This document shows, one piece after another, positions 1-64,000 of a stretch of DNA of 64,000 bases. Both the position numbers and the translations under genes were made by a program. Under the pieces are notes generated by a model. It made no database searches. It saw only the letters and a program-made list of their open reading frames with translations, and had not been told where the DNA came from. Positions within the stretch are counted from its first letter, which is position 1, and each line of letters begins with the position of its first letter. This DNA comes from an uncultured Acidobacteriota bacterium (GTDB lineage Bacteria > Acidobacteriota > UBA6911), in the NCBI GenBank assembly GCA_963809485.1, contig CAWEJX010000012.1, forward strand, positions 128,001 to 192,000, given 5' to 3'.

Positions 1-551
1 GCAAATCCTTTTTCAATATCCCCAAACTTGATAGGAGGCTGCCTCGTCTTATTGTTCGACTTGGGATTTGTGTCCGGGCGCATTATTGGAGCGCCCGGCT
101 TCAACGCTTCCTCAGGGTCCAGGATGACCGGCAGTTCTTCTATCTCGAGTTCTATCAGCCGCAATGCCCGGTCTACTATCGCCTCGCTTTCGCCTACCAC
201 CACAGCTCCCATCATCCCCGGATACCAGTGGTTCGTGTCGGAGACAAGCGCTTGGCCTTGATACTTAGGCCAGGTTATCGTGGGGTCATCATATCGGAGT
301 ACCGCTCGGACTCCGGGGAAAGCCTCGGCCTTGCTGGTATCCAGGCGTTTGATCTTAGCGTGGCCGTGGGGGGATCTAAGAAACTTCGCATATAGCATCC
401 CCGGACGGTATATATCCCGGGTATACACTGCGCTTCCGCTCGCTTTTTCGTAACCATCCAGACGGCGTATGCGGCGTTTCCCGATCACACCGCCTTCCGG
501 CACCGGCCAAAGCCACGGATATAAGGGTTCTCCCTCTTTTAGACCGTACAT
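1..551 (-). CDS. Xanthine dehydrogenase family molybdopterin-binding large subunit, clade 1; N-terminal part, runs off window start
   Basis: ATG at 551 with GAGGAG RBS. Reads MYGLKEGEPLYPWLWPVP..DGYEKASGSAVYTRDIYRPGMLYAKFLRSPH, near-identical to the N-terminus of 14120..16468. Absent from the ORF track because there is no stop in the window. Confidence 0.9.
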   Translation of the reverse strand, partial: MYGLKEGEPLYPWLWPVPEGGVIGKRRIRRLDGYEKASGSAVYTRDIYRPGMLYAKFLRSPHGHAKIKRLDTSKAEAFPGVRAVLRYDDPTITWPKYQGQALVSDTNHWYPGMMGAVVVGESEAIVDRALRLIELEIEELPVILDPEEALKPGAPIMRPDTNPKSNNKTRQPPIKFGDIEKGF

Positions 552-562
552 TTTCTCCTCCT

Positions 563-1225
563 CTAGGCGTTCCCGATGACTTCCTTAATCGCTATGATGT
601 GTTGTGTATAGGTGCCGCACCGGCATATGTTGCCCCCCAGCGCGTCCCTCATATCCGCTTCAGTCGGCTTGGGAATACGGTCCAGCAGCGCCTTGGCCGT
701 TACCACAAATCCCGGCGTGCAGTAGCCGCACTGCATGCAATGGTTCAGAACGTAAGCCTCGATGAGTTGCGGATTGTTAATGGCAACACCTTCTGCCGTC
801 TCTATGGCCATGCCGTCACAATCCGCCGCAAACGTCATGCAGGAAAGCACCGGCCGCCCGTTCATAATCACCGTGCACGATCCGCAGGCCCCGTAACCGT
901 TGCACATATCTTTGATGGATATAAAGCCCAGCTGATCGCGAAGCACATCGCGCAGCATCCATTCCGGCTCGACCCGGAGCTCATACTTATGCTTGTTCAC
1001 GGTGAATTTTATCGTTTGGGCAGCTGCCGAGGCGGCCGGCGCGACGGTGCCCGCCGGAGCGGCACCGGCTCGACTCGCCGCCTGGGGATCAGCGGCAACC
1101 ACAGTGGCGCCGGCTCCGGTACCGAGGATGGCTACAGAGCTGACAGCAAATTCCCGGCGCGACATCGGTCCCAACCCTGTTCTTTCACATTCTTCGCTTT
1201 TCTTTTTTTCTTCCTCTTTCGACAT
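563..1225 (-). CDS. Tat-exported 2x[2Fe-2S] small subunit of Mo hydroxylase (PaoA/CoxS-like)
   Basis: SRREF twin-arginine signal; CNGYGACGSC..LSC and QCGYCTPG..ICRC motifs. Confidence 0.93.
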   Translation of the reverse strand: MSKEEEKKKSEECERTGLGPMSRREFAVSSVAILGTGAGATVVAADPQAASRAGAAPAGTVAPAASAAAQTIKFTVNKHKYELRVEPEWMLRDVLRDQLGFISIKDMCNGYGACGSCTVIMNGRPVLSCMTFAADCDGMAIETAEGVAINNPQLIEAYVLNHCMQCGYCTPGFVVTAKALLDRIPKPTEADMRDALGGNICRCGTYTQHIIAIKEVIGNA

Positions 1226-1542
1226 TGCGCACTCTCCCTGATAATTCCTGCCTTTTTATCCCCCCAAACCGAAGCTATTGCCAGGGATCCTTTGTCTAAA
1301 TTCAGCAGTTGTAATCAACGCCTGATCTCGCATCGGCTCGCATTCCCCGTAACAGTGCGAAGGCACTCCATGATTCCATTCCGATTATTTGCACTTGACG
1401 ATGAACAATTGTAAGGCGGGCGGACAAACGCGATAGATGCACACATCACCTGGCCTCAAAATCCATTTGAAAATATCGGCCGTCTATAATGGCACGCCTG
1501 AAAGCACAAAGTGGTTCTCTATTACCTGTTTAGCCGTGGCAT

Positions 1543-1585
1543 TGTCAAGATAATTGTTTTATAAAATGCAACATTCCCCTTGATA
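1543..1585. promoter_or_regulatory. Palindromic operator (1555-1573) flanked by leftward TTGACA and rightward TTGATA, each 6 bp away
   Basis: TGTCAA-gataat-TGTTTTATAAAATGCAACA-ttcccc-TTGATA; homologous to 33348..33390. Confidence 0.7.
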
Positions 1586-1616
1586 ACGGAAAAGTTGAAC
1601 CGCCATAAGGTTTCAA

Positions 1617-1801
1617 GTCAGGCACCTCCGGCAAAGCCGGCTTGAAAGATTGGAACCGCTCAAAGCGGTTGGACTAGTTACGCTGGTCTTGAACGCTGGC
1701 TTAGGCGGGCAAAAGCCGATGAGGCGCTTCCGATCCCCCGCCGAACAAATCGGCGTTTGTCAGCGCTTCTGTCGGCGTATCTCAGCGTTTCAAAATGCGG
1801 A
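1617..1801 (-). mobile_element. Non-autonomous IS200/IS605-like element copy A, left end missing
   Basis: Shares GTCAGGCACCTCCGGCAAAGCCGG..GAACCGCTCAAAGCGGTT..CAGCGTTTCAAAAT with the other copies. Confidence 0.75.
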
Positions 1802-1879
1802 AGCGCGCCTGCCGGATAAAATCCCATTCCGCGCTCTCCGGCTGCACGGATCCGCGCATAGCAAAACGCCAGTCTTTTA

Positions 1880-2842
1880 CTACTCCCAGCCGCTTGGCGA
1901 GTTGTATGGTGCGACAACGCCTATGGCCTCGATTTCATGAATCTGGCCACCCCAGATTTTGAAGATATGCATCGCCAGCGTATCAAAGGGATTGTAGGAT
2001 CTATCGACCGTCTCACGCCCCGGATCATTAAGTATTCTAAATTGTTTTTTCTCCATCGCGTGACGAAAGTCGGAAAAGCCGAGCGCCAGCCCAGTCTTTT
2101 CATCGGCGATCTCGACTCGGCGACTGACAATCTCGGTGATGTATTCGAACGTTTGCATGTCGATTTGGCTCCTGCAATCGATCATTCCCGAGAGCCCGAT
2201 CGGCCGTTGGACTGCGCCGGGAATGTCGGGTCCGCTCAACGGACCGCCGGACGGCGCGGTGCGCAACCCATTCTCGTGACGATCGCAATCAGAGGCGAAG
2301 GGCGCAAGCGAACCGTTGTTCAGATCCACTGCATCGTAATAGGACTTGGCGATGTGAATCAGCCGGCCGCGCGAGTCGGCATATTCATAGGGTATTTCCA
2401 TCGGGATGGCAGGACGAACCTTGTTCAATGTCGCCGGAAGCTCGCCGCCGCGCGGGATGGCAATCAAGTGTTCGGCTTCGATGATCATGCCGTCAGCCAA
2501 CTTCAGCCGGAAACCAACCTGCGCAGGTTTCCCTTCGGACTGCATGATGACCATGCCGCCGACTTGCTGCGATAGGGGATCTGGTACGACAATTTTGAAC
2601 TCCGTCGGACCGGCCGATGCCGTTTTCCAGAGACCTTCTCCCGGCCGGATACGCTTTGCGTTTTCAACCATCCTGACACCGCTGCTCAAGGGCGCATTCT
2701 GGGGATCGTGTGCCGCCAGCGCAGCTATGTATTTATCCGCCAGCGCCATCAGGCACGTACGGTCGCAATCGGCCGCATATGCGGTTGCCATACTGAAAAT
2801 CAACAGTGCGGCTCTTCCCAGTACTGAATATACGAATCGCAT
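1880..2842 (-). CDS. Secreted hypothetical protein, probably with two NTF2/SnoaL-like halves
   Basis: GGAGG RBS before ATG 2842; signal peptide ending AYA; CDRTCL..YIAALAAHDP, CDRHENG and HIFKIWGGQIHEIEA motifs. Confidence 0.8.
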   Translation of the reverse strand: MRFVYSVLGRAALLIFSMATAYAADCDRTCLMALADKYIAALAAHDPQNAPLSSGVRMVENAKRIRPGEGLWKTASAGPTEFKIVVPDPLSQQVGGMVIMQSEGKPAQVGFRLKLADGMIIEAEHLIAIPRGGELPATLNKVRPAIPMEIPYEYADSRGRLIHIAKSYYDAVDLNNGSLAPFASDCDRHENGLRTAPSGGPLSGPDIPGAVQRPIGLSGMIDCRSQIDMQTFEYITEIVSRRVEIADEKTGLALGFSDFRHAMEKKQFRILNDPGRETVDRSYNPFDTLAMHIFKIWGGQIHEIEAIGVVAPYNSPSGWE

Positions 2843-2952
2843 AGCATCCTCCAAGCCTTCGGGTTATCCGCAGCTTTCTATGACGCTCTCAATGTCGAAC
2901 GCTTTCTGCGCAAAAGGTTCTGTAAGATCAGCCTCAAAAGACGGTGATCGTC

Positions 2953-4533
2953 TTAAGCCCAGGGCTTCTCGGCAACAACGCGTTCGCCCGCAATGCGTCC
3001 GAAAGCGACACACTCACCAAAGTTGCCCGTCCCCTGGTAGCCGAAGCTGAATATGGAGCCAAGCTCCCCGGCGGAGTACAGTCTTGGGATGGGCTTACGA
3101 TTCGTATCCAACACTTGAGCGCGACCGTTGTGTCGCGGCCCCCCCAAAGTGTTAACGAAGGCGGGCACCAGCTCCATGGCATAATAGGGTGGAGTTTGTA
3201 TCGGGATCAGTCGTTCCTTCGGCCTGCCGAATTCCGAGTCGCTACCTGCCGCACAAGACCGATTCCATGTAGCCAGAGTCTTTTCCAGAATGTCCGGATT
3301 TTTCCCCATTTTTGAGGCCAGCTCGCGTATGGTATCGCCCTTGAGAATCCAGCCCTTCTGCAATTCCACGCTGCTGTCGGCGCTCCATTTATATTTTTCA
3401 ATCACTCCGTGCCAGCACCAAAATTCATCAGCCCGGTAAAGCGGGCCACTATTTCTCCCGACCTCATCAAAAACCGCGTGTACTGGCAAGGGCGGGGGAA
3501 GATGAACGTAGGTACCGTGGTAGGCTACCTTGCCGTGTTTGCCAGGTTGGTTTTCGTTGACGAACCTTGTTGCGTCACTGGCAGCAAAAATGTATCCCCC
3601 GGCAGACAGGGTGAATCCGGCGCCAAAGGCCCATTCACAGCCTGGAGCTTTAAAACTAAGAACTGTACCGCACATATTAGCCATGTGCCAAAGGTCGGCG
3701 CCCACGGCCTGAGCCATTCTTATACCGTCACCGGTGTTATAGGGGCTGCCAAATGGGTATGCGTACGGCAGCAGAAGGTAGTCACGGATCATCTCCTGAT
3801 TGTTTTCGTACCCGCCGGTACACAGGATCACACCCTTTTTCGCTTTAACATATACCTTTTTACCTTGTCTTTCCGCGATTACACCATGGATTTCCCTGCT
3901 CTTATAATCCTGGACCAATTCAATTCCAGGCGTTTCATACATGATCTTTACTTGCCTCTTGTCGACGGCTTCTTTGAGCATCTTCCAGAGCCTGGAGTAT
4001 CCCCACCCCTCTGCGGAGCCGCACATATAGCCGCTTCCGGATCCAGGCAACTCAGGAAATTCTGCCTGGGCCGTTCCGGAAGTGCGCTGACTGATTTTTC
4101 CGCTGCATGTTTTTTTCAGCCATTCGAAGCTCTTTGTGGTGTATTCATGATAGGCCTGAAATACTTCATCGGGGACTGGATATCGGCCATTGAGCGCCTT
4201 TTGATAAGTAAGGGCTTCATCGAGGTTGGGCGGACACCAAACACCCTGCATGCTTACCCTGCTGTTGCCTCCCGCGTGAGCTTCGGATGCCTTCTCGAGG
4301 ATCAGCACGTCGGCGCCCAGATCACGGGCAGCTATGGCTGAACTAAGGCCGGCTCCCCCTATTCCCAGCACAACGACCTCCGTCTCATGGTCCCATTTCG
4401 AAACCTGACTTTGCTGGGCCGCCGCTGCTTCTCTCGAACCGGCGCCGGCCAGAGCGGCCGAGCCTGCGCTGACTGCTGCTGTTTGTATAAAATTCCTCCT
4501 TGTGAGACGATTTCTTTTCCTTTCAGCTTTCAT
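2953..4533 (-). CDS. Tat-exported FAD-binding oxidoreductase (fumarate reductase/3-ketosteroid dehydrogenase flavoprotein superfamily)
   Basis: TRRNF Tat motif; GIGGAG, AGGNS, LCTGGYE, NTGDG, RLYSAGE, FGRIAG motifs. Confidence 0.92.
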   Translation of the reverse strand: MKAERKRNRLTRRNFIQTAAVSAGSAALAGAGSREAAAAQQSQVSKWDHETEVVVLGIGGAGLSSAIAARDLGADVLILEKASEAHAGGNSRVSMQGVWCPPNLDEALTYQKALNGRYPVPDEVFQAYHEYTTKSFEWLKKTCSGKISQRTSGTAQAEFPELPGSGSGYMCGSAEGWGYSRLWKMLKEAVDKRQVKIMYETPGIELVQDYKSREIHGVIAERQGKKVYVKAKKGVILCTGGYENNQEMIRDYLLLPYAYPFGSPYNTGDGIRMAQAVGADLWHMANMCGTVLSFKAPGCEWAFGAGFTLSAGGYIFAASDATRFVNENQPGKHGKVAYHGTYVHLPPPLPVHAVFDEVGRNSGPLYRADEFWCWHGVIEKYKWSADSSVELQKGWILKGDTIRELASKMGKNPDILEKTLATWNRSCAAGSDSEFGRPKERLIPIQTPPYYAMELVPAFVNTLGGPRHNGRAQVLDTNRKPIPRLYSAGELGSIFSFGYQGTGNFGECVAFGRIAGERVVAEKPWA

Positions 4534-4822
4534 AAGCTTTTCTCCCATTGGAAGTCTCCTGTGGCAATCGGGCTGTTATGCTGTCTATTATGTGTGTATT
4601 ACAAATGGAATGATAGGAAATTGTTTTTGACGGTGTTGGGAAAACATCCGCGAATTATCACAGATTGGGGAGGGGAGGCTGTTGCTGCGTATGGGATAAT
4701 GTGTCCGCAGGAATTGAACCTGCACTAAGGCAGCGATGGGGCAGGCAATATATTGAATTTACTGCTTTGAGACTCCCCTATTATGTGGCAAAAATAGGAA
4801 ATCTCAAGAGGTGGGAGGCTGC

Positions 4823-6136
4823 ATGCGAAAATGGTTAACCCGACCCTCAATGCATGTTTTGGCGGCAGTTGTATTTGCAGGCTGTCTTTGGGCGAACTGG
4901 CCGCAGTGGCGTGGGCCCGAATCGAACGGCACGGCGCCGAAAGCCCACGACCTTCCCGTAACATGGTCCGATTCCCGAAACATCCTGTGGCGGACAAAGC
5001 TGCCAGGCTGGAGCGCAGCCACGCCCGCTGTCTGGCAGGATAGGATCTTCGTAACCTCCGCCGAGGAAGGATCTCCGCGCCTGCGCAGCGAAAACCCCGG
5101 GGATGCAGCACGCGACAAAATTTTCCTGATTGCGATAAACCGGAAAGATGGTTCTATTCGATGGCAGTGTCAGATCGACTCCGGCAATAGGCTCTTCCGG
5201 AAACAGAATTCTGCCTCACCTTCTCCGATAACGGATGGCAGCCGGGTTTGGATTATGACGGGCAACGGCAAGCTCATCTGTCTCACGCTGGATGGGAAGG
5301 AGATCTGGAAACGTGATATCCAGGCTGAGTATGGTAAATTCGGTCTCAATCATGGGTACGCCTCGACGCCGCTGCTCCACGGCGGGCGGCTCTACGTCCA
5401 GGTTTTGCACGGGATGCTTACTGACGACCCGTCCTATGTATTTGCTGTGGATAAAAATACAGGCAAGACGCTATGGAAGTCGAACCGTCCCACTGACGCC
5501 AGTAAGGAGTCCCCCGACAATTATGCGACTCCGCAGATGGCGAAGGTGGAAGGGAAACTGCAACTCGTGATCTCCGGCGCCGATTATGTGACCGGCCACG
5601 ATCCGGATACTGGAAAAGAGCTATGGCGGATCGGCGGCTTCAATCCAGCAAACAATCCCGCCAATCGTACCGTCGCATCCTCTCTTGTGATCGGAGAGAA
5701 CGTGTTTACGCCAAGCACGAGAGGCCGTCCGTTCATTGCCTTCCGCGCCGGAGGTTCAGGCAACATCACCGGGAAGAGTGAACTCTGGACCAACAACCTG
5801 GCGGCTGACGTGCCGACGCCGACCACCGACGGCAAATACATTTATGCCCTCGGGGACAACGGGATCATGAACTGCATCGAAGCAGCAACCGGCAGCGTCG
5901 TTTATCAGGGGAAGCGTATCGAGAATGGAACCTACAGCGCGTCTCCTCTCCTGGCGGACGGCAAGATCTATTGTGTTAGCGAAGACGGCACGACTACTGT
6001 CGTGAGGGCCGGGCTTGCGTTTGAGATCTTGGGTGTGAACAAGTTGGACGGCCTGACGCTAGCCAGCCCGGTGGCTGTGGACAATCAGATCTTCATTCGA
6101 ACCGCCGACTATCTCTACTGTATTCAACAAATATAG
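4823..6136 (+). CDS. Secreted PQQ-binding-like (BamB-type) beta-propeller protein
   Basis: Signal peptide then NWPQWRGP; repeated TGK..W, ASP and YSASP propeller repeats. Confidence 0.88.
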   Translation: MRKWLTRPSMHVLAAVVFAGCLWANWPQWRGPESNGTAPKAHDLPVTWSDSRNILWRTKLPGWSAATPAVWQDRIFVTSAEEGSPRLRSENPGDAARDKIFLIAINRKDGSIRWQCQIDSGNRLFRKQNSASPSPITDGSRVWIMTGNGKLICLTLDGKEIWKRDIQAEYGKFGLNHGYASTPLLHGGRLYVQVLHGMLTDDPSYVFAVDKNTGKTLWKSNRPTDASKESPDNYATPQMAKVEGKLQLVISGADYVTGHDPDTGKELWRIGGFNPANNPANRTVASSLVIGENVFTPSTRGRPFIAFRAGGSGNITGKSELWTNNLAADVPTPTTDGKYIYALGDNGIMNCIEAATGSVVYQGKRIENGTYSASPLLADGKIYCVSEDGTTTVVRAGLAFEILGVNKLDGLTLASPVAVDNQIFIRTADYLYCIQQI

Positions 6137-6785
6137 CGGGGCGCGCACCTATGGAGGATGTTCGTGACGCGCAGCATCGATCGGTATGCACTGCATGGCG
6201 GGTAAGCCTGCAGATGCAAGGAGCTCTTGCCGACGGCTTCCGATCCATCTTTCAGCAATTCCATTCTGCCATGGACTTAAAGGGCTCGTGCGTTTGGGGT
6301 TTATGCCACTTGACTCCAGCAATTCCATTGCTATCCAAAACCTGTAACATATTGTAAAATCAAACTGTTATAAACAGATCGGCAACGGTGGATGTCAGAA
6401 AGCTACATAATGCCTTATCAGAAACAGTGTAGAAGGCATCCGCGGACCGGAATAGCCGCCTGCCAGGCGAAACGGCAGCTTGAACTTCCTATCTCTCTTT
6501 GGCCAAAGGAAAGCCGGGAGATAAGGTCTACGATCTGATAAGGAAGATCAATTTCCTGCGTTCTCGTGGAACGGTTCCATTCGGTATCCCGCCGCAAACG
6601 CAGTCCCCTCAAAACCACGATTGACGGGGACGTTGCATTCCGGCGATTCGGCGGAGAGATGGATTGTCGTCCTTGTGGCACGTAACGATACAAAACCATT
6701 CACGGCATTTCGGGCGGATGTCCGCCTTTTCAGTCGTAGCGGAATCGGTCCTTCTTTTCGACTTTACTGACCAGCGAGGTTTGGT

Positions 6786-8504
6786 ATGCGTTTCGGAAAA
6801 TTTCTGATATTGTGCTTCCTCGAATTGAGTCTATTTCCACTGCATGCTCAGGAACCCAAAGTTACTGTAATGAACCCGCTGGGAACTCCCCCTCCGATCC
6901 GGCTGGTTCCCATGGCGCCGCGACTCGATACGCTCGACGGCAAGACCGTGTATTTTGTCGATTCGCGCTATGTGGGAGGAGATATCTTCCTGAAGGAGAT
7001 GATGTCCTGGTTTTCCGTGAACATGCCCAAAGTTAAGCTTGAATTCAGGCAGAAGGCCGGCGCCTACGCGGAAAGCGATCCCCAGTTGTGGGACGAGATC
7101 CGGCAAAAAGGGGATGCTGTAATTATGGCGATCGGGCATTGAAGTACCTGCACGCCGGCGGTCGTCGGCCATTGTCTCGAGCTCGAGAAACTCGGCAAGC
7201 CCACTGCGCCTGTTGTTACGAACAGCTTTGTGGCGTTGGCAAGAGGCAATGCCCATAAGCGCGGCATGCCGGGAGAACGTTTCACCTTTGTTCCGCACCC
7301 TGTCTTCGGGAAGACGCCGCAGGAAATGCGGCGCGATATTGAAGGGAAGGATCCGGTCACGGGAAGACCGGTCATGCAGGAAATCGTGGAAGCCCTGACC
7401 AAGCCGCTGACTGCGGAAGAAAGGAAGGATGGATTCCTGCAGAGGCCGCCAAATCCCCGGTTCCTTCCCCCCGATACTGCGGACAACCTGCAGCGATATT
7501 TTCACGAACATGGAATGACGGACTATCTCCCGGTCATTCTTCCTACCGGGGAAAAGGTAGCCGCCATGCTCAAGGGAACCAGTCATGACCGCAACGAGGT
7601 GGTTGGAAAAATGGCGGGAGGCGCGTTCGACCCCTGGGAATACACGGTGGAACAGGTGGCCGTGAATGCCGTCATGGCCGGTGCGCGGCCGGAATACTTG
7701 CCGGTTATCCTCGCACTGGCATCTAGCGGGCAGGCATCGCTGTACAGTTCCACAAACTCATTCGCATATTCCGTGGTGGTCAACGGGACGATTCGCGACG
7801 AGATAAAAATGCACTACAGGGTCGGAGCGATGGGGCCGTTCAGCCAGGCGAACGCAACGATTGGAAGAGCATGGACTTTGATGTCGAGAAACCTGGCAAA
7901 CGGAGGCATCGTCGGAGAGACATACCTTGGGTCCACCGGGAACAATCTGAATTACAACAATCTCGTTGTCGCCGAGAATGAAGCGGACAGTCCGTGGAAT
8001 TCACTGAGTGTGCAATTAGGATACAAACCGGGGGAGAGCGTCATCAGCATCTTTACCGGTTTGGGAATGCAGCCGGGACAATTTGCGAAGGGGGGCGGCA
8101 TTTCGGTAAAGCCTCGGTATGACGAACAGTTTCTGAGCGTAATAAGCAATTTCACTACGCTGTTTGGAGCTTTGGTAGTCTGTGATCCCCTCATTGCCAA
8201 GGCTCTCAAGGAACAGGGCTACGATACAAAAGAAAAGCTGATTGACTGGCTTTATAAAAATGCCGTCCATACGGTGCGGGAATATAAGGACGCCAGTTTT
8301 GTGCTGACATTTGATCTTCCTCGAGCTCAGAAGGGCGTTGAGCCCTTCGCCTCGTGGTTCAAGCTGCCGGATGACGCAAAAATTCCAATCTTTATAAAGC
8401 CGTCGGATCTCTCGATTGTGGTGGCAGGCGGCCAGACGCAGGCCAGGTTCCAAGCGGGGAATCTACGCTATACGGCGAGTTTTTCTGTTGACAAATGGAG
8501 ATAA
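6786..8504 (+). CDS. Secreted UGSC-like selenoprotein 1 (572 aa), Sec at TGA 7140-7142
   Basis: ORFs 6786..7142 and 7230..8504 are in the same frame. Readthrough gives AIGH-U-STC-TPAVVGHCLELEKLGKP. C-terminal domain has TDYLPVILPT and AVNAVMAGARPEYLPV. Signal peptide ends LHA. Confidence 0.88.
7154..7169 (+). promoter_or_regulatory. Candidate bacterial SECIS hairpin
   Basis: GCCGGC-GGTC-GTCGGC; G-initiated loop starts 17 nt after the UGA. Confidence 0.65.
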
Positions 8505-8535
8505 GTGTCCTGAGGAGCTTTGTTCAGACGCATTC

Positions 8536-8850
8536 TCACGGCCAGGTCCATGGTTTGATTGGGGCCGCATTTCTGCCGGCTATGCGCCCGAATGCGCTCG
8601 CGTCCCAAACGTTGCCATCGGTGACGCTATAGGTTCTGCCGCAGATTGAACCTATAGCGCCGGCTAAGAACTGTCGTAGGACAGGGGTCAGATCAGGATT
8701 CAATACCTCGGATCTGGGGCAGAACGAGGCGGACCGCCGTGGGTGCAGACGCCACCCGGTCCCGGTGCTTTGGCAAAGGTGTAATAGGGCGGAGCGTTCC
8801 CCAGAAGCAGACTCGACGCCGGCCGTTTGTGTTCCCAAGGCATTGCTCCA
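8536..8850 (-). pseudogene. Decayed C-terminal fragment of an FAD flavoprotein paralog
   Basis: Across frames: AGVESASG, PPYY, CTHGGP, EVLNPD..AGAIGS..AFGRIAGRNAAPIKPW, colinear with the C-termini of intact paralogs. Confidence 0.75.
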
Positions 8851-9071
8851 GGCACAGCCCTATGGTTTGGCCGGGCAACGGCAGCCGGAGAAAAAATTCT
8901 ATGAAGCGGCCGTGAAGGTTTCTACAGCAAAGCTGCGGCAGCAACTGTTCACCGTTGGGAATTTTTCTTCCTTACATGCCCTCAGGAGAATTTGGGCAGT
9001 TTTCCGACTAGCCCTATGCTATCCTGCTCCCATCACACAAAAAGCAAATTACTATCTCCAGGAGGTCAGGT

Positions 9072-11087
9072 ATGAAAAGCAAAAGCAATTTGCTGGCGAT
9101 GATTTCACTGATCTTTGTGTTTCTTCTGGGTCTGGCGAGCTTCGCTACTGGCGTCGCGCCTGCAAATCATGGAAATAAGGTAAAGCCGGGACAGTTTGTC
9201 ATCGGAGATCCAACTCTTATTTGCCTTGGATTTGAATGGAACATTGAGGGCGATGATAACCGTAATGCGGCGGTTGCGGTCCAATACCGCAAAAAAGCGA
9301 CGACCGCCTGGAAAGAAGGGTTGCCCCTTCTGCGCCTCCAAAATGAGGAAGCGGGCGGGAGCTTTATTCGCGATTTTGTAGGTCCCAACATGTTTGCGGG
9401 AAGCATACTGGATTTGGAACCTGATACGGAGTATGAGTGCAAATTTCAGATGTCCGATCCGGACGGCGTGGATGGAACCAAGCAAAAAATGGTCACGGTG
9501 CGAACACGTCCGGAACCGAAACCTTTCGCGGGCGGACGGATCCTGCACGCGTACCCCATGAATTACAAAGGCGCCAAAGATAAGCAGGTCTTTTCGGGCC
9601 TGGTATCGGCTTACGGGGCGGCTGAACCCGGCGATACTATCCTGATACATGCCGGCGTCTATCAGAGTGATCGCGCCAGCTATAATTCCCGAATGAGAAG
9701 CGGAGTCGGATCAGACGGATTTGGAACGACCAGGCTTACCAAGAGCGGCACGGCTGAGAAGCCTATTGTGATAAAGGGCGCAGGGGATGGCGAGGTCATT
9801 TTCGACGGTGGCGGCTGTTCTATTCTCTTCGATGTGATGGGAGCAGATTATTTGTACTTCGAGGGTCTCACCTTCCGCAATGCCGATGTGGCTATTTACA
9901 CGGGTGTAAAGAACGTGATTGGCAGCAGCGGATTGACAGTCCGAAAATGCCGCTTTGAGAACGTATGCATGGCCATCTGGGGAACATACCAGGCATCAAA
10001 AAATTATTACATCGCTGACAACGTGCTCATCGGCCGATTCAATCCGAAGGCACTGATGGGGGAGTTTGGGGGTGACTTTATTCCGTATAAAACACTGCCC
10101 GGCTGGCCCATGAAAATAAACGGCCCCAATGGCTCCTACTACGCGGTCACGGTGGCGGGGCAGGGGCACGTCCTGTGCTACAACCGTGTTGAGAACTTCT
10201 GGGATGGGACGTGCGTCGATCAGGGAGGAAGCCTTTCGTTCCCGGGAAAGCCGGGGGGGCCGCATGCCAATATCGACTTCTACAATAACTACTATTGCAA
10301 TATTTACGACAATCCTGTCGAAGTCGACACCGGCACTCACAACATCCGCTTTATGCGCAACCTTTGCCTCAATAGCGGACATGCCGCCTTGAGCGCACAG
10401 CCTATTTATGGCGGACCGGCGTACTTTATACGGAATATCGTTTACCATGCCCCGGACCGGGGAGCTATAAAGATGTATGACCGGCCGGCAGGCGTGATTA
10501 TGTATCACAACACATACTGTGCCGAAGTTTACGCTGGGCAACCCTCCGCCAATTTAAACGGCCGCGAAGGCGCTTCGAACTTGCATTTCCGTAACAACCT
10601 CATGCTGGGAGAAAGCCCCATTTCAATGAGGAATTACCGTACCAACAGGGAATTTGGCGGTATTTACTTTATGGATACTTACACTTCCTATACAACCTCT
10701 GACTATAACGGGTTCCGTCCCAATGAAGGGTATGAGGCCCAATTCATGTGGCTTTCCCCTGCCGGTGGCGCAGTGCGCGACTATAAAAATCCCAGGGAGG
10801 TGCATTCCTTTAAAACTCTCCAGGAGCTCTGCAAGACACTAGGGCAGGAGTGCCATGGGATAATGGTAGACTACGATATATTTGAGAACGTGAAAAAGGC
10901 GGATTTAAAGGAATTTTCAAGGGTATATACACGCGATGAACTGGATTTCCGGCTTAAGCCGAATGCCGTCGCTGTTGATGCGGGGTGCGTCCTTCCCGGC
11001 GTTAACGATGGCTTTGCCGGGAAGGCTCCTGATCTTGGGGCATTGGAGGTTGGGCTGCCCCTGCCAATATGGGGACCACGGCCGTAA
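9072..11087 (+). CDS. Secreted right-handed parallel beta-helix protein with N-terminal FN3-like domain
   Basis: Signal peptide; PTLICLGFEW..GDDNRNA, PGDTILIHAGVY, SGTAEKPIVIKGAG; C-terminal DFRL..AVDAG..APDLGALE. Confidence 0.88.
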   Translation: MKSKSNLLAMISLIFVFLLGLASFATGVAPANHGNKVKPGQFVIGDPTLICLGFEWNIEGDDNRNAAVAVQYRKKATTAWKEGLPLLRLQNEEAGGSFIRDFVGPNMFAGSILDLEPDTEYECKFQMSDPDGVDGTKQKMVTVRTRPEPKPFAGGRILHAYPMNYKGAKDKQVFSGLVSAYGAAEPGDTILIHAGVYQSDRASYNSRMRSGVGSDGFGTTRLTKSGTAEKPIVIKGAGDGEVIFDGGGCSILFDVMGADYLYFEGLTFRNADVAIYTGVKNVIGSSGLTVRKCRFENVCMAIWGTYQASKNYYIADNVLIGRFNPKALMGEFGGDFIPYKTLPGWPMKINGPNGSYYAVTVAGQGHVLCYNRVENFWDGTCVDQGGSLSFPGKPGGPHANIDFYNNYYCNIYDNPVEVDTGTHNIRFMRNLCLNSGHAALSAQPIYGGPAYFIRNIVYHAPDRGAIKMYDRPAGVIMYHNTYCAEVYAGQPSANLNGREGASNLHFRNNLMLGESPISMRNYRTNREFGGIYFMDTYTSYTTSDYNGFRPNEGYEAQFMWLSPAGGAVRDYKNPREVHSFKTLQELCKTLGQECHGIMVDYDIFENVKKADLKEFSRVYTRDELDFRLKPNAVAVDAGCVLPGVNDGFAGKAPDLGALEVGLPLPIWGPRP

Positions 11088-11217
11088 TCAGCCCGAAAGG
11101 AATTGCGAGCTCTTGGATCGAACGAGCGGTTCATCGATGATCCGGCGAATTGCGGAGGCACTGAGTGGGACCGATATCCTCGAAGGGAGTGTGCGCAAGG
11201 TAGGAAACAGGAATCGA

Positions 11218-11454
11218 GTCAGGTGCCTCCGGCAAAGCCGGAGGCTTGAAAGATTTGAACCGCTCAAAGCGGTTGGAGGAGTTACTCCGGTCTTGAACGC
11301 TGACTTACGCGGGCAAAAGCCGATGAGGCGCTTCCGACCCTCGCCGAACAAATCGGCGTTTGTCAGCGCTTTTGTCAGCGTATCTCAGCGTTTCAAAATG
11401 CGGAACTGTCAAACTCTATGAGTCCCCCGGCAGAGCCGTGGGTTTACCAACAGA
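11218..11454 (-). mobile_element. Non-autonomous IS200/IS605-like element copy B
   Basis: Both subterminal hairpins present; ends in TGAC; preceded by CAAT in element orientation. Confidence 0.8.
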
Positions 11455-11505
11455 ATTGCTGCTGCGGATGGAAGCCATCTTTGGGCTGAGCGCTATGATC
11501 GAGAG

Positions 11506-11676
11506 ATGAGAGACGTATGCACGATCGAGGAGATCCAGGAGCCTTTCCATAAGCAGCATCGGACTGATGGCCTTCCGGTCATCCCACCCAAAAAGGAAGC
11601 CGTGGCGGAGATGTTGAAGGGAACGGGCTTCACGGCTAAGACAGACGTCAGAAACACAGCCCGGCTCAAAAAGTGA
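11506..11676 (+). pseudogene. Internal fragment of a fourth UGSC-like gene
   Basis: IEEIQEPFHKQHRTDGLPVIPPKKEAVAEMLKGT matches FLDNQMSDGLPLVPPTREAVAKMLKGT of the intact copies. Confidence 0.75.
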
Positions 11677-11720
11677 CCGATTTGCTGAGGAACCGGTCTT
11701 GGCGTCTGAGCGGTACGCCG

Positions 11721-12987
11721 TCAATATCTCCCGTATTCTTTTGTGAATTCAATCATGGCCTTCAAGTTCTCCGGCTTTACCTCATCCGTGGAACTCCTTG
11801 GCCCCAGAATGTATCCGCCGCCCTTGCCCACCGTGTCAATGAGGTTCTTGCAGTAGTCTTTGACTTCCTGAACCGACCCCATCTGCAGAAGTGAAGACGG
11901 CACATTCCCTTCTATGCACACATGATCTTTAAGAATCTCTTTCGCCTTGACTATGTCGGTGCGGTCGAACCGGGCCAGTATCTTGCCCTTGGGAAACTCG
12001 AGCAGATACTCCAAACGCGACGTGAATGTCCCCTCAAAAAAAATGCAGGGCGTTGCTCCACGATCGACGAGAGTCATGACAAGCTTCTTGAATGTCGGCC
12101 AGTAAAAAGTCTGGAACTGCTTCATCGACATGAAGTCGTCGGACCCCCTCGTATTGGTCATGAAAATCCTGATGTTGCCGAATTCATTAGGCTTCGGTAG
12201 CGGTCTTGCCAGCGTTTTCTCCAGCAGGAATTCACACATCGCGATGAGTTTGTGCGGCTTTCGATACATGTCCAGCATCGTGCCCTTCATGCCGCGAATA
12301 CTGTTGGAGATCACATCAAATGGCGGCATTGCCGCCCCCTGAAACAACTGGGGGATGCCGTAGTCAAGCAACATCTGGTTGAACTCGTCGATTTTGTGCT
12401 GCCACCTCCTGAATTCCCGCCCTGCCTTCTGGAGGTTTTCGATCATGGATTCGAACTTGGGTTCGGTAAAGATCATCGCCAGCGTTTGCGCGGCCATAGG
12501 CTCGATCCAACTCATGCTGTTCGAGCTCCGGAAGCATCGACAGCCCTTCCAGGCTTTCATACGTCCTCGGCAGATGATGCCGTATCATGAAATCGGCCGG
12601 CTTGTCTAAAAAGCAGTCGTGTTCGTCATCCCGCAAGCTTTCAATTTCAATGGCCTGGTGCCCATGGTTGGGAGCAACGCCGTAGCCGGGCCATTTCCGA
12701 AACCTTGGATTCAGGTATTCCATTGCGGTTCCGGGAGAGAAAGGCTGGGTGAATGACATGTCCGGCTGATAGTCGCCAAGTGTTTTTCGGTATGCCGCCA
12801 GCCAGGCGTCAGGATCATAATACGCAGCCGAGCATGGTATGCCGGCATAGCGGGCGACGAAGTAGCCAAGCGAACAGATTACCGGGACCCTGTCCGTAGG
12901 TCTGAGACGGATGGCGTTCGTGACCCGCAGTTCTCTTTCACGGCGCAATTCCTCGGAAGTTTTTCCATGTTCAAGTGTTGTTGTCAT
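11721..12987 (-). CDS. Uroporphyrinogen decarboxylase/MtaA-CmuA superfamily protein; one frameshift near 12522
   Basis: N-terminal PTDRVPV and RKWPG in 12364..12987; C-terminal IRGMKG..DMYRKP, FYWPT, CIEGNVP, GGGYIL in 11721..12560; the frames join on removing one base. Confidence 0.82.
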
Positions 12988-13139
12988 TCCCGTCTGTCCC
13001 TTGCTGCAGCTCTACGGTGAACCGTTCTCAAACTCTCATTGGATGAACAGCTTGCCGATCCCTATAGCGGAACCTGATCCAGGGACAGGCCGGTGGTGGA
13101 CATGCGCCAAATGAATGGCAAATTGTATTTTCCAAAAAA

Positions 13140-14105
13140 CTAAGCGCAGGCCAGTATCGCTTTCTTTACCATCCCCGCGGCGACCTGAATCTTCCACTTG
13201 TTCAGCGCCAGAGCCCTCGCTTCCGTGACCGCAGCCGTGCCGGCCGCCTGCGCGCTCGCCACATCGATCGTCTTGCCCGCTATGGATTCCTCCGCTTTGG
13301 TCGCCCGGTAGGGTTTGTTATATACCGCATTGAGACATATCCGGGCCGTTCCGCCCCCAATGGCCGCCGCACAATTCACGATGGGAAAGTCTATCGACGA
13401 CCTCAGGGCAAACTTTACAAAGGCGCTTTTGACGCCGGAAGCCGGCGCGGGAACCTGAATCTCCTTTACGATTTCATCGTTCTCCAGCACCGTGGAACGA
13501 GGGATCTTTACCGCCCAGAACTCCTCGGCGTTGAGGGTTCTCTTCGACGTCACGATCCTGGCATTTAAAGCGACCAGCGCCGGCGCCGTGTCGCTTGGAT
13601 TCACAGCCATGCAGGCTGAAACACCCCCGAATATCGAGTGATATCGATTCTCCCCGGCCATGGCAAAGCACGCTTTGCCGCCTTTCCTGATACAGAAAAA
13701 CCTGTTGTCGTGAAGCCGGAAATACCAGCAGCGATTGAGCTGGCAGACGTTGCCGCCGATCGTCCCCATTTCCCGGATGTGCGGCGAAGCGGTCTTATGG
13801 GCCGCCTCCGACAGCGCCGCCCATTTGCTTTTGACCACACTGCTCTTCGCAATGTCCTCGAGCCGGGCCAATGCGCCAATCCGCAGCATGCCCTTTTCTT
13901 CTTTGATGTAATCCAGGCTTGGCGTAATGGTCTTGAGGTTTACCAGAATCTGAGGATACATGGCATCCGGGAGTACCTCAAACCTCATGGTTCCCACAAG
14001 ATCGGTGCCCCCGGCAAGTGCCCAGGCATTGGCTGCACGCAGGGCCGACACCGCCTCTTCTACCGTCTTGGCATTGACACGGGTGAATTTCTTTACGGTC
14101 TTCAT
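13140..14105 (-). CDS. FAD-binding medium subunit of Mo hydroxylase with [4Fe-4S] insertion (PaoB/HcrB-like)
   Basis: AGGTDL, IREMGTIGGN; four-Cys insert RCWYFR..FFC..KAC..SAC; PSDTAPAL. Confidence 0.93.
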   Translation of the reverse strand: MKTVKKFTRVNAKTVEEAVSALRAANAWALAGGTDLVGTMRFEVLPDAMYPQILVNLKTITPSLDYIKEEKGMLRIGALARLEDIAKSSVVKSKWAALSEAAHKTASPHIREMGTIGGNVCQLNRCWYFRLHDNRFFCIRKGGKACFAMAGENRYHSIFGGVSACMAVNPSDTAPALVALNARIVTSKRTLNAEEFWAVKIPRSTVLENDEIVKEIQVPAPASGVKSAFVKFALRSSIDFPIVNCAAAIGGGTARICLNAVYNKPYRATKAEESIAGKTIDVASAQAAGTAAVTEARALALNKWKIQVAAGMVKKAILACA

Positions 14106-14119
14106 TTTTGTCTAAGCTC

Positions 14120-16468
14120 CTATGCTTTGCCCAATGCTTTAAGGATTTTGTCCGGGGTGACCGGTTCCGAGTCCACATATTTGCCTATGGCGTTGTATAC
14201 GGCCGTAGGCATGATCGTGTGGTTGCAGGCGCCGCCGTCTTCCCCAACGCCGCAACTCCCATAAGGAGCATAACCCAGACCAGTTTCCACAATGGCGCAC
14301 TCAATGGACGCGACGTCATTCATCACATTCACCGGGTAACCTATAAGGTTGTCGTTGAGTGCGAGTCCTGTTTTTGGGTCGAAATATAGCGTCTCTTTGG
14401 TGGACCTACTGAGCCCCATATACGCTCCGCCATATTGCTGGCCGTTAAACGCGTCCGGGTTTATTACTTTGCCGCCGTCATTCACGCTCACCTGTTTTAG
14501 TATCTCGATCCCTCCTGTGTCGGGATCCACTTCTATTTCCACGAAGTGGGCTTGCCGGACCATGCTGTACTCTTCCTGAACGCCGCCGCGCCCCGTGTGA
14601 CCGGGAGTATAGTCCCATACAAACAAATAATAAGTCAGGGCCGCTGCGATTTGCGCCAGTGTCTTTTTGTTTTCCGGGTTTGCCTTTTCAAAAATTACGC
14701 TGTCCTTGATGTCCAATTCTTCAGGCTTTTTATTGGGAAAGAACGCAGGCCTTGAAGGCATCAGATTTCCCAGTGTTCTGCGCAGGGGGGTTGGCTGAGT
14801 TACCATTTCAAGGATCAGCTGCTTCATTTTCCGCGAGGCTCTTCCTGTTGTGAGACTACTTCCGCTCAGCCCCTGGGAACCGCCCCCCGGCTCCGTTACA
14901 AAACCGTCGCGCCCCTCGAATGGCCTTATCCGGATATCTTTAAAGCTGACTCCCATTTCATCTGCCGCAATCTGGGAGAAGGCGGTCTGTCCGGCCCAGC
15001 CTCCATCACATTGCGTAGCCAGAAGGTCAACCGTTCCATCGGCGTTCACTCTTATGCCCATGCCGGCAGTCCCCACTGTATGCGCCCACTCGACGGTCGA
15101 GACATAGCCCATCCCGTGATATTTCCCATTGGGCAGAATTTTGGTTCCGGGCAAGTGCCACTTTTTGTCCCACTCCATAATTTTCTTGCCCAATTCATTC
15201 ACCTCTTTGCTGCTGTCCCTGGCAAGGTCAAACCCCTGTGGTTTTTTGATGTGCTCGTTCACGTATGCCCATTCGTGGCCTTCGACACCATCATTTATCT
15301 GGGCAATCTTGCTTGGATCCACCCCCAATTCGCCGGCTACGTGCTCCCATACCTGGGTCGTCACTCTGACTGTCGAGCAACCATGCTTGAAGCACTGGTC
15401 GAACGGTTTTGTATAGGCCGCAGAATCGCACGTAATGAGTATGTTGGGAATATTTGTGCCTTTGTGTATTTTATTGGTACTGAGTTCTGTAACCCAGGCT
15501 TCGTAGCATCTCAGTTGCATGGCCGTGATGCGGCCATCCAGTTTGAATCCTACTTTAAAGTAGTAACGGGACCGGGCGTCCTCGTCACCGCCGACGAAGT
15601 GACTTTCATCGTCCAGAACCTTCACAGGACAACCCGTTCGCCTGGAAGCTATCACCGCTACCTCAGCTGTATGATGGGACGCGATAAGACTCGAACCTCC
15701 AAAAAACGCTCCGTTGTAGGGCAGATACAGATGGATTTTGTTGAGAGGTGAGTATGGTCGCAGACCCGTCATCATAGTTAACCAGTTCTGACCGTGATGC
15801 CAGACATCCAGATAATCTCCCCTACTTTCGGCCACACCGACATGTGCCTCTACTCCGGCCCACACGTCGTGCTCCGTAATCGCTTTCCACTCGATTATTT
15901 TGTCGGCTTCGGCAAAGCCTTTTTCAATATCCCCAAACTTATATTCGGGACCAAATCTGGGCCTGCGGTTGGACTTGGGATCCACATCCGGGCGCATTAT
16001 CGGAGCGCCCGGCTTCAACGCTTCCTCGACGTCCAGGATGATCGGCAGCTCTTCCATCTCGAGTTCTATCAGTCGCAATGCCCGGTCGACGATCGCCTCG
16101 CTTTCGCCTACCACGACAGCTCCCACCATCCCCTCATACCAGTGGTTCGTGTCGGAGACAAGAGCTTGGCTTACAAGCTTAGGCCAGATTATCGTGGGAT
16201 CATCATATCGGAGTACCGCCCTTACACCTTGAAGAGCCTCGGCTTTGCTGGTATCCAGGCGTTTGATCTTGGCGTGAGCGTGGGGGGATCTAAGAAACTT
16301 CGCATAGAGCATCCCCGGACGGTATATGTCCCTGGTATACACTGCACTTCCGCTCGCTTTTTCGTAACCATCAACACGGTATATGCGGCGTTTTCCAATC
16401 ATTGTAGCGTTTTCCGGTACCGGCCAAAGCCACGGATATAGTGGTTCTCCCTCTTTTAGACCGTACAT
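14120..16468 (-). CDS. Xanthine dehydrogenase family molybdopterin-binding large subunit, clade 1
   Basis: PGMLYAKFLRSPHAHA, FFGG, GGGSQG, EIEVDPDTG, INP..GQQYGG, GVGE, AVYNAIG. Confidence 0.93.
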   Translation of the reverse strand: MYGLKEGEPLYPWLWPVPENATMIGKRRIYRVDGYEKASGSAVYTRDIYRPGMLYAKFLRSPHAHAKIKRLDTSKAEALQGVRAVLRYDDPTIIWPKLVSQALVSDTNHWYEGMVGAVVVGESEAIVDRALRLIELEMEELPIILDVEEALKPGAPIMRPDVDPKSNRRPRFGPEYKFGDIEKGFAEADKIIEWKAITEHDVWAGVEAHVGVAESRGDYLDVWHHGQNWLTMMTGLRPYSPLNKIHLYLPYNGAFFGGSSLIASHHTAEVAVIASRRTGCPVKVLDDESHFVGGDEDARSRYYFKVGFKLDGRITAMQLRCYEAWVTELSTNKIHKGTNIPNILITCDSAAYTKPFDQCFKHGCSTVRVTTQVWEHVAGELGVDPSKIAQINDGVEGHEWAYVNEHIKKPQGFDLARDSSKEVNELGKKIMEWDKKWHLPGTKILPNGKYHGMGYVSTVEWAHTVGTAGMGIRVNADGTVDLLATQCDGGWAGQTAFSQIAADEMGVSFKDIRIRPFEGRDGFVTEPGGGSQGLSGSSLTTGRASRKMKQLILEMVTQPTPLRRTLGNLMPSRPAFFPNKKPEELDIKDSVIFEKANPENKKTLAQIAAALTYYLFVWDYTPGHTGRGGVQEEYSMVRQAHFVEIEVDPDTGGIEILKQVSVNDGGKVINPDAFNGQQYGGAYMGLSRSTKETLYFDPKTGLALNDNLIGYPVNVMNDVASIECAIVETGLGYAPYGSCGVGEDGGACNHTIMPTAVYNAIGKYVDSEPVTPDKILKALGKA

Positions 16469-16483
16469 TTTCTCAGCCCTCCT

Positions 16484-17146
16484 CTAAGCGTTCCCGATGA
16501 CTTCCTTAACCGCTATTATGTGTTGTGTGTAGGTCCCGCACCGGCATATGTTGCCCCCCAGCGCGTCCCTTATATCCGCTTCAGTCGGCTTGGGAATACG
16601 ATCCAGCAGCGCCTTGGCGGTTACCACGAATCCCGGCGTGCAGTAGCCGCACTGCATGCAATGGTTCAGAACGTAAGCCTCGATGAGTTGCGGATTGTTA
16701 ATGGCAACACCTTCTGCCGTCTCTATGGCCATGCCGTCACAATCCGCCGCAAACGTCATGCAGGAAAGCACCGGCCGCCCGTTCATAATCACGGTGCATG
16801 ATCCGCAGGCCCCGTAACCGTTGCACATATCTTTGATGGATATAAAGCCCAGCTGATCGCGAAGCACATCGCGCAGCATCCACTCCGGCTCAACCCGAAG
16901 CTCATACTTATGCTTGTTCACGGTGAATTTTATCGTTTGGGCAGCTGCCGAGGCGGCCGGCGCGACGGTGCCCGCCGGAGCGGCACCGGCTCGTTTCGCC
17001 GCCTGGGGATCAGCGGCAACCACAGTGGCGCCGGCGCCTGTACCGAGGATGGCTACAGAGCTGACAGCAAATTCCCGGCGGGATATCGGTCCCAACCCTG
17101 TTCTTTCACTTTCTTCGGTTCTCTTTTTTTCTTCCTCTTTCGACAT
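16484..17146 (-). CDS. Tat-exported 2x[2Fe-2S] small subunit, near-identical to 563..1225
   Basis: SRREF; both Fe-S Cys motifs. Confidence 0.93.
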   Translation of the reverse strand: MSKEEEKKRTEESERTGLGPISRREFAVSSVAILGTGAGATVVAADPQAAKRAGAAPAGTVAPAASAAAQTIKFTVNKHKYELRVEPEWMLRDVLRDQLGFISIKDMCNGYGACGSCTVIMNGRPVLSCMTFAADCDGMAIETAEGVAINNPQLIEAYVLNHCMQCGYCTPGFVVTAKALLDRIPKPTEADIRDALGGNICRCGTYTQHIIAVKEVIGNA

Positions 17147-17185
17147 TGCGCACTCTCCCTGATAATTCCTGCCTTTTTTATCTGA

Positions 17186-19138
17186 TCACGGGCGCGGTCC
17201 GTAGTGAGGAACCGGGGAGCCCGCTTCGTACGCTCCGAGGTCCGGAGCCCGTCCGGTGAAATCGTCGTTAATATTGGGAAGTCGAGTCCCGGCGTCCACC
17301 GCCGCCGAGCCGGAACGCAGTCGGAAGTCAAAGTCAGCCGGATTGTAAAGCTTGGTGGGATTGGCCGGATCCGGCGGGGATACCTTCTCAAAAACGTTGT
17401 AGTCAACCAAAACGCTGTGCTTGTCCTGGCCGGTAGCCGCGCTGAACTCCTGAAGGGTCTTGAATTTTCGCATCTCCGGTTTGGCGTTGTAGTCCACGCG
17501 AGTTGAAAACGGAGGCGAATCCCATTCGAAAGAGCTTTCGGCATCTTCGTTCGGGCGGAAACCGTTGTAATCGGAGCTGGAGTAATTCGTGAATGTCTGG
17601 ACGGTGAACAAATCCGGAACTTCGCTCCGGCCAAGAATCAGGTTATTTCGGAAGTGGAGGTTGGATACGGGCGCAAGCATCCAGCGTGCAGCAGCGATCA
17701 AGGTGTTGTGGTAGAAGAGAATTCCCGACGATCCAAAGCAGAACTTCAGCGCGCCTCCTTCCGGGGCGTGGTACACGATGTTGCGCACGAAGTACACCGG
17801 GCCGCCGAACACCGGTTGAGTGCTCAAAGCCCTGTGCGCGTGGTTGAAGCAGCGATTCCGGAAAACCCGGATGTTGTGCGTAGCGCCGTCCGCCTCGATG
17901 CAATTGTCGTCGATGTTGGTGATATCGTTGTTGTAAAAGTCGATGGAAACCGGCAGGCGATCCCGGATCGGGTTCGGGGTGCCGTCGGGGTCGCCGTAAG
18001 TAGCGTGGTCGATTCCGTCGTGGAAGTTGGCTACGTAATTATGGGCGACAACGTGCCCCGAGCCGTATACCTTGACCGCATATTCCGACAGCAACTTGTT
18101 GGGAAAACCAGGCAGCTTTTGCCATGTGGCGCCGATCCAGCCCATAAGGATGTCCGATCGGTTCCTGCCGATGAAAACGTTGTCGGCGATGTAGAAATCC
18201 TTCGAGCCCGACCAATCGGTGGAGATACCTCGGCCGATATTCTCGAACCGGCATTTTTTGACAGTGAGGCCGCGCGAACCGGCAATGTTCTTCAGGCCTG
18301 CCAGAAAAGCCACATCGGTGTTGCGAATCGTCAGACCTTCAAAGTAATTGTCATTGGCGGCCATCACATTGAAGAGGTTATAGGCTCCGTCGCCATCGAA
18401 AATCACCTCTCCGTCGCCGGCCGCCTTGATGACGATCGGCTTGTCGGGAGTCCCGCTTTGAGTCAGGTAATACGTCCCGCCGGAAGGGTCCGTCCCTGCC
18501 CCGGGCTGAGCGTACCGCGTGCGGTCATCCCGGTATGTGCCGGCATGCACAAGGATCATGTCTCCCGCCTGCACCCGGGGAGGGTATGTATTGAAGTTGT
18601 CCGTACGCGAGGCGCCCATAAAATAAGCGCCGGCAAGGCCCGTGAACGCCGGCGTCTGCTTCTCTCCCTTGTAGCCCGGTGGATAAACGTGATAGACACG
18701 GCCGCCGGCAAAGGGTTGCGGCTCGAAACGCGTCCGCACCGTCACGAGGTTTTCCGATTTCCCCTCGATGCCGTCCGGATCCGCCAGAACAAACCGGCAC
18801 TCGTATTCGGTGCCGGCTTCCAGGTCAAAAATGCTTCCCGCGAACATGTTGGGCGCGCTGTAGTGGAAGGCGCCGGAGTAGGTCTGCTCGCGTTGCAGTC
18901 TCAGAAGGGGCAGCCCCCCTTTCCAGGCTTGCTCCCCCTTCTTTCTGTACTGAACCGAAACCTCGGCATTCCGGTTGTCATCGCCGTCTATATGCCACTC
19001 AAACCCCAGGGAGATCAGGGTCGGAGGCTCCACAACAAAATCTTTGGAAACGGTCCTGTCCAAGGCCGCGAGCGTGCCGGGCAGGAGGGAGAGGAACAGA
19101 ACCAAGGAAACAATTCGCTGCGCCGCGAATTTGCACAT
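17186..19138 (-). CDS. Secreted beta-helix protein paralog
   Basis: AAGGAG RBS before ATG 19138; same FN3-like and beta-helix motifs; ends APDLGAYE..GPRP. Confidence 0.88.
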   Translation of the reverse strand: MCKFAAQRIVSLVLFLSLLPGTLAALDRTVSKDFVVEPPTLISLGFEWHIDGDDNRNAEVSVQYRKKGEQAWKGGLPLLRLQREQTYSGAFHYSAPNMFAGSIFDLEAGTEYECRFVLADPDGIEGKSENLVTVRTRFEPQPFAGGRVYHVYPPGYKGEKQTPAFTGLAGAYFMGASRTDNFNTYPPRVQAGDMILVHAGTYRDDRTRYAQPGAGTDPSGGTYYLTQSGTPDKPIVIKAAGDGEVIFDGDGAYNLFNVMAANDNYFEGLTIRNTDVAFLAGLKNIAGSRGLTVKKCRFENIGRGISTDWSGSKDFYIADNVFIGRNRSDILMGWIGATWQKLPGFPNKLLSEYAVKVYGSGHVVAHNYVANFHDGIDHATYGDPDGTPNPIRDRLPVSIDFYNNDITNIDDNCIEADGATHNIRVFRNRCFNHAHRALSTQPVFGGPVYFVRNIVYHAPEGGALKFCFGSSGILFYHNTLIAAARWMLAPVSNLHFRNNLILGRSEVPDLFTVQTFTNYSSSDYNGFRPNEDAESSFEWDSPPFSTRVDYNAKPEMRKFKTLQEFSAATGQDKHSVLVDYNVFEKVSPPDPANPTKLYNPADFDFRLRSGSAAVDAGTRLPNINDDFTGRAPDLGAYEAGSPVPHYGPRP

Positions 19139-19199
19139 GCTCGAAATCTCCTTAATCGTCACTTACGATATATGAAAATCTGCAGATAAAGCAATCCGC

Positions 19200-19432
19200 T
19201 CACAGTCCAATCGTGCGATCGCCCGTTCGCGTGCTTCCTGCGCGGCACACATCTCCGTTACACTGCTTTTCGGCCTCAATCAAGGCGCTGGGATGACAGC
19301 CCCTGAAGGGTCACACACGGTGCCCGTTATGGTGCCGCGGTCGCCCCCGGCAGGGGCGGCCGCCGGTATAGCCGTCAAGACGCACAGGCATGCCACGACT
19401 GGACGAGCGAGACACTTCAGAGAGACTATCAT
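19200..19432 (-). pseudogene. 5' remnant of a TonB-dependent receptor
   Basis: ATG 19432, signal-like segment, then GDRGTITGTVCDPSGAVIP, a frameshift, and SALIEA..GDVCRAGSTRTGDRT; colinear with QSDRGTITGTVTDQAGAVIPNAAIE..STGNYT. Confidence 0.8.
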
Positions 19433-19829
19433 GTCGGCCCCTTGTCGCCTGAGGACTTCAGGAACTTCCCTCCGGAAATGAGTTACCTAAGTCACTTGGA
19501 ACCGAGCTGTTAGCTATCTAAGATGCAACATTTGATGCTTGTCAAGGGGAGTATTACCTTTTGTTTCTTTTTTTGCAACTTTATTTCCTCCAAATTTTTT
19601 GATCATTCCAATAAATCACATTCAGAATCTCACACTTTGTCGGTTTAGGAGCGCTGTACCCTGTTGCTGCCATCCGGATGTGGCGGGGCATCCTATCGCG
19701 GTAGCAATCGGGAAAAGTGATCTTCAAGAAGCTCAGTTTTGATGGGGCGGGGATCCGTCACAACCCGCCATCCCTTTGATTCTCAGACGCACTCACAGGC
19801 TTTTGAACTTCCTTTGGCCATCGATTTAA

Positions 19830-19882
19830 TGTTGCATTTCTGTGACATTTATCTTGACAACAAAATTGTTAGTATGAATAAT
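19830..19882 (+). promoter_or_regulatory. Operator plus sigma70-like promoter for the 20148-26295 operon
   Basis: TGTTGCATTTCTGTGACA-tttatc-TTGACA-N17-AATAAT. Confidence 0.72.
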
Positions 19883-20147
19883 CCCGTCCATCGATAGCAC
19901 AATGCCTTGAAAGCTTTCGCAAAACCAACGGACCCAAAAACAGATTTTGGGAATTCCGAATGACGAATTCAAAGACTCCCGAAATCGTTAGCGATCAAAA
20001 TAGGCCCGTGCCTTTCCGTTGCCGAAAGCAACACCCTATTTCAAAATCGGGGATTTGCTCAGATAAAACCGCACTCTAAGCGTCGGCTTGCAGGGGAGTA
20101 CGTCTCCCCATATCAACACCAGTATAGGAGGCGAAAGGAGATCAGGC

Positions 20148-22141
20148 ATGAAGAATAAAAAGAGCATCGTCATTTCAGGTGTCCTTATATTTCTCCTGGG
20201 CTTATCCTCCTTTGTCGCCGGTACGGTACCCGAAACATACGGGAACAAAGTAAAGGCGGGAGAGTTTGTCGTCGAGCCTCCAACGCTCATTTGCCTGGGG
20301 TTTGAATGGCATATCGACGGCGATGATAACCGTAATGCCACCGTGGATGTCCATTATCGTAAAAAGGGAGATACGGCCTGGAAACAGGCACAGCCGCTTT
20401 TGCGCCTCCAACGTGAGCAGGCAGGCGGGGACGCAACAATTCAAGATTATGTGATTCCAAACATGTTTGCCGGAAGCATATTGGATCTGGAACCTGATAC
20501 CGAGTATGAATGCAAGTTTCAGCATGAACGATCCGGACGGCGTAATTGGAACCAGGCAGAAAATCGTGTCTGTACGCACACGTCCCGAACCGAAACCTTT
20601 TGCGGGCGGAAAGACCTTGCACGTGTATCCTGCCGAGTATAAAGGTTCCAAAGAAAAGCCGGCCTTTGTAGGATTGAAATCGGCGTATGAAGAGGCTGAG
20701 CCAGGCGATATTATCCTGGTGCATGCCGGCCTTTACCAAAGCGACCGCACCAAATATCTGGACTATCTGAGAAAGGGGGTCGGATCAGACGTATTTGGAA
20801 CATCCAGGCTTACGAAGAGCGGAACAGCCGAAAAGCCCATTGCGATCAAGGGTGCAGGGGATGGCGAGGCCATTTTCGATGGCAATGCCTGCTCTCTCTT
20901 TTTCGATGTCATGGGCGCGAATTATCTATACTTCGAGGGGCTTACCTTCCGCAACGCCGATGTCGCTTTCCTCACGGGTTTGAAGAACGTGGCTGGCTGC
21001 AGCGGATTGACAATTAAGAAATGCCGTTTTGAGAATGTGGCCGAGGCCATCAGGGGAACCTATCAAGGGTCAAAAAACTATTACATTGCCGATAACGTGA
21101 TCATCGGCCGGAACAACCCAACAAGGCTGCTTGGCATGATCAGCAGAGAGGTTCGATATGACACTCAACCCGGCTTCCCCCCCTCGGTAGGCGGCCCGAA
21201 CGGATCCAACAATGCAATCACCGTCGCAGGGCAGGGCCACGTTGTATGTTACAACTATGTTGCAAATTTCTTCGACGGAATAGACACGAATCAATCATCC
21301 GGTGCACCGGCGGAAGGACAGGTATTGTTGCCGCCTATCGCGATCGACTTCTACAACAATTATATTTCCAATATGTCCGACAATTGTTTCGAAACGGATT
21401 GCTCTACGCACAACGTCCGCGTGATGCGCAACATGTGCATCAACAACGCCCATGGCACCTTGAGCTCACAGCCCGTCTATGGTGGACCGGTATACTGGAT
21501 ACGCAATATCGTTTACCATGCTCCCGATCGAGGAGCTCTAAAGATGTATGCAAGACCGGCAGGTGTGATCTTCTATCACAATACGTTCTGTGCCGAAGCC
21601 ATTGTTGGGCAACCCTCTGGATTGGGAGCTTCGAACATACACTTCCGCAACAACCTCATTCTTGGAGAGAATCCCGAATCCATGGTTAACTATCTTCCCA
21701 AGGATTTCAGGGGAATTTTCCTTATGGACACCTATACTTCCTATTCCACTGCCGATTATGACGGATTTCGTCCAAATGAGGGGCACGACATGCAGTTCGC
21801 CTGGAACTCACCGGCCGGCGGTGCACGGATCGATTACAAAAATCCACGGGAGGTGCATGTATTTAAAACTCTTAAAGAGCTTTGCGCAGCCACGGGCCAG
21901 GAATGTCATGGGATATTAGTGGATTACGATATATTCCAGAATGTAAAAAAAGCGGATATGGCCAACTTCAGCAAAATTTACGATGCTAAAGACATGGATT
22001 TTCGCCTTAAGCCCGGATTCTGTAGCGGTTGACGCCGGATGCATCCTCCCCAACATCAACGACGGTTTTACCGGAAAAGCTCCGGACCTCGGGGCATTGG
22101 AAGTCGGGCAGCCCGTGCCTATCTATGGGCCGCGGCCGTGA
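20148..22141 (+). CDS. Secreted beta-helix protein paralog; single-base frameshifts near 20521 and 22012
   Basis: Pieces 20088..20642 and 20467..22032 plus a terminal VAVDAGCILPNINDGFTGKAPDLGALEVGQPVPIYGPRP segment align end to end with paralogs. Confidence 0.83.
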
Positions 22142-22221
22142 TGTTCTGAACCAACAACTGTGAAAGATTGATCCGAATCCATTGGAAGGCTTCCGCGAAA
22201 GCAAATAGAGAGGAGGAATCT

Positions 22222-23799
22222 ATGAAAGCCAAAAAACAAAAACGGAATCTCACAAGGAGAGATTTTCTGACAACGGCAGCCGTCAGTGCAGGCGCAACCG
22301 CCCTGGTTGGGGTCGGTCCGGAAGAAGCCGGAGCCGTCCAACAAAGCGATGTCCGAAAATGGGACTACGAGGCGGGGATCGTTATCCTGGGCATGGGCGG
22401 AGCGGGCCTTACCTCAGCTATAACGGCTCACGATCAGGGAGCCGACGTGCTCATGCTCGAGAAGGCGTCGGAAGCTCACGCCGGAGGCAACACCAGGGTA
22501 TCCATGCAGGGGGTTTGGTGTCCCCCAAACCTGGAGGAAGCCCTTACCTATCACAGAGCGCTCAATGGCCGATATCCGGTTCCCGATGAAGTGTTTCATT
22601 CCTATCATGAATACACTACAAAGAGCTTCGAATGGCTGAAAAAAATCGCCGACGGCAAGGTCAACCAGCAACTCAGCACCGGCAAGGGAGAGTACCCCGA
22701 GTTCCCTGGAGCAATGAGCAGCTACATCTGTTCGTCCAAAGAAGGATATGGATACCAGAGGCTTTGGAAGGTGCTCAAGGGCAACGTCGACAAGAGAAAA
22801 ATAAAGATCCTGTATGAAACGCCCGGAGTTGATCTGGTCCAGGATTCCAGGACCCGGGAAATCCGCGGTGTAGTCGCGCAGAGGCAGGGCAAAAAGATCT
22901 ATGTCAAAGCCAAAAAGGCTGTGATCCTGTGCACCGGCGGGTTCGAAAACAATCAGGAGATGATCCGTGATTACCTTCTGCTGCCCTGCGGATATCCGCT
23001 TGGCAGCCCATACAACACCGGAGACGGGATAAGGATGAGCCAAGCCGTAGGCGCCGATCTGTGGCACATGGCTAACATGTGTGGGGTTTCACTCAGCTTT
23101 AGAGCCCCGGGTAACGGCTGGGCCTTTGGCGCCGGATTTTCCATGCCCTCCGGCGGATATATCTTTGTTGCCAGTGACGCGACGAGGTTTGTGAACGAAA
23201 ACCAACCCTCCAGGCACGGCAAGGTGGCCTACCACGGCACCTATGTTCATCTTCCCCTGCCTTTGCCCATACACGCAGTCTTTGATGAAAATGGGAGAAA
23301 GGGCGGCCCGCTTTATCAGACTGAGGAATACTGGTGTTGGTATGCCGTGATTGAAAAGTATAAGTGGAGCGCGGACAGCAGCGCTGAATTGGAAAAGGGC
23401 TGGATCCTTAAGGGCGATACCATAAGGGAGTTGGCCGCAAAAATGGGCAAGGACCCGGATACTTTGGAAAAGACTGTAGCCAAATGGAATCAGTCTTGCG
23501 CGGCAGGGAGCGATTCAGAATTCGGCCGGCCGGCTAAAAGAATGGCTCCCATCAAAAATCCGCCCTACTATGCCATGGAACTGGTGCCCGCCTTCACCAA
23601 TACATTGGGAGGCCCCCGGCACAATCAGCATGCTCAGGTGTTGGACACAAACCGGAAGCCAATCCCGAGACTGTACTCTGCCGGAGAACTGGGTTCCATA
23701 TTCAGTTATCACTACCAGGGAGCCGGAAACTTTGGGGAGTGTGTGGCTTTCGGACGAATCGCCGGTGAACGCGCTTCTGCTGAGAAGCCATGGTCTTAG
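22222..23799 (+). CDS. Tat-exported FAD-binding oxidoreductase paralog
   Basis: AGGAGG RBS; TRRDFL; highly similar to 2953..4533. Confidence 0.92.
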   Translation: MKAKKQKRNLTRRDFLTTAAVSAGATALVGVGPEEAGAVQQSDVRKWDYEAGIVILGMGGAGLTSAITAHDQGADVLMLEKASEAHAGGNTRVSMQGVWCPPNLEEALTYHRALNGRYPVPDEVFHSYHEYTTKSFEWLKKIADGKVNQQLSTGKGEYPEFPGAMSSYICSSKEGYGYQRLWKVLKGNVDKRKIKILYETPGVDLVQDSRTREIRGVVAQRQGKKIYVKAKKAVILCTGGFENNQEMIRDYLLLPCGYPLGSPYNTGDGIRMSQAVGADLWHMANMCGVSLSFRAPGNGWAFGAGFSMPSGGYIFVASDATRFVNENQPSRHGKVAYHGTYVHLPLPLPIHAVFDENGRKGGPLYQTEEYWCWYAVIEKYKWSADSSAELEKGWILKGDTIRELAAKMGKDPDTLEKTVAKWNQSCAAGSDSEFGRPAKRMAPIKNPPYYAMELVPAFTNTLGGPRHNQHAQVLDTNRKPIPRLYSAGELGSIFSYHYQGAGNFGECVAFGRIAGERASAEKPWS

Positions 23800-23888
23800 C
23801 CTTGCCGCGCTCTGTGGCGCTTAAGTGCTATTTACCGGCAGAATGACCCTGCGGTATTGGAAGCGAAGAATCTTTTTGGGAGAACGAA

Positions 23889-26295
23889 ATGGCAGAAAAC
23901 TATCAGCCATGGACTTGGCAAATACCCGAATCCGACGAGAGTATTCAAAAGCAACATGATCCCCCGCCAGGATGCCTATGAGAGGGTGAGCGGCCATGCC
24001 GTTTACACAAGAGACGTTTATCTTCCCGGAATGCTTTACGCGAAGATCCTCACGTCGCCTTACGCTCATGCAAAAATTGTAAGCATGGATACAAGCAGAG
24101 CCGAGGCGCTCATCGGGGTACGGGATATACTCAAATACGAAGACCCGGACGTTGCGAATGAAAATAATACCGGGACCAGTCCAAGCAATGTTCTTGCTCT
24201 TCCCGGCATCAGTGACTTTTACAACCATCCCATGGGAGTTGCGGTGGTCGCTGACACTGAGGAACTGTGCGACCGGGCGCTGCGGCTGATCAAGATGGAA
24301 TGGGAGGAGCGGCCGTTCATCCTGGATATGGAGGAATCACTGAAACCGGATGCTCCAAAGATTTGGAGCGAGGTAGTGCGCGTACGGGAAACGGCAAAGG
24401 GACCTAACGGCCTCGGAACTCGTGAGGAGGAAATCGGTGACGTGCAGAAGGGTTTCGCCGAGGCAGACAAAATCGTGGAGTACACCATTAAAAGGGCGGC
24501 GAATTCGCCGGCGGGTGTCGAGGCCATGGCTTGTGTGGCCCAATGGAGGGGAGAATTCCTGGATATTTGGGTGCATCACCAGAATAACCCGCAATCGAGT
24601 CTCAGTTCTTCCCCCGGCGGGAGGTCTGGCGCTGTTAGAGGAAGGAAGCCGAATCCTGGCTTTACGCACTGGTCCAAGATAACAGTCACATTACCCTACC
24701 AGGGCTCCTGGTTCGGGGGGCTGTCCTGGATCGGTTATTCCGATTTGTTTGTCCGCCTCGCCGTCATACTGGCGAAGAGGGCGGCCGGGAAACCGGTGAA
24801 GCTGCTGTATGACGAAAGTCAGTTCTATCTCAACGGCGAAGAAACCGGCAGCTATAGATGCAAAGTGGGCGCCAAAAAGGATGGCACCATCACGGCCTGC
24901 CATTGGCACATGATCGGGACGAGGAATCCCGGCGTTGATAAGACTCCTGAGTGCACGGGTATACCCAATATCCGAGGCACCATGGAGGCGGCGTGCACCA
25001 ATATGGGCCACATCAGTTGTTTCCGGGATGGTACTTCAGCAAGCATCGGCCACCAGGTTATGTTTGATCGGGTGGCTGCTGAGTTCGGCCTCGATCCGAC
25101 CGAGGTGGCGCTGAAGAACGATGGTTGCCACGGACACTACTGGGATTGGGTCACGCAATACCAGAAAGACAATGGTTTCCCCCAAAGGTGGAGCCTTAAA
25201 GAGGTCCTTGAAAAGGGCAAGAAGGCCATTGACTGGGACCGGAAATGGCACGCGCCCGGAACCAAAAGGCTTGCCAATGGGAAGATGCACGGTATGGGAT
25301 TCATGTCCATTAATGAATGGGCATGCAATGCAGGCAGCAGGCTGGCGTGTTTGATGCTTCGCGACGGCAAAGTCGCCATCGTAGGGATGCGATGCGATCC
25401 GGGAATTGACTCGATATCCGGTTTCCGCCAGTGCGTGGCCGCGGCGATGGGACTGAAATATGAAGATACGGTTGTTCACCAACATCGATCCGACAACAGC
25501 ATGTACCGCTTTTCCAATCCAGGCGGTTCCCAGGGCACGATCACGACCGTTCCTCAATTGATAATTGCCGCCAGGGAGCTAAAACAAAGGATCCTGCAAG
25601 CTGCCATAACGCCTCGGCCCGGCTTCATGATGCGTCCTGCGCAGCCCGCTATGTTCCCGGGCAAAAAGACCGAGGACCTCGATATCAAAGACAGCATGGT
25701 ATTCGAGAAAGCAAATCCAAGTAACAAGAAGCCGGTGATCGAGGTGATGGGCCCCTCATCCGACAGCGACAATTCGGGCATCGTTCATCCCGTTGCCGGC
25801 ACGGTATCGGGATTGACTTCAGACGGGAAGCCGGATCCGACGAACTACATCATGAGCCGGCAAGCCCACTTCATAGAGGTAGAAGTGGATACCGAAACCG
25901 GGCAGGTTGAGATCACCAATGCGGTCTGCGTCAACGACATTGGCCATTGCTTTAATCCTGCAGGCGCCATGGGACAACAGTATGGCGGCGCCGTCATGGC
26001 CTTTGGCCGAAGCGCAACCGAAGAGAAGGTGTTCTGCCCGAACTCCGGAGTGGGGCTTAACTATGATCATATGAACTACCACATTGGAACCATGAATGAC
26101 TTTGCGCCCGTCCAATGCATCCTAAACGAGAGTCATCTGGGATATTCTGCGTACGGCGCGTACGGGATTGGGGAAAACATCGGCGCCAGCCTTTCCGGAA
26201 TCACTTCTTCCGCCATATACAACGCAATAGGCAAATGGGTCCTTGACTTTCCAACGACTCCGGAAAAAGTGCTCAAAGCCCTGGGCAAAATATAA
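23889..26295 (+). CDS. Xanthine dehydrogenase family large subunit, clade 2; frameshift near 23945
   Basis: ATG 23889 gives MAENYQPWTWQIPESDESI, matching paralog MADNQPWTWEIPESDESI, then shifts into the long frame; WFGG, PGGSQG, EVEVDTETG, GIGE. Confidence 0.88.
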
Positions 26296-26363
26296 TAGAA
26301 GAAGCTCTGGGAAAACCTGGAAGAAACTTGTGACCGCGGGGCGAGGTTTCGCGACAGAAACTA

Positions 26364-26601
26364 GTCAGGCACCTCCGGCAAAGCCGGAGGTTTGAAAGAT
26401 TGGGACCGATCAAAGCGGTTGGAGGAATTACGCTGGTCTTGAACGCTGACTTACGCGGGCAAAAGCCGATGAGGCGCTCGCCGACCCTCGCCGAACAAAT
26501 CGACGTTTGTCAGCGCTTTTGTCAGCGTATCTCAGCGTTTCAAAATACGGAGCTGTCAAACTCTATGAGTCCCCCGGCAGAGCCGTGAGTTTTACAATAG
26601 A
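26364..26601 (-). mobile_element. Non-autonomous IS200/IS605-like element copy C
   Basis: Both ends present; the flanking TAAT contains the TAA stop of the adjacent selenoprotein gene. Confidence 0.8.
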
Positions 26602-26602
26602 A

Positions 26603-28264
26603 TTATCTCCCGGCCTTGGTCAGGGTCGCGCCCGTTATCTTTTTCGTAACATGGGCACCTTCTCCGTAATCCCATATCATGGAATACCCCGGCACACCGC
26701 CGGTCACGGCGATGGAAATATTCTTCTCCGGTACTCCGGTTTTTTGGGCAAACCAAGCCTGCAAATCCTTTCTGTTGGTAAAGGATGTTTTCAGCCCTTG
26801 GGCGGCTTCCGGATGAAACCAAAGCCAATAACTGTTGTAAATAGCACCACTGGTATGAGTCATTTCTTTAACCATACCATCCAAAATTGACTGCTCTGTC
26901 CAGGTATCAACTGCTCCACCCCCAACCTTTTGGCCCGAAGCTCCAATGTAGGAGCCGACCTTGGTCACCGTCACAGCGCTGTCTCCCTTCGCAAAACCCT
27001 GGCTCATACTATACGGCTCCCACGGGTTCATCTCCTCATTTTCGGCAAAGGTGTAAAAGGTATGCGCCGACGGCCGGCCGGTCAGGGCCATGTCGTTCAC
27101 TACCGGCCAAGTGTGGCCGATATTGCGTGTTGCCAATCGAACGGATCGCCCAATCGTACTATTGGCTCGCCAGCAATCGCCCAAAAAACCAATCCCGGAA
27201 TTCATGTTGATTTCCTTAGCTATGGGACCGTTCACCATAATGATGAGAGTAAAACCACCCGAAGAACCCATCATGTGCCAGAATCCCATGCTCCACTGTC
27301 CTCCCGCCGAAATAGCCTCCATGGCCGCGATGATCACTGGAAGGTACTCCGGCTTCGCCCCTGCCATCACCGCATTGATAGCAATCTTTTCAATAGTGGC
27401 GATGCCAAATTTCATGGGAATTTTTCCTATTACTTCGCTGGGAGAACGGCTCGTTCCTTTGAGCATCTTGGCAACAGCCTCTCTGGTAGGGGGTACCAGA
27501 GGCAGTCCATCGCTCATCTGGTTATCGAGAAACGACTGGTTGAATTTTTCCTCAGCGTCCGCATAATTGGCGCCAGTAATGCGGATAGGGGGGTAGTCGA
27601 CTGCGGTTTTTTGCTGAGGCTTGGCCTCCTCTTGTGTTAGGGGGGTCGTCAGAGCCTTAACAATGGGATCCAAAGCGGCTTCAGCAAGCGGTCTTACCTC
27701 TTTTACAGTTCCCCGATTCCGGTACCATTTATCGGAAGGTATTGTTACTATCCGGATGTTGGGCATCGACCAATCAGCAGCAGCTGATTTGGCATCTGCA
27801 AGGAATTGCGAGCTGACCAGAAATACTCCAGGCGCTCCATACTTTTCCATCTGCATAGTGCGGCGGGAACCCCACCACGTGCAGGTCCCTCAGTCTCCTA
27901 TGGCAAAAATAAAAGCATCACACTCCTTTGCTATCTTTTGAAACTCTTCTTCCCTTGGATCTGCTGTTGATCCCGCCTTATATTGCGTTAAAATAGTTGC
28001 GGTTGGGTATTTCTGCTTCAGCAGTTCTTCCAGTGCGGTAATTAGATTTCTCACACCAGATTTGCCGTTATTCAGCAAAGCAACCTTCTTACCGGCCAGA
28101 TCAGGAATACGAGGCGTCAGTCCTATGGTTTTCGCCGGCTCAATCACGCCCATGGGGTTGAGCAACTCCAAAGAGACCTTTTCGCTCGCCGGTCTGGCCG
28201 AACGCCCGCCCAGAAATAAACCGGCGGCAAGCAGCAAAGAAACCGACAGCAGTTTATTTTTCAT
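26603..28264 (-). CDS. Secreted UGSC-like selenoprotein 2 (553 aa), Sec at TGA 27890-27892
   Basis: In-frame join of 27890..28333 and 26603..27856 gives AIGD-U-GTC-TWWGSRRTMQMEKYGAPGV; GGAG RBS before MKNKLL signal peptide. Confidence 0.9.
27851..27884 (-). promoter_or_regulatory. Candidate SECIS hairpin
   Basis: CTGCA-c-GTGGTGGG-GTT-CCCGCCGC-acta-TGCAG; loop 18-19 nt after the UGA. Confidence 0.75.
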
Positions 28265-28434
28265 TCTCTGATCTCCCAATTTTGTTAAGGTTGGATTCCA
28301 ATTCTCCAAATTATTTATTCGGGATAGGTGCACACTTAGGCTAGCGCAGGCAGGACATCAGCCGGCTTTGGATGCTTCACCGCAGCTCCAGCCAACTCGC
28401 AGCGCCGTGGCCTTATAGTCGCCCTTAATCGTCG

Positions 28435-28492
28435 GCCTGACAGATCGCGCCTCGCCGTTCCATTCCGGGACAAAGAGCGGCGAGGCCGCGAT
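28435..28492. repeat. Stem-loop repeat, copy 1
   Basis: GCCTGACA-ATCGCGCCTCGCCG..CGGCGAGGCCG, shared with 37206..37266. Confidence 0.6.
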
Positions 28493-28527
28493 TGAGTGTC
28501 CCGCTATCGGCACATCTATGCTCGAAA

Positions 28528-30183
28528 TTATCGCCCGGCTTTAGTCATGGTTGCGCCCGTGATCTTTTTTGTGACATGGGCAACCGTCTCGTAGCTCCAC
28601 AACAGGGAATAACCCGGCACACCGCCGGCCACGGTAATGGAAAAATTCTTTTCCGGTATGCCGGTCTTTTGAGCAAACCAACCCTGTACATCCTTGCTGG
28701 TTTTATAGCCCATTTTTGCTAAACCTTGAGCACATTCCGGATGAAACCATACCAGATAGCTTCCTCTGCCTTTGCCGATCGATTTAACCATACCGTCCAA
28801 AATCCCCTGCTCCGTCCAGATAGCGACCGCTCCACCTCCAAACATATTGGCTCCGGATCCACCATAGGAGCCGACCTTGGTCACCGTCACTGTACTGTCC
28901 CCCTTGGCAAAACCCTGGCTTACCTGATAGGGGTCCCAGGGGCTCATCTCTTCATTTTCGGCAAAGGTGTAAAAGGTATGCGGCGACGTCCGCCCGGTCA
29001 GGGCCATGTCGTTCTCCGCCGGCCACGTGTGGCCGATATTGCGCGTCGCCAATCGAACGGACCGTCCAATGGTATTGTTGGCACGCCAGCAATCGCCCAG
29101 GTAACCAATCCCGGAATTCATGTTGATTTCCTTGGCTATAGGACCGTTCACCTGAATGGCAAGAGTAAAGGCACCCGCCGATCCCATCATGTGCCAGAAT
29201 CCCATCCCGGTATACCCTGGCGCCACAAATGCCTCCATCGCCGCGATTACCACCGGAAGGTACTCCGGCTTTGCTCCGGCCATCACCGCGTTGATCGCAA
29301 TCTTTTCAATAGTGGCCGTGCCGGATTTCATGGGGATTTTGCCTATCACTTCGCCCGGAGAACGACTCGTCCCTTTGAGCATCCGGGCAACGGCTTCCCT
29401 GGTCGGGGGCACCAGAGGCAATCCATCGCCCATCTTGTTTTCCAGAAACGACGCGTTGAACTTTTCCACCGCGTCCTCATAACTATCGCCCGTAATGCGA
29501 ACGGGCGGGTATTCGACTGCGGATCTTGTCTGAGGCTTGGCCTCCTCAGCCGTAAGAGGCTTCGTCAGTGCGTCCACAATGGGATTAAAAGCGTCTTCAA
29601 CGAGGGGTCTTAACTCTTGTACCGTTCCCCGAAGCCTGTACCACTTTTCGGAAGGAAATGTTACCATCCGCATGTTGGGCATCAACCAATCAACAGCGGC
29701 TGATTTTGCGTCCTTCAGGAAATTCGAGCTGACCAGAAGTACTCCAGGCGCTCCATACTTTTCCATCTGCATTGTGCGGCGGGCACCCCACCACGTGCAG
29801 GTCCCTCAGTCTCCCATCGCATATACAAAGGCATCGCATCCCTTCGCGATCGACTGAAAATGTTCTTCCTGTGCCTGTGCCTGTATTCCCGGGTTAAATC
29901 CTCGCTGAATAGTTACGCCCGGATACTTCTGCTTCAGCATTTCTTCCAGTATGTCGAATAGCTGGGGCACACCCGGTTTGATGTTATGCACCAGAGCAAT
30001 CTTCTTACCAGAATAATCCGAAAGACGAGGCCTCAGTGCTAAATATGGCTCAGGCTCAATCATGCCCATGGGATTGAGCAGCTCCAAAGTAACCTTTTCG
30101 TTCGCCGGTTTGGCCGTCGAAAATCCGCAAAAAACCAAAGCGGCAGCTAGCAATAAAGAAATCGCTACCAGTTTATTTTTCAT
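28528..30183 (-). CDS. Secreted UGSC-like selenoprotein 3 (551 aa), Sec at TGA 29806-29808
   Basis: In-frame join gives AMGD-U-GTC-TWWGARRTMQMEK; tandem paralog of 26603..28264. Confidence 0.9.
29767..29800 (-). promoter_or_regulatory. Candidate SECIS hairpin
   Basis: CTGCA-c-GTGGTGGG-GTG-CCCGCCGC-acaa-TGCAG; differs from copy 2 only at unpaired positions. Confidence 0.75.
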
Positions 30184-30248
30184 TCTTTGATCTCCCAATT
30201 CGTTTTGATGTTGATTCCGCTTTCGAACAAATGCTGACTCCGATTAAT

Positions 30249-30533
30249 TACATTGGTAAATCCCCGGCTCTGCCGGGGGACTCAAAGAGTTTGACAGCTC
30301 CGTATTTTGAAACGCTGAGAAACGCTGATAAAAGCGCTGACAAACGCCGATTTGTTCGGCGAGGGTCGGCGAGCAAAAGCCGATGAGGCGCTCCGCGCTG
30401 GCCCCAGCGGGGATCGGAAGCGCCTCATCGGCTTTTGTCCGCGTAAGTCAGCGTTCAAGACCGGCATAACTCCTCCAACCGTTTTGAGCGGTTCCAATCT
30501 TTCAAGCCTCCGTCTATGCCGGAGGTACCTGAC
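30249..30533 (+). mobile_element. Non-autonomous IS200/IS605-like element copy D, the longest
   Basis: Follows TAAT; left hairpin CCCCGGCTCTGCCGGGG; internal palindrome AAAAGCCGATGAGGCGCT..AGCGCCTCATCGGCTTTT; right end AACCGTTTTGAGCGGTT..CCTCCG..CGGAGG..TGAC; no transposase ORF. Confidence 0.82.
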
Positions 30534-30544
30534 TCGCTCCTTCC

Positions 30545-30645
30545 ATTAAGGACGCTTTTTCTCTTGCTCCATCCTCAAGCTATGGGTTAAGGCTCCTATC
30601 TTGAGAATGCCCTTTTCTTCTTTCGAATTTCTTTACGGTCTTCAT
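30545..30645 (-). pseudogene. Internally deleted remnant of a FAD medium subunit
   Basis: MKTVKKF joined directly to KEEKGILKIGALT..LED; compare 13140..14105. Confidence 0.8.
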
Positions 30646-30658
30646 TTTGTCCAAGCTG

Positions 30659-33007
30659 CTATGCTTTGCCCAGCGCTTCAAGGATTTTGTCAGGGGTGAC
30701 CGGTTCCGAGTCTACGTATTTGCCTATTGCGTTGTATACGGCGGACGGTATGATACAGTGGTTCACAGCACCGCCGCTTTCACCGATGCCGCAAGTCCCA
30801 TAAGGAGCATAGCCCAGGCCGGTCTCCACAAAACGGCAGTCAATGGACGCCACGTCATTCATCACATTCACCGGGTACCCTATCAGGTTCTCGTTAAGCG
30901 CCACCCCTGTTTGTGGATCGTGATACACCGTTTCTTTGCTGGACCTCCCGAGACCCATATAAGCCCCGCCGTACTGCTGGCCGTTAAAGGCATCGGGATT
31001 TATTACCTTGCCTCCGTCGTTCACGCTAACCTGTTTTTTTATTTCAATACCCCCTGTATCAGGATCCACTTCTATTTCCACGAAGTGGGCTTGCCGGACC
31101 ATGCAGTACTCCTCCTCTACACCTCCACGCCCGGTGTGCGCGGGCGGAACGTCCCATACGAACAGATCACGGCTCCACAATGCCGCGACCTGTGCCAGTG
31201 TTTTTTTATTCGCTGGCTTTGCCTTTTCAAAAACGATGCTATCTTTGAGGTCCAATTCTTCAGGCCTTTGATTCGGGAAAAGTGCTGATCTTTGGGGCGG
31301 CAGGCCCAAAGACCGGCTCCGGGGCGGCGGCTGAACCGCTTTTTCAAGAATCAGCTGCTTCATTTTCCGGGCGGCTCTTATCATGGATGGAGTCGTTCCA
31401 TTCATACCCGCGGATCCGCCGCCGGGCGCCGACGCAAAACCGCCCCGGTCATCGTAGGCTCTTATGCGAACATCTTTATAAACGACTCCCAATTCATCGG
31501 CCGCAACCTGACAGTAAGTGGTCTGTGGACACCAGCCTCCATCCTGTTGCGCAGCCAGGATATTAACGGTTCCATCGGAGTTTATCCTTATGGCTGCGCT
31601 GGAATTGCCCATCGTATGAGCCCAACCGATCGTGGAGACATAGCCAATGCCATGATAATTCCCGTTGGGCAGAATTTTGGTTCCTGGCAAGTGCCACTTA
31701 TTATCCCAATCGATTGCAGCCTTCCCCAACTCGTGGACCTCCTTCAAGCTGTCCCTGTCCGAATCAAATCCCTGCGGTTTCTTCACGTGTTCGCTGATGT
31801 ATGCCATGTCCTGCCCGTCGCAGCCGTCATTGATCTCGGCAACCTTGGTTGGATCCATTCCCAGTTCACCGGCGACGTGCTCCCAAACCTGGGCGACAAC
31901 CCGGACCGTGGAACTACCATGCTTGAAGCAGTAACTGGGCGGCCTTGTAAAGGCTGCAAAGTCGCCCGAAATGTATAGGTTGGGAATCCTGGTGCCTTCG
32001 CGTATTTTAAGAGAACGGGCTTCTGTAACCCAGGTTTCGTAGGCTTGTAGTTTTACGGCGGTGATGGTTCCATCCCATTTGAATCCTACTTTAAAATAGT
32101 ACCGTGACCGGGCGTCCTCGCAACAACCATCGGCGAAATGGCTTTCATCATCCAGAAACTTCACCGGACAGTCTGTCTGTTTGGCGGCTATCACAGCGAC
32201 CTGACTCGCATACCTATCCACGCCTAAATAGGTGGTACCTCCAAACTGAGCCCCGTTATAGGGCAGATACAGATGGATCTTGTGCACGGGCGCATAGGCG
32301 CGCAGAGCATTCATCATGCCGGATGCATTCTGGCCGTGTTGCCAAACCTCCAGGTACTCTCCTTTCCATTCGGCCACACCGCACATTGCCTCTACGCCGG
32401 CCCACACGTCCTGCTCTGTCGTCGCTTTCCACTCGATTATTTTGTCGGCTTGAGCAAAACCCGCCTCAACGTCCCCATGCTTGAGGACGGTCTCAAAACG
32501 GGTCCTGCGGTTTGTTTTAGAGTTCTGGTCCGGGCGCATTATTGGGGCCTCGGGCTTCAGCGCATCCTCCACGTCCATAATGACGGGGAGTTCTTCCATA
32601 TCGATTTCTATTAATTTTAGCGCCTCGTCGACCGCCGCCTCACTTTCGCCAACGACCACAGCGCCCACGACTCCGGGATGCCAGTGATTTGTGCCGGAAA
32701 CGAGCGGCTGGCCCTGAAATTCGGGCCAGACTATATTCGGATCATCATATCGAAGCACTGCTCTTATTCGGGGAAGAGCCTCAGCTTTGCTGGTATCCAG
32801 GCGTTTGATCTTGGCGTGTGCGTATCGGGAACGGAGATACTTCGCGTACAGCATCCCGGGACGGTATATATCCCTGCAGTAAATTGCCTTCCCGCTCGCT
32901 TTTTCGTAACCGTCAAGACGGCGGACACGGCGTTTCCCAATCCCGCCGTTTCCCGGCATTGGCCACATCCATGGATAGTATCCCTCTCCTTCTTTCAGGC
33001 CATACAT
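30659..33007 (-). CDS. Xanthine dehydrogenase family large subunit, clade 1
   Basis: Colinear with 14120..16468; QFGG, GGGSAG, GIGE. Confidence 0.93.
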   Translation of the reverse strand: MYGLKEGEGYYPWMWPMPGNGGIGKRRVRRLDGYEKASGKAIYCRDIYRPGMLYAKYLRSRYAHAKIKRLDTSKAEALPRIRAVLRYDDPNIVWPEFQGQPLVSGTNHWHPGVVGAVVVGESEAAVDEALKLIEIDMEELPVIMDVEDALKPEAPIMRPDQNSKTNRRTRFETVLKHGDVEAGFAQADKIIEWKATTEQDVWAGVEAMCGVAEWKGEYLEVWQHGQNASGMMNALRAYAPVHKIHLYLPYNGAQFGGTTYLGVDRYASQVAVIAAKQTDCPVKFLDDESHFADGCCEDARSRYYFKVGFKWDGTITAVKLQAYETWVTEARSLKIREGTRIPNLYISGDFAAFTRPPSYCFKHGSSTVRVVAQVWEHVAGELGMDPTKVAEINDGCDGQDMAYISEHVKKPQGFDSDRDSLKEVHELGKAAIDWDNKWHLPGTKILPNGNYHGIGYVSTIGWAHTMGNSSAAIRINSDGTVNILAAQQDGGWCPQTTYCQVAADELGVVYKDVRIRAYDDRGGFASAPGGGSAGMNGTTPSMIRAARKMKQLILEKAVQPPPRSRSLGLPPQRSALFPNQRPEELDLKDSIVFEKAKPANKKTLAQVAALWSRDLFVWDVPPAHTGRGGVEEEYCMVRQAHFVEIEVDPDTGGIEIKKQVSVNDGGKVINPDAFNGQQYGGAYMGLGRSSKETVYHDPQTGVALNENLIGYPVNVMNDVASIDCRFVETGLGYAPYGTCGIGESGGAVNHCIIPSAVYNAIGKYVDSEPVTPDKILEALGKA

Positions 33008-33347
33008 CCTTGCTTATCCTCCGCGGCAAATCGGTTTCGTCCTCGTGAAGCGCAAGGACGTAAAAGCGCAGTTTCCATTGGATATTTCGATACGTATTCC
33101 GATCGAGTGTTCCAACGCTGCGCCGATTCTCCAATCGCGAAAGTTCAGGAAGCCTCCCCGGTGTATTTCCAGCCTGGGCAAAGGTGCAAGTACCCAATGA
33201 GGAGCCTTGGCATGACCGCAGCGATCCTGCCGATGCCGTTCATGAAGAACATCCGGAATTCTCACAATCTGCGCAAAGATCCCGTCGTTCATAATTGCAC
33301 GTTTGAAAGCGTGAAGTGGCTTTCTATTACCTGTTCAGCCGTGACAT

Positions 33348-33390
33348 TGTCAAGATAATTGTTACGTAAGATACAACATTTCGCTTGACA
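33348..33390. promoter_or_regulatory. Divergent promoter pair sharing one palindromic operator (33360-33378)
   Basis: TGTCAA-gataat-TGTTACGTAAGATACAACA-tttcgc-TTGACA. Confidence 0.78.
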
Positions 33391-33534
33391 ATGCATCGGC
33401 GGAACTGCTAAAAACTTTTCACAACGCTCGATTTTTATTCATGCTCAATTTTTTGTTGCGCTCTATTTTTCTTCACGCAGATTTTCGTATCGCACTTGGA
33501 TTGCGAAAGGCCAACTCTAGGGAGGATATCTCGC

Positions 33535-36500
33535 ATGCGTTCAACAATCATCGCGATTTTTTGTTTGCTCGTGGTTGCCGGAGCAGCGGCGTTTGCCCAA
33601 AGCGATCGGGGCACCATTACGGGAACCGTAACCGATCAGGCAGGCGCAGTCATACCCAATGCCGCGATTGAAGTACAAAACATCAATACCGCTGCCGTGT
33701 ATCAGTCGCAAAGTTCGTCGACGGGCAATTACACGTTCAGCCAATTGCCTGCCGGCAAGTACCAGATGTCGTCCTCGGTGCCCGGCTTCAAGCAGTTCGT
33801 AAGAACGGGCATCACGGTTATGGTGGCGCAAATCTTGCGCATCGACATTTCACTTGAGGTGGGCAACATCAGCGAGACCGTCACCGTCAGCGCCGATGCT
33901 CCCCTATTGAGGATGGATAGCGGCGAGCTGGCGACCAATGTCGGCTCAAAAAGTCTGAATGAACTCCCCATTCTGGGATTTGCAGGATATATTCGGGATC
34001 CCTTTGCCATGACAACGTTGATCCCAGGCGCGCTCTATTCCCAGCAATTCGGGAGCCTCGTGCGCATCAATGGGGCTCCCTCGAACACGCAGAGTGTTCG
34101 AATCGAGGGCCAGGATGCAACCAACGGAATATGGACCTCCTATACGACGTTTACCCAACCCAGCGTGGATTCGGTTGAGGAAGTTGCGGTTCAGACCAGC
34201 AACTTTGCCGCCGAATTCGGGCAGGCGGGGGGCGGACTGTTCAATATGACCATGAAATCCGGCACCAATAAGCTGCACGGAAGCGCGTACGATTATTGGT
34301 ACAACGAGGCACTCAACGCCAGTTCGCCGTACGGAAAAAAAGACCGTCAACGCCGGAACGACTACGGTTTCACCGTAGGGGGACCCGTTTATATTCCCAA
34401 AGTGTACGACGGGCGCGAAAAGACATTTTTCTTCTTCAACTGGGAGCAGTTCCGTGAGAAGAGTACGGACTCCACCACCTCGTACACGGTTCCCACCCTG
34501 AAAATGCGCAAGGGAGATTTCAGCGAGGTGTTGACCCCGGCTACCGTGACTACCGCTGATGGAGTTAAGACTATCCACCAAAACCAGCTCTATCGGCCTG
34601 GAACGGAATATACGTACGTCGGGCTTGACGGAAAGAGTTACCTGATGAGAGATCAGTACGCGGGCAATGTGATCACGGACCCGCTGAACAGCAGTGCGCT
34701 GGCAATCCAAAACAAGTATATTCCCGAACCTGCGGGACCCTATAAGAACGACCTGACCAACAATTATCTGGTTCCGTGGCAGAAATACAACTACAGGACT
34801 ATTCCAAGTGTAAAAATCGATCACAACTTCGGTACGCGCTCAAAGCTTTCAGGCTATTGGTCGAATACGCGTATCACAGCCAACACGATGTGCGACGGTT
34901 TTACCGATATTAGTCCCATTACGGCATGCCAGCTTTCGTACATCCGCACGATGAATGTGCGTTTGAACTACGACTTCTCCATGACCCCGACAAAACTGTT
35001 GCATCTCGGCGCCGGCCTTCAAAAAAGTATTTTTTCGAACCACACCCCATGGCAAGATTTCGATCAGCAAACGGAACTCGGCATGGCGCAACCGGCGGGA
35101 GCGGACACGGACCTTTTCCCCAGCATTCGAGGGCTTTCCTCGACTTTCGGCGGGCTTAATATAGGGTTGTTTGGCATCGGCCCTCCCAACCAGGCCCCGA
35201 TGAAAAACTATAAGCCGACCGCAAATGCAAGCCTGACGTGGGTCAAATCCAACCATACCTACAAATTCGGCGCCGAATTGCGCATCGAGTCATTTCTGAC
35301 GCGACGTGATCAAATCCCTCCTACGGCTTCTTTACCTTTACCGCCAGGCAAAGCGGAATCCCCGATTCTGCGTATGTCAAGACCCTTTCGGTGGGATTCC
35401 CGTACGCGAGTTTCCTGTTGGGACAAATGGATTCCGGCTCCATTGGAGCCCGCGCCTACTCGCACGTGGGGAAGAATGCCTGGGCTTTCTTCGCTCAGGA
35501 CAGCTGGAAGGCAACCCGCAAATTGACGCTGGATTACGGATTGCGCTGGGATATCCAGGGCTATTTGACAGAGACGTACGGCCGGTATCCGAATTTCTCG
35601 CCTACCACTCCCAATCCCCGCGTAGGCAATCTGCCGGGCGCATTGATTTTTGAAAGAGAGGGCGTGGAGTTCGCGAAAGTTTATCCCTATGCGTTCGGTC
35701 CGAGGCTGGGAGCAGCGTATCAGATCACGCCCAAGACGGTGCTTCGCGCCGGATTCGGCATCAGCTACGGGCAAACCGCCACCAATAACGGAATGTCGCA
35801 GGTTTCTTCCGGCAGTAACGGATTCGCGGGTCCCTCTTATGGTGCGGCGTGGAGGACGCTGGACCAGGGGGCGCCGGAATCGCCGGCGGGATCCTGGTAT
35901 TGGCCCAATTTGGATCCCGGTCAATTGAATATGTCCCCCGTACCTTATACATCAGGAAGTCCCGGCGCGTTCGATACAGGCGCGGGCCGGCCCCCGAGGC
36001 AGTTTCAGTGGAGCATCGGCCTCCAGCGGGAGCTTACCAAGGACCTGATGGTGGAAGCCTCATACGTCGGCAACCGCGGCGTCTGGTGGGAAGGCGACGA
36101 ACTCATCAACGTAAATGCGATATCGGCGGAGCGGCTTGCCGCCTTTGGACTTAGCCTTAACAGTTCCGACGATAGAACCCTGTTAGCCGGCACATTGAAT
36201 GCCACGGCGGCAAAAAACCGTATAAATCCGGTCACAAAGCTTCCCTTCAGCACCCCGCCGTACACTGGCTTCCCGACGACCCAAACCGTCGCCCAATCGT
36301 TGCGGCCGTTCCCGCATTTCGGAACCATCAATTATAGATGGGCGCCGCTCGGCAAGACCTGGTATGACTCGCTGCAGGCGAAAGTGACCAAGCGGTTTTC
36401 CCACGGGCTTGACATGACCAGTACCTTTACCTGGCAGCAGGAACTGGTCATGGGGTCGGAGACAACGGGCACAACAAGCGGATCAACCGGCGGAATCATA

Positions 36501-37199
36501 AACAACCCGTTCGACCGCCATGTCAACAAGTACCTCTCGACCTATTCGCGGCCGATTGTATGGACCACTGCGATCAACTACCTGCTGCCGACGCTGGATA
36601 TAAACAAGGCGCTGTCCTGGGCGATTCGCGATTGGAGGTTCGGCTTCGTCTTGAATTACACCAGCGGCAGACCGATTCAAGTTCCGGCGGCATCGTCGAC
36701 CAGCGTGATCAACCTCTATACCTTCACAAACACCTTCGCGAACCGGGTTGAGGATCAACCGTTGTTTCTGCGGACTGTGAAAAACGCTGATGGGACCAAA
36801 ACCACGATGCCCCTCAGCGACCTCAATGAGAGAAGCGCCTTTGACCCGCTCACGGATTTTGTATTGAATCCGGCGGCCTGGAAAGATCCGGTCCCGGGCC
36901 AGTACAGCTACTCGACGGGTTTTATCGGCGACTACCGATACCCGCGTCATCCTGAGGAAAAACTGAGCATAGGGCGGGTTTTCCGACTCAGGGAGGAGAT
37001 GTCCCTAAGCGTTCGGGCAGACTTCGACAATATGTTGAACCGGTACGTTCTGGGTGACACCCTCTTAACGAGCACCAATGCGATAGCCACTCAGACCTGG
37101 AACAAGTCGGGCACTACATTATCCGGCTTTGGACGCTACAACGCGACTGCCGCCAACTCGCAGCGCCGCGGCCTCATAGTCGTCCGTTTTCAATTTTAG
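33535..37199 (+). CDS. TonB-dependent receptor (Oar-like, N-terminal carboxypeptidase regulatory-like domain); frameshift near 35300-35312
   Basis: AFA/QSDRGTITGTV, PSVDSVEEVAVQTSNFAAEFG, FAQDSWK..LTLDYGLRWD, terminal RFQF; the uninterrupted paralog at 60616 bridges the break. Confidence 0.88.
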
Positions 37200-37205
37200 C
37201 CGTTA

Positions 37206-37266
37206 GCCTGACAAATCGCGCCTCGCCGCTCCTTTTCGCAGCAGCGAAAGGAGCGGCGAGGCCGAT
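37206..37266. repeat. Stem-loop repeat, copy 2, just 3' of the TonB receptor
   Basis: GCCTCGCCGCTCCTTTTCGC..GCGAAAGGAGCGGCGAGGC long stem. Confidence 0.65.
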
Positions 37267-37514
37267 CGTTTCTGAGATCCGAGGGCGCCGAAGGCGCGCC
37301 ACGGGATATCATGGGTATCACCAAACAGGCGAGCCTGTAGACCTTCGCTACCCTGGCGCAACAGGCCACTGTTTCCATGAAACCAATAGATTCTGGACTC
37401 CGCTTTGTCCCTAGGTTGTTCCATCCTTCAGCTTTCCTGCCGCATTGCAGGAGGATATATCCATGATAGGGTTTATCCAGACATGGATCGCTTCCTCAGA
37501 AGGGAGTGGACGTC

Positions 37515-38468
37515 ATGGAATTTTCTATCGAGCAGCACAGTCTCATTCCTGTGATCAAACAGATTCAAGAACAGGTTAAGCTTGCTGTCTGGATGGGAAC
37601 GATTCACAGCGGCGACAGCTTGCCCTCCATCCGCGAAGTCGAGAGGAAGACGGGGATCAACCGCGCTCAAGTATATAGAGCCTACAAGGCCCTGGGGCAG
37701 TCCGGGGTGCTGGTCCTGAATCGAGGGCGCGGCAAGGGAGCCGTCGTGTCGACCGCTGCCGCATCCCGGGACTCGATAAACTCAAAATGCAGCACATTGA
37801 CCAGGAATATTGCTGCCCAGGTCCGCCGGCTCGGCATTTCCCCAACCGCATACGCCAGATATCTAAGCCAGCAAATGCAGGAACTCGAGCGCCGGGCTCC
37901 ACTCATTGCATATGTGGATCCCCTGAAGACTTTTGCTGTGAGCCAGGCCGCCAAGCTGTCGCAGCTATGGCAGGTGCCGGTCGTCGGCCTGACGGTTCAG
38001 GAGTTGGAAAGCGCCGTACGAAATAAAACACATCTGCGAAAAGCCATTACAAACCACATCATGCGCGATCTCGTCCAATCCTCTCTTCCCGGCAAAACGA
38101 TCGAGGTAATTCCCGTTGAAGTACGCTACAGCGACCAGATGATTGCAGAGCTGGACCGGATCAAGCCACACTCGTCCGTGCTGCGTGTGATCCCGCCAGC
38201 CTTTTTGCCGTACGCGGATTTCATCGGCGTTCAAATGCGGAAACGGATCAAGGCTCCAGACGTGGAAATCTCCCTGGTCTCAGTGGCCGACAGATCGTTT
38301 GAGATGTTGCTGAAGGGTTCCCAATATGACCTTATTATCGTTGACCCTACTCTTCTAAGCGAAATCCCTCACGAAGTGCAGAAGAGCTGTAAAATTCTAA
38401 GGGTGCAGATGCAGCTCGATCAAAAATCCCTGGAAGCCGTAAGGATCCGCGCCGGCGTAATTGTCTGA
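37515..38468 (+). CDS. GntR-family transcriptional regulator with long C-terminal domain
   Basis: QIQEQVK..GDSLPSIREV..GINRAQVYRAYKAL..RGRG winged HTH. Confidence 0.9.
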   Translation: MEFSIEQHSLIPVIKQIQEQVKLAVWMGTIHSGDSLPSIREVERKTGINRAQVYRAYKALGQSGVLVLNRGRGKGAVVSTAAASRDSINSKCSTLTRNIAAQVRRLGISPTAYARYLSQQMQELERRAPLIAYVDPLKTFAVSQAAKLSQLWQVPVVGLTVQELESAVRNKTHLRKAITNHIMRDLVQSSLPGKTIEVIPVEVRYSDQMIAELDRIKPHSSVLRVIPPAFLPYADFIGVQMRKRIKAPDVEISLVSVADRSFEMLLKGSQYDLIIVDPTLLSEIPHEVQKSCKILRVQMQLDQKSLEAVRIRAGVIV

Positions 38469-38489
38469 GTGTCCCATCCAAGGAGGAGT

Positions 38490-38709
38490 GTCAGGCACCT
38501 CCGGCAAAACCGGAGGCTTGAAAGATTGGAACCGTTCAAAGCGGTTGGAGGAGTTGCGCTGGTCTTGAACGCTGACTTACGCGGGCAAAAGCCGACCCTC
38601 GCCGAACAAATCGGCGTTTGTCAGCTCTTTTGTCAGCGTATCTCAGCGTTTCAAAATACGGAGCTGTCAAACTCCATGAGTCCGGCAGAGCCGGGGGTTT
38701 ACCAATAGA
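38490..38709 (-). mobile_element. Non-autonomous IS200/IS605-like element copy E
   Basis: Both ends; TAAT flank; internal palindrome deleted. Confidence 0.8.
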
Positions 38710-38803
38710 ATTAGAGTAAAATGCCAGCCATGGACGTGGAAAGTACCGGAATCCAGTCTTGTGGATTGGCAGGCACATTCCCAAAAGACGGCCATGAACC
38801 CGG

Positions 38804-40414
38804 CTAGGACCAGGGCTTTTCAGCGGCAGCGTGCTCGCCCGCAATGCGTCCAAAAGCGAGACACTCCGCAAAGTCTCCGGCTCCCTGGTAGTTCCAGCTC
38901 CATAGGGAACCCAGTTCTCCAGCCGAGTAAAGCCTCGGGATAGGCTTGCCGTATGGATCCAATATTTGAGCATTCTTGTTGCGGCGGGGTCCGCCCTGCG
39001 TGTTTGTGAACGTAGGAACAAGCTCCAAGGCATAGTAGGGCGGGGTTTGAATTGGGGCTATTCGATCGCTTGGCCTGCCGAACTCCGAATCGTTGCCCGC
39101 CGCGCAGGATTTGTTCCAGGTAGCCAGGGTTTTTTCCAGCGTGTCCGGGTTTTTCCCTATTTTCGCCGCCAGCTCCCGTATGGTGTCTGCCTTGATGATC
39201 CAGCCCTTCGCAAGTTCTACGCTGTTGTCATCACTCCACTTGTAGCGCTCAATCATTGCATTCCAACCCATGTTGCCGCCGAGTGTAAAGAGGGGTCCGC
39301 TCTTTCTCCCCGCCTCGTCAAAAATCGAATGTATCGGCAGGGGGGTAGGAAGCTGAATGTATGTGCCATGGTAAGCTATCTTGCCGTGTTTGCTGGGCGT
39401 GTTTTCGTTGATGAAGCGTGTTCCGTCCTTGGCAACCCAGATAAATCCCCGATTACGCGGAGCGCCTCCGCCGCCCAATGCAAAATCAAAATCCGGCGGT
39501 TTGAAGCTGAGAGTGGGGCCTGCTTGACTGTCCATATGCCACAGGTCGGCCCCCACCGCCATCGCCATTCTTATGCCGTCTCCCGTGTTATACGGAGTGC
39601 CAAATGGGTATCCGCACGGCATCGAAAGATAGTCCCGAATCATGCCCTGGTTGTTCTCAAATCCTCCGGTACACAAAACCAAAGCTTTCTTGGCCTTGAC
39701 GTATATCCTTTTACCCTGCCTCTCGGCGACCACTCCGCGGATTTCCCTCGTTTTGCAATCCTGGATCAATTCAATCCCGGGCGTTTCATACATGATTGTG
39801 ACTTGCCTCTTCACAGCGCTGTCCCGGAGCATCGTCCAGAGCCTTTGGAACCCTGACCCCGCCTGTCCTTTCCCGTTGTCGAGAAAGCACACAGCCGCGC
39901 TTTCAGCGCCGGGGAACTCCGGGTACGAGGCCCTGCTTGCGTTACCGCTTGCGGGCTGTATGACTTGGGCGCCAATTTTTCTAAGCCAGTCGGGGTTCTT
40001 TGTCGTGTATTGGTGATAGGCTTCAATCACCTCATCCGGTACCGGAAATCCGTCATTGAGCGCCCTTTGATGGATCACGGCCTGATTATAGTCTGGCGGA
40101 CACCAGAAGCCCTGCATCGAGACTCGGGAGTTGCCGCCGGCGTGAGATTCCTTTGCCTTCTCGAGCATGAGGACATCGGTTCCCAGATCGCGGGCAACTA
40201 TGGCTGTGGCCAGACCCGCCCCGCCTATTCCCAGGACGACGATTCCCGCCTCATAGTCCCATTTCCGAACCTCGCCGAATTGCACGGCTCCCGCTTCGCT
40301 CGCGCCAAATCCGGCCAAAGCGGCCCCTCCTGCACCTGCGGTCGCTGTTTTGAGAAAATCTCTTCTTGCAAGATGCGCATTTTGCTTCCTGGCTTCCACG
40401 AACCTTTCTCTCAT
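38804..40414 (-). CDS. Tat-exported FAD-binding oxidoreductase paralog
   Basis: ARRDFLK; GIGGAG, GGNS, NTGDG, YSAGE; GGAGG RBS before ATG 40414. Confidence 0.92.
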   Translation of the reverse strand: MRERFVEARKQNAHLARRDFLKTATAGAGGAALAGFGASEAGAVQFGEVRKWDYEAGIVVLGIGGAGLATAIVARDLGTDVLMLEKAKESHAGGNSRVSMQGFWCPPDYNQAVIHQRALNDGFPVPDEVIEAYHQYTTKNPDWLRKIGAQVIQPASGNASRASYPEFPGAESAAVCFLDNGKGQAGSGFQRLWTMLRDSAVKRQVTIMYETPGIELIQDCKTREIRGVVAERQGKRIYVKAKKALVLCTGGFENNQGMIRDYLSMPCGYPFGTPYNTGDGIRMAMAVGADLWHMDSQAGPTLSFKPPDFDFALGGGGAPRNRGFIWVAKDGTRFINENTPSKHGKIAYHGTYIQLPTPLPIHSIFDEAGRKSGPLFTLGGNMGWNAMIERYKWSDDNSVELAKGWIIKADTIRELAAKIGKNPDTLEKTLATWNKSCAAGNDSEFGRPSDRIAPIQTPPYYALELVPTFTNTQGGPRRNKNAQILDPYGKPIPRLYSAGELGSLWSWNYQGAGDFAECLAFGRIAGEHAAAEKPWS

Positions 40415-40652
40415 TTTGGATCCCCTCCTGCAATGCGATCGTACCCGCGCTGTGCCGACAATCCCAAGCATCTAGGAAATTCAAGCAGAATCGGTAATAG
40501 AGTCCAACGGACCGGCCGATGATATCCGGTGCAAATCGATGTCGGTAACAGTTGTGAGTGCAATGATATTTGGAAGCATTTGTGGCCGCTGACGCAGTTT
40601 GCCAGCGGCCACCTCAAGTTGACAATGCCATCCGGGGCTCAGCCCGAAGCTC

Positions 40653-42659
40653 CTAAGGCCGTGGTCCCCATATTGGCAGGGGCTGCCCAACCTCCAATGC
40701 CCCGAGATCCGGAGCCTTACCATTAAAATCCTCGTTAATGTTGGGAAGCGGGCACCCCGCATCAACGGCGACGGCATTCGGCTTAAGCCGGAAATCCAGT
40801 TCGTCGCGCGTAAAAACCCTTGAAAAGTCTTTTAGATCCGCCTTTTTCACATTCTGAAATATGTCGTAGTCTACCATTATCCCATGGCACTCCTGTCCCA
40901 GTGCCTTGCAGAGTTCCTGGAGGGTTTTGAAGGAATGCATCTCCCTGGGATTTTTGAAGTCGCGGACCGCACCGCCGGCAGGGGAGAGCCACATAAATTG
41001 GGCCTCAAACCCTTCATTGGGACGGAACCCGTTGTAGTCAGAGGTTGTATAGGAAGTGTAGGTATCCATAAAGTAAATACCGCCAAAATCCTTGGTACGG
41101 TAATTCCTCATCGAATCGGGGTTTTCTCCCAGCATGAGGTTGTTGCGGAAATGCAAGTTCGCAGCGCCTTCGCGGCCGTTTAGATTGGCGGAGGGCTGCC
41201 CAATGTACACTTCGCTGCAGAACGTATTCTGATACATAATCACGCCTGCCGGTCTGTCATACATCTTTATAGCTCCCCGGTCCGGGGCATGGTACACGAT
41301 ATTCCGTATAAAGTACGCCGGTCCGCCATAAATAGGCTGTGCGCTCAAGACAGCATGTCCGCTATTGAGGCAAAGGTTGCGCATAAAACGGATGTTGTGC
41401 GTGCCGGTATCGACTTCGGCAGGATTGTCGTAAATATTACAATAGTAGTTATTGTAGAAGTCGATATTGGCATGCGACCCCTCCGGATCGTCAACTCTGC
41501 CTGCTTGATTGACGCATGTCCCATCCCAGAAATTTTCAATACGGTTATAGCAAATAACGTGGCCCTGCCCTGCCACCGTGATCGCATAGTAGGAGCCATT
41601 GGGGCCGTTTATCTTCAGGGGAAAGCCGGGCAGCTTTTTGAACGGAACAACGTCACTGCCAATATTTCCCATCAGCACCTTAGGATCGAATCGGCCGATG
41701 AACACGTTATCGGCAATGTAACAATTTTTTGAGCCTTGATATGTGCCCCAGATGGCCATGCACACGTTCTCAAAGCGGCATTTTCTAACTGTATAACCGC
41801 TGCTGCCGACCACGTCCTTTACGCCCGTTTTAATGGCCACATCAGCGTTACGGAAGGTAAGGCCCTCGAAATGTATGTAATTGGCCCCCATGATATCAAA
41901 TAGGATGGCACAGCCACCGCCGTCGAAAATGGCCTCGCCATCCCCTGCACCCTTGATCACAATGGGTTTCTCGGGGGTGCCGCTTTTGGTAAGAAAGGTC
42001 GTTCCAAACCCGTCTGACCCGACCCCGCTTCGCATACTGGAATTGTATGCGGTACGATCACTCTGATAGACGCCGGCATGCACGAGGATAGTATCGCCAG
42101 GTTCAATAGCCGTCCTGAAGGCCGATACCAGTCCCATAAAGGAATCCTTTTCCTTAGCGCCTTTGTAATTGGCCGGGTACGCGTGCAGGATCCGTCCGCC
42201 CGCGAAAGGTTTCGGTTCCGGACGTGTTCGCACCGTTACCATTTTTTGCTTGATTCCATCCACACCGTCCGGATCGGACATCTGAAATTTGCACTCATAC
42301 TCCGTATCGGGTTCCAAGTCCAGTATGCTTCCCGCAAACATGTTGGGAACCACATAAGCGGGAGTTAAACTCCCGCCGGCTTCCTCATTTTGAAGGCGCA
42401 GAAGCGGCAACCCCTCTTTCCATGCGGTCGTCCCTTTTTTGCGGTACTGGACCGCCACAGCCGCATTACGGTTATCATCGCCCTCAATGCTCCATTCAAA
42501 TCCAAGGCAAATAAGAGTTGGGTCTCCAATTACAAACTTTCCCGCTTTTACCTTATTTCCACTTTTTGCAGGTACGAGGCCAGGCGCAAAGCTCGCCAAG
42601 CATAGGAAAAATAGAAAGACCATTGAAATCATCGGAAAAACACTTCTTCTGCTTTTCAT
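40653..42659 (-). CDS. Secreted beta-helix protein, closest to 9072..11087
   Basis: GGAGG RBS; long near-identical stretches with 9072..11087. Confidence 0.88.
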   Translation of the reverse strand: MKSRRSVFPMISMVFLFFLCLASFAPGLVPAKSGNKVKAGKFVIGDPTLICLGFEWSIEGDDNRNAAVAVQYRKKGTTAWKEGLPLLRLQNEEAGGSLTPAYVVPNMFAGSILDLEPDTEYECKFQMSDPDGVDGIKQKMVTVRTRPEPKPFAGGRILHAYPANYKGAKEKDSFMGLVSAFRTAIEPGDTILVHAGVYQSDRTAYNSSMRSGVGSDGFGTTFLTKSGTPEKPIVIKGAGDGEAIFDGGGCAILFDIMGANYIHFEGLTFRNADVAIKTGVKDVVGSSGYTVRKCRFENVCMAIWGTYQGSKNCYIADNVFIGRFDPKVLMGNIGSDVVPFKKLPGFPLKINGPNGSYYAITVAGQGHVICYNRIENFWDGTCVNQAGRVDDPEGSHANIDFYNNYYCNIYDNPAEVDTGTHNIRFMRNLCLNSGHAVLSAQPIYGGPAYFIRNIVYHAPDRGAIKMYDRPAGVIMYQNTFCSEVYIGQPSANLNGREGAANLHFRNNLMLGENPDSMRNYRTKDFGGIYFMDTYTSYTTSDYNGFRPNEGFEAQFMWLSPAGGAVRDFKNPREMHSFKTLQELCKALGQECHGIMVDYDIFQNVKKADLKDFSRVFTRDELDFRLKPNAVAVDAGCPLPNINEDFNGKAPDLGALEVGQPLPIWGPRP

Positions 42660-42831
42660 ACCGGACCTCCTCAATTTCCATTAACGATCATCGCTCGCTC
42701 GAATGTTGTGCATAAAAACTGACGCCGTAGGAGGCGGCAGTTTTCGCATCCGGAACACTCGGTGCAGCTATCTTCCTGCGCTCTTGGTTGCCTCCCGCGC
42801 GGCCAGGGCCAGGTCTCTCCGCAATTGTCCA

Positions 42832-42879
42832 GTAAGGCCGGGCTTCAACCCAGACCCAGCGGCTGAAGCCCGGGCCCAC
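42832..42879. repeat. REP-like palindrome
   Basis: GTAAGG-CCGGGCTTCAACC..GGCTGAAGCCCGG-GCCCAC; single copy in the window. Confidence 0.5.
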
Positions 42880-43225
42880 ATGAAAGCGGTCCGCCCGCAT
42901 TACGAGGCAAACTTAGGCCCGCAAGAAGCCAGCCTATTGGCCGCCGGGAATCCCTCGAAGCGTGTTTCCGCGCCGAATAACTGGGTGTGGCTGCTTTTAA
43001 CACAAGCAAGACTGGCGTTGCCAGTGACCTCGGGATTGCGCTCTGTGTACACGCATTGCACACCCACATACTCCATCCCGCCGTAATACATGCTGAGCCC
43101 TGTTAAATGTCGGCCGCCAAAATTGTTAATGCCGGCTAGCTATTTGAAGCATGCGGAATTCTTAAAATCCAATTGGGGATCCCGTCATTTATGATAGCAT
43201 GCGTAAAAATATGCGATGGTAACGT

Positions 43226-43280
43226 ATCCTATCCGCCCCACTGCAATATTGTCAAGCTATATGTTACATATATTGCAACT
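43226..43280 (-). promoter_or_regulatory. Operator (43262-43280) plus leftward promoter for the beta-helix/flavoprotein operon
   Basis: Minus strand: AGTTGCAATATATGTAACA-tatagc-TTGACA-N18-TAGGAT. Confidence 0.7.
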
Positions 43281-43368
43281 TTAATCCACTCTCATTTCGG
43301 CATGTCTTTCCCTCGCAGGGGGAGGGCACCCATGATAGGATCTATGCACAGCATAAGGGAGGACCTCC

Positions 43369-44322
43369 GTGGAATTTCTTATCGAAAAACACGCTTTTGT
43401 TCCGGTGATCAAACAGATTCAAGAACAGGTTAAGCTTGCTGTGTGGATGGGAACTGTTCGCAGCGGCGACAGTTTGCCATCCATCCGTGAAGTCGAGAGG
43501 AAGACGGGAGTCAACCGCGCTCAAGTCTATAGAGCCTACAAGGCCCTGGCGCAGTCCGGGGTGCTTGTCTTGAAGCGAGGGCGCGGCAAGGGAGCTGTCG
43601 TGTCGCCGGCTGCTGCAGCTCCGGATTCGATAAACTCAAAATGCAGCACATTGACCAGGAATATTGCTGCCAAGGTCCGCCAGCTCGGCATTTCCCCAAC
43701 CGCATACGCCAGATATCTGAGCCAGCACATGCAGGAACTCGAGCGCCGGGTTCCATTCATTGCGTATGTGGATCCTCAAAAGACTTTTGCTTTGAGCAAG
43801 GCGGCGGAGCTGTCGCAATTATGGCAAGTGCCGGTGATCGGCCTGACGGTTCCGGAGTTGAAACGCGCCGCGCGTAAAGGGACACAACTGCGAAAAGCCC
43901 TAACAAACCACCTCATACGCGATATCGTCCGATCCTCGCTTCCCGGAAGAAAGATCGAGGTAATTCCCGTTGAAGTACGCTACAGCGACCAGATGATTCA
44001 GGAGCTGGACCGGATCAAGTCCCACTCGTCCGTGCTGCGCGTTCTCCCGCCGCAATTCCTGCCGTACGCCGGCTTCATTCGTGCTCAAATGCAGAAACGG
44101 ATAAAGGCTCCAGACGTGGAAATCTCCATGGTCTCAGCGGCCGACAGGTCCTTGGGGAAGTTGCTGAAGGGCTCGAATTATGACCACATTATCGTAGATG
44201 CTGCTCTCCTGGGCAGAATCCCTCACGAAGTGCAGAAGAGCCGGCACATTCTGATGGTGCGACTGCAGCTCGATCTGGAATCCCTGGAAAGCGCAAGAAT
44301 CCGCGCCGGAGTAATTATCTGA
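43369..44322 (+). CDS. GntR-family regulator paralog
   Basis: GTG start, GGAGG RBS; highly similar to 37515..38468. Confidence 0.9.
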   Translation: MEFLIEKHAFVPVIKQIQEQVKLAVWMGTVRSGDSLPSIREVERKTGVNRAQVYRAYKALAQSGVLVLKRGRGKGAVVSPAAAAPDSINSKCSTLTRNIAAKVRQLGISPTAYARYLSQHMQELERRVPFIAYVDPQKTFALSKAAELSQLWQVPVIGLTVPELKRAARKGTQLRKALTNHLIRDIVRSSLPGRKIEVIPVEVRYSDQMIQELDRIKSHSSVLRVLPPQFLPYAGFIRAQMQKRIKAPDVEISMVSAADRSLGKLLKGSNYDHIIVDAALLGRIPHEVQKSRHILMVRLQLDLESLESARIRAGVII

Positions 44323-44337
44323 GTGCGGCACTCTTAA

Positions 44338-44391
44338 TGTTGCAAATATTACAACAATTATCTTGACAATAAAAAACCAAACGGATACCCT
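44338..44391 (+). promoter_or_regulatory. Operator plus promoter for the clade 2 Mo hydroxylase operon
   Basis: TGTTGCAAATATTACAACA-attatc-TTGACA-N17-TACCCT. Confidence 0.75.
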
Positions 44392-44620
44392 GCTAGCCTA
44401 GAAGCGGTATTTGTATTCACGATGTTACAATTCCGGTGTTTATCTTTGGGTTTCTAAGGGCAGAATTAGCTGCATGGCCTGATTCAAGGCTCTTTTTGCG
44501 GATCTGCGATCGTGTATTCGATGAACTGATGATAGAGCCGATAAAGCGCGAGGATCAACGAATAAGCAGGGCGCATGATCCCGCGTTTTATATCTCCGAT
44601 CAAAGGGTAAGGGGGACAAC

Positions 44621-45283
44621 ATGCCGAATGAAGAGAAGAAATCCGCGGAAGAGAGCGAAAAAGACGGATTAGGGTTCATATCCCGGAGAGTGTTCCTGAA
44701 GGATGCCGGGTTCGTGGTTGGTGCTCCCGGTATTGGATCCCTCGCAACGTCCGCGCTGGCCGCAACCCCAGTCGCCGCGGCGGGAGCTGCTGCTACAAGC
44801 CAGCGGGTGGGAGAATCGGACGCAACGGAGGCCATCGAGCTTACGGTAAATGGGGGCAAATACCGGTTCAATGTCGAACCGGACTGTAGTCTCCGCTCAC
44901 TTCTGCGCGATCAGATGGGCCTTACCTCTCCAAAGGACTGGTGCGGCGGGCAAGGCGCCTGTGGTTCGTGCACCGTCATCGTGAACGGGAGGCCTGTCCT
45001 GTCGTGCCTGACGCTGGCCAGCGAGTGCAATGGAGCCAAGATTGAGACCGCAGAAGGCATTGCCAAGGTCAAACACCCGATTGTCCAGGCTTATATAAAC
45101 AACAATGCTTTCCAGTGCGGTTACTGCACGCCGGGTTTTGTATGCACAGCCAAGGCGCTGCTGGATAGGAATGGCAAACCTACCGAAGCTGAGGCAAGAG
45201 ATGCCCTTGGCGGCAATCTTTGCCGTTGCGGCACCTATCAGCGGCATCCTATTGCGGTATTGGAAGCCGCGAAGAACCTCTAA
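44621..45283 (+). CDS. Tat-exported 2x[2Fe-2S] small subunit
   Basis: SRRVFLK; CGGQGACGSC, QCGYC, LCRC. Confidence 0.93.
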   Translation: MPNEEKKSAEESEKDGLGFISRRVFLKDAGFVVGAPGIGSLATSALAATPVAAAGAAATSQRVGESDATEAIELTVNGGKYRFNVEPDCSLRSLLRDQMGLTSPKDWCGGQGACGSCTVIVNGRPVLSCLTLASECNGAKIETAEGIAKVKHPIVQAYINNNAFQCGYCTPGFVCTAKALLDRNGKPTEAEARDALGGNLCRCGTYQRHPIAVLEAAKNL

Positions 45284-45296
45284 AAAAAGGAGGAAT

Positions 45297-47693
45297 ATGG
45301 CAGATAACCAGCCGTGGACTTGGGAGATACCGGAATCGGATGAGAGCATCAAACGCAACATGTTTCCCCGACAGGACGGATATGACAGGGTGAGCGGCAA
45401 GGCCGTGTTCACCAGAGATGTCTACCTTCCGGGAATGGTGTATGCGAAAATTCTCACCTCGCCTTATGCTCATGCAAAAATCGTAAAAATGGATACAAGC
45501 CAGGCAGAGGCGCTCATAGGTGTACGGGATATCGTCAAATATGACGACCCGGACGTTGTGGATGAAAACGATACTCAGGTGCAGCAGTACAATAGTCTCA
45601 CCCTTCCCGGCATCAGCGACTTTTACAATCATCCCATGGGAGTTGTGGTGATTGCCGACAGCGAGGAGATATGCGACCGGGCGCTGCGGCTGATCAAGAT
45701 AGAATGGGAGGAGCGGCCGGTCATCCTGAGTATGGAGGAATCCCTGAAGCCGGATGCTCCAAAGATTTGGACCGAGGCGCTGCGCTTTCAGCCTACGGCC
45801 AAGGAGCCTAACAGGTACATAACGCGTGAGGAGGAAGTTGGTGACGTCCAGAAGGGTTTTGCCGAAGCCGATAAGGTGCTGGAGTACACCATAAAGCGGG
45901 CTCCGAACACAACGGCAGGTGTCGAAGCCATAGTCTGTGTGGCCCATTGGAGGGGAGAGTTTCTTGACATTTGGGTGCACCACCAGGGCATCCTGCAATC
46001 GAATCTCAGTTCTCCCAACAATGCAAGAGGTATCGCCGGCAAGCGAAAAGCAAACCCTCCCTTAACCCATTATTCTAAGATCACGCTTACGATGCCTTAT
46101 CAGGGTTCATGGTTTGGCGGAATAAACCATATCGCTTGTTCCGTTTCGCTTATCCGCCTCGGCGCCATCCTGGCCAGGCGGGTCGGGAAACCATTGAAAC
46201 TGCTGTATGACGAAAGTCAGTTCTATATCAACGGCGAAGAAACCGGCATGTTTAAATGCAAGGTGGGAGCCAAAAAGGATGGCACCATCACCGCCTGTTA
46301 CTGGCACATGATGGGATCGAGGAATCCGGTATTCGAGAGGACGTATGAATGCACCCGTATACCCAATATCCGCGGCACCCAGGAGACGGCATTCACCAAT
46401 ATGGGCCACATCGTTTGTTTCCGGGACGGCACTTCAGGATGCATCCCCCATCAGGTTATGATTGACCGGGTAGCGGCTGAGTTCGGCCTCGATCCGACCG
46501 AAGTGGCACTGAAGAACGATGGCTGTCGCGGACACGACTGGGATTGGGTCACCCAATACCAGAAAGACAATGGTTTCCCCCAAAGGTGGAGCCTCAAAGA
46601 GGTCCTTGAAAAGGGCAAGAAGGCCATTGACTGGGACCGGAAATGGCACGCGCCCGGAACCAAAAGGCTTGCCAATGGGAAGATGCACGGCATGGGATTC
46701 ATGTCCGTTAATCAATGGGCATGCACTTCAAGCGGCAGGCTGGCGGCTTTGATGCTTCGTGACGGCAAAGTCGCTATCGTGGGTTTGCGGTGCGATCCGG
46801 GAGTTGATTCGGTATCCGGTTTCCGCCAGTGCGTGGCCGCCGCAGCGGGACTGAAATACGAAGATACGGTTATACACGAGCATCGATCCGACAACAGCGT
46901 GTTCCGTTTTGCCGTGCCGGGCGGTTCCCTGGGCACCATCACTACCGTTCCTCAATTGGTAATTGCCGCCAAAGAGCTGAAACAGAAGATCCTGCAGGCT
47001 GCCATAACGCCTCGGCCCGGCTTCATGATGCGTCCTGCGCAGCCCGCCATCTTCCCGGGCAAGAAGACCGAGGACCTCGACATCAAAGACAGCATGGTAT
47101 TCGAGAAAGCGAATCCAGCTAATAGGAAGTCGGTGGTCGAGGTGTTGGGCCCTTCGTCCGAAAGCGACAATACGGGCATCGCTCATCCCGTTGCCCCCCC
47201 GGTATCGGGACTGACTGCCAATGGAAAGCCGGATCCGACTTACTACATTATGAGCCGGCAAGCCCACTTCATAGAGGTGGAAGTGGACACCGAAACCGGG
47301 CAGGTTGACATAACCAATACCGTTTGCGTCAACGACGTGGGCCACTGCTTTAATCCTGAAGGCGTCATGGGACAACAGTATGGCGGCGCCGTGATGGCCT
47401 TCGGCCGAAGCGCAACCGAAGAGAAGGTGTTCTGCCCGAATAGCGGAGTGGCGCTCAATTATGATCACATAAACTACCACATTGGAACAATGAATGACTA
47501 TGCACCCGTCCAAAGCATCATTAACGAGAGTCATTTGGGATATTCGGCATATGGCGCTTTAGGCATGGGCGAAAACGTCGGCGCGAGCCTTTCCGGAATC
47601 ACCTCTTCCGCCATATACAACGCAATAGGCAAATGGGTCCTTGACTTTCCCACCACTCCGGACAAAGTCCTCAAAGCTCTGGGAAAGATATAA
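45297..47693 (+). CDS. Xanthine dehydrogenase family large subunit, clade 2
   Basis: AGGAGG RBS before ATG 45297; WFGG, PGGSLG, GMGE. Confidence 0.93.
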   Translation: MADNQPWTWEIPESDESIKRNMFPRQDGYDRVSGKAVFTRDVYLPGMVYAKILTSPYAHAKIVKMDTSQAEALIGVRDIVKYDDPDVVDENDTQVQQYNSLTLPGISDFYNHPMGVVVIADSEEICDRALRLIKIEWEERPVILSMEESLKPDAPKIWTEALRFQPTAKEPNRYITREEEVGDVQKGFAEADKVLEYTIKRAPNTTAGVEAIVCVAHWRGEFLDIWVHHQGILQSNLSSPNNARGIAGKRKANPPLTHYSKITLTMPYQGSWFGGINHIACSVSLIRLGAILARRVGKPLKLLYDESQFYINGEETGMFKCKVGAKKDGTITACYWHMMGSRNPVFERTYECTRIPNIRGTQETAFTNMGHIVCFRDGTSGCIPHQVMIDRVAAEFGLDPTEVALKNDGCRGHDWDWVTQYQKDNGFPQRWSLKEVLEKGKKAIDWDRKWHAPGTKRLANGKMHGMGFMSVNQWACTSSGRLAALMLRDGKVAIVGLRCDPGVDSVSGFRQCVAAAAGLKYEDTVIHEHRSDNSVFRFAVPGGSLGTITTVPQLVIAAKELKQKILQAAITPRPGFMMRPAQPAIFPGKKTEDLDIKDSMVFEKANPANRKSVVEVLGPSSESDNTGIAHPVAPPVSGLTANGKPDPTYYIMSRQAHFIEVEVDTETGQVDITNTVCVNDVGHCFNPEGVMGQQYGGAVMAFGRSATEEKVFCPNSGVALNYDHINYHIGTMNDYAPVQSIINESHLGYSAYGALGMGENVGASLSGITSSAIYNAIGKWVLDFPTTPDKVLKALGKI

Positions 47694-47703
47694 GAGGAGC
47701 ACT

Positions 47704-48666
47704 ATGAAAACATGGAAGAAATTTGCGCATGTAAATGCCAGGACACTCGATGAGGCGGCCGCACTTATGCAGAAAGGAAATGCCGCCATAATTGCAGGCG
47801 GCACCGATCTGCTGGGCACATTAAGGTTTGAGATTCTCCCTGCCCACCCTGAAGTTGTGGTTAACCTCAAAAGCATTCCCGGGCTGGACTACATCAAGGA
47901 AGAAGGAGGTCTGCTGAAAATAGGCGCTCTGACGCGGCTGGAAGATATCGCCAAAAGCCCTGTCATCCGGGCCAAGTACCAGGCGCTGGCAGAGGCGGCT
48001 CACCGGACAGCCTCTCCCCATATCCGGGAAATGGGGACCCTCGGCGGCAATATCTGCCAGCTCAACCGCTGCTGGTACTTCCGCAATCCCGACAATCGCT
48101 TCTACTGCATCCGCAAAGGAGGCAAGACATGCTTTGCCCTGAGTGGCGAGAACCGATACCACTCGATCTTCGGCGCTGTTAAGATGTGTGTAGCGGTAAA
48201 TCCCAGCGACACTGCGCCTGCGCTTGTAGCGCTGAACGCTAAGATAAAGACCAACCGGCGGACTCTCGCTTCCGAACAGTTCTGGGACCTGGCCGTGCCG
48301 GGATCAACCGTCCTGGCAGCCGGTGAGATCGTCACGGAAATTCAGGTGCCCGCGCCGGCCGCAGGGGTCAAGAGCGCCTTTATAAAGTTTGCCATTCGCA
48401 AATCCATAGATTTCCCCGTTGTCAACTGTGCCGCAGCCATAGGTGGAGAAAATGTTCGGGTATGCCTGAACGCCGTTCATAACAAGCCATACCGGGTAAT
48501 AAAAGCCGAGGAAGCCATTAAGGGCAAAAACATCAGTGAGGCAAATGCCGAAGCCGCCGGCGAGGCCGCCCTATCCGGCGCCAAGTCGCTTCCCGGTGAC
48601 AGAAACAAGTGGAAGATTCAGATCGCCAAGGTAATGGTCAAGAGGGCGATCCTGGCGTGCGCGTGA
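47704..48666 (+). CDS. FAD/[4Fe-4S] medium subunit (PaoB-like)
   Basis: AGGTDL; RCWYFR four-Cys insert; GAGGAG RBS. Confidence 0.93.
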   Translation: MKTWKKFAHVNARTLDEAAALMQKGNAAIIAGGTDLLGTLRFEILPAHPEVVVNLKSIPGLDYIKEEGGLLKIGALTRLEDIAKSPVIRAKYQALAEAAHRTASPHIREMGTLGGNICQLNRCWYFRNPDNRFYCIRKGGKTCFALSGENRYHSIFGAVKMCVAVNPSDTAPALVALNAKIKTNRRTLASEQFWDLAVPGSTVLAAGEIVTEIQVPAPAAGVKSAFIKFAIRKSIDFPVVNCAAAIGGENVRVCLNAVHNKPYRVIKAEEAIKGKNISEANAEAAGEAALSGAKSLPGDRNKWKIQIAKVMVKRAILACA

Positions 48667-48690
48667 CCGATCAAAACCGAATTCGTTAAT

Positions 48691-48841
48691 TCTATTGGTA
48701 AACCCACGGCTCTGCCGGGGGACTCATAGAGTTTGACAGCTCCGTATTTTGAAACGCTGAGATACGCTGACAAACGCGCTGACAAACGCCGATTTGTTCG
48801 GCGGGGGTCGGCGAGCAAGACCAGCGTAACTCCTCCAACCG
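48691..48841 (+). mobile_element. Non-autonomous IS200/IS605-like element copy F, right end missing
   Basis: TAAT then TCTATTGGTAAACCCACGGCTCTGCCGGGGGACTC..; breaks off at CCTCCAACCG. Confidence 0.75.
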
Positions 48842-48967
48842 GGTTCTTGCTTAGAAGCTACCTACCTCGCGTCTGCGGAACTCTCAGCTCCTTCAGCCCT
48901 CTTCCCGACATGTTGGGTTTAATGGGACCTGCCAGAGGGATCGTAAAAGCCAGCAGTTATTGCGGTC

Positions 48968-49984
48968 TCAACTCTTACCTGGATCCGATTCTGCGGGTTG
49001 ACAGGGAAAGAAGAGGATCCGGCCGCTGCAACTCTCTTTTCTTACCCTTCGCTGGGCTGCGAGGTGTTGAAGATAGGCAAAAGTGTGTCGCGTGTGGATG
49101 AACCTCCTGATGAGTGGCAACCTGTCGAAGGGATCCCGATCGGGGAGCAGCCCATCCAATGCAAGCGTCACTTCATAAGCGTCTTTCCCTTCTTTCCCCA
49201 GAGCGCCGTAGGCGGCCTCCGACCGCTCCTGATGATGGGCCAGCAGCTGGTCGATCCTTTTCCTGTGATTCTTAAACGGGGAACCATGGCCTGGAAGCGA
49301 GAGCTTCACATCCATCTCCCTGAGTCGGGCAAGGCTCTGCAAATGGTCGGCTAACGGGTTAATCCGGTCCAGTAGAAACTGAATGCCTGCGGTGATCTGG
49401 TCCCCCGAGATCAGAACACTATGCTCCGGTTCATAGAGGCAGCTGTGACCGATAGTGTGGCCTGAGGTTATCAGGCAGGTGAAGCCGTGGCCGCCCCGCA
49501 CAATGACCTCACCATCGACAACGCAGTGAAAGGGCCAGGGGCTTCGTCGCCGGTACTCGTCGCTATAAAACTGGGAAACCACATTCCTCGAATTCTTCTC
49601 GGGAAATCCCAGCATTTCGAGGAAGACTCCCGTCTCCGCTTCCACTTCTCCCGAGGCAACCCGCTCGATGAATACGGCTTCAGGCGTGCTTATATAGATG
49701 CGGGATGTCCGGCTGAGGAATCTGGAAACAGAGCTGAAGTGATCGAGATGGTGATGCGTGATGAAGAAATCGGTACATCCCAGGTCCAGGCCAAGTTCCG
49801 TAATCGCGTTCTCCATTATTTCATAGCAGGCAGGATGGGCCATTCCCGGATCGATTATGAGATTCCGGTCATGGTCGACAATCACATAGGAGTTCATGAA
49901 TCCGACCTCGGGGATTGGTATCTGGACCACAACCCTGAAAATCCCCGGAACGACTTCGCTGATCGTTTGGGCTAAACCTGGCAT
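48968..49984 (-). CDS. MBL-fold metallo-hydrolase
   Basis: THHHLDH, GHT.GH, SGD, PGHG motifs. Confidence 0.88.
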   Translation of the reverse strand: MPGLAQTISEVVPGIFRVVVQIPIPEVGFMNSYVIVDHDRNLIIDPGMAHPACYEIMENAITELGLDLGCTDFFITHHHLDHFSSVSRFLSRTSRIYISTPEAVFIERVASGEVEAETGVFLEMLGFPEKNSRNVVSQFYSDEYRRRSPWPFHCVVDGEVIVRGGHGFTCLITSGHTIGHSCLYEPEHSVLISGDQITAGIQFLLDRINPLADHLQSLARLREMDVKLSLPGHGSPFKNHRKRIDQLLAHHQERSEAAYGALGKEGKDAYEVTLALDGLLPDRDPFDRLPLIRRFIHTRHTFAYLQHLAAQRRVRKESCSGRILFFPCQPAESDPGKS

Positions 49985-50019
49985 GGAATTTCTCGATTTC
50001 CCAAATAGCAGACTGGGGA

Positions 50020-50961
50020 CTATCCCCGGGCTTTGACGAGTCCTTGCGCCAGGCTTGAGGGAACCCGTTGAATCAGTTCATCCACCGTCCAGACGCCCTC
50101 TTTGTAAAGGCCTTTGATCTCAGTTGGATTGGAATAGAGCGCGATCCGACCTCCGGAAGCCCCGAACACATGGCCGTTGATATCGGCTGCGTTTTCCGTA
50201 CAGAGATACAGAATGATGGGCGGGATATGTTCGGGATGGGGCGGGTCGGAGGAGTCCTCGCAAATCTCCCGTGTTATGAGACCCGCCTGGTAGAGCTTCT
50301 GCCAGTATTCGGCCGCCTTAGGTCCGGGATTGATGCGGGTGGCGGCAATCGGCGAGATGGCGTTGCAGGTAATTTTGTGGCCCTCAAAAATCATCTGCTG
50401 CGCCATCCCCAGCGTCAGACTGACGACGCCCCCCTTGCCTGCCGTGTAGCCATCCGGCATCATGCCCAGCCAGGCAGGCGAAGTAAAATTTACAATTCGT
50501 CCCCAGTTTTGTTTCACCATGTAACCCAGGGCATGCCGGCAGGTATTAAAGGTACCCTTCAGGTTAAGGGCTATTGAGCCGTCCCAAGCTTCTTCGGACG
50601 ATTCCCAGAAGGGCACCAGTTTTTCGGGTTTGCCTGTCCCGGCGATCCCCGCCCCCCCGGCGCAATTGACCAGAATATCGATTCTGCCGAAGCTGTGGAC
50701 GCAACTTTCTATGATTCTCCGGGCGGCATTGAAATCCGTGACCGTATCGTAGCTGGCTACAGCGTTTCCTCCCAGTCCTCTAAGCTCCTCAACAACCTGG
50801 TCCGCCGGGCCGTGGTCCAGACTGATTGTATCAGCGCCTCCGCCAATATCGTTCACCACCACCTTGGCCCCCTGGCGGACCATGCCCAGGCAAATTTCCC
50901 GGCCGATTCCGCGTCCGCCACCGGTCACGACGGCGCATCTTCCTTCCAGACATTGGGTCAT
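50020..50961 (-). CDS. Short-chain dehydrogenase/reductase
   Basis: TGGGRGIG, VVVND, LVNCAG, YTAGK. Confidence 0.92.
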   Translation of the reverse strand: MTQCLEGRCAVVTGGGRGIGREICLGMVRQGAKVVVNDIGGGADTISLDHGPADQVVEELRGLGGNAVASYDTVTDFNAARRIIESCVHSFGRIDILVNCAGGAGIAGTGKPEKLVPFWESSEEAWDGSIALNLKGTFNTCRHALGYMVKQNWGRIVNFTSPAWLGMMPDGYTAGKGGVVSLTLGMAQQMIFEGHKITCNAISPIAATRINPGPKAAEYWQKLYQAGLITREICEDSSDPPHPEHIPPIILYLCTENAADINGHVFGASGGRIALYSNPTEIKGLYKEGVWTVDELIQRVPSSLAQGLVKARG

Positions 50962-51008
50962 ATCATTGCTCTCCTCGCCAAGTCAGTTCGCGGAGCGGAT
51001 CCGTTTAT

Positions 51009-52241
51009 CTAGAGGATCGCGGCCATCGCCATATCGGAGATCCGCTGGTATTTGGCTGTATCATTTAAATGCTCGAGCAGCCCTGACCGCAGGAACACGA
51101 AGGTAACGTCTCGCTCCGGATCAACCCAGAAACCCGTCCCACCCAGCCCGAACTTACCGTAAGTGCCGGGCGAGGTGAGATTGCCCATGGAATTGGGACC
51201 GACGCCTACGCCGCGAATTTGAAAATCCAGGCCGATATTGGCCGGCGGCAGTTTTATTCCATGTTCCTCCATTACCGGGGCAAAATACTGGTTAGCCAGG
51301 GTCCCGGTCTGAATCGTGGTGGCTTGCTTTACGGATGCCGGGGATAGAATTCGTGCTCCCTCCAGTTCGCCTCCGCGCCGCAGCATTTCGGCAAAGCGGA
51401 ACAGGTCATAGGCCGTAGAAACGCAGCCCATCCAGGGTATTTCGGCATCCTCGGTAATGAACTGATTATGTTCCTCCACATCTTTCGCCGACATATTGCC
51501 GAAAGACGGATCGTGCGCCACAATCGGGACGATGCGCGCGCTCAGGTCTTTGCGCCTGCCCATGGCCGTGTCTTTCATTTTCAGAGGACCGAACAGCTCA
51601 TCCTGGAAAATTTCGCGCAGGGCTCTCTTTCTGCCGTCAAGCCGGCGGATGAGTTCTCCAAGCAACGCATGGCCCCACAATGGGCTGTAGCATACCGATT
51701 TGCCCGGGATAGCGATCAGTTCAAGCGGGCAAATCGCCTTGATAACCGCATCGAGGCTGCCCATCCGTTCCGCTCTCACCGGGAACAAAATCTGGGGAGA
51801 ACCGGCAGTGTGAGTTAAAAGGTTAAAGACCGTTACTGTCTCCCTGGCGCTCGCATTAAGCTCCGGAATAATCTCGCCAATCCGCGTCGTTAATGCCAAT
51901 TCGCCGCGCTCGACTAAAGACAGAATTATCACGTCGGTGAAAGCCTTGGAAACGGACAGAATATGGAACACGTCGTTGATACGCAGGGGACGGTTGGCGG
52001 CTCGATGGGCAAATCCTGCCGCCTCCTGTAAACCAATGACGCCATGACGCGCCACAATTACCGCCGCGCCATCATATAAATCAGCCTCTACGTCCCGGTG
52101 TATGGTTTCGGAAAGCCGATTCAACTGATCCATGTTGAGCCCGGCTTTTTTGAGACCTTCTCTGGTTCGAGACGCATTTCTCGTACGGCCTCCTAATCGT
52201 TGCGAGTTGCTTTGAGGTTTGGACTTCGGCGTCTTTTTCAC
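51009..52241 (-). CDS. Serine hydrolase, beta-lactamase/esterase family
   Basis: SVSK, LLTHTAG, YS, FWVDPE; start uncertain. Confidence 0.88.
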   Translation of the reverse strand: MKKTPKSKPQSNSQRLGGRTRNASRTREGLKKAGLNMDQLNRLSETIHRDVEADLYDGAAVIVARHGVIGLQEAAGFAHRAANRPLRINDVFHILSVSKAFTDVIILSLVERGELALTTRIGEIIPELNASARETVTVFNLLTHTAGSPQILFPVRAERMGSLDAVIKAICPLELIAIPGKSVCYSPLWGHALLGELIRRLDGRKRALREIFQDELFGPLKMKDTAMGRRKDLSARIVPIVAHDPSFGNMSAKDVEEHNQFITEDAEIPWMGCVSTAYDLFRFAEMLRRGGELEGARILSPASVKQATTIQTGTLANQYFAPVMEEHGIKLPPANIGLDFQIRGVGVGPNSMGNLTSPGTYGKFGLGGTGFWVDPERDVTFVFLRSGLLEHLNDTAKYQRISDMAMAAIL

Positions 52242-52385
52242 GTCAATTCCTCCAATCTCCAGAGCGGATACTCTGCGTTTGTATTATTCGATGTTGCTTC
52301 GCGATGGCAGGGGCAAGTCACCTCGCACGATTATTTCGCGGAATCAACGGCCTCTGTGGAACAGACTTTGTTTTGATCCGGATCT

Positions 52386-53333
52386 TTATACGATCACGCC
52401 CGCGCGAATTCTGGCGATTTCCAGATCCTCCGAATCCAACTCCATCTGCAACAAAAGCATGCGCGGATTGCGATGAAATTTAACGGGCACTTTGCTCCGT
52501 GCGCCCGGCGAAACCAGAATGTGATCATAGCGCGAGTCTTTCAGCAAATGCCCGAAATCTGCCGCTTCATCGACGGACATCCAGGAGACTTTTGCATCTT
52601 TGCATTTCATCCATTTGTGCAACTGCTCCACCATGAAGCGAGCGCTGGATAGGGCATGCTTTGGAAGGAGAACGAGCACAGAAGACGCTCGGATCTTTTC
52701 CAGCGCCTGGATCGTTTGTTCCGTGTAGCATATTTCGATGGGGACAATTTCAATTTTTCTCCCCCGAGGCATGCGTCGAATACTATCGGCAATGAGATGG
52801 TTGACGAGCACCTTTCGGAGCTTGCTGCCGCGATGAAGGGCCAGTTTGAATTCGGCTACCGACAGTCCCGCCACCGATGCGTGCCAGGAGCGGGACACCT
52901 GTTCCGCCCTTCGGATGGCTATTTCTTTATCCGGATCAACATAAGCGATAAACGGATATCGACGCTCGTCTTCCTGTGTAGTCCGGCTGAGATACCTGGA
53001 AAATGCGATTGGGGATACCCCTATTTTCCGGATCCGCTTGATGATGTCCCTGGACAATTCCTGACACTGTTGATTGACAGAGTCCGGCGCCGCAGCGGAT
53101 ACGGCAACTGCGGTTCTCTTGTCAGGAGCTGGAGAAAGCAGGCCGGACTGACGCAACGCCAGGTATGCGCGGTGAATTTGGCCCCGATTGATGCCCGTCT
53201 GCTTTTCCACCTCGCGAATCGGCGGAAGAATATCGCCTCTCTTGAGTACCCCCATTGCAATGGAAAGCTTGATCTGCTCCTGAATCTGTTTGATGGCGGG
53301 GACAGGGCTGTTCTTTTCGATTTGGAATTCCAT
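52386..53333 (-). CDS. GntR-family regulator, more divergent paralog
   Basis: MEFQIEK..GDILPPIREVE..GINR; ends IRAGVIV; start set by paralogs. Confidence 0.9.
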   Translation of the reverse strand: MEFQIEKNSPVPAIKQIQEQIKLSIAMGVLKRGDILPPIREVEKQTGINRGQIHRAYLALRQSGLLSPAPDKRTAVAVSAAAPDSVNQQCQELSRDIIKRIRKIGVSPIAFSRYLSRTTQEDERRYPFIAYVDPDKEIAIRRAEQVSRSWHASVAGLSVAEFKLALHRGSKLRKVLVNHLIADSIRRMPRGRKIEIVPIEICYTEQTIQALEKIRASSVLVLLPKHALSSARFMVEQLHKWMKCKDAKVSWMSVDEAADFGHLLKDSRYDHILVSPGARSKVPVKFHRNPRMLLLQMELDSEDLEIARIRAGVIV

Positions 53334-53585
53334 AATGTTCATCAAAGTACCAAATGTGGGTGGCCTGCACGACACAAGTCTATTTGCACACATACCTCCG
53401 GCCGGCGGGGCATGCGCACCACGGAGGCAATTTCCCGCCGCAACTACCTTCGGGAATAAGCACGGCGCGCATGCTGGCACAGACGCGATTTGGAAGGTCA
53501 ATCTGAGGCATGCGCAAAAGCCTCGAGACTCCCGCCTGCTTCTCTACCGAGATGAAAGCATTGTTGCCAAAAGCATTCTAGCATA

Positions 53586-53603
53586 TGTCATATATTTGTG
53601 ACA
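53586..53603. promoter_or_regulatory. Palindromic operator between divergent gntR and cupin genes
   Basis: TGTCATATATTTGTGACA; no TTGACA at 6 bp. Confidence 0.6.
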
Positions 53604-53789
53604 TATTGTCCCGGGAGTCTGACTAAAGTCTGACAGCCTTTTTTATGCATATGCAGCCCCGCCTATAACAATGGGAATACTCTTTATGGAAGAGACATAA
53701 ACTCTGCATCCGCAACTTTGAGAAAGCAGATGGGAGTGGCACGAATCTCGAACCGGATGCGCACACAAAAGAGATCGAGGAGGGACCCA

Positions 53790-54440
53790 ATGAGTTCCAG
53801 CACAGGCAAAAGGACTCAAACCCGCAGGGCATTTTTTAGCGATGTAACAGCCTCCACCGCGCTGGCCGCAGTGGCAATGGCCCAATTAGGCTCGCAGACG
53901 GCGGCAATGGCGCAAGAGAAAAAGGAGCCCCTGGAGGGTTTGAGGATGCCCAAAAACCTTCCGCCCTGGCCCAAAGGAACTACCGGCAACAGATACGACC
54001 ATCTGTTCTGCACCAGGCTGAAGGAGAAGCCGCTAACGGACACCATACTCTCTCCAACGATCAGTTTCCGCGGCAACAGCGACCTTCCGGGCGCCGGCAT
54101 CAATCTTGGCTTCCGCTATTATGTCAAACCGTTCAAGATGGAGCTGCAATCGCATCACCATGATGTCGACGAATATCTCTTCTTCCTGGGCGCCCAACTG
54201 CCGGATCTGACGGCCAACTTCGATGCGGAAATCGAAATTTTCCTGGGGCCGGAATACGAAAGGCACATTATCACCAAGCCCTGTATCCTCTATATTCCCA
54301 GAGGATTCGAGCACAATCCGATGGACATAAAGAGGGTGGGCAAACCGTTGCTTTTCATGCCGCTGCTTCTGGCGCCCTATTTCAACGGGTACTACCAGAC
54401 GGGCTACATGCAAATGCTTGGGCATGAAAAAATCGATTAG
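53790..54440 (+). CDS. Tat-exported cupin-like hypothetical protein
   Basis: GAGGAGG RBS; TRRAFF; HHHDVDEYLFFLG and YIPRGFEHNP cupin motifs. Confidence 0.8.
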   Translation: MSSSTGKRTQTRRAFFSDVTASTALAAVAMAQLGSQTAAMAQEKKEPLEGLRMPKNLPPWPKGTTGNRYDHLFCTRLKEKPLTDTILSPTISFRGNSDLPGAGINLGFRYYVKPFKMELQSHHHDVDEYLFFLGAQLPDLTANFDAEIEIFLGPEYERHIITKPCILYIPRGFEHNPMDIKRVGKPLLFMPLLLAPYFNGYYQTGYMQMLGHEKID

Positions 54441-54458
54441 AGCTATTTGGAGGCAAAC

Positions 54459-56035
54459 ATGAGGAAGAGTCTTATCGCAGGAATCTTTGTAGTGGCCGTG
54501 CTCTCGGTCGCTCCTTTCGCGCTCTCGCAGATACAGAATGTCAAGTCGACCGGCGGCCAATTACAGGGAGTTGTTGCGGACGGCGTGGCTTCGTTTAAGG
54601 GTATTCCATTTGCAGCGCCTCCGGTGGGCGATCTGCGCTGGAAATCCCCACAGCCCGCGAAGGCGTGGACCGGCATCCGGAAAGCCGATGCTTACGCATC
54701 CGGCTGCATGCAGGATCCCGGCATGGTCAAGATGATGGGAGCCTCGGCGAATGTCAGCGAGGACTGTTTATACCTGAACGTATGGACAGCCGCAAAGACC
54801 GCCGGAGAAAAGCGGCCCGTGATGGTGTGGATTCACGGCGGCGCATTCGTTGGCGGGATGACGGGCACCCCGATGTTCGATGGAACGAAATTCGCACAAA
54901 AAGGCGTGGTGCTGGTAAGCATTGCCTATCGACTTGGTGTTTTCGGCTTCATGGCGCACCCGGAACTCAGCCGTGAAAGCGGCAAGGGATCGGGCACCTA
55001 TGGAATTCAGGATATGATCGCCGGCCTCCAATGGGTAAAGAACAACATTGCACAATTCGGGGGCGATCCTTCGTGTGTAACGATTTTCGGCGAGTCTGCA
55101 GGAGGGATCGCAGTCGGCATGCTTTCCGCGGCCCCGGCAGCCAAGGGTCTTTTCCAACGCGCCATTTCCGAAAGCGGCGGCTCGTTTGCGCCGCCACGGA
55201 TTGCGAATGAAGCAGGCCAGAATGTTCCGACACTGAAACTGGCCGAATCAACCGGCGAAAGCTTTTTGAAGAAACTCGGCGCCGCCGATATTAAGGCCGC
55301 GCGGGCGTTGCCTGCCGAACAGATCCAGAAAGCCGTTGGAGGCGGAATGGGAGGCGGCAGCAGTTTTGGCCCGTTGCCGATGGATATGTATTGCCGGGAG
55401 ATCCCTACGAACTTTACGAAAAGGGCCGTTTCAACGACACTCCCATCCTGATCGGGACCAATTCCAATGAAGGCGGATTGTTCATGCGCGGGCCGGTCAC
55501 GGCGGCGGCATTTGAAAAGCAGATTCGATCGGGCTATGGAGAACGGGCAGACGTCATTTTGAGCGCTTATCCGCATTCGACGGATGCAGAAGCATCCCGA
55601 TCGTCCGCGGATGTTGTTTCGCGAATTTGCCTTTGCCTGGCCCACGTGGGCCTGGGCGCGCATGCAATCCCAGAAGGGGAAAGGGAAAGCATTCGTATAC
55701 TACTTCGATCATCGCACGCCTCAATCGCCGAATGGCGCCGAATCATGGAGCCGAAGTCACCTATGTATTCCAAAATTTCGGCGGTCCCGGCGGCGCTCTC
55801 CCAGTCCGGAGGATCTTGGCTCTTTCCGACCTGATCCGCTCCTATTGGATCAATTTCGCCAGCAACCGGAGATCCGAACGGATCCGGCTTACCGCAGTGG
55901 CCTGCGTTTGCGGAGAAAGACCAGAAGGTTATGTTCTTTGACTCCGCCGCAAGCGCCAAGCCGATACCAAATCTGGAAAAGCTGAAGGCATTTGATTCCT
56001 ACTACTCCTGGCGCAGAGAGCAGGCAAAGAGATGA
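54459..56035 (+). CDS. Secreted type-B carboxylesterase with at least four frameshifts (about 55365-55870)
   Basis: FKGIPFAAPPVGDLRW, SEDCLYLNVW, HGGAF, FGESAG, NEG, NHGAEV, YWINFA, WPAF, recovered across frames. Confidence 0.85.
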
Positions 56036-56040
56036 GCTTG

Positions 56041-56122
56041 CGATTGACCTTTGACGATTGAGAAACGAGGAAAGAGAAGAGGTGTTTTTCAATCGTCAAT
56101 CGTCAATCGTCAATCATAAATC
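56041..56122. repeat. Heptamer tandem repeat with inverted partner, between convergent genes
   Basis: (CAATCGT)x3 at 56090-56110 pairs with upstream TTGACGATTGA. Confidence 0.7.
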
Positions 56123-56215
56123 TATTGCCGCCTGCAGCGATCGAAGAAATGGTGGGTACGGACCCTGCCTACGACTCCCCCAACTGTTCGCTATGGCCTG
56201 CCACTCTGCTGGAGC

Positions 56216-57871
56216 CTACCCCCACACTTTCAGGGCGGCTGCGTGCTCTCCGGCGATGCGGCCGAACGAATGAGCTTCAGGTATGTTTGTTCCGCCGGTG
56301 TAGCATAGGCTGAAGAATGAGCCCAGTTCGCCCACGCTGTACAGCCTTGGTATGGGTTTGCCCTCTTTGTTCAACGTTTGGCCTTTGCTGTTATGCTGCG
56401 GCCCACCCATTGTATTGATGAGGCTCAGAGCCATCTCCATGCCGTAAAAGGGCGGACTTTCGATAGGCAGCAAGGTCGTATTGCCGAACAGCTGGTCCTT
56501 TTTTATCCTGCTGGCCTCATTTACCTGCTCCACAGTGCGTTGCAGCCCCTCAGGGTTTATCTTAAGCATCGCGGCTAATTCCGCGATAGTATTCGCCTGC
56601 TTCACCCAGCCTTTGGATATTTCGGCGCTGTTATCTTTGCTCCAGTCATAAAGTTTCTTAACGTGCGCGAACTTTGTATCCGTGTTAGGCCTTAACGGGG
56701 TTACAAACGGGCCTTTCTTCCGGTATGTTTCATCGCAGACAAGGAAGTAAGGCATATTCGGATAGCCGCCCATGCCATGCCACAAGCCCGGGCGGACATC
56801 TATTCCGCTTTTGAAATCGGTAGGTTCTATGTTCGGCCGCCGATGCGTGAAACTGATGGTTTCATTCACGAACCTATCACCGGCCCGATTCACATAGATA
56901 TGACCTCTTTGAAGGCTGCACTCGATTGCGCATCCAAATTCCCTGCTCGCAGGAGCACAACAGCCGGCTTCCCATTCCTTCAAGAACATGTGCCACAGGG
57001 GAGCTCCCACCTCACTGGACATCAGAATGCCGTCGCCGGTATTGTATGGCGTGCCTCCGGTGAATACTTCCATGCCCGGGTAATTAAAATAGGACCACAT
57101 TTGCAGATTTCCCTCGTAGCCGCCGCAAGCAAGGATCACTCCTCTCTTTGCTTTTACGTAAACCTTCCTTCCCCCTTCTCCATGGAAGCCCTTGGCCCCT
57201 TCATAGGCCACGACGCCCAGGATCTCCTTTGTTATAGGGTCCTGAACCAGTTCTTTGGCCGGGGTCTCGTACATGATCCGGATGTTTCGTTTTTCCACTT
57301 GAGCTTGAATAGCCCGATACAGGTGACTGCCATTAGATCCTCCGGTTTCACTATTGGCAATAAACCAGGTCTTCTTGGTGTTCTGTCCGCCCGCTTTCAT
57401 TTCGATCCCCAACTTCTTAAGCCAGCCCAGGACGTTCTGGCCCCCGCCCATTGCCAACGTGTCCACCATGGTCCGCACCAACTCATCCGGCACATCGCAG
57501 CCGGCGTGCCGAAGGTCCGTGTAGCACTCCTTGGGGTCATCCCAAACAGAATTGCCTCCAACCGCGCAACAGGAGTTGCCACCGGAAAGCTCCTTTGTCG
57601 CCTTCTCCAGCACGATAACTTTTGCTCCGGCGTCATGCGCAGCAATAGCCGCGCTCTGGCCGGCATATCCTATCCCCGCGACCACCACATCCGCTTCATA
57701 ATCCCATCTTTTCGGCAGCCAGGGCTTCTGTTCATTGGTACCCTGGGCTGTTGACGGCGCTGACAGGGCTGAAGAAGCAGAAGCGCCAAGGGCTCCTGTG
57801 GCAAAGGCGGCGCCAGTGCCCAAAAACTCTCTTCTTGGAAACCGCTTTTTCGCTTTCCTATCCTCGATCAT
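56216..57871 (-). CDS. Tat-exported FAD-binding oxidoreductase, second subgroup
   Basis: PRREFL; GIGYAG, GGNSCC, NTGDG, LYSVGE, FGRIAG. Confidence 0.92.
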   Translation of the reverse strand: MIEDRKAKKRFPRREFLGTGAAFATGALGASASSALSAPSTAQGTNEQKPWLPKRWDYEADVVVAGIGYAGQSAAIAAHDAGAKVIVLEKATKELSGGNSCCAVGGNSVWDDPKECYTDLRHAGCDVPDELVRTMVDTLAMGGGQNVLGWLKKLGIEMKAGGQNTKKTWFIANSETGGSNGSHLYRAIQAQVEKRNIRIMYETPAKELVQDPITKEILGVVAYEGAKGFHGEGGRKVYVKAKRGVILACGGYEGNLQMWSYFNYPGMEVFTGGTPYNTGDGILMSSEVGAPLWHMFLKEWEAGCCAPASREFGCAIECSLQRGHIYVNRAGDRFVNETISFTHRRPNIEPTDFKSGIDVRPGLWHGMGGYPNMPYFLVCDETYRKKGPFVTPLRPNTDTKFAHVKKLYDWSKDNSAEISKGWVKQANTIAELAAMLKINPEGLQRTVEQVNEASRIKKDQLFGNTTLLPIESPPFYGMEMALSLINTMGGPQHNSKGQTLNKEGKPIPRLYSVGELGSFFSLCYTGGTNIPEAHSFGRIAGEHAAALKVWG

Positions 57872-57970
57872 GAAAATACCTCCTTATGGGATTTCTTCAC
57901 TTATCCGCTTTTCGCGCTGCTAATTTCTTCCCGGTCAAAAACCGCTTTGAGTTCTTCGACGGCTAATCGG

Positions 57971-59596
57971 TTACGACCACGGCTTCAGTGAGGCGGCATT
58001 GTCTCCGGCGATGCGGCCAAAAGCAATCGCCTCCGGTATGTTGCTGCCGCCGGGATACAGGAATCCGAAGAATGATCCGAATTCCCCTGGACTATAGAGT
58101 CTGGGAATGGGTTTATCGTCCTGGTCGAGCGTCTGAGCCTTTGTATTGTGCTTGGGCCCGCCCTGGGTATTGATAAGGGTAAGGGCCAGCTCCACGCCGT
58201 AATAGGGTGGAGTCGTTAGTGGGGATAGCGAGTTGTCTCTTCTGCTGAAGTCGGGATCCTTTTTCCCACTGCAAAATTGATTGTACTTGGTGACAGTCTC
58301 CTGCAGCCCCTCCGGCTCGATCCTCATTTTGGCGGCCAGATCTCTGAGGGTATCTGCCCTGGATACCCAGCCCTTCTCGATTTCGGCGCTGCTGCCTTCA
58401 CTCCATTGATACAGACCGTGAACCGCATTCCAGGTCATTCCGCTCTGCCGTCCGAGCCGCTGTTTGGAACGCACACTCTCATCGAAGATGGCGTAAAATG
58501 GCTGATTGGGGTACTCCACACGGTCGTGATGAAAATACGTCAGCTCCAGGGATTCCTTGGTGTGAACCATGGATTTCAGTTCGTTCATGAATCGCTTGCC
58601 ATATTTGTTTACATAGATATAACTGCCGGTAAGAGTTACCTGAACCGAAACACCGGCTTGTTCACTCGCCGTCTTTACGGAATGCCCCGCCCACTCAAGG
58701 CTGAACGTATGCCATAGAGGCGCCCCCACCTCCGACACCATTTTTAGGCCATCGCCGGTATTGTAGGGTGACCCCCAGGGGTAGATTCGTATCCCCGGAT
58801 AATTAAAGTAGGACATCATCTCGGGATTGTTCTCGTACCCTCCGCACGCCAGAACCACTCCCCTTTTGGCTTTTATGTAAATCTTCCTCCCCTGTTTTTC
58901 CGCTATTACGCCGACAATCTCCTTGGTCGCCGGATCCTGCATCAGGTGTTTTGCCCGGGTCTCGTATTGAATGGGAATCCCTCTGCTTTTCACGCACTGG
59001 TCGAGCGCCATGTACAACTGTTTGCCAGCCCCGTAGTTCGGCGGCGCATCTTTTACGGGCTTGATGGAAAAAATCTTGCCATTATTCGCTCCCGGAAGGG
59101 TGCGCAGCCCTATCATGGCTTCCGGGGCCGTCTTCGCATAGTCGCGTGTGACTATGGTTTCAATCCCAAGTTTCCTAAGCTGCTCCGGAACTTGGGCTAA
59201 AGCCTCGGCCATAAAGTCGCACAATTCCTTCGGCGATGTCCCAAAGGAGAGTGCATGATAATAGGGAGCTCCTTCCTTTGCGCCGTTGGGCACTGTCATG
59301 CCGCCGCCGGAACAGGAGGAGTTCCCCCCTGCATATTTTTCCGGCGCTTTTTCGATAATCAGCGTTTTTGCCCGGGCGTCATGACTGGCGATAGCGGCAT
59401 TCTGGCCCGCATAGCCCATTCCTACCACCACTACGTCCGCTTCGTAATCCCATTTATCGGGCAACCAGCCTTTGGACGCACCCAATAGCGTTTCGCCCCC
59501 TGGCCCGAGCAACAATCCGGCGGCTCCTGCGGTTGCCGATCCCTTGAAAAACTGTCTGCGTGTGATTTCCTTTTTCTTCACGTCATCCGAACGCAT
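57971..59596 (-). CDS. Tat-exported FAD-binding oxidoreductase, second subgroup
   Basis: TRRQFF; GMGYAG, GGNSSC, NTGDG, FGRIAG. Confidence 0.92.
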   Translation of the reverse strand: MRSDDVKKKEITRRQFFKGSATAGAAGLLLGPGGETLLGASKGWLPDKWDYEADVVVVGMGYAGQNAAIASHDARAKTLIIEKAPEKYAGGNSSCSGGGMTVPNGAKEGAPYYHALSFGTSPKELCDFMAEALAQVPEQLRKLGIETIVTRDYAKTAPEAMIGLRTLPGANNGKIFSIKPVKDAPPNYGAGKQLYMALDQCVKSRGIPIQYETRAKHLMQDPATKEIVGVIAEKQGRKIYIKAKRGVVLACGGYENNPEMMSYFNYPGIRIYPWGSPYNTGDGLKMVSEVGAPLWHTFSLEWAGHSVKTASEQAGVSVQVTLTGSYIYVNKYGKRFMNELKSMVHTKESLELTYFHHDRVEYPNQPFYAIFDESVRSKQRLGRQSGMTWNAVHGLYQWSEGSSAEIEKGWVSRADTLRDLAAKMRIEPEGLQETVTKYNQFCSGKKDPDFSRRDNSLSPLTTPPYYGVELALTLINTQGGPKHNTKAQTLDQDDKPIPRLYSPGEFGSFFGFLYPGGSNIPEAIAFGRIAGDNAASLKPWS

Positions 59597-59612
59597 ATGC
59601 GTCTCCTTTCAA

Positions 59613-59764
59613 TACCGCGATTACGAACCTTCTGGATTTCAATTTGCAGATCGGAGGCAGAATGTCGCCTCCTCGATGTACTTCGGCTGCAATGGAAATA
59701 TCGATCTGCCGCTCAAATTGACTGAGATCCGAATGGGGTCGCGTTTTCCGATATGAAATTCCAC
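59613..59764 (-). pseudogene. 5' remnant of a fourth GntR gene
   Basis: GGAGGT RBS, GTG, VEFHIGKRDPI, frameshift, SQFERQIDISIAAEVHRGGDILPPI..NRG; compare MEFQIEKNSPV..KQIQEQIKLSIAMGVLKRGDILPPI..NRG. Confidence 0.78.
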
Positions 59765-60275
59765 AGTGTCCCCACCTCCGTCAAGGCAGGAAGGCATTGG
59801 CGAAATATAAAGGCTGCATGACGGCCACAACCCCGGTCCGCGGCCGAGTTCGACCGACGGACATCACATTGTTCCCCGCTTTAGAGGCTGTTTCAGAGGT
59901 TGTCACAACAATGTGACACGCATCTTGGCACACACGTCCGCACAAAGTCAATCGCTGATTGCTGCAGGATGGCTGTCTGGATGGGTGTTTATTTCTACAG
60001 ATTCCAAGCAAAAATATCTTTATGGTGCCGACATCCGCACCATGCCGGACGCGGTCACCCTTCTTCAAGGACCGTGTGGGGAAGCCGGAGAGGGCGTTTC
60101 GAGCTGCAAACCGGCCGGAACAGCGCCAGACAGATTTTGCATTGGATGGGAAGGTTTGTCAGGATGGTCCGCAAGCGGCGATCCTGTCTTATGGCTCAGG
60201 CGGATAGTATGAGCCAATCTAGGAAATTGCATATATGGATGCATCGAGAGTATCGCAGCCGCCCACAAATATTTG

Positions 60276-60329
60276 TGTCACATATCTGTGACAAAATGCT
60301 TGACACCGCCTCAACAAATTGGGTAGTTT
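60276..60329 (+). promoter_or_regulatory. Operator plus promoter for TonB receptor 2
   Basis: TGTCACATATCTGTGACA (perfect 7-bp arms)-aaatgc-TTGACA-N18-TAGTTT. Confidence 0.75.
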
Positions 60330-60615
60330 AATAATCGCCAAGATGCGACACATTTCTTCATCCTGATTCTCACCGGCAAAGACGCGGTCGCAGTTGGGAA
60401 CGATATATTCAGACAACCAGAGAATCTCCGGAGAAGCATGACAGCTTCATTGCGGTTCCGGAGCATAAGTGCCAGGAGGGCGCCAGGGTGATCGCACCCT
60501 GGGAAGCGTGCCCCGCCGAGCGGCGGCGATCATGGGACGGATTTGGCGCCAGCGCCAAAACTCCGGGGTGTCGCTGTGCGTTTGTAATATTACAGGCGAT
60601 AGGAGGGTGCATCCA

Positions 60616-63600
60616 ATGCGTTCCAATGCATGCTTGGTTGTAATTGCTTGTCTGATCCTTTCGGTAACGCCAGCTTCGGCTCAAAGCGACCGAGGTGCCA
60701 TAACCGGCACCGTTTCCGATCCTGCGGGAGCCGTAATTTCCTCAGGTTCCATCGAAGCAAAGAATGTGAACACCGGAGCGGTGTATAAGGCCGCAACTAC
60801 ATCAACCGGCAATTACACTCTAACGCAACTGCCGGCGGGCTCATACCAGTTGTCGGCCTCAGTCCAAGGCTTCAAACAGTACGTCCGGACCGGTATTACG
60901 GTCCTGGTGGCTCAAACGTTGCGCATCGACATAATGCTCGAAGTGGGCAGCATTACCGAAACCATCACGGTGAATGCCGATGCTCCCCTTCTGAAGACGG
61001 AAAGCGGAGAGCTGAGCCATAATGTCAGTTCCGAAACTCTCGGCAGCCTGCCAATACTTGGATTCTCGTCCTCTATCCGCGATCCCTATGCCACGACTCA
61101 GCTAATTCCAGGCGCTCTCTTCCAGGAAAGAACTTATGTACGAATCAACGGCGCCCCCGCCAACACGCAGGGCTTCCGGGTCGAGGGCCAGGATGCCAGC
61201 AATTCCATGCGCATGACTCAGACGGCGCAGAACCAGCCCAGCGTAGATGCGGTGGAAGAGTTTGCAGTTCAGACCAGCAACTATGCCGCCGAGTACGGCC
61301 AGGCTGGAGGCGGTTTCTTCAATATCACGATGAAATCAGGCAGCAACCGCTTCCATGGAAGTGCGTACGACTATTGGATTAATGAAGCACTGAACGCGAG
61401 CACGCCTTTCCTGAACACCAAGAACAGGCAGCGTCGGAACAACTACGGATTTACTCTGGGCGGACCCGTATGGATTCCCAAGGTGTACGACGGTCACGAA
61501 AAGACCTTTTTCTTTTTCAACTTCGAGCAGTTTCGTGAAAACGTCACATACAGTAATAGCCCCTATACGATTCCAACGCTCGCCTATCGCGCGGGGGATT
61601 TCCGCCAGGCCCTGACCGGAAGAAAACTCGGAACCGATCCTCTCGGCCGCGATATCATGGAAGGCACAATATACGATCCGGCGACCGACCGTCTTGCGCC
61701 CAACGGGCAGCGTGTCCGGGATCCGTTTCAATACCAGGGAATTCCGAATACCATTGATCCTGCCCGGTTTGATCCGGTTGCGGTCAAGATCCAGGACCTG
61801 ATTCCCAAACCCACCAACTCAAACCTCACCAACAACTATCTTGTCCCTTGGCCCAGCTCCAATATCCGGACTATCCCGTCCATAAAGGTCGATCACAATT
61901 TTGGCCCGCGCTCCAAGCTGTCCGTCTATTGGTCCATGACGAGGCTGACTGCGTTGGACCAGACCCCCTTCTGCGACGGAATCCAGAGTCCTGTTACGGG
62001 TTGCAGAAACTCCTATGGCAACTCGCATACATTCCGTCTGAACTTCGACCAGACGCTGACGCCCACCACCGTCCTGCATTTCGGAGCTGGTCTGCACACG
62101 CTGGGATGGAAGGATGACACGAATTTTACCGATTTCGATCAGCTCAAGGAACTGGGTCTGCCAGGCGCTAGCGTCACTCTTTTCCCATACATTACTTTCC
62201 CGACCAGTCAGCCCCGAGGCGGCATGAAAAACATGGGCCCGCTTATGCAGAGCCATGAAGACATGGAAAAGCCGACTGCAAATGCCAGCTTGACATGGGC
62301 CAAATCCAGCCACACCTATAAATTCGGGGCTGAAATGCGCCTGGAAGGATATCCGACGCAGGTCTTTAATCCTGCCTATGGCACTTACAACTTTGCTCTC
62401 AGCCAAACCGGACTTGCCATTTCCGGTCTGAACCTCTCCGGCGGAACCATAGGATTCGCCTATGCAAATCTTCTCCTGGGGTTTGTTGACAACGGCAATA
62501 TAGGGGTCGTCAGCAGTCCCCGCATGGGCAAATCCGCGTGGGCTTTGTATGCTCAGGACAGCTGGAAGGTAACCCGCCGGTTCACTCTGGACTATGGATT
62601 GCGATGGGACTACCAGGGCTACTTAAGGGATACCTATGGCCGGATTGCGAATTTCTCCCCTACCACGCCGAACCCCTCCACCGGGGGTCTCCCCGGTGCG
62701 GTGATCTTTGAAGGCTCGGGGCCGGGTCGCTGCAATTGCGATTTCGCGCAGGTCTATCCCTATTCTTTCGGACCGCGGTTGGGAGCGGCCTATCAGATCT
62801 CGGCCAAGACAGTGCTGCGCGCCGGATTGGGTGTCATGTACGGGCAAACCGCAACCGAGAACAGGATTTCCACGAGCATTGCATCGAATAATCTGTTCTC
62901 CACCTCATCCTATGGAGATCCGAGTATATTGCTGAAAGACGGCCCACCAACCCCTGGTCCGTGGCCCAACCTGGACCCCGGCCAGTATCCGCGTCCAGGG
63001 CAGACCACTGCGCCTCCGACCGCATTTGACAATAATGCGGGGCGGCCACCGAGGATGATTCAGTGGAGCTTGAGCATTCAAAGGGAAATTTTTAAGAACC
63101 TGGTGGTTGAGATTTCCTATATCGGCAACCGGGGCGCCTGGTGGGAAGGGAACGAGCTCATCAACGTAAACGCATTGACACCGGAGCGGCTCAACACATT
63201 CGGGCTCAATATAAACAGCCCTGCCGACCAGGCGCTGCTGAAGGCCCGAATGGATTCTTCCACGGCAAAGCTGCGCGGATTCGACACACCGCCCTACTCA
63301 GGTTTTCCCATGTCATCCACCGTTGCCCAATCTTTGCGGCCCTTCCCGCAGTTCGGCACGATCAACTACCTCTGGGCTCCGCTCGGCAGAACCTGGTACG
63401 ACTCGATGCAGATTAAGGTGACAAAGCGGTTTTCCCGCGGGCTGGATTTTACCAGTTCGTTCAGCTGGCAGAAGGAACTCATGATGGGTGCAGAGGTGTC
63501 CAACGCACTGCTGACCGTTCCTGCGGCCGTTAACGATGTATTTAATCGTCCAACGAATAAGTACATCTCGAGGCTGTCACGGCCGTTCGTTTCCGTTACG

Positions 63601-64000
63601 GCAGTGAACTACACGTTCCCCAAGCTGGATGTGAATAAGGTCCTGTCGTGGGCGATCCGCGACTGGACATTTGGCGCCGTCCTGCAGTATGCCAGCGGTA
63701 TGCCCATCAAGGTTCCGACCGCAAACAGCCAGCTCATGTCATTGCTCTTCCGGGACACCTTTGCCAACCGAATCGAGGGCCAGCCGCTTTGGAAGCAAGG
63801 GGTGGACATCAACGACAGGAGCACTTACGATCCATACACGGATTTCGTTCTGAATCCGAAAGCATGGACGGATCCGCCTGCCGGTCAGTTCAGTTACTCA
63901 CCAGGCTATTACAGCGACTATCGTTATATGCGCCGCCCTTCTGAAGCCATGAGCATCGGGCGGATTTTCCGTGTCAAAGAAGGGGTTTCCCTGAATATCC
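60616..64000 (+). CDS. TonB-dependent receptor paralog, runs off window end
   Basis: AGGAGG RBS, ATG 60616, MRSNACLVVIACLILSVTPASA/QSDRGAITGTV; colinear with 33535..37199; absent from the ORF track because there is no stop. Confidence 0.9.
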   Translation, partial: MRSNACLVVIACLILSVTPASAQSDRGAITGTVSDPAGAVISSGSIEAKNVNTGAVYKAATTSTGNYTLTQLPAGSYQLSASVQGFKQYVRTGITVLVAQTLRIDIMLEVGSITETITVNADAPLLKTESGELSHNVSSETLGSLPILGFSSSIRDPYATTQLIPGALFQERTYVRINGAPANTQGFRVEGQDASNSMRMTQTAQNQPSVDAVEEFAVQTSNYAAEYGQAGGGFFNITMKSGSNRFHGSAYDYWINEALNASTPFLNTKNRQRRNNYGFTLGGPVWIPKVYDGHEKTFFFFNFEQFRENVTYSNSPYTIPTLAYRAGDFRQALTGRKLGTDPLGRDIMEGTIYDPATDRLAPNGQRVRDPFQYQGIPNTIDPARFDPVAVKIQDLIPKPTNSNLTNNYLVPWPSSNIRTIPSIKVDHNFGPRSKLSVYWSMTRLTALDQTPFCDGIQSPVTGCRNSYGNSHTFRLNFDQTLTPTTVLHFGAGLHTLGWKDDTNFTDFDQLKELGLPGASVTLFPYITFPTSQPRGGMKNMGPLMQSHEDMEKPTANASLTWAKSSHTYKFGAEMRLEGYPTQVFNPAYGTYNFALSQTGLAISGLNLSGGTIGFAYANLLLGFVDNGNIGVVSSPRMGKSAWALYAQDSWKVTRRFTLDYGLRWDYQGYLRDTYGRIANFSPTTPNPSTGGLPGAVIFEGSGPGRCNCDFAQVYPYSFGPRLGAAYQISAKTVLRAGLGVMYGQTATENRISTSIASNNLFSTSSYGDPSILLKDGPPTPGPWPNLDPGQYPRPGQTTAPPTAFDNNAGRPPRMIQWSLSIQREIFKNLVVEISYIGNRGAWWEGNELINVNALTPERLNTFGLNINSPADQALLKARMDSSTAKLRGFDTPPYSGFPMSSTVAQSLRPFPQFGTINYLWAPLGRTWYDSMQIKVTKRFSRGLDFTSSFSWQKELMMGAEVSNALLTVPAAVNDVFNRPTNKYISRLSRPFVSVTAVNYTFPKLDVNKVLSWAIRDWTFGAVLQYASGMPIKVPTANSQLMSLLFRDTFANRIEGQPLWKQGVDINDRSTYDPYTDFVLNPKAWTDPPAGQFSYSPGYYSDYRYMRRPSEAMSIGRIFRVKEGVSLNI

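Follow-up and report, generated by a model that had tools for sequence, protein, structure and literature searches.

The stretch of DNA analysed here, hereafter the window (64 kb), comes from an uncultured Acidobacteriota bacterium of wetland and soil. It is best explained as the central part of a co-regulated island, specific to its lineage, that serves the uptake and periplasmic processing of small molecules or oligomers, a reading to which we give a probability of roughly one half. The substrates would probably be plant-derived, esterified or glycosylated alicyclic or aromatic compounds. The reading builds on gene content and paralogy, export motifs, a common box in front of unlike operons, above-chance clustering of the families and the presence of the array in two relatives. 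Against it stand the separation of these families across genomes, two molybdenum (Mo) large subunits without a Tat-bearing partner (MoL_c and MoL_d) and the absence of an electron chain from the window.

Gene families and export motifs of the window

Pfam, NCBIfam, all-versus-all BLASTP and tblastn searches confirmed the repeated families, which the earlier note had described as six families recurring two to five times each. The window encodes five Tat-type KstD-like FAD_binding_2 flavoproteins (FAD2), five XO-family Mo large subunits (MoL), four beta-helix (BH) genes, one with two frameshifts, three UGSC-fusion (Sel) genes, each with one in-frame TGA, three GntR genes of ~320 aa and two TonB receptors (TBDR; one with a frameshift, the other truncated at the window end), together with three Tat-bearing 2Fe-2S small subunits (FeS) and two FAD_binding_5 subunits (FAD5). 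Genes and gene remnants are as follows.

3..551, minus: MoL_a, XO-family Mo large subunit, N-terminal part, continuing on the contig (Pfam Ald_Xan_dh_C)
563..1225, minus: FeS_a, 2Fe-2S small subunit, N-terminal extension of ~70 aa with SRREF (Tat-like)
1880..2854, minus: u1880, exported 324-aa protein downstream of FAD2_a; 22 genome paralogues
2953..4548, minus: FAD2_a, Tat-type KstD/flavocytochrome-c-like flavoprotein (Pfam, NCBIfam)
4811..6136, plus: PQQ_2-type beta-propeller protein, signal-like N-terminus (Pfam)
6786..8504, plus: Sel_c, UGSC-fusion selenoprotein, TGA at 7140-7142 (GHUSTC), Sec-type leader
8545..8834, minus: decayed FAD2 C-terminal piece (tblastn)
9072..11087, plus: BH, exported right-handed beta-helix protein, pectate-lyase-like superfamily (weak match)
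11521-11625: decayed Sel piece
11721..12987, minus: URO-D-like gene, one frameshift near 12500-12520
13140..14105, minus: FAD5_a, FAD-binding medium subunit (Pfam, NCBIfam)
14120..16468, minus: MoL_b, Mo large subunit (Pfam, NCBIfam)
16484..17146, minus: FeS_b, Tat-type 2Fe-2S subunit, 96.8% identical to FeS_a
17186..19162, minus: BH, first gene of operon BH-FeS_b-MoL_b-FAD5_a
19289-19399, 28346-28423, 33038-33181, 42945-43106: decayed TonB-receptor pieces
20136..22138, plus: BH gene in three frame pieces (two frameshifts)
22168..23799, plus: FAD2_b, Tat-type flavoprotein (Pfam, NCBIfam)
23857..26295, plus: MoL_c, Mo large subunit of orphan type (no adjacent FeS/FAD, no signal)
26603..28333, minus: Sel_a, UGSC-fusion selenoprotein, TGA at 27890-27892 (GDUGTC), Sec-type leader
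28528..30198, minus: Sel_b, UGSC-fusion selenoprotein, TGA at 29806-29808
30659..33007, minus: MoL_d, Mo large subunit, no adjacent FeS/FAD subunit
33496..37199, plus: TBDR_a, CarboxypepD_reg plus OMP_b-brl_4, one frameshift near 35304-35313
37506..38468, plus: GntR_a, YtrA-like HTH plus C-terminal domain of ~200 aa
38804..40471, minus: FAD2_c, Tat-type flavoprotein (Pfam)
40653..42674, minus: BH, first gene of operon BH-FAD2_c
43369..44322, plus: GntR_b, 79% identical to GntR_a, between boxes 5 and 6
44621..45283, plus: FeS_c, Tat-type (SRRVFLK) 2Fe-2S subunit
45105..47693, plus: MoL_e, Mo large subunit; listed ORF, likely start ~45290, after FeS_c
47641..48666, plus: FAD5_b, FAD-binding subunit, likely start near 47704
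48968..53501, minus: operon GntR_c - serine hydrolase (Beta-lactamase family) - SDR - MBL-fold hydrolase
53718..54440, plus: 240-aa Tat-signal protein; 20 paralogues
54447..56023, plus: carboxylesterase gene broken into three frame pieces
56216..59596, minus: FAD2_e and FAD2_d (56216-57871 and 57971-59596), tandem Tat-type flavoproteins, 45% identical
59649-59747: decayed GntR piece
60469..63999, plus: TBDR_b, TonB-dependent receptor, cut by the window end (Pfam)

Export signals were read by eye from the translations, not predicted with SignalP. An RR motif was found on all five FAD2 proteins, all three FeS subunits and the 240-aa protein at 53718, and Sec-like leaders on the beta-helix, Sel, u1880, PQQ-like and esterase proteins, in agreement with the earlier proposal that most products carry Sec or Tat signals; by the same inspection none was seen in the GntR_c-hydrolase-SDR-MBL operon. 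The claim that the window lacks a cytochrome and an inner-membrane transporter also held, as a crude scan found CxxCH in none of the stop-to-stop frames of at least 60 aa and no real ORF of the window with three or more hydrophobic spans, the single such frame being antisense. MFS and ABC transporters lie on the same contig, 19-45 kb past the window's high end, and tannases, esterases and anaerobic catabolic genes are found in the contig flanks.

The proposed periplasmic Mo chemistry stands in part. It is supported by a PaoABC layout with a Tat-bearing FeS subunit, the alignment of FeS_a to the PaoA model beginning at residue 24. For MoL_c and MoL_d (2/5) a periplasmic site is unproven, since neither has a signal or a FeS/FAD partner and both belong to a type (MoL_c type) whose large subunits stand alone, again with no signal, in 20/20 loci of other genomes, where FeS, FAD5, FAD2 and BH neighbours each numbered zero.

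A common box and the clustering of the families

A 34-bp box with a perfect -35 hexamer (TTGACA) precedes six operons, in line with the earlier suggestion that several operons share one operator. The pattern TTGTCAAGATAATTGT has eight matches in the window at up to 3 mismatches, compared with 0.55 expected and with 0/100 shuffles reaching eight. Six of these matches are real boxes, located in five intergenic regions, and in 6/6 the TTGACA is aimed at a correctly oriented operon.

1542..1575, plus: box 1, minus-strand -35 TTGACA, pointing to FeS_a-MoL_a
19827..19860, minus: box 2, pointing to the BH(frameshifted)-FAD2_b-MoL_c operon
33347..33391, no single strand: boxes 3 and 4, overlapping, one pointing left to MoL_d and one right to TBDR_a
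43249..43282, plus: box 5, pointing to BH-FAD2_c
44336..44369, minus: box 6, pointing to FeS_c-MoL_e-FAD5_b

Box 5 is the sole box also called by a sigma-70 scan (TTGACA-18-TAGGAT), which called 1/4 boxes in the region it covered and whose total was not above chance. Elsewhere in the genome full boxes occur only at two more FeS-MoL-FAD5 loci; one of these extra boxes is perfectly palindromic and has a TonB receptor on one side and FeS-MoL-FAD5-Sel on the other. A related box, TTGTCAAG..TGTCACA-N5-TGTGACA, lies beside FAD2, TonB-receptor and Sel genes at 7/20 FAD2 loci of other genus members, with a compact example (TBDR, box, FAD2-Sel) at locus L111. Boxes 1 and 3 also resemble each other in their flanks, which are otherwise diverged among the boxes; box conservation could partly represent inheritance by duplication. 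The YtrA-like GntR paralogues encoded next to the box would be the proteins that bind it.

Clustering within this genome was evaluated as family pairs within 10 kb, observed versus random placement. Observed values were 5/8 for BH-FAD2 (0.5 expected), 6/8 for BH-MoL (0.9), 10/17 for FAD2-Sel (2.9), 4/5 for GntR-FAD2 (0.2) and 4/5 for GntR-TBDR (0.5), counts that include the window itself and tandem duplicates and are thus not independent, while an SDR control was near expectation. An intact BH-FAD2-FeS-MoL-FAD5 locus is present on contig C20. Co-occurrence of the six families in other genomes, in contrast, was lost beyond the closest relatives. Among 78 BH loci of many phyla the neighbours included MoL 2, FAD2 4, Sel 8 and GntR 1 times, and among 20 BH loci of the genus MoL twice and FAD2 once; 20 FAD2 loci had MoL once and BH never, and 39 metagenome Sel loci of at least 7 kb had no FAD2, MoL or BH neighbour and a single TBDR.

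Alternative explanations

Misassembly of the array from different strains or species in the metagenome bin is highly improbable, since the array is kept in two close relatives: G006 has seven window genes in the same order and orientation on one contig, and in G015 (10 contigs) the BH-FeS-MoL-FAD5 operon is retained and adjoined by Sel, FAD2 and GntR genes. The contamination estimate of 7.32%, the ~97-99% identity of some paralogues (FeS_a and FeS_b; FAD5_a and a copy just outside the window) and variants 90-99% alike in public runs could point to such an artefact; however, the same 7% 'contamination' is found in a single-contig genome of the genus, which fits real paralogy, and the paralogues are mosaic, with Mo subunits (MoL_a and MoL_b) 85% identical by BLASTP and their partners 97-99%, a pattern that strain collapse would not produce. 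As to the frameshifted BH gene at 20136..22138, its G006 orthologue is intact and contigs of two public runs are one base short at 22012-22017.

We consider it somewhat unlikely that the window is not one system but a duplication hot spot of independent, generic expanded families acting on unrelated substrates, with the box inherited along with the segments. All families are heavily expanded in the genome (60 Sel, ~38 MoL, 33 TBDR, 17 FAD2), neighbourhoods vary in other genomes, and a MITE-like repeat with 554 HSPs in the genome has six copies in the window. Decayed copies are numerous, as the earlier note had recognised: besides the FAD2, Sel, TonB-receptor and GntR pieces, a beta-helix, a TonB-receptor, the URO-D-like and the carboxylesterase gene are broken. 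The similar flanks of boxes 1 and 3 would likewise be explained. However, the box precedes unlike operons (TonB receptor; BH-FAD2(-MoL); FeS-MoL-FAD5; MoL_d) with otherwise diverged flanks, its orientation fits the downstream operon in every case, its further occurrences are restricted to two loci of the same families, and different families cluster ~3-20 fold over random.

An unlikely reading is that of a respiratory reductase arsenal, in which the Tat flavoproteins would be periplasmic reductases of organic acceptors, e.g. hydroxycinnamates freed by esterases, each induced by its own substrate via a neighbouring regulator as in 'high-reductase' gut bacteria, with Mo enzymes and Sel proteins as separate accessories. 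The 17 FAD_binding_2 loci of the genome, the RR motifs on 5/5 window copies (35-76% pairwise identity by BLASTP), the proximity of 4/5 GntR genes to FAD2 (up to 10 kb), the wetland and soil habitat and weak NCBIfam matches to vinyl phenol reductase are consistent with it, as are solved relatives including flavocytochrome c3 fumarate reductase and urocanate reductase, and a precedent has been described (bioRxiv 10.1101/2022.12.26.521950). In contrast, the best solved match of FAD2_b, 3-oxosteroid 1-dehydrogenase, is an oxidising enzyme, and FAD2_b does not conserve the residues that line up with the substrate-binding segments GVHHTMGG and ANRLGG in flavocytochrome c3. Moreover, the window has no heme motif, no membrane quinol dehydrogenase and, by Pfam, no FMN-binding domain, and its Mo enzymes are of the XO family, those of the precedent of the DMSO-reductase family.

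Known systems and the proposed island

The likeness to polysaccharide utilisation loci (PUL; SusC/SusD) of Bacteroidota, which the earlier proposal invoked, consists of TonB receptors grouped under joint control with exported substrate-processing enzymes and a nearby regulator, in many paralogous loci per genome. The earlier proposal as a whole is partly supported, by export signals, PaoABC layout, common box, clustering and retention of the array in two close relatives. However, the 95.67%-complete genome gave no SusD-like (SusD_RagB) gene, the receptors belong to the CarboxypepD_reg plus OMP_b-brl_4 type and the enzymes are redox proteins, not glycoside hydrolases. PUL regulators are of the hybrid two-component or SusR/ECF type, whereas a YtrA-like GntR takes that place here.

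The closest precedents are PaoABC, the pair of AcmB and AtcABC, and the gut reductase arsenals. Escherichia coli PaoABC is an XO-family FeS/FAD/Mo heterotrimer whose FeS subunit alone bears a Tat signal, the others hitchhiking (PMC4273604). This layout occurs in three sets in or touching the window, but scores are far under the NCBIfam cut-offs (PaoA 111-119 versus 322, PaoC 162-200 versus 1180), the best solved relative is 4-hydroxybenzoyl-CoA reductase alpha, two large subunits lack partners and the ORFs scanned included no PaoD-like gene. In the anaerobic 2,3-seco pathway of steroid degradation, AcmB (3-ketosteroid delta-1-dehydrogenase, a KstD-like FAD_binding_2 flavoprotein) followed by AtcABC (1-testosterone hydratase/dehydrogenase, an XO-family Mo/FAD/FeS heterotrimer) yields a 1,3-dioxo ring, which is then cleaved by a hydrolase in an oxygen-independent step (PMC7264893). 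FAD2 genes similarly adjoin Mo genes here (FAD2_b-MoL_c and the C20 locus), FAD2_b has a 3-oxosteroid 1-dehydrogenase as closest solved relative and hydrolases are nearby; the island differs in its export signals, TonB receptors, beta-helix proteins and selenoproteins, and in a FAD2-Mo link limited to the closest relatives. Gut Eggerthellaceae, Burkholderiaceae and Erysipelotrichaceae have up to 103 signal-peptide flavin and molybdopterin reductases per genome, often beside regulators and substrate-induced (bioRxiv 10.1101/2022.12.26.521950). They resemble the present genome in their many exported fumarate-reductase-superfamily paralogues adjoining regulators and differ in Mo enzyme type, as noted above; the window adds TonB receptors, beta-helix proteins and selenoproteins and is devoid of cytochrome and FMN-binding modules.

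The window Sel proteins match the Pfam UGSC domain (89-104 bits, cut-off 25) and miss the NCBIfam UGSC equivalog cut-off (72-90 bits versus 125). The genome encodes tRNA-Sec, SelA, SelB and SelD, and a hairpin follows each window UGA. A fusion of UGSC to a conserved domain of unknown function, 'UGSC/Unknown_1', was noted in ocean metagenomes (PMC2398784), and the function of the UGSC-containing selenoprotein family is still uncharacterised (PMC13188914). The present proteins share UxxC with Sec first and a fusion to a further domain, which may correspond to 'Unknown_1', but are exported, and some belong to a regulon that also includes TonB receptors and redox enzymes. The most striking by-product of our analysis is a genome with at least 22 Sec-containing UGSC-fusion paralogues, 21 of them with export signals. 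SelD, YqeB and YqeC together mark the Se-cofactor trait of selenium-dependent molybdenum hydroxylases (PMC9312934); the genome has SelD, YqeB and two YqeC genes above cut-offs, which links selenium and XO-family enzymes in this organism, but these genes lie outside the window and the trait involves a non-protein labile Se ligand, not Sec proteins.

In the proposed island, compounds would be imported by the TonB-dependent receptors and unmasked by Sec-exported beta-helix proteins and esterases. Tat-exported KstD-like flavoproteins may then add or remove a C=C bond, and PaoABC-type Mo enzymes, taken out of the cytoplasm as hitchhikers with their Tat-bearing FeS subunit, would hydroxylate or hydrate and oxidise, with the Sec-exported UGSC-fusion selenoproteins contributing UxxC selenol/thiol redox chemistry; electrons may pass from Mo to flavin, as the earlier proposal implies. 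Duplication may have enlarged the array, with faster divergence in catalytic than in electron-transfer subunits and with decay now under way in some copies. Since the link between the families dissolves beyond close relatives, the island appears to represent not a conserved pathway but a lineage-specific regulon of generic expanded families, whose paralogue sets would handle related substrates.

Gene families, operons and assembly

The families that the earlier note had described as recurring (flavoprotein, Mo enzyme, beta-helix protein, selenoprotein, GntR regulator and TonB-dependent receptor) were all recovered in an inventory built from an ORF listing, Pfam (44 large ORFs), NCBIfam (42), an all-against-all BLASTP comparison and a tblastn search of the products onto the window. 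The inventory comprises five FAD_binding_2 flavoproteins of ~540 aa each (FAD2_a to FAD2_e), a xanthine-oxidase (XO)-family set of five Mo large subunits (MoL_a to MoL_e), three 2Fe-2S small subunits (FeS_a to FeS_c) and two FAD_binding_5 subunits (FAD5_a and FAD5_b), four paralogous ~670-aa proteins with weak beta-helix matches (BH), three GntR proteins of ~320 aa (GntR_a to GntR_c), two TonB-dependent receptors (TBDR) of the CarboxypepD_reg plus OMP_b-brl_4 type, and three UGSC-domain ORFs (Sel_a to Sel_c), each continuing through one in-frame TGA into an additional domain of ~340 aa. GC content is even along the window (0.50-0.565), and near-identical DNA was found in wetland and soil metagenomes from at least 10 studies. 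The gaps between genes suggest the following operons.

Operons proposed from inter-gene gaps
BH-FeS_b-MoL_b-FAD5_a, possibly extended by a URO-D-like gene
BH (frameshifted)-FAD2_b-MoL_c
BH-FAD2_c
FeS_c-MoL_e-FAD5_b
FAD2_a-u1880 (an exported 324-aa protein), with FeS_a-MoL_a as a separate operon
MoL_d, with Sel_b and Sel_a possibly included
Sel_c and BH
FAD2_e-FAD2_d
GntR_c-hydrolase-SDR-MBL
Tat protein with carboxylesterase

Export signals, which had been ascribed to most of the products, were indeed present when the translations were read for motifs by eye: an RR motif with a hydrophobic stretch after it occurs in all five FAD2 flavoproteins, all three FeS subunits and a protein of 240 aa, and Sec-like leaders were seen on BH, Sel, u1880 and the PQQ-like and esterase proteins, while the same reading gave no signal on the Mo and FAD subunits. 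The reported lack of cytochromes and membrane transporters also held, the ORF scan of the window returning neither a CxxCH motif nor a real multi-span protein. The BH proteins gave sub-threshold matches to Beta_helix (21.6 bits vs a cut-off of 25.9) and Chondroitinase_B (16-19 vs 24), and PF22842, a precomputed label on BH homologues, did not appear in our own scan of BH. In the window GntR proteins the GntR domain scored 30-37 bits (Pfam cut-off 27); the closest proteins of solved structure are of YtrA type and measure ~125 aa, and the window proteins carry ~200 extra residues without a Pfam match. YtrA proper combines an N-terminal winged-helix GntR domain with a short C-terminal helical domain.

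The earlier note had reckoned with a misassembly of several strains as a source of the array. Contigs from public sequencing runs are short, none of them spanning the stretch; in one close relative (G006), seven window genes keep their order and orientation on a single contig, with the orthologue of the broken BH gene intact, and a second relative (G015) still has BH-FeS-MoL-FAD5 as an operon, adjoined by Sel, FAD2 and GntR, so misassembly is unlikely. The break in this BH gene reflects either a strain difference or an assembly error: contigs from two DNA runs (X1 and X6) have one base fewer at 22012-22017, the second of its frameshifts, and the frameshift sites are not long homopolymers. In a wetland metatranscriptome (X20), 12 short contigs match BH, MoL_c and Sel_a (19028-27574), the Sel_a pieces with one or two mismatches; they are at most a weak sign of transcription, with DNA carry-over possible.

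Shared putative operator and association of the families

A mismatch-tolerant search of intergenic DNA, with a MITE-like repeat masked, returned one recurring element, TTGTCAAGATAATTGT, with eight matches at ≤3 mismatches vs 0.55 expected. In its context of ~34 bp the box reads TTGTCAAGATAATTGTT-N9-TGCAACATT and ends, on the opposite strand, in a perfect TTGACA. The proposal that one operator is common to several operons was borne out, the box preceding six operons with the TTGACA aimed at a correctly oriented operon in 6/6 cases.

Operons preceded by the box
FeS_a-MoL_a
BH-FAD2_b-MoL_c
MoL_d
TBDR_a
BH-FAD2_c
FeS_c-MoL_e-FAD5_b

Beyond the window, a genome-wide search found full boxes at only two further loci, both with the same families; one of these boxes, perfectly palindromic, separates a TonB receptor gene from an FeS-MoL-FAD5-Sel operon. 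The box may also be a promoter; a sigma-70 consensus scan called one of the four boxes in the region scanned, with a total not above shuffles. GntR_b has a box on each side, and GntR_a sits after the boxed receptor TBDR_a. A sister motif, TTGTCAAG..TGTCACA-N5-TGTGACA, shows the same -35 arrangement. Among 20 FAD2 loci from other members of the genus, seven have it beside FAD2, TonB-receptor and Sel genes, and it also occurs in three BH loci and at four places of the own genome. The diverged operators seem to form a family that accompanies the paralogous GntR regulators.

Places of the sister motif
Other genus genomes: L103, L105, L106, L111, L114, L115, L116, L003, L036, L048
Own genome, contig C12: 230046
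Own genome, contig C12: 247848
Own genome, contig C4: 157026
Own genome, contig C8: 397854

A conserved ~200-nt non-coding repeat with internal hairpins, present in six intergenic copies, had been another candidate operator and was ruled out. It is MITE-like and not an operator because its 554 blastn HSPs are spread across all 21 contigs. Its depth in public runs reaches hundreds to thousands, no Rfam family was matched at gathering thresholds by the repeat or elsewhere in the window, and its features are those of a putative MITE/REP-like element.

Copies of the ~200-nt repeat
1639-1801
11243-11440
26389-26587
30265-30508
38515-38693
48705-48811

Within the own genome, members of different families are found no more than 10 kb apart much more frequently than random placement predicts (BH-FAD2, 5/8 observed vs 0.5 expected; BH-MoL, 6/8 vs 0.9; FAD2-Sel, 10/17 vs 2.9; GntR-FAD2, 4/5 vs 0.2; GntR-TBDR, 4/5 vs 0.5), counts which overstate independence because the window and tandem copies are included; an SDR control was at expectation. 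The expectation that the families travel together in other genomes was borne out only for smaller modules (TBDR-box-FAD2-Sel, MoL-Sel and BH-esterase), which recur more widely, while the full combination belongs to one small clade. Of 25 genus genomes, 23 have the FAD2 subfamily, as do none of 17 from the family's other genera and one genome elsewhere in the class; MoL_c-type subunits were found in 30/30 genus genomes with 1-14 copies each. A BH match was obtained in 22 of 41 genomes, a tally that includes an unpublished genome (G034) with weak matches only, which was also among those searched for the FAD2 subfamily and bears on none of the other results; at least 572 BH relatives occur in Acidobacteriota, Desulfobacterota, Gammaproteobacteria, Gemmatimonadota and others. 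Neighbors at 78 BH loci were carboxylesterases (13), TonB receptors (13), Sel (8), FAD2 (4), MoL (2) and GntR (1), to which unbiased clustering added PQQ dehydrogenases, other hydrolases, TRAP transporters, GH3 and GH43; 20 BH loci from the genus gave carboxylesterase at 7, Sel and URO-D-like genes at 4 each, MoL at 2 and FAD2 at 1. At 20 FAD2 loci we found Sel (4), TBDR (4), GntR (2), MoL (1) and BH (0), and at 20 MoL_c-type loci Sel (6) and TBDR (4). Sel relatives in metagenomes (L147-L223) had other Sel genes nearby, often as tandem arrays, at 11 of 39 loci of at least 7 kb, and never FAD2, MoL or BH at these 39 loci; among 45 loci of at least 5 kb, thioredoxin-reductase-like flavoproteins (9/45) and SDR (10/45) stand beside them, which hints at a thiol/selenol reductase role for the family.

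Molybdenum enzymes and selenoproteins

Two complete FeS-Mo-FAD sets lie in the window, FeS_b-MoL_b-FAD5_a and FeS_c-MoL_e-FAD5_b, and a third, FeS_a-MoL_a, runs past the window edge with an FAD5 copy beyond. In Escherichia coli PaoABC, the Mo and FAD subunits are exported along with the Tat-bearing FeS subunit (PMC4273604). The three sets follow the PaoABC layout, in which one locus encodes all three subunits and only FeS bears a Tat signal; MoL_c and MoL_d do not follow it. The scores of the sets fall below the NCBIfam cut-offs for PaoA (111-119 bits vs 322) and PaoC (162-200 vs 1180); the nearest solved relative of MoL_b is the alpha subunit of 4-hydroxybenzoyl-CoA reductase. Two XO-family large subunits stand alone in the window (MoL_c, 23857-26295; MoL_d, 30659-33007). 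The N-terminus of the MoL_c type is conserved (M..YRPWTW..PE) and without a signal, and neither FeS nor FAD5 was found within ~9 kb at any of 20 MoL_c-type loci (L127-L146). FeS_a (563-1225) and FeS_b (16484-17146) are 96.8% identical, and FAD5_a (13140-14105) is 99% identical to a copy at G000:C12:125229-126191, while the catalytic Mo subunits of these neighboring paralogous sets are 85% identical. This pattern suggests that electron-transfer modules are shared or homogenized while the catalytic subunits diverge, possibly by gene conversion or because selection favors modules that can be exchanged.

The three read-through proteins of the window match PF24696 (UGSC) with 88.7-104.3 bits (cut-off 25), carry the motifs UGTC, UGTC and USTC, and differ from the stand-alone UGSC equivalog of ~147 aa (NF041046, 72-90 bits vs 125) in being longer (556-576 aa) and having an additional C-domain of ~340 aa. 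Predicted SECIS-like hairpins of -16.5 to -19.5 kcal/mol lie in the 60 nt from each UGA, and the own genome holds a tRNA-Sec and SelA, SelB and SelD above their cut-offs, the SelD gene itself bearing an in-frame TGA. The C-domain occurs at 59 genome loci (e.g., C12 46832, 120068 and 193185; C4 158013; C20 506517), at least 22 of which have G-x-U-x-x-C with an in-frame TGA; the leaders of 22 such selenocysteine paralogues were 19 Sec-like and two Tat-like (21 in total). Cytoplasmic-looking database homologues mostly have neither Cys nor selenocysteine at that site (consensus GDNGMGGW), and one examined homologue has Cys at the selenocysteine position (GDCSTC). In a structural model (pLDDT 82.8) the N-domain is Rossmann/flavodoxin-like, with the selenocysteine between a strand and the following helix; fold comparison matched this domain alone, to generic Rossmann/flavodoxin-like folds (Z ~10), PDB matches from Foldseek were all of low TM (TMq ≤0.20) and did not place the C-domain, an ESM Atlas query with the C-part returned only 'hypothetical protein' clusters, and a profile search of PDB sequences found no solved relatives of Sel or BH. 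Both the UGSC family and a fusion termed 'UGSC/Unknown_1' have been recorded in metagenomes since 2008 (PMC2398784), and the family is still described as uncharacterized in PMC13188914. The genome also encodes SelD, YqeB and YqeC, the marker trio of the Se-cofactor trait in Mo hydroxylases (PMC9312934).

Selenium-trait genes over their cut-offs
C7:172980-173744, YqeB
C7:573539-574174, YqeC
C8:97461-98108, YqeC
C8:80982-81905, SelD

Catabolic setting and possible function

The window lies within a catabolic island of ~200 kb, the flanks of which (G000:C12:68001-128000 and 192001-252000; L119-L124) hold three tannase/feruloyl-esterase genes, several esterases and cocaine-esterase-like S15 peptidases. 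They also encode MFS and ABC transporters, six family-III CoA-transferases, 2-hydroxyacyl-CoA-dehydratase-like proteins and a glycyl-radical enzyme together with its activase. This gene content is a predicted signature of anaerobic catabolism of plant-derived compounds. In this setting, the best-supported reading of the array is a regulon that serves import and redox processing in the periplasm, a reading to which we assign about even odds (~0.5). Its layout recalls that of polysaccharide-utilization loci in that box 4 precedes TBDR_a and the same box precedes five enzyme operons, and in that a TBDR lies within 10 kb of four of the five GntR genes of the genome; it differs from SusC/SusD loci in that SusD-like PF07980 has no match in the own genome, including the 44 window ORFs, whereas a B. 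thetaiotaomicron control matches. The closest precedent for the chemistry, recognized here by the pairing of families, is the anaerobic steroid pathway, in which an enone made by the KstD-like flavoprotein AcmB is hydrated and oxidized to a 1,3-dione by the XO-family heterotrimer AtcABC, after which the ring is opened by a hydrolase (PMC7264893). By analogy, FAD2 genes next to Mo genes, with hydrolases close by, would fit this scheme.

One main rival is a respiratory reductase arsenal, for which gut 'high-reductase' bacteria provide a precedent (bioRxiv 10.1101/2022.12.26.521950). The nearest solved relatives of FAD2_b are 3-oxosteroid 1-dehydrogenase, flavocytochrome c3 and urocanate reductase (closest chain 7p18, E 8.6e-32), and FAD2_b misses all NCBIfam equivalog cut-offs; the flavoproteins score 147-190 bits vs 789 for KstD/AcmB (NF009478) and 161-188 vs 285 for fumarate reductase (TIGR01813). 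No Pfam match to FMN_bind was found among the 44 window ORFs. In alignment, 'VHHTMGG' and 'ANRLGG' of flavocytochrome c3, the stretches with its fumarate-binding His and Arg, fall on 'FTNTLGG' and 'HYQGAG' of FAD2_b and are not conserved there. The other main rival is a duplication hot spot without functional unity.

A bolder reading, which we regard as improbable, is that the exported UGSC-fusion selenoproteins are the missing redox partner in a membrane-independent periplasmic loop. The XO-family Mo enzymes would oxidize one part of an imported compound, the electrons would pass via the UxxC center, or the selenoproteins themselves would cleave C-X bonds reductively, and another part of the compound would be reduced by the Tat flavoproteins. 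Glycine and proline reductase, both UxxC selenoenzymes, carry out reductive C-X cleavage. Such a loop would account for the missing cytochrome or quinol anchor and, if true, would represent a new periplasmic selenium-dependent catabolic chemistry.

In the carbon turnover of wetlands and soils, Acidobacteriota are an abundant group whose substrate range is poorly known. The island would represent a defined regulon, made up of a single operator, a candidate family of regulators, an importer and exported redox enzymes of three classes, and none of the families involved has a characterized member. A single genome can hold more than 20 exported selenoproteins from one uncharacterized family, and catalytic subunits of the xanthine-oxidase family are widespread without electron-transfer partners. 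If the chemistry resembles steroid ring activation by a flavoprotein and a Mo enzyme, oxygen-independent ring cleavage would reach into the periplasm and to new substrates.

Follow-up and report, generated by a model that had tools for sequence, protein, structure and literature searches.

Proteins of the UGSC family (Pfam PF24696; NCBIfam NF041046) are characterized by a U-x-x-C motif in which selenocysteine (Sec) alternates with cysteine. In the ocean-metagenome selenoproteome of Zhang and Gladyshev (2008), the passages on this family count 255 Sec sequences of UGSC in the GOS data and rank it with the most abundant selenoproteins predicted from aquatic metagenomes (PMC2398784). The same source mentions a fusion named "UGSC/Unknown_1" (PMC2398784), and the UGSC portion of a 2026 review describes the functions of UGSC as largely uncharacterized.

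GrdB, GrdF, GrdH and PrdB also hold a U-x-x-C-type Sec site, around which they show a very weak but recurrent profile similarity to UGSC domains, while their overall architecture is different. The Grd/Prd reductase proteins are cytoplasmic, whereas the UGSC-fusion family includes exported forms. Selenoproteins are also found outside the cytoplasm, such as the catalytic subunit of formate dehydrogenase-N. The binding proteins of the Sao system are likewise presented, in the passages dealing with them, as extracytoplasmic or signal-bearing Sec proteins, and a multiheme cytochrome c selenoprotein is listed among papers on periplasmic selenoproteins. All of these are unrelated in sequence and chemistry to the proteins described here, in which Sec sits in a U-x-x-C motif instead of at a metal cofactor. 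Nevertheless, they are precedents against the claim of a sequence-only reading of this locus that export of selenoproteins would be unusual.

Three genes within a 64-kb stretch of Acidobacteriota DNA (the window, meaning the whole stretch analysed) are new members of the widespread UGSC-fusion selenoprotein family, whose architecture had previously been catalogued. They share with the named family the U-x-x-C motif and the Sec/Cys alternation, but their motifs are USTC and UGTC instead of UGSC, and they carry putative signal peptides, which the UGSC passages of PMC2398784 do not mention; the term "signal peptide" is also absent from two reviews searched for it. A GOS read in the supplement of PMC2398784 has the same domain order and C-terminal signature (...VGDUGSC...DGLPIVPPT...AINAVMAGA...); judging from this supplementary sequence, "Unknown_1" would be the C-terminal domain of the window proteins. 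The genes had been described as hidden, which holds for gene callers using translation table 11, but the same U-containing fusion was already present in that 2008 supplement.

Three genes split at an in-frame TGA

Gene calling with table 11 splits each of the three genes into two ORFs: 6786-7142 and 7230-8504 (+ strand) for paralog A, 27890-28333 and 26603-27856 (- strand) for paralog B, and 29806-30198 and 28528-29772 (- strand) for paralog C. The downstream pieces start 34-90 nt past the TGA, inside a domain, at a GTG (A) or an ATG (B and C). Upon readthrough, the pieces rejoin and each paralog becomes one open frame with exactly one TGA. The apparently split genes are single selenocysteine-containing proteins mis-split by standard calling, as had been proposed from the sequence; the coordinates then given for genes and TGAs were accurate. 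The genes and their associated features are the following (length and Sec position of B counted from the ATG at 28264):

6786..8504, + strand: paralog A, complete selenoprotein gene, 572 aa plus stop; U119, motif GHUSTC
26603..28264, - strand: paralog B, complete selenoprotein gene, 553 aa plus stop; Sec at residue 125, motif GDUGTC
28528..30183, - strand: paralog C, complete selenoprotein gene, 551 aa plus stop; U126, motif GDUGTC
6776..6779, + strand: Shine-Dalgarno of A, GAGG, read from the sequence, 6 nt upstream of the ATG
28272..28277, - strand: Shine-Dalgarno of B, GGGAGA, 7 nt upstream of the ATG
30191..30196, - strand: Shine-Dalgarno of C, GGGAGA, 7 nt upstream of the ATG
7140..7142, + strand: putative Sec UGA codon of A, in the shared TGA/Cys column
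27890..27892, - strand: putative Sec UGA codon of B, in the shared TGA/Cys column
29806..29808, - strand: putative Sec UGA codon of C, in the shared TGA/Cys column
11521..11625, + strand: remnant of a fourth copy, 35 aa (tblastn, E 1e-6 to 3e-5)

Paralog C shares 72% identity with B and 30% with A, and the closest relatives of A in the genome contigs searched, mostly Acidobacteriota MAGs, are 50-61% identical. The remnant lies outside any intact gene, covers the DGLPxxPP...MLKGT region of the C-terminal domain, and is 50-54% identical to the three paralogs. Paralog expansion was initially thought to be unusual, but multi-copy clusters are present in 9 of 80 related loci. Among the best 120 database homologs of paralog C, 24 are full length and 96 are shorter, all of the latter starting at or after residue 137 (U being residue 126). 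Standard pipelines would annotate the three genes as six ORFs, and the same truncation affects most of these database relatives.

The three TGAs occupy one alignment column, each in the U-x-x-C context (GHUSTC, GDUGTC and GDUGTC) that the sequence-only reading had noticed. Across 80 independent related loci from many phyla, this column holds TGA in 72 cases and Cys in 8, which excludes chance by far as the origin of the shared position. The Cys-containing homologs proposed as a check are among these loci, and TAA or TAG, which would speak against recoding, appears in none of the 80. Cys at this position is also found in relatives P0042 and P0043. Conservation extends to both sides of the UGA across phyla, with a mean column identity of 54% in an alignment of the flanks (82 rows). 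TGA ends 11 of the 34 ORFs of the window, indicating that there is no global reassignment of this codon and that elsewhere in the window it acts as a normal stop. Genes for selA, selB, selD and tRNA-Sec were not found within the 64-kb window, nor was tRNA-Sec within 60 related loci, a result that is uninformative on the presence of the machinery.

A SECIS-like hairpin downstream of the UGA

The bacterial SECIS element (bSECIS) is a stem-loop that closely follows the UGA and has a G near the start of its apical loop. Stem-loops of this geometry are found in A, B and C, where the loops GGUC, GUU and GUG, each with G first, begin 17-19 nt past the UGA:

7154..7169, + strand: SECIS-like hairpin of A, GCCGGC-GGUC-GUCGGC, 6/6 pairs intact
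27851..27884, - strand: SECIS-like hairpin of B, CUGCA.GUGGUGGG-GUU-CCCGCCGC....UGCAG, -17.5 kcal/mol
29767..29800, - strand: SECIS-like hairpin of C, B-like form with loop GUG, -17.5 kcal/mol

In A, the stem begins 11 nt and the loop 17 nt past the UGA. The hairpin of B has 8/8 core pairs and a loop beginning 19 nt past the UGA, and the minimum-energy fold of its 72-nt stretch picked a different structure. A fully paired hairpin 11-14 nt past the UGA, in one of three registers, is present in 50 of 75 TGA sequences and in none of 8 Cys sequences; 63 of the 75 are at least 83% paired. Since the registers were derived from the same sequences that were counted, this comparison is partly circular. 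At five slid starts, no sequence (0/75) is fully paired. Over the 75 sequences, the share of paired hairpin cells is 70.3%, whereas slid partners give 24-60%, and 43 changes are double-sided; pair 15-30, for instance, is CG in 21 cases, GC in 16 and AU in 5. None of 500 shuffles reached the observed percentage of pairing, number of double-sided cells or covariation score. No Rfam match was obtained, and full 72-nt folds had no extra stability over shuffles (z -0.35 to +0.5).

The Sec/Cys column, the hairpin specific to the TGA copies, and the coding conservation on both sides together indicate that the three TGAs are genuine Sec-type recoding sites, at which the UGA is very probably decoded as selenocysteine.

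Domain architecture, export and genetic neighborhood

The three proteins hold a UGSC-family domain and a conserved C-terminal domain, preceded by a putative signal peptide:

6786..6851, + strand: putative Sec-type signal peptide of A, about 22 aa, MRFGK-FLILCFLELSLFPL-HAQ, from heuristic features
6867..7334, + strand: UGSC-family domain of A, Pfam PF24696, residues 28-183, E 4e-27
27647..28165, - strand: UGSC-family domain of B, Pfam PF24696, residues 36-208, E 9.9e-30
29566..30081, - strand: UGSC-family domain of C, Pfam PF24696, residues 35-206, E 6.3e-25
7479..8501, + strand: conserved C-terminal domain of A, about 340 aa, without Pfam or NCBIfam model
26606..27550, - strand: conserved C-terminal domain of B, from alignment
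28531..29469, - strand: conserved C-terminal domain of C

The Pfam match covers about 170 aa, scores 95.9, 104.4 and 88.7 bits for A, B and C against a cut-off of 25, and spans the TGA in all three proteins. Scores against the NCBIfam equivalog NF041046 (UGSC_fam) are 72-90 bits, below its cut-off of 125; this profile has only 147 positions, whereas the window proteins are fusions of 551-572 aa. Within 82 UGSC domains, G94 and C96 never vary and C99 hardly does. The AF2 model of C (pLDDT 92.8, pTM 0.91) places Sec126 between a strand (118-124) and a helix (127-142). A Foldseek search of the UGSC domain against the PDB gave no thioredoxin-fold match, its best hits being generic alpha/beta structures such as the EF-Tu G domain or flavodoxin-like proteins (TM up to 0.20).

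The C-terminal domain matches no Pfam or NCBIfam model, and a structure search of the PDB returned no similar solved structure. Its family comprises 4087 clusters at 50% identity. Elsewhere, the domain is fused to fn3, SLH, dockerin, FIVAR and Flg_new surface modules, with fn3 present in 12 of 26 scanned proteins, and stand-alone forms without a redox domain are common. In a 17-row alignment, the Sec column holds N in 9 rows, T in 2 and L in 1; the motif of the N rows, NGMG, implies that the +3 Cys is lost too. Relatives with S in this column also keep an intact C-terminal domain. The U-x-x-C motif is thus not universally required by the C-terminal domain. In 3 of 106 proteins with this domain (P0261, P0251 and P0264), the place of UGSC is taken by an AhpC-TSA/Redoxin thioredoxin-fold domain with a CxxC motif, and one relative (P0175) holds a rhodanese domain. 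The swap, in which a domain of the ResA/StoA/AhpC-TSA type fronts the same C-terminal domain, implies an equivalent role for the two modules, although the UGSC domain, unlike these oxidoreductases, lacks a thioredoxin-fold match in Foldseek. ResA and StoA are extracytoplasmic proteins.

The N-termini of A, B and C have two K/R residues followed by a hydrophobic stretch, without RR, and their maximum 10-aa Kyte-Doolittle scores are 2.45, 2.52 and 3.01, respectively. In C, S-T-A precedes KP at the candidate cleavage site, while the end of the signal in A was set by analogy to relatives L002 and L003, with the cut between ...AQ and DAKITVLNP. Relatives have clear Sec-type signals, twin-arginine (Tat) signals, or none, the latter being cytoplasmic forms. 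These simple features, together with homology to relatives with clearer signals and the fusions of the C-terminal domain to surface modules elsewhere, support the Sec-pathway signal peptides and export first proposed, and a periplasmic location of the three proteins is likely.

Regarding the genetic neighborhood, a thioredoxin-reductase-like gene (Pyr_redox_2, motif CA[ST/L]CD) is found near relatives in 9 loci, immediately upstream and on the same strand in 7 of them; it adjoins the cytoplasmic, signal-less forms. No neighbor is conserved across the family, the best neighbor families occurring in at most 10 of 80 loci, and no reductant for a periplasmic U-x-x-C was identified in the window. 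Metal-resistance or metal-transport genes are neither beside the three genes nor recurrent near relatives. Mo-hydroxylase genes are abundant in the window.

Possible roles of the U-x-x-C motif

In the proposed mechanism, the UGA of each mRNA would be read as selenocysteine under the direction of the short hairpin immediately downstream, as in bacterial SECIS elements. The product would consist of a signal peptide, the UGSC alpha/beta domain, in which the U-x-x-C sits where a strand passes into a helix, then a linker (...LTxPLTxEE...) and the strongly conserved C-terminal domain, about 340 aa long. The Sec translocon would carry the unfolded product into the periplasm. There, the U-x-x-C may alternate between selenol/thiol and selenenylsulfide states, acting as a built-in thioredoxin-like redox module that serves the chemistry of the C-terminal domain, with a presumed direction of electron flow. 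The thioredoxin-reductase-like neighbor, the thioredoxin-fold swap and the position of Sec in the model make the role as a redox module moderately likely. The explanation as a whole, of intact exported selenoproteins with such a module, is considered probable.

That the TGAs could instead be true stops, with each locus either yielding two products (a small secreted peptide from the N-terminal part and a distinct protein from the C-terminal part) or decaying as a pseudogene, would fit the pieces obtained by table-11 calling, the 96 shorter products among the best 120 database matches, and the failure to see Sec machinery within the 64-kb window. However, a stop would cut one single folded domain, given that the TGA falls within the Pfam match as well as the AF2 model, and the downstream pieces would start inside this domain, 34-90 nt past the TGA. 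The restriction of the column to TGA or Cys in 80 loci, never TAA or TAG, the conserved covarying hairpin exclusive to TGA copies, and the cross-phylum conservation of both flanks make this reading extremely improbable. A binding or handling site for metals or metalloids (Hg, As, Cu, Se or S species) in the periplasm, without redox relay, would recall the Cys/Sec metal-binding site suggested, in the passages on the Sao system, for its exported selenoproteins, and could accommodate the rhodanese domain of P0175 and the Mo-hydroxylase genes of the window. Since genes for metal resistance or metal transport neither adjoin the three paralogs nor recur near relatives, and since the thioredoxin-reductase-like neighbor and the thioredoxin-fold swap point to thiol-disulfide chemistry, such a site is quite improbable.

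A GrdB/PrdB-like reductase, where the selenol, as catalytic nucleophile, would attack a substrate held in the C-terminal domain and the resulting selenoether would be resolved by the +3 Cys, draws on the shared U-x-x-C motif and on the resemblance to GrdB pointed out originally. Profile comparison reproduces this resemblance, weakly, across the Sec site: among 82 UGSC domains, 29 match the PrdB profile, 22 GrdB, 19 GrdF, 10 GrdH and 7 the general selenoprotein-B model, the best E values being 0.001-0.007, and residues 82-140 of the domain stretch of paralog A, Sec included, align with positions 333-388 of the 431 of the GrdB profile. Membership in the family, on the other hand, is rejected, as paralog A reaches 10.5 bits where the GrdB cut-off is 602.2, the three proteins have no GRDB Pfam match at E up to 0.1, and neither a GrdE/PrdA-type pyruvoyl proprotein nor GrdA was found in a Pfam scan of 31 window ORFs or among the recurrent neighbors of relatives. 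Many relatives moreover keep the C-terminal domain with N, T, L or S in the Sec column, and the thioredoxin-fold swap fits an electron carrier better than a substrate nucleophile, so this chemistry is unlikely.

Returning to the redox-module reading, it can be extended, tentatively and with some doubt, to the whole family. The C-terminal domain might define a very large, unnamed family of extracytoplasmic or surface redox enzymes with interchangeable electron modules (UGSC-Sec, UGSC-Cys or thioredoxin fold), of which the window proteins would be periplasmic selenol-dependent members, and UGSC might be a distant offshoot of the selenoprotein-B lineage to which GrdB and PrdB belong. The genes of the window are a correct yet ordinary instance of the UGSC-fusion family, in which the Sec, Tat and cytoplasmic forms, the thioredoxin-reductase-like neighbor, the thioredoxin-fold swap, the fusions to surface modules and a confident model offer handles on function. 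If the extended reading holds true, the orphan UGSC selenoproteins would be linked to concrete enzymology.

Three interrupted genes and the reading of their UGA codon

Three same-frame pairs of ORFs, each with a single TGA between its members under the standard bacterial code, are present in the window. Reading through that TGA turns each pair into one frame with exactly one internal TGA, giving three UGSC-fusion genes, named paralogs A, B, and C:

Paralog A: 6786-8504, + strand; U119, TGA at 7140-7142, motif GHUSTC
Paralog B: 28264-26603, - strand; TGA at 27892-27890, motif GDUGTC
Paralog C: 30183-28528, - strand; U126, TGA at 29808-29806, motif GDUGTC

The ORF and readthrough analysis bears out the coordinates and motifs proposed in the sequence-only reading, and the TGAs, said there to fall at the same position, occupy one alignment column. 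Identity between paralogs B and C is 72%, and between A and either of them about 30%. Each gene carries a Shine-Dalgarno site 6-7 nt 5' of its ATG; a promoter and terminator scan of 26200-30700 gave results at chance level. The N-termini lack a twin arginine and hold two K/R residues followed by a hydrophobic run (10-aa Kyte-Doolittle maximum of 2.45-3.01); by simple criteria they are predicted signal peptides of the Sec export pathway, as had been suggested. The signal peptide is followed by a UGSC domain of about 170 aa, a conserved linker ('...LTxPLTxEE...'), and a C-terminal domain of about 340 aa, here called the C-domain, with the motifs DGLPxxPPT, AINAVMAGA(K/R)PEYLPV, GWRANxTIGR, and HTFYTFAENE.

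Four independent lines agree that the UGA is very probably read as selenocysteine (Sec), as the sequence-only reading held: a domain spanning the codon, the codons found in relatives, a downstream hairpin, and the use of TGA as a stop elsewhere. The Pfam UGSC match (PF24696) crosses the TGA in all three paralogs (E 4e-27 to 6e-25; 89-104 bits, where the cut-off is 25), so that a stop at this point would halve a folded domain. A scan of species-representative genomes returned 610 matched stretches with 552 confirmed relatives, the best 80 of which (the L-numbered loci) were retained, ranked on similarity to paralog A; B/C-type copies are represented at the DNA level only by three incidental GDUGSC copies, all with TGA (L023, L028, and L063). 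The 80 loci belong mostly to Acidobacteriota MAGs (50-61% identity), and also to Chloroflexota, Alpha-, Beta-, and Gammaproteobacteria, Thermodesulfobacteriota, Latescibacterota, Actinomycetes, and Eremiobacterota. Among these best 80 of 552, the Sec column holds TGA in 72 and a Cys codon in eight; TAA or TAG, which according to the sequence-only reading would speak against a selenoprotein, or any other codon, occurs in none. Within the window, TGA is the stop of 11 of 34 ORFs, and the genetic code is therefore not reassigned.

Indirect support for this reading comes from the truncation pattern in protein databases, where 96 of the 120 best matches of paralog C are shorter, all starting at or after residue 137 (U being residue 126), and the remaining 24 are full length. 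Neither selA, selB, selD, nor a tRNA-Sec gene is found within the 64-kb window, and a tRNA scan of 60 related loci detected no tRNA-Sec.

The hairpins following the UGA are:

Paralog A: starts 11 nt after the UGA; GCCGGC-GGUC-GUCGGC
Paralogs B and C: GUGGUGGG-GU(U/G)-CCCGCCGC within a longer stem; -17.5 kcal/mol

When all 75 TGA-bearing sequences are aligned without gaps over 57 nt, 70.3% of the cells of the majority hairpin are paired, versus 24-60% with slid partners, and the hairpin shows 43 double-sided changes; pair 15-30, for instance, is CG in 21 sequences, GC in 16, and AU in five. In percent paired, in double-sided cells, and in covariation score alike, none of 500 shuffles came up to the real alignment. 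With three subfamily registers allowed, which were taken from the very sequences then scored, pairing is complete in 50 of the 75 and at least 83% in 63, compared with complete pairing in none of the eight Cys sequences and in none of the 75 at five slid starts. Over the full 72 nt, the folds show no gain in stability relative to shuffled sequences, and an Rfam scan of the whole window gave no matches.

Place among known selenoproteins

The three genes are confirmed as observed, and are new members of the known, functionally orphan UGSC family. UGSC-containing proteins entered the selenoprotein catalogues with the ocean-metagenome surveys. The GOS selenoproteome paper gives 255 Sec sequences, 21 Cys homologs, the motif UxxC, and a 'likely Trx-like fold', and mentions a 'UGSC/Unknown_1' fusion (PMC2398784). 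A read in its supplement, in which VGDUGSC is followed by DGLPIVPPT...AINAVMAGA, has the same architecture as the window proteins, and through this sequence 'Unknown_1' would correspond to the C-domain. The family appears in a 2022 and a 2026 review among selenoproteins whose functions are described as largely uncharacterized, and a whole-word literature search for 'UGSC' returned no functional study by title or abstract opening. The paralogs score 72-90 bits with the NCBIfam UGSC equivalog model, below its cut-off of 125.

The resemblance to GrdB/PrdB pointed out in the sequence-only reading is weak and reproducible: among 82 UGSC domains, profile matches to PrdB (29), GrdB (22), GrdF (19), and GrdH (10) were obtained, with a best E of about 1e-3, and the match of paralog A covers its Sec. 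Membership in these families is rejected because the scores are too low and because no partner genes lie in the window or among the recurrent neighbours of relatives.

Export and paralog expansion, which had been considered unusual, either occur commonly in this family or are already known from others. An RR-x-hydrophobic N-terminal pattern occurs in 24 of the 80 loci, and in 22 of these, mainly Acidobacteriota, it makes a convincing predicted Tat signal ('MNRRKLLSLLG...'). Sec-type signals like those of the window are found in about 14 loci (e.g., L002 and L003, '...AQ/DAKITVLNP', with the slash at the predicted cleavage point), and about 40 begin straight at the domain, without a signal; L018 is truncated by a contig end. 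Outside the family, exported selenoproteins are documented for the Sao system, and a search on periplasmic selenoproteins also brought up a multiheme cytochrome c selenoprotein. Several UGSC-fusion copies are clustered in nine of the 80 loci. GHUSTC- and GDUGSC-type copies are paired in L023, L028, and L063, as in the window, and L015 has adjacent Cys, Cys, and Sec copies. A GLUSTC-type gene with TctC-type transporter neighbours is found in L078, a MAG titled Klebsiella pneumoniae; this type otherwise occurs mainly in Alpha- and Gammaproteobacteria, with a few cases in Burkholderiales, Actinomycetes, and Eremiobacterota MAGs. The L078 contig may be mis-binned.

The C-domain and its partners

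As a query on its own, the C-domain retrieved 4087 clusters at 50% identity (E <= 1e-3), and no consistent family for it emerged when 106 diverse members were scanned permissively against Pfam and NCBIfam. It is found as a stand-alone protein (~340-378 aa), in tandem (~700-750 aa), behind the UGSC domain, and in other fusions, which include fn3 in 12 of 26 scanned proteins and, as single cases, SLH, dockerin, FIVAR/Flg_new, and rhodanese modules. These fusion partners point to many C-domain proteins being placed outside the cytoplasm. The UGSC domain is present in 63 of the 106 members, in some only partially because those proteins are post-TGA fragments, and in three it is replaced by a thioredoxin-fold AhpC-TSA/Redoxin domain (e.g., 'HDCATCS' in protein P0261).

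In a first 17-row alignment, the Sec column holds N in nine rows, T in two, C in two, and L in one, besides the three window rows; the nine N rows have the motif NGMG, in which the +3 Cys is also gone. Judged by these residues, the column is not always redox-active across relatives. The full-length metagenome relative P0039 of paralogs B and C has Leu in this column (GDLGTC) with the remaining motif intact, either a real substitution or an error. Of 25 stand-alone C-domain proteins, 23 have the Cys of 'NAVMAGC', which is Ala in the window's proteins. The idea that Sec stands in for this putatively catalytic Cys was dropped because no combination is missing among the fusions: some have CxxC together with MAGC, some have CxxC with MAGA, and some have neither.

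With a 106-row alignment as input, the AlphaFold2 model of paralog C reaches a pLDDT of 92.8 and a pTM of 0.91, and in it Sec126 sits between strand 118-124 and helix 127-142; an earlier model, of paralog A on the 17-row alignment, had a poor pLDDT of 65.6 and was set aside. In the C-domain of the paralog C model, A302, G347, E409, and G424 are invariant residues, and D253, R374, and N369 are nearly so. Foldseek against the PDB found for the confident model only a generic alpha/beta likeness of the N-domain (best TM 0.20), and the 17-row profile found no solved relative among PDB sequences, its one match being at chance level (E 0.99). In the ESM Atlas, the nearest clusters either lack a name or bear the automatic name 'Thiol-disulfide oxidoreductase family protein', and restricting the search to named clusters without UGSC gave no match.

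Gene neighbourhoods and the proposed redox module

Neighbourhood clustering of 1129 ORFs found no neighbour common to the whole family; the largest cluster proved to be the antisense shadow ORF of the UGSC-fusion gene itself. A thioredoxin-reductase-like flavoprotein (Pyr_redox_2, ~310 aa, CA[ST/L]CD) is encoded in nine loci, and in seven of them it lies directly upstream of signal-less copies on the same strand, making it a candidate dedicated reductase of these members:

~8960-10000, + strand, in locus rather than window coordinates: upstream thioredoxin-reductase-like gene (CA[ST]CD) in L027, L035, L051, L052, L062, L071, and L079

PQQ beta-propeller dehydrogenases adjoin Tat-type copies in nine loci, and a PQQ_2 beta-propeller gene (4811-6136) precedes paralog A. 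Directly downstream of exported copies, ten loci (L012, L013, L016, L020, L021, L023, L028, L063, L065, and L069) encode a secreted protein of ~190-250 aa without a Pfam model, ending in '...GG..WF.LY' and mostly with signal-peptide-like N-termini; L020 has three pairs, and the window none. Another secreted family without a Pfam model (~340 aa, conserved 'CDR.CL' start) lies near UGSC-fusion genes in ten sources, including the window (1880-2854, - strand), L003, L009, L019, L030, where four copies flank the gene, L031, and L047. A PLP enzyme of ~400 aa upstream of signal-less copies in L042, L057, L066, L067, and L076 matches Pfam SelA weakly (E 5e-10) and also aminotransferase families; it scores much below what a true SelA would reach, and is probably a SelA-like enzyme with another function.

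The window itself is a paralog-rich island with four xanthine-dehydrogenase-type Mo-cofactor large subunits:

14120-16468, - strand: Mo-cofactor large subunit
23857-26295, + strand: Mo-cofactor large subunit
30659-33007, - strand: Mo-cofactor large subunit
45105-47693, + strand: Mo-cofactor large subunit
13140-14105, - strand: FAD subunit of Mo-enzyme
47641-48666, + strand: FAD subunit of Mo-enzyme
16484-17146, - strand: 2Fe-2S subunit of Mo-enzyme
9072-11087, + strand: ~520-670-aa paralog, no Pfam match
17186-19162, - strand: ~520-670-aa paralog, no Pfam match
20467-22032, + strand: ~520-670-aa paralog, no Pfam match
40653-42674, - strand: ~520-670-aa paralog, no Pfam match
11521-11625, + strand: 35-aa remnant of a fourth C-domain copy

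One Mo-enzyme gene lies directly upstream of paralogs C and B on the same strand. The window also encodes three GntR regulators and five FAD_binding_2 flavoproteins; a twin-arginine-like N-terminus is present in at least one of the five (22168-23799, + strand). The four ~520-670-aa paralogs are interspersed among the Mo-enzyme and flavoprotein genes, and two of them begin with signal-peptide-like N-termini and share long conserved stretches. The 35-aa remnant adjoins a URO-D-family ORF (11721-12560, - strand) that matches only Pfam positions 141-346 of 346, and the two may mark a rearrangement scar.

The recoding signature, the architecture, and the signal-peptide features are established by the sequences, and the mechanism built on them is a proposal. 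In it, SelB and tRNA-Sec would decode the UGA as Sec on the downstream hairpin, the preprotein would leave through the Sec translocon, and the U-x-x-C motif would alternate between selenol/thiol and selenenylsulfide. Its domain would act as an internal, thioredoxin-like module for the C-domain. This redox-module reading is favoured because a thioredoxin-reductase-like gene adjoins cytoplasmic relatives, because a thioredoxin-fold CxxC domain can replace the UGSC domain, and because Sec takes a strand/helix position in the model. Against it count the many relatives without a redox-active motif or any N-domain, and the absence from the window of a reductant for a periplasmic UxxC. The greater interest lies in the family-level picture, hypothesis-generating rather than established, of an unnamed C-domain that may have interchangeable redox partners.
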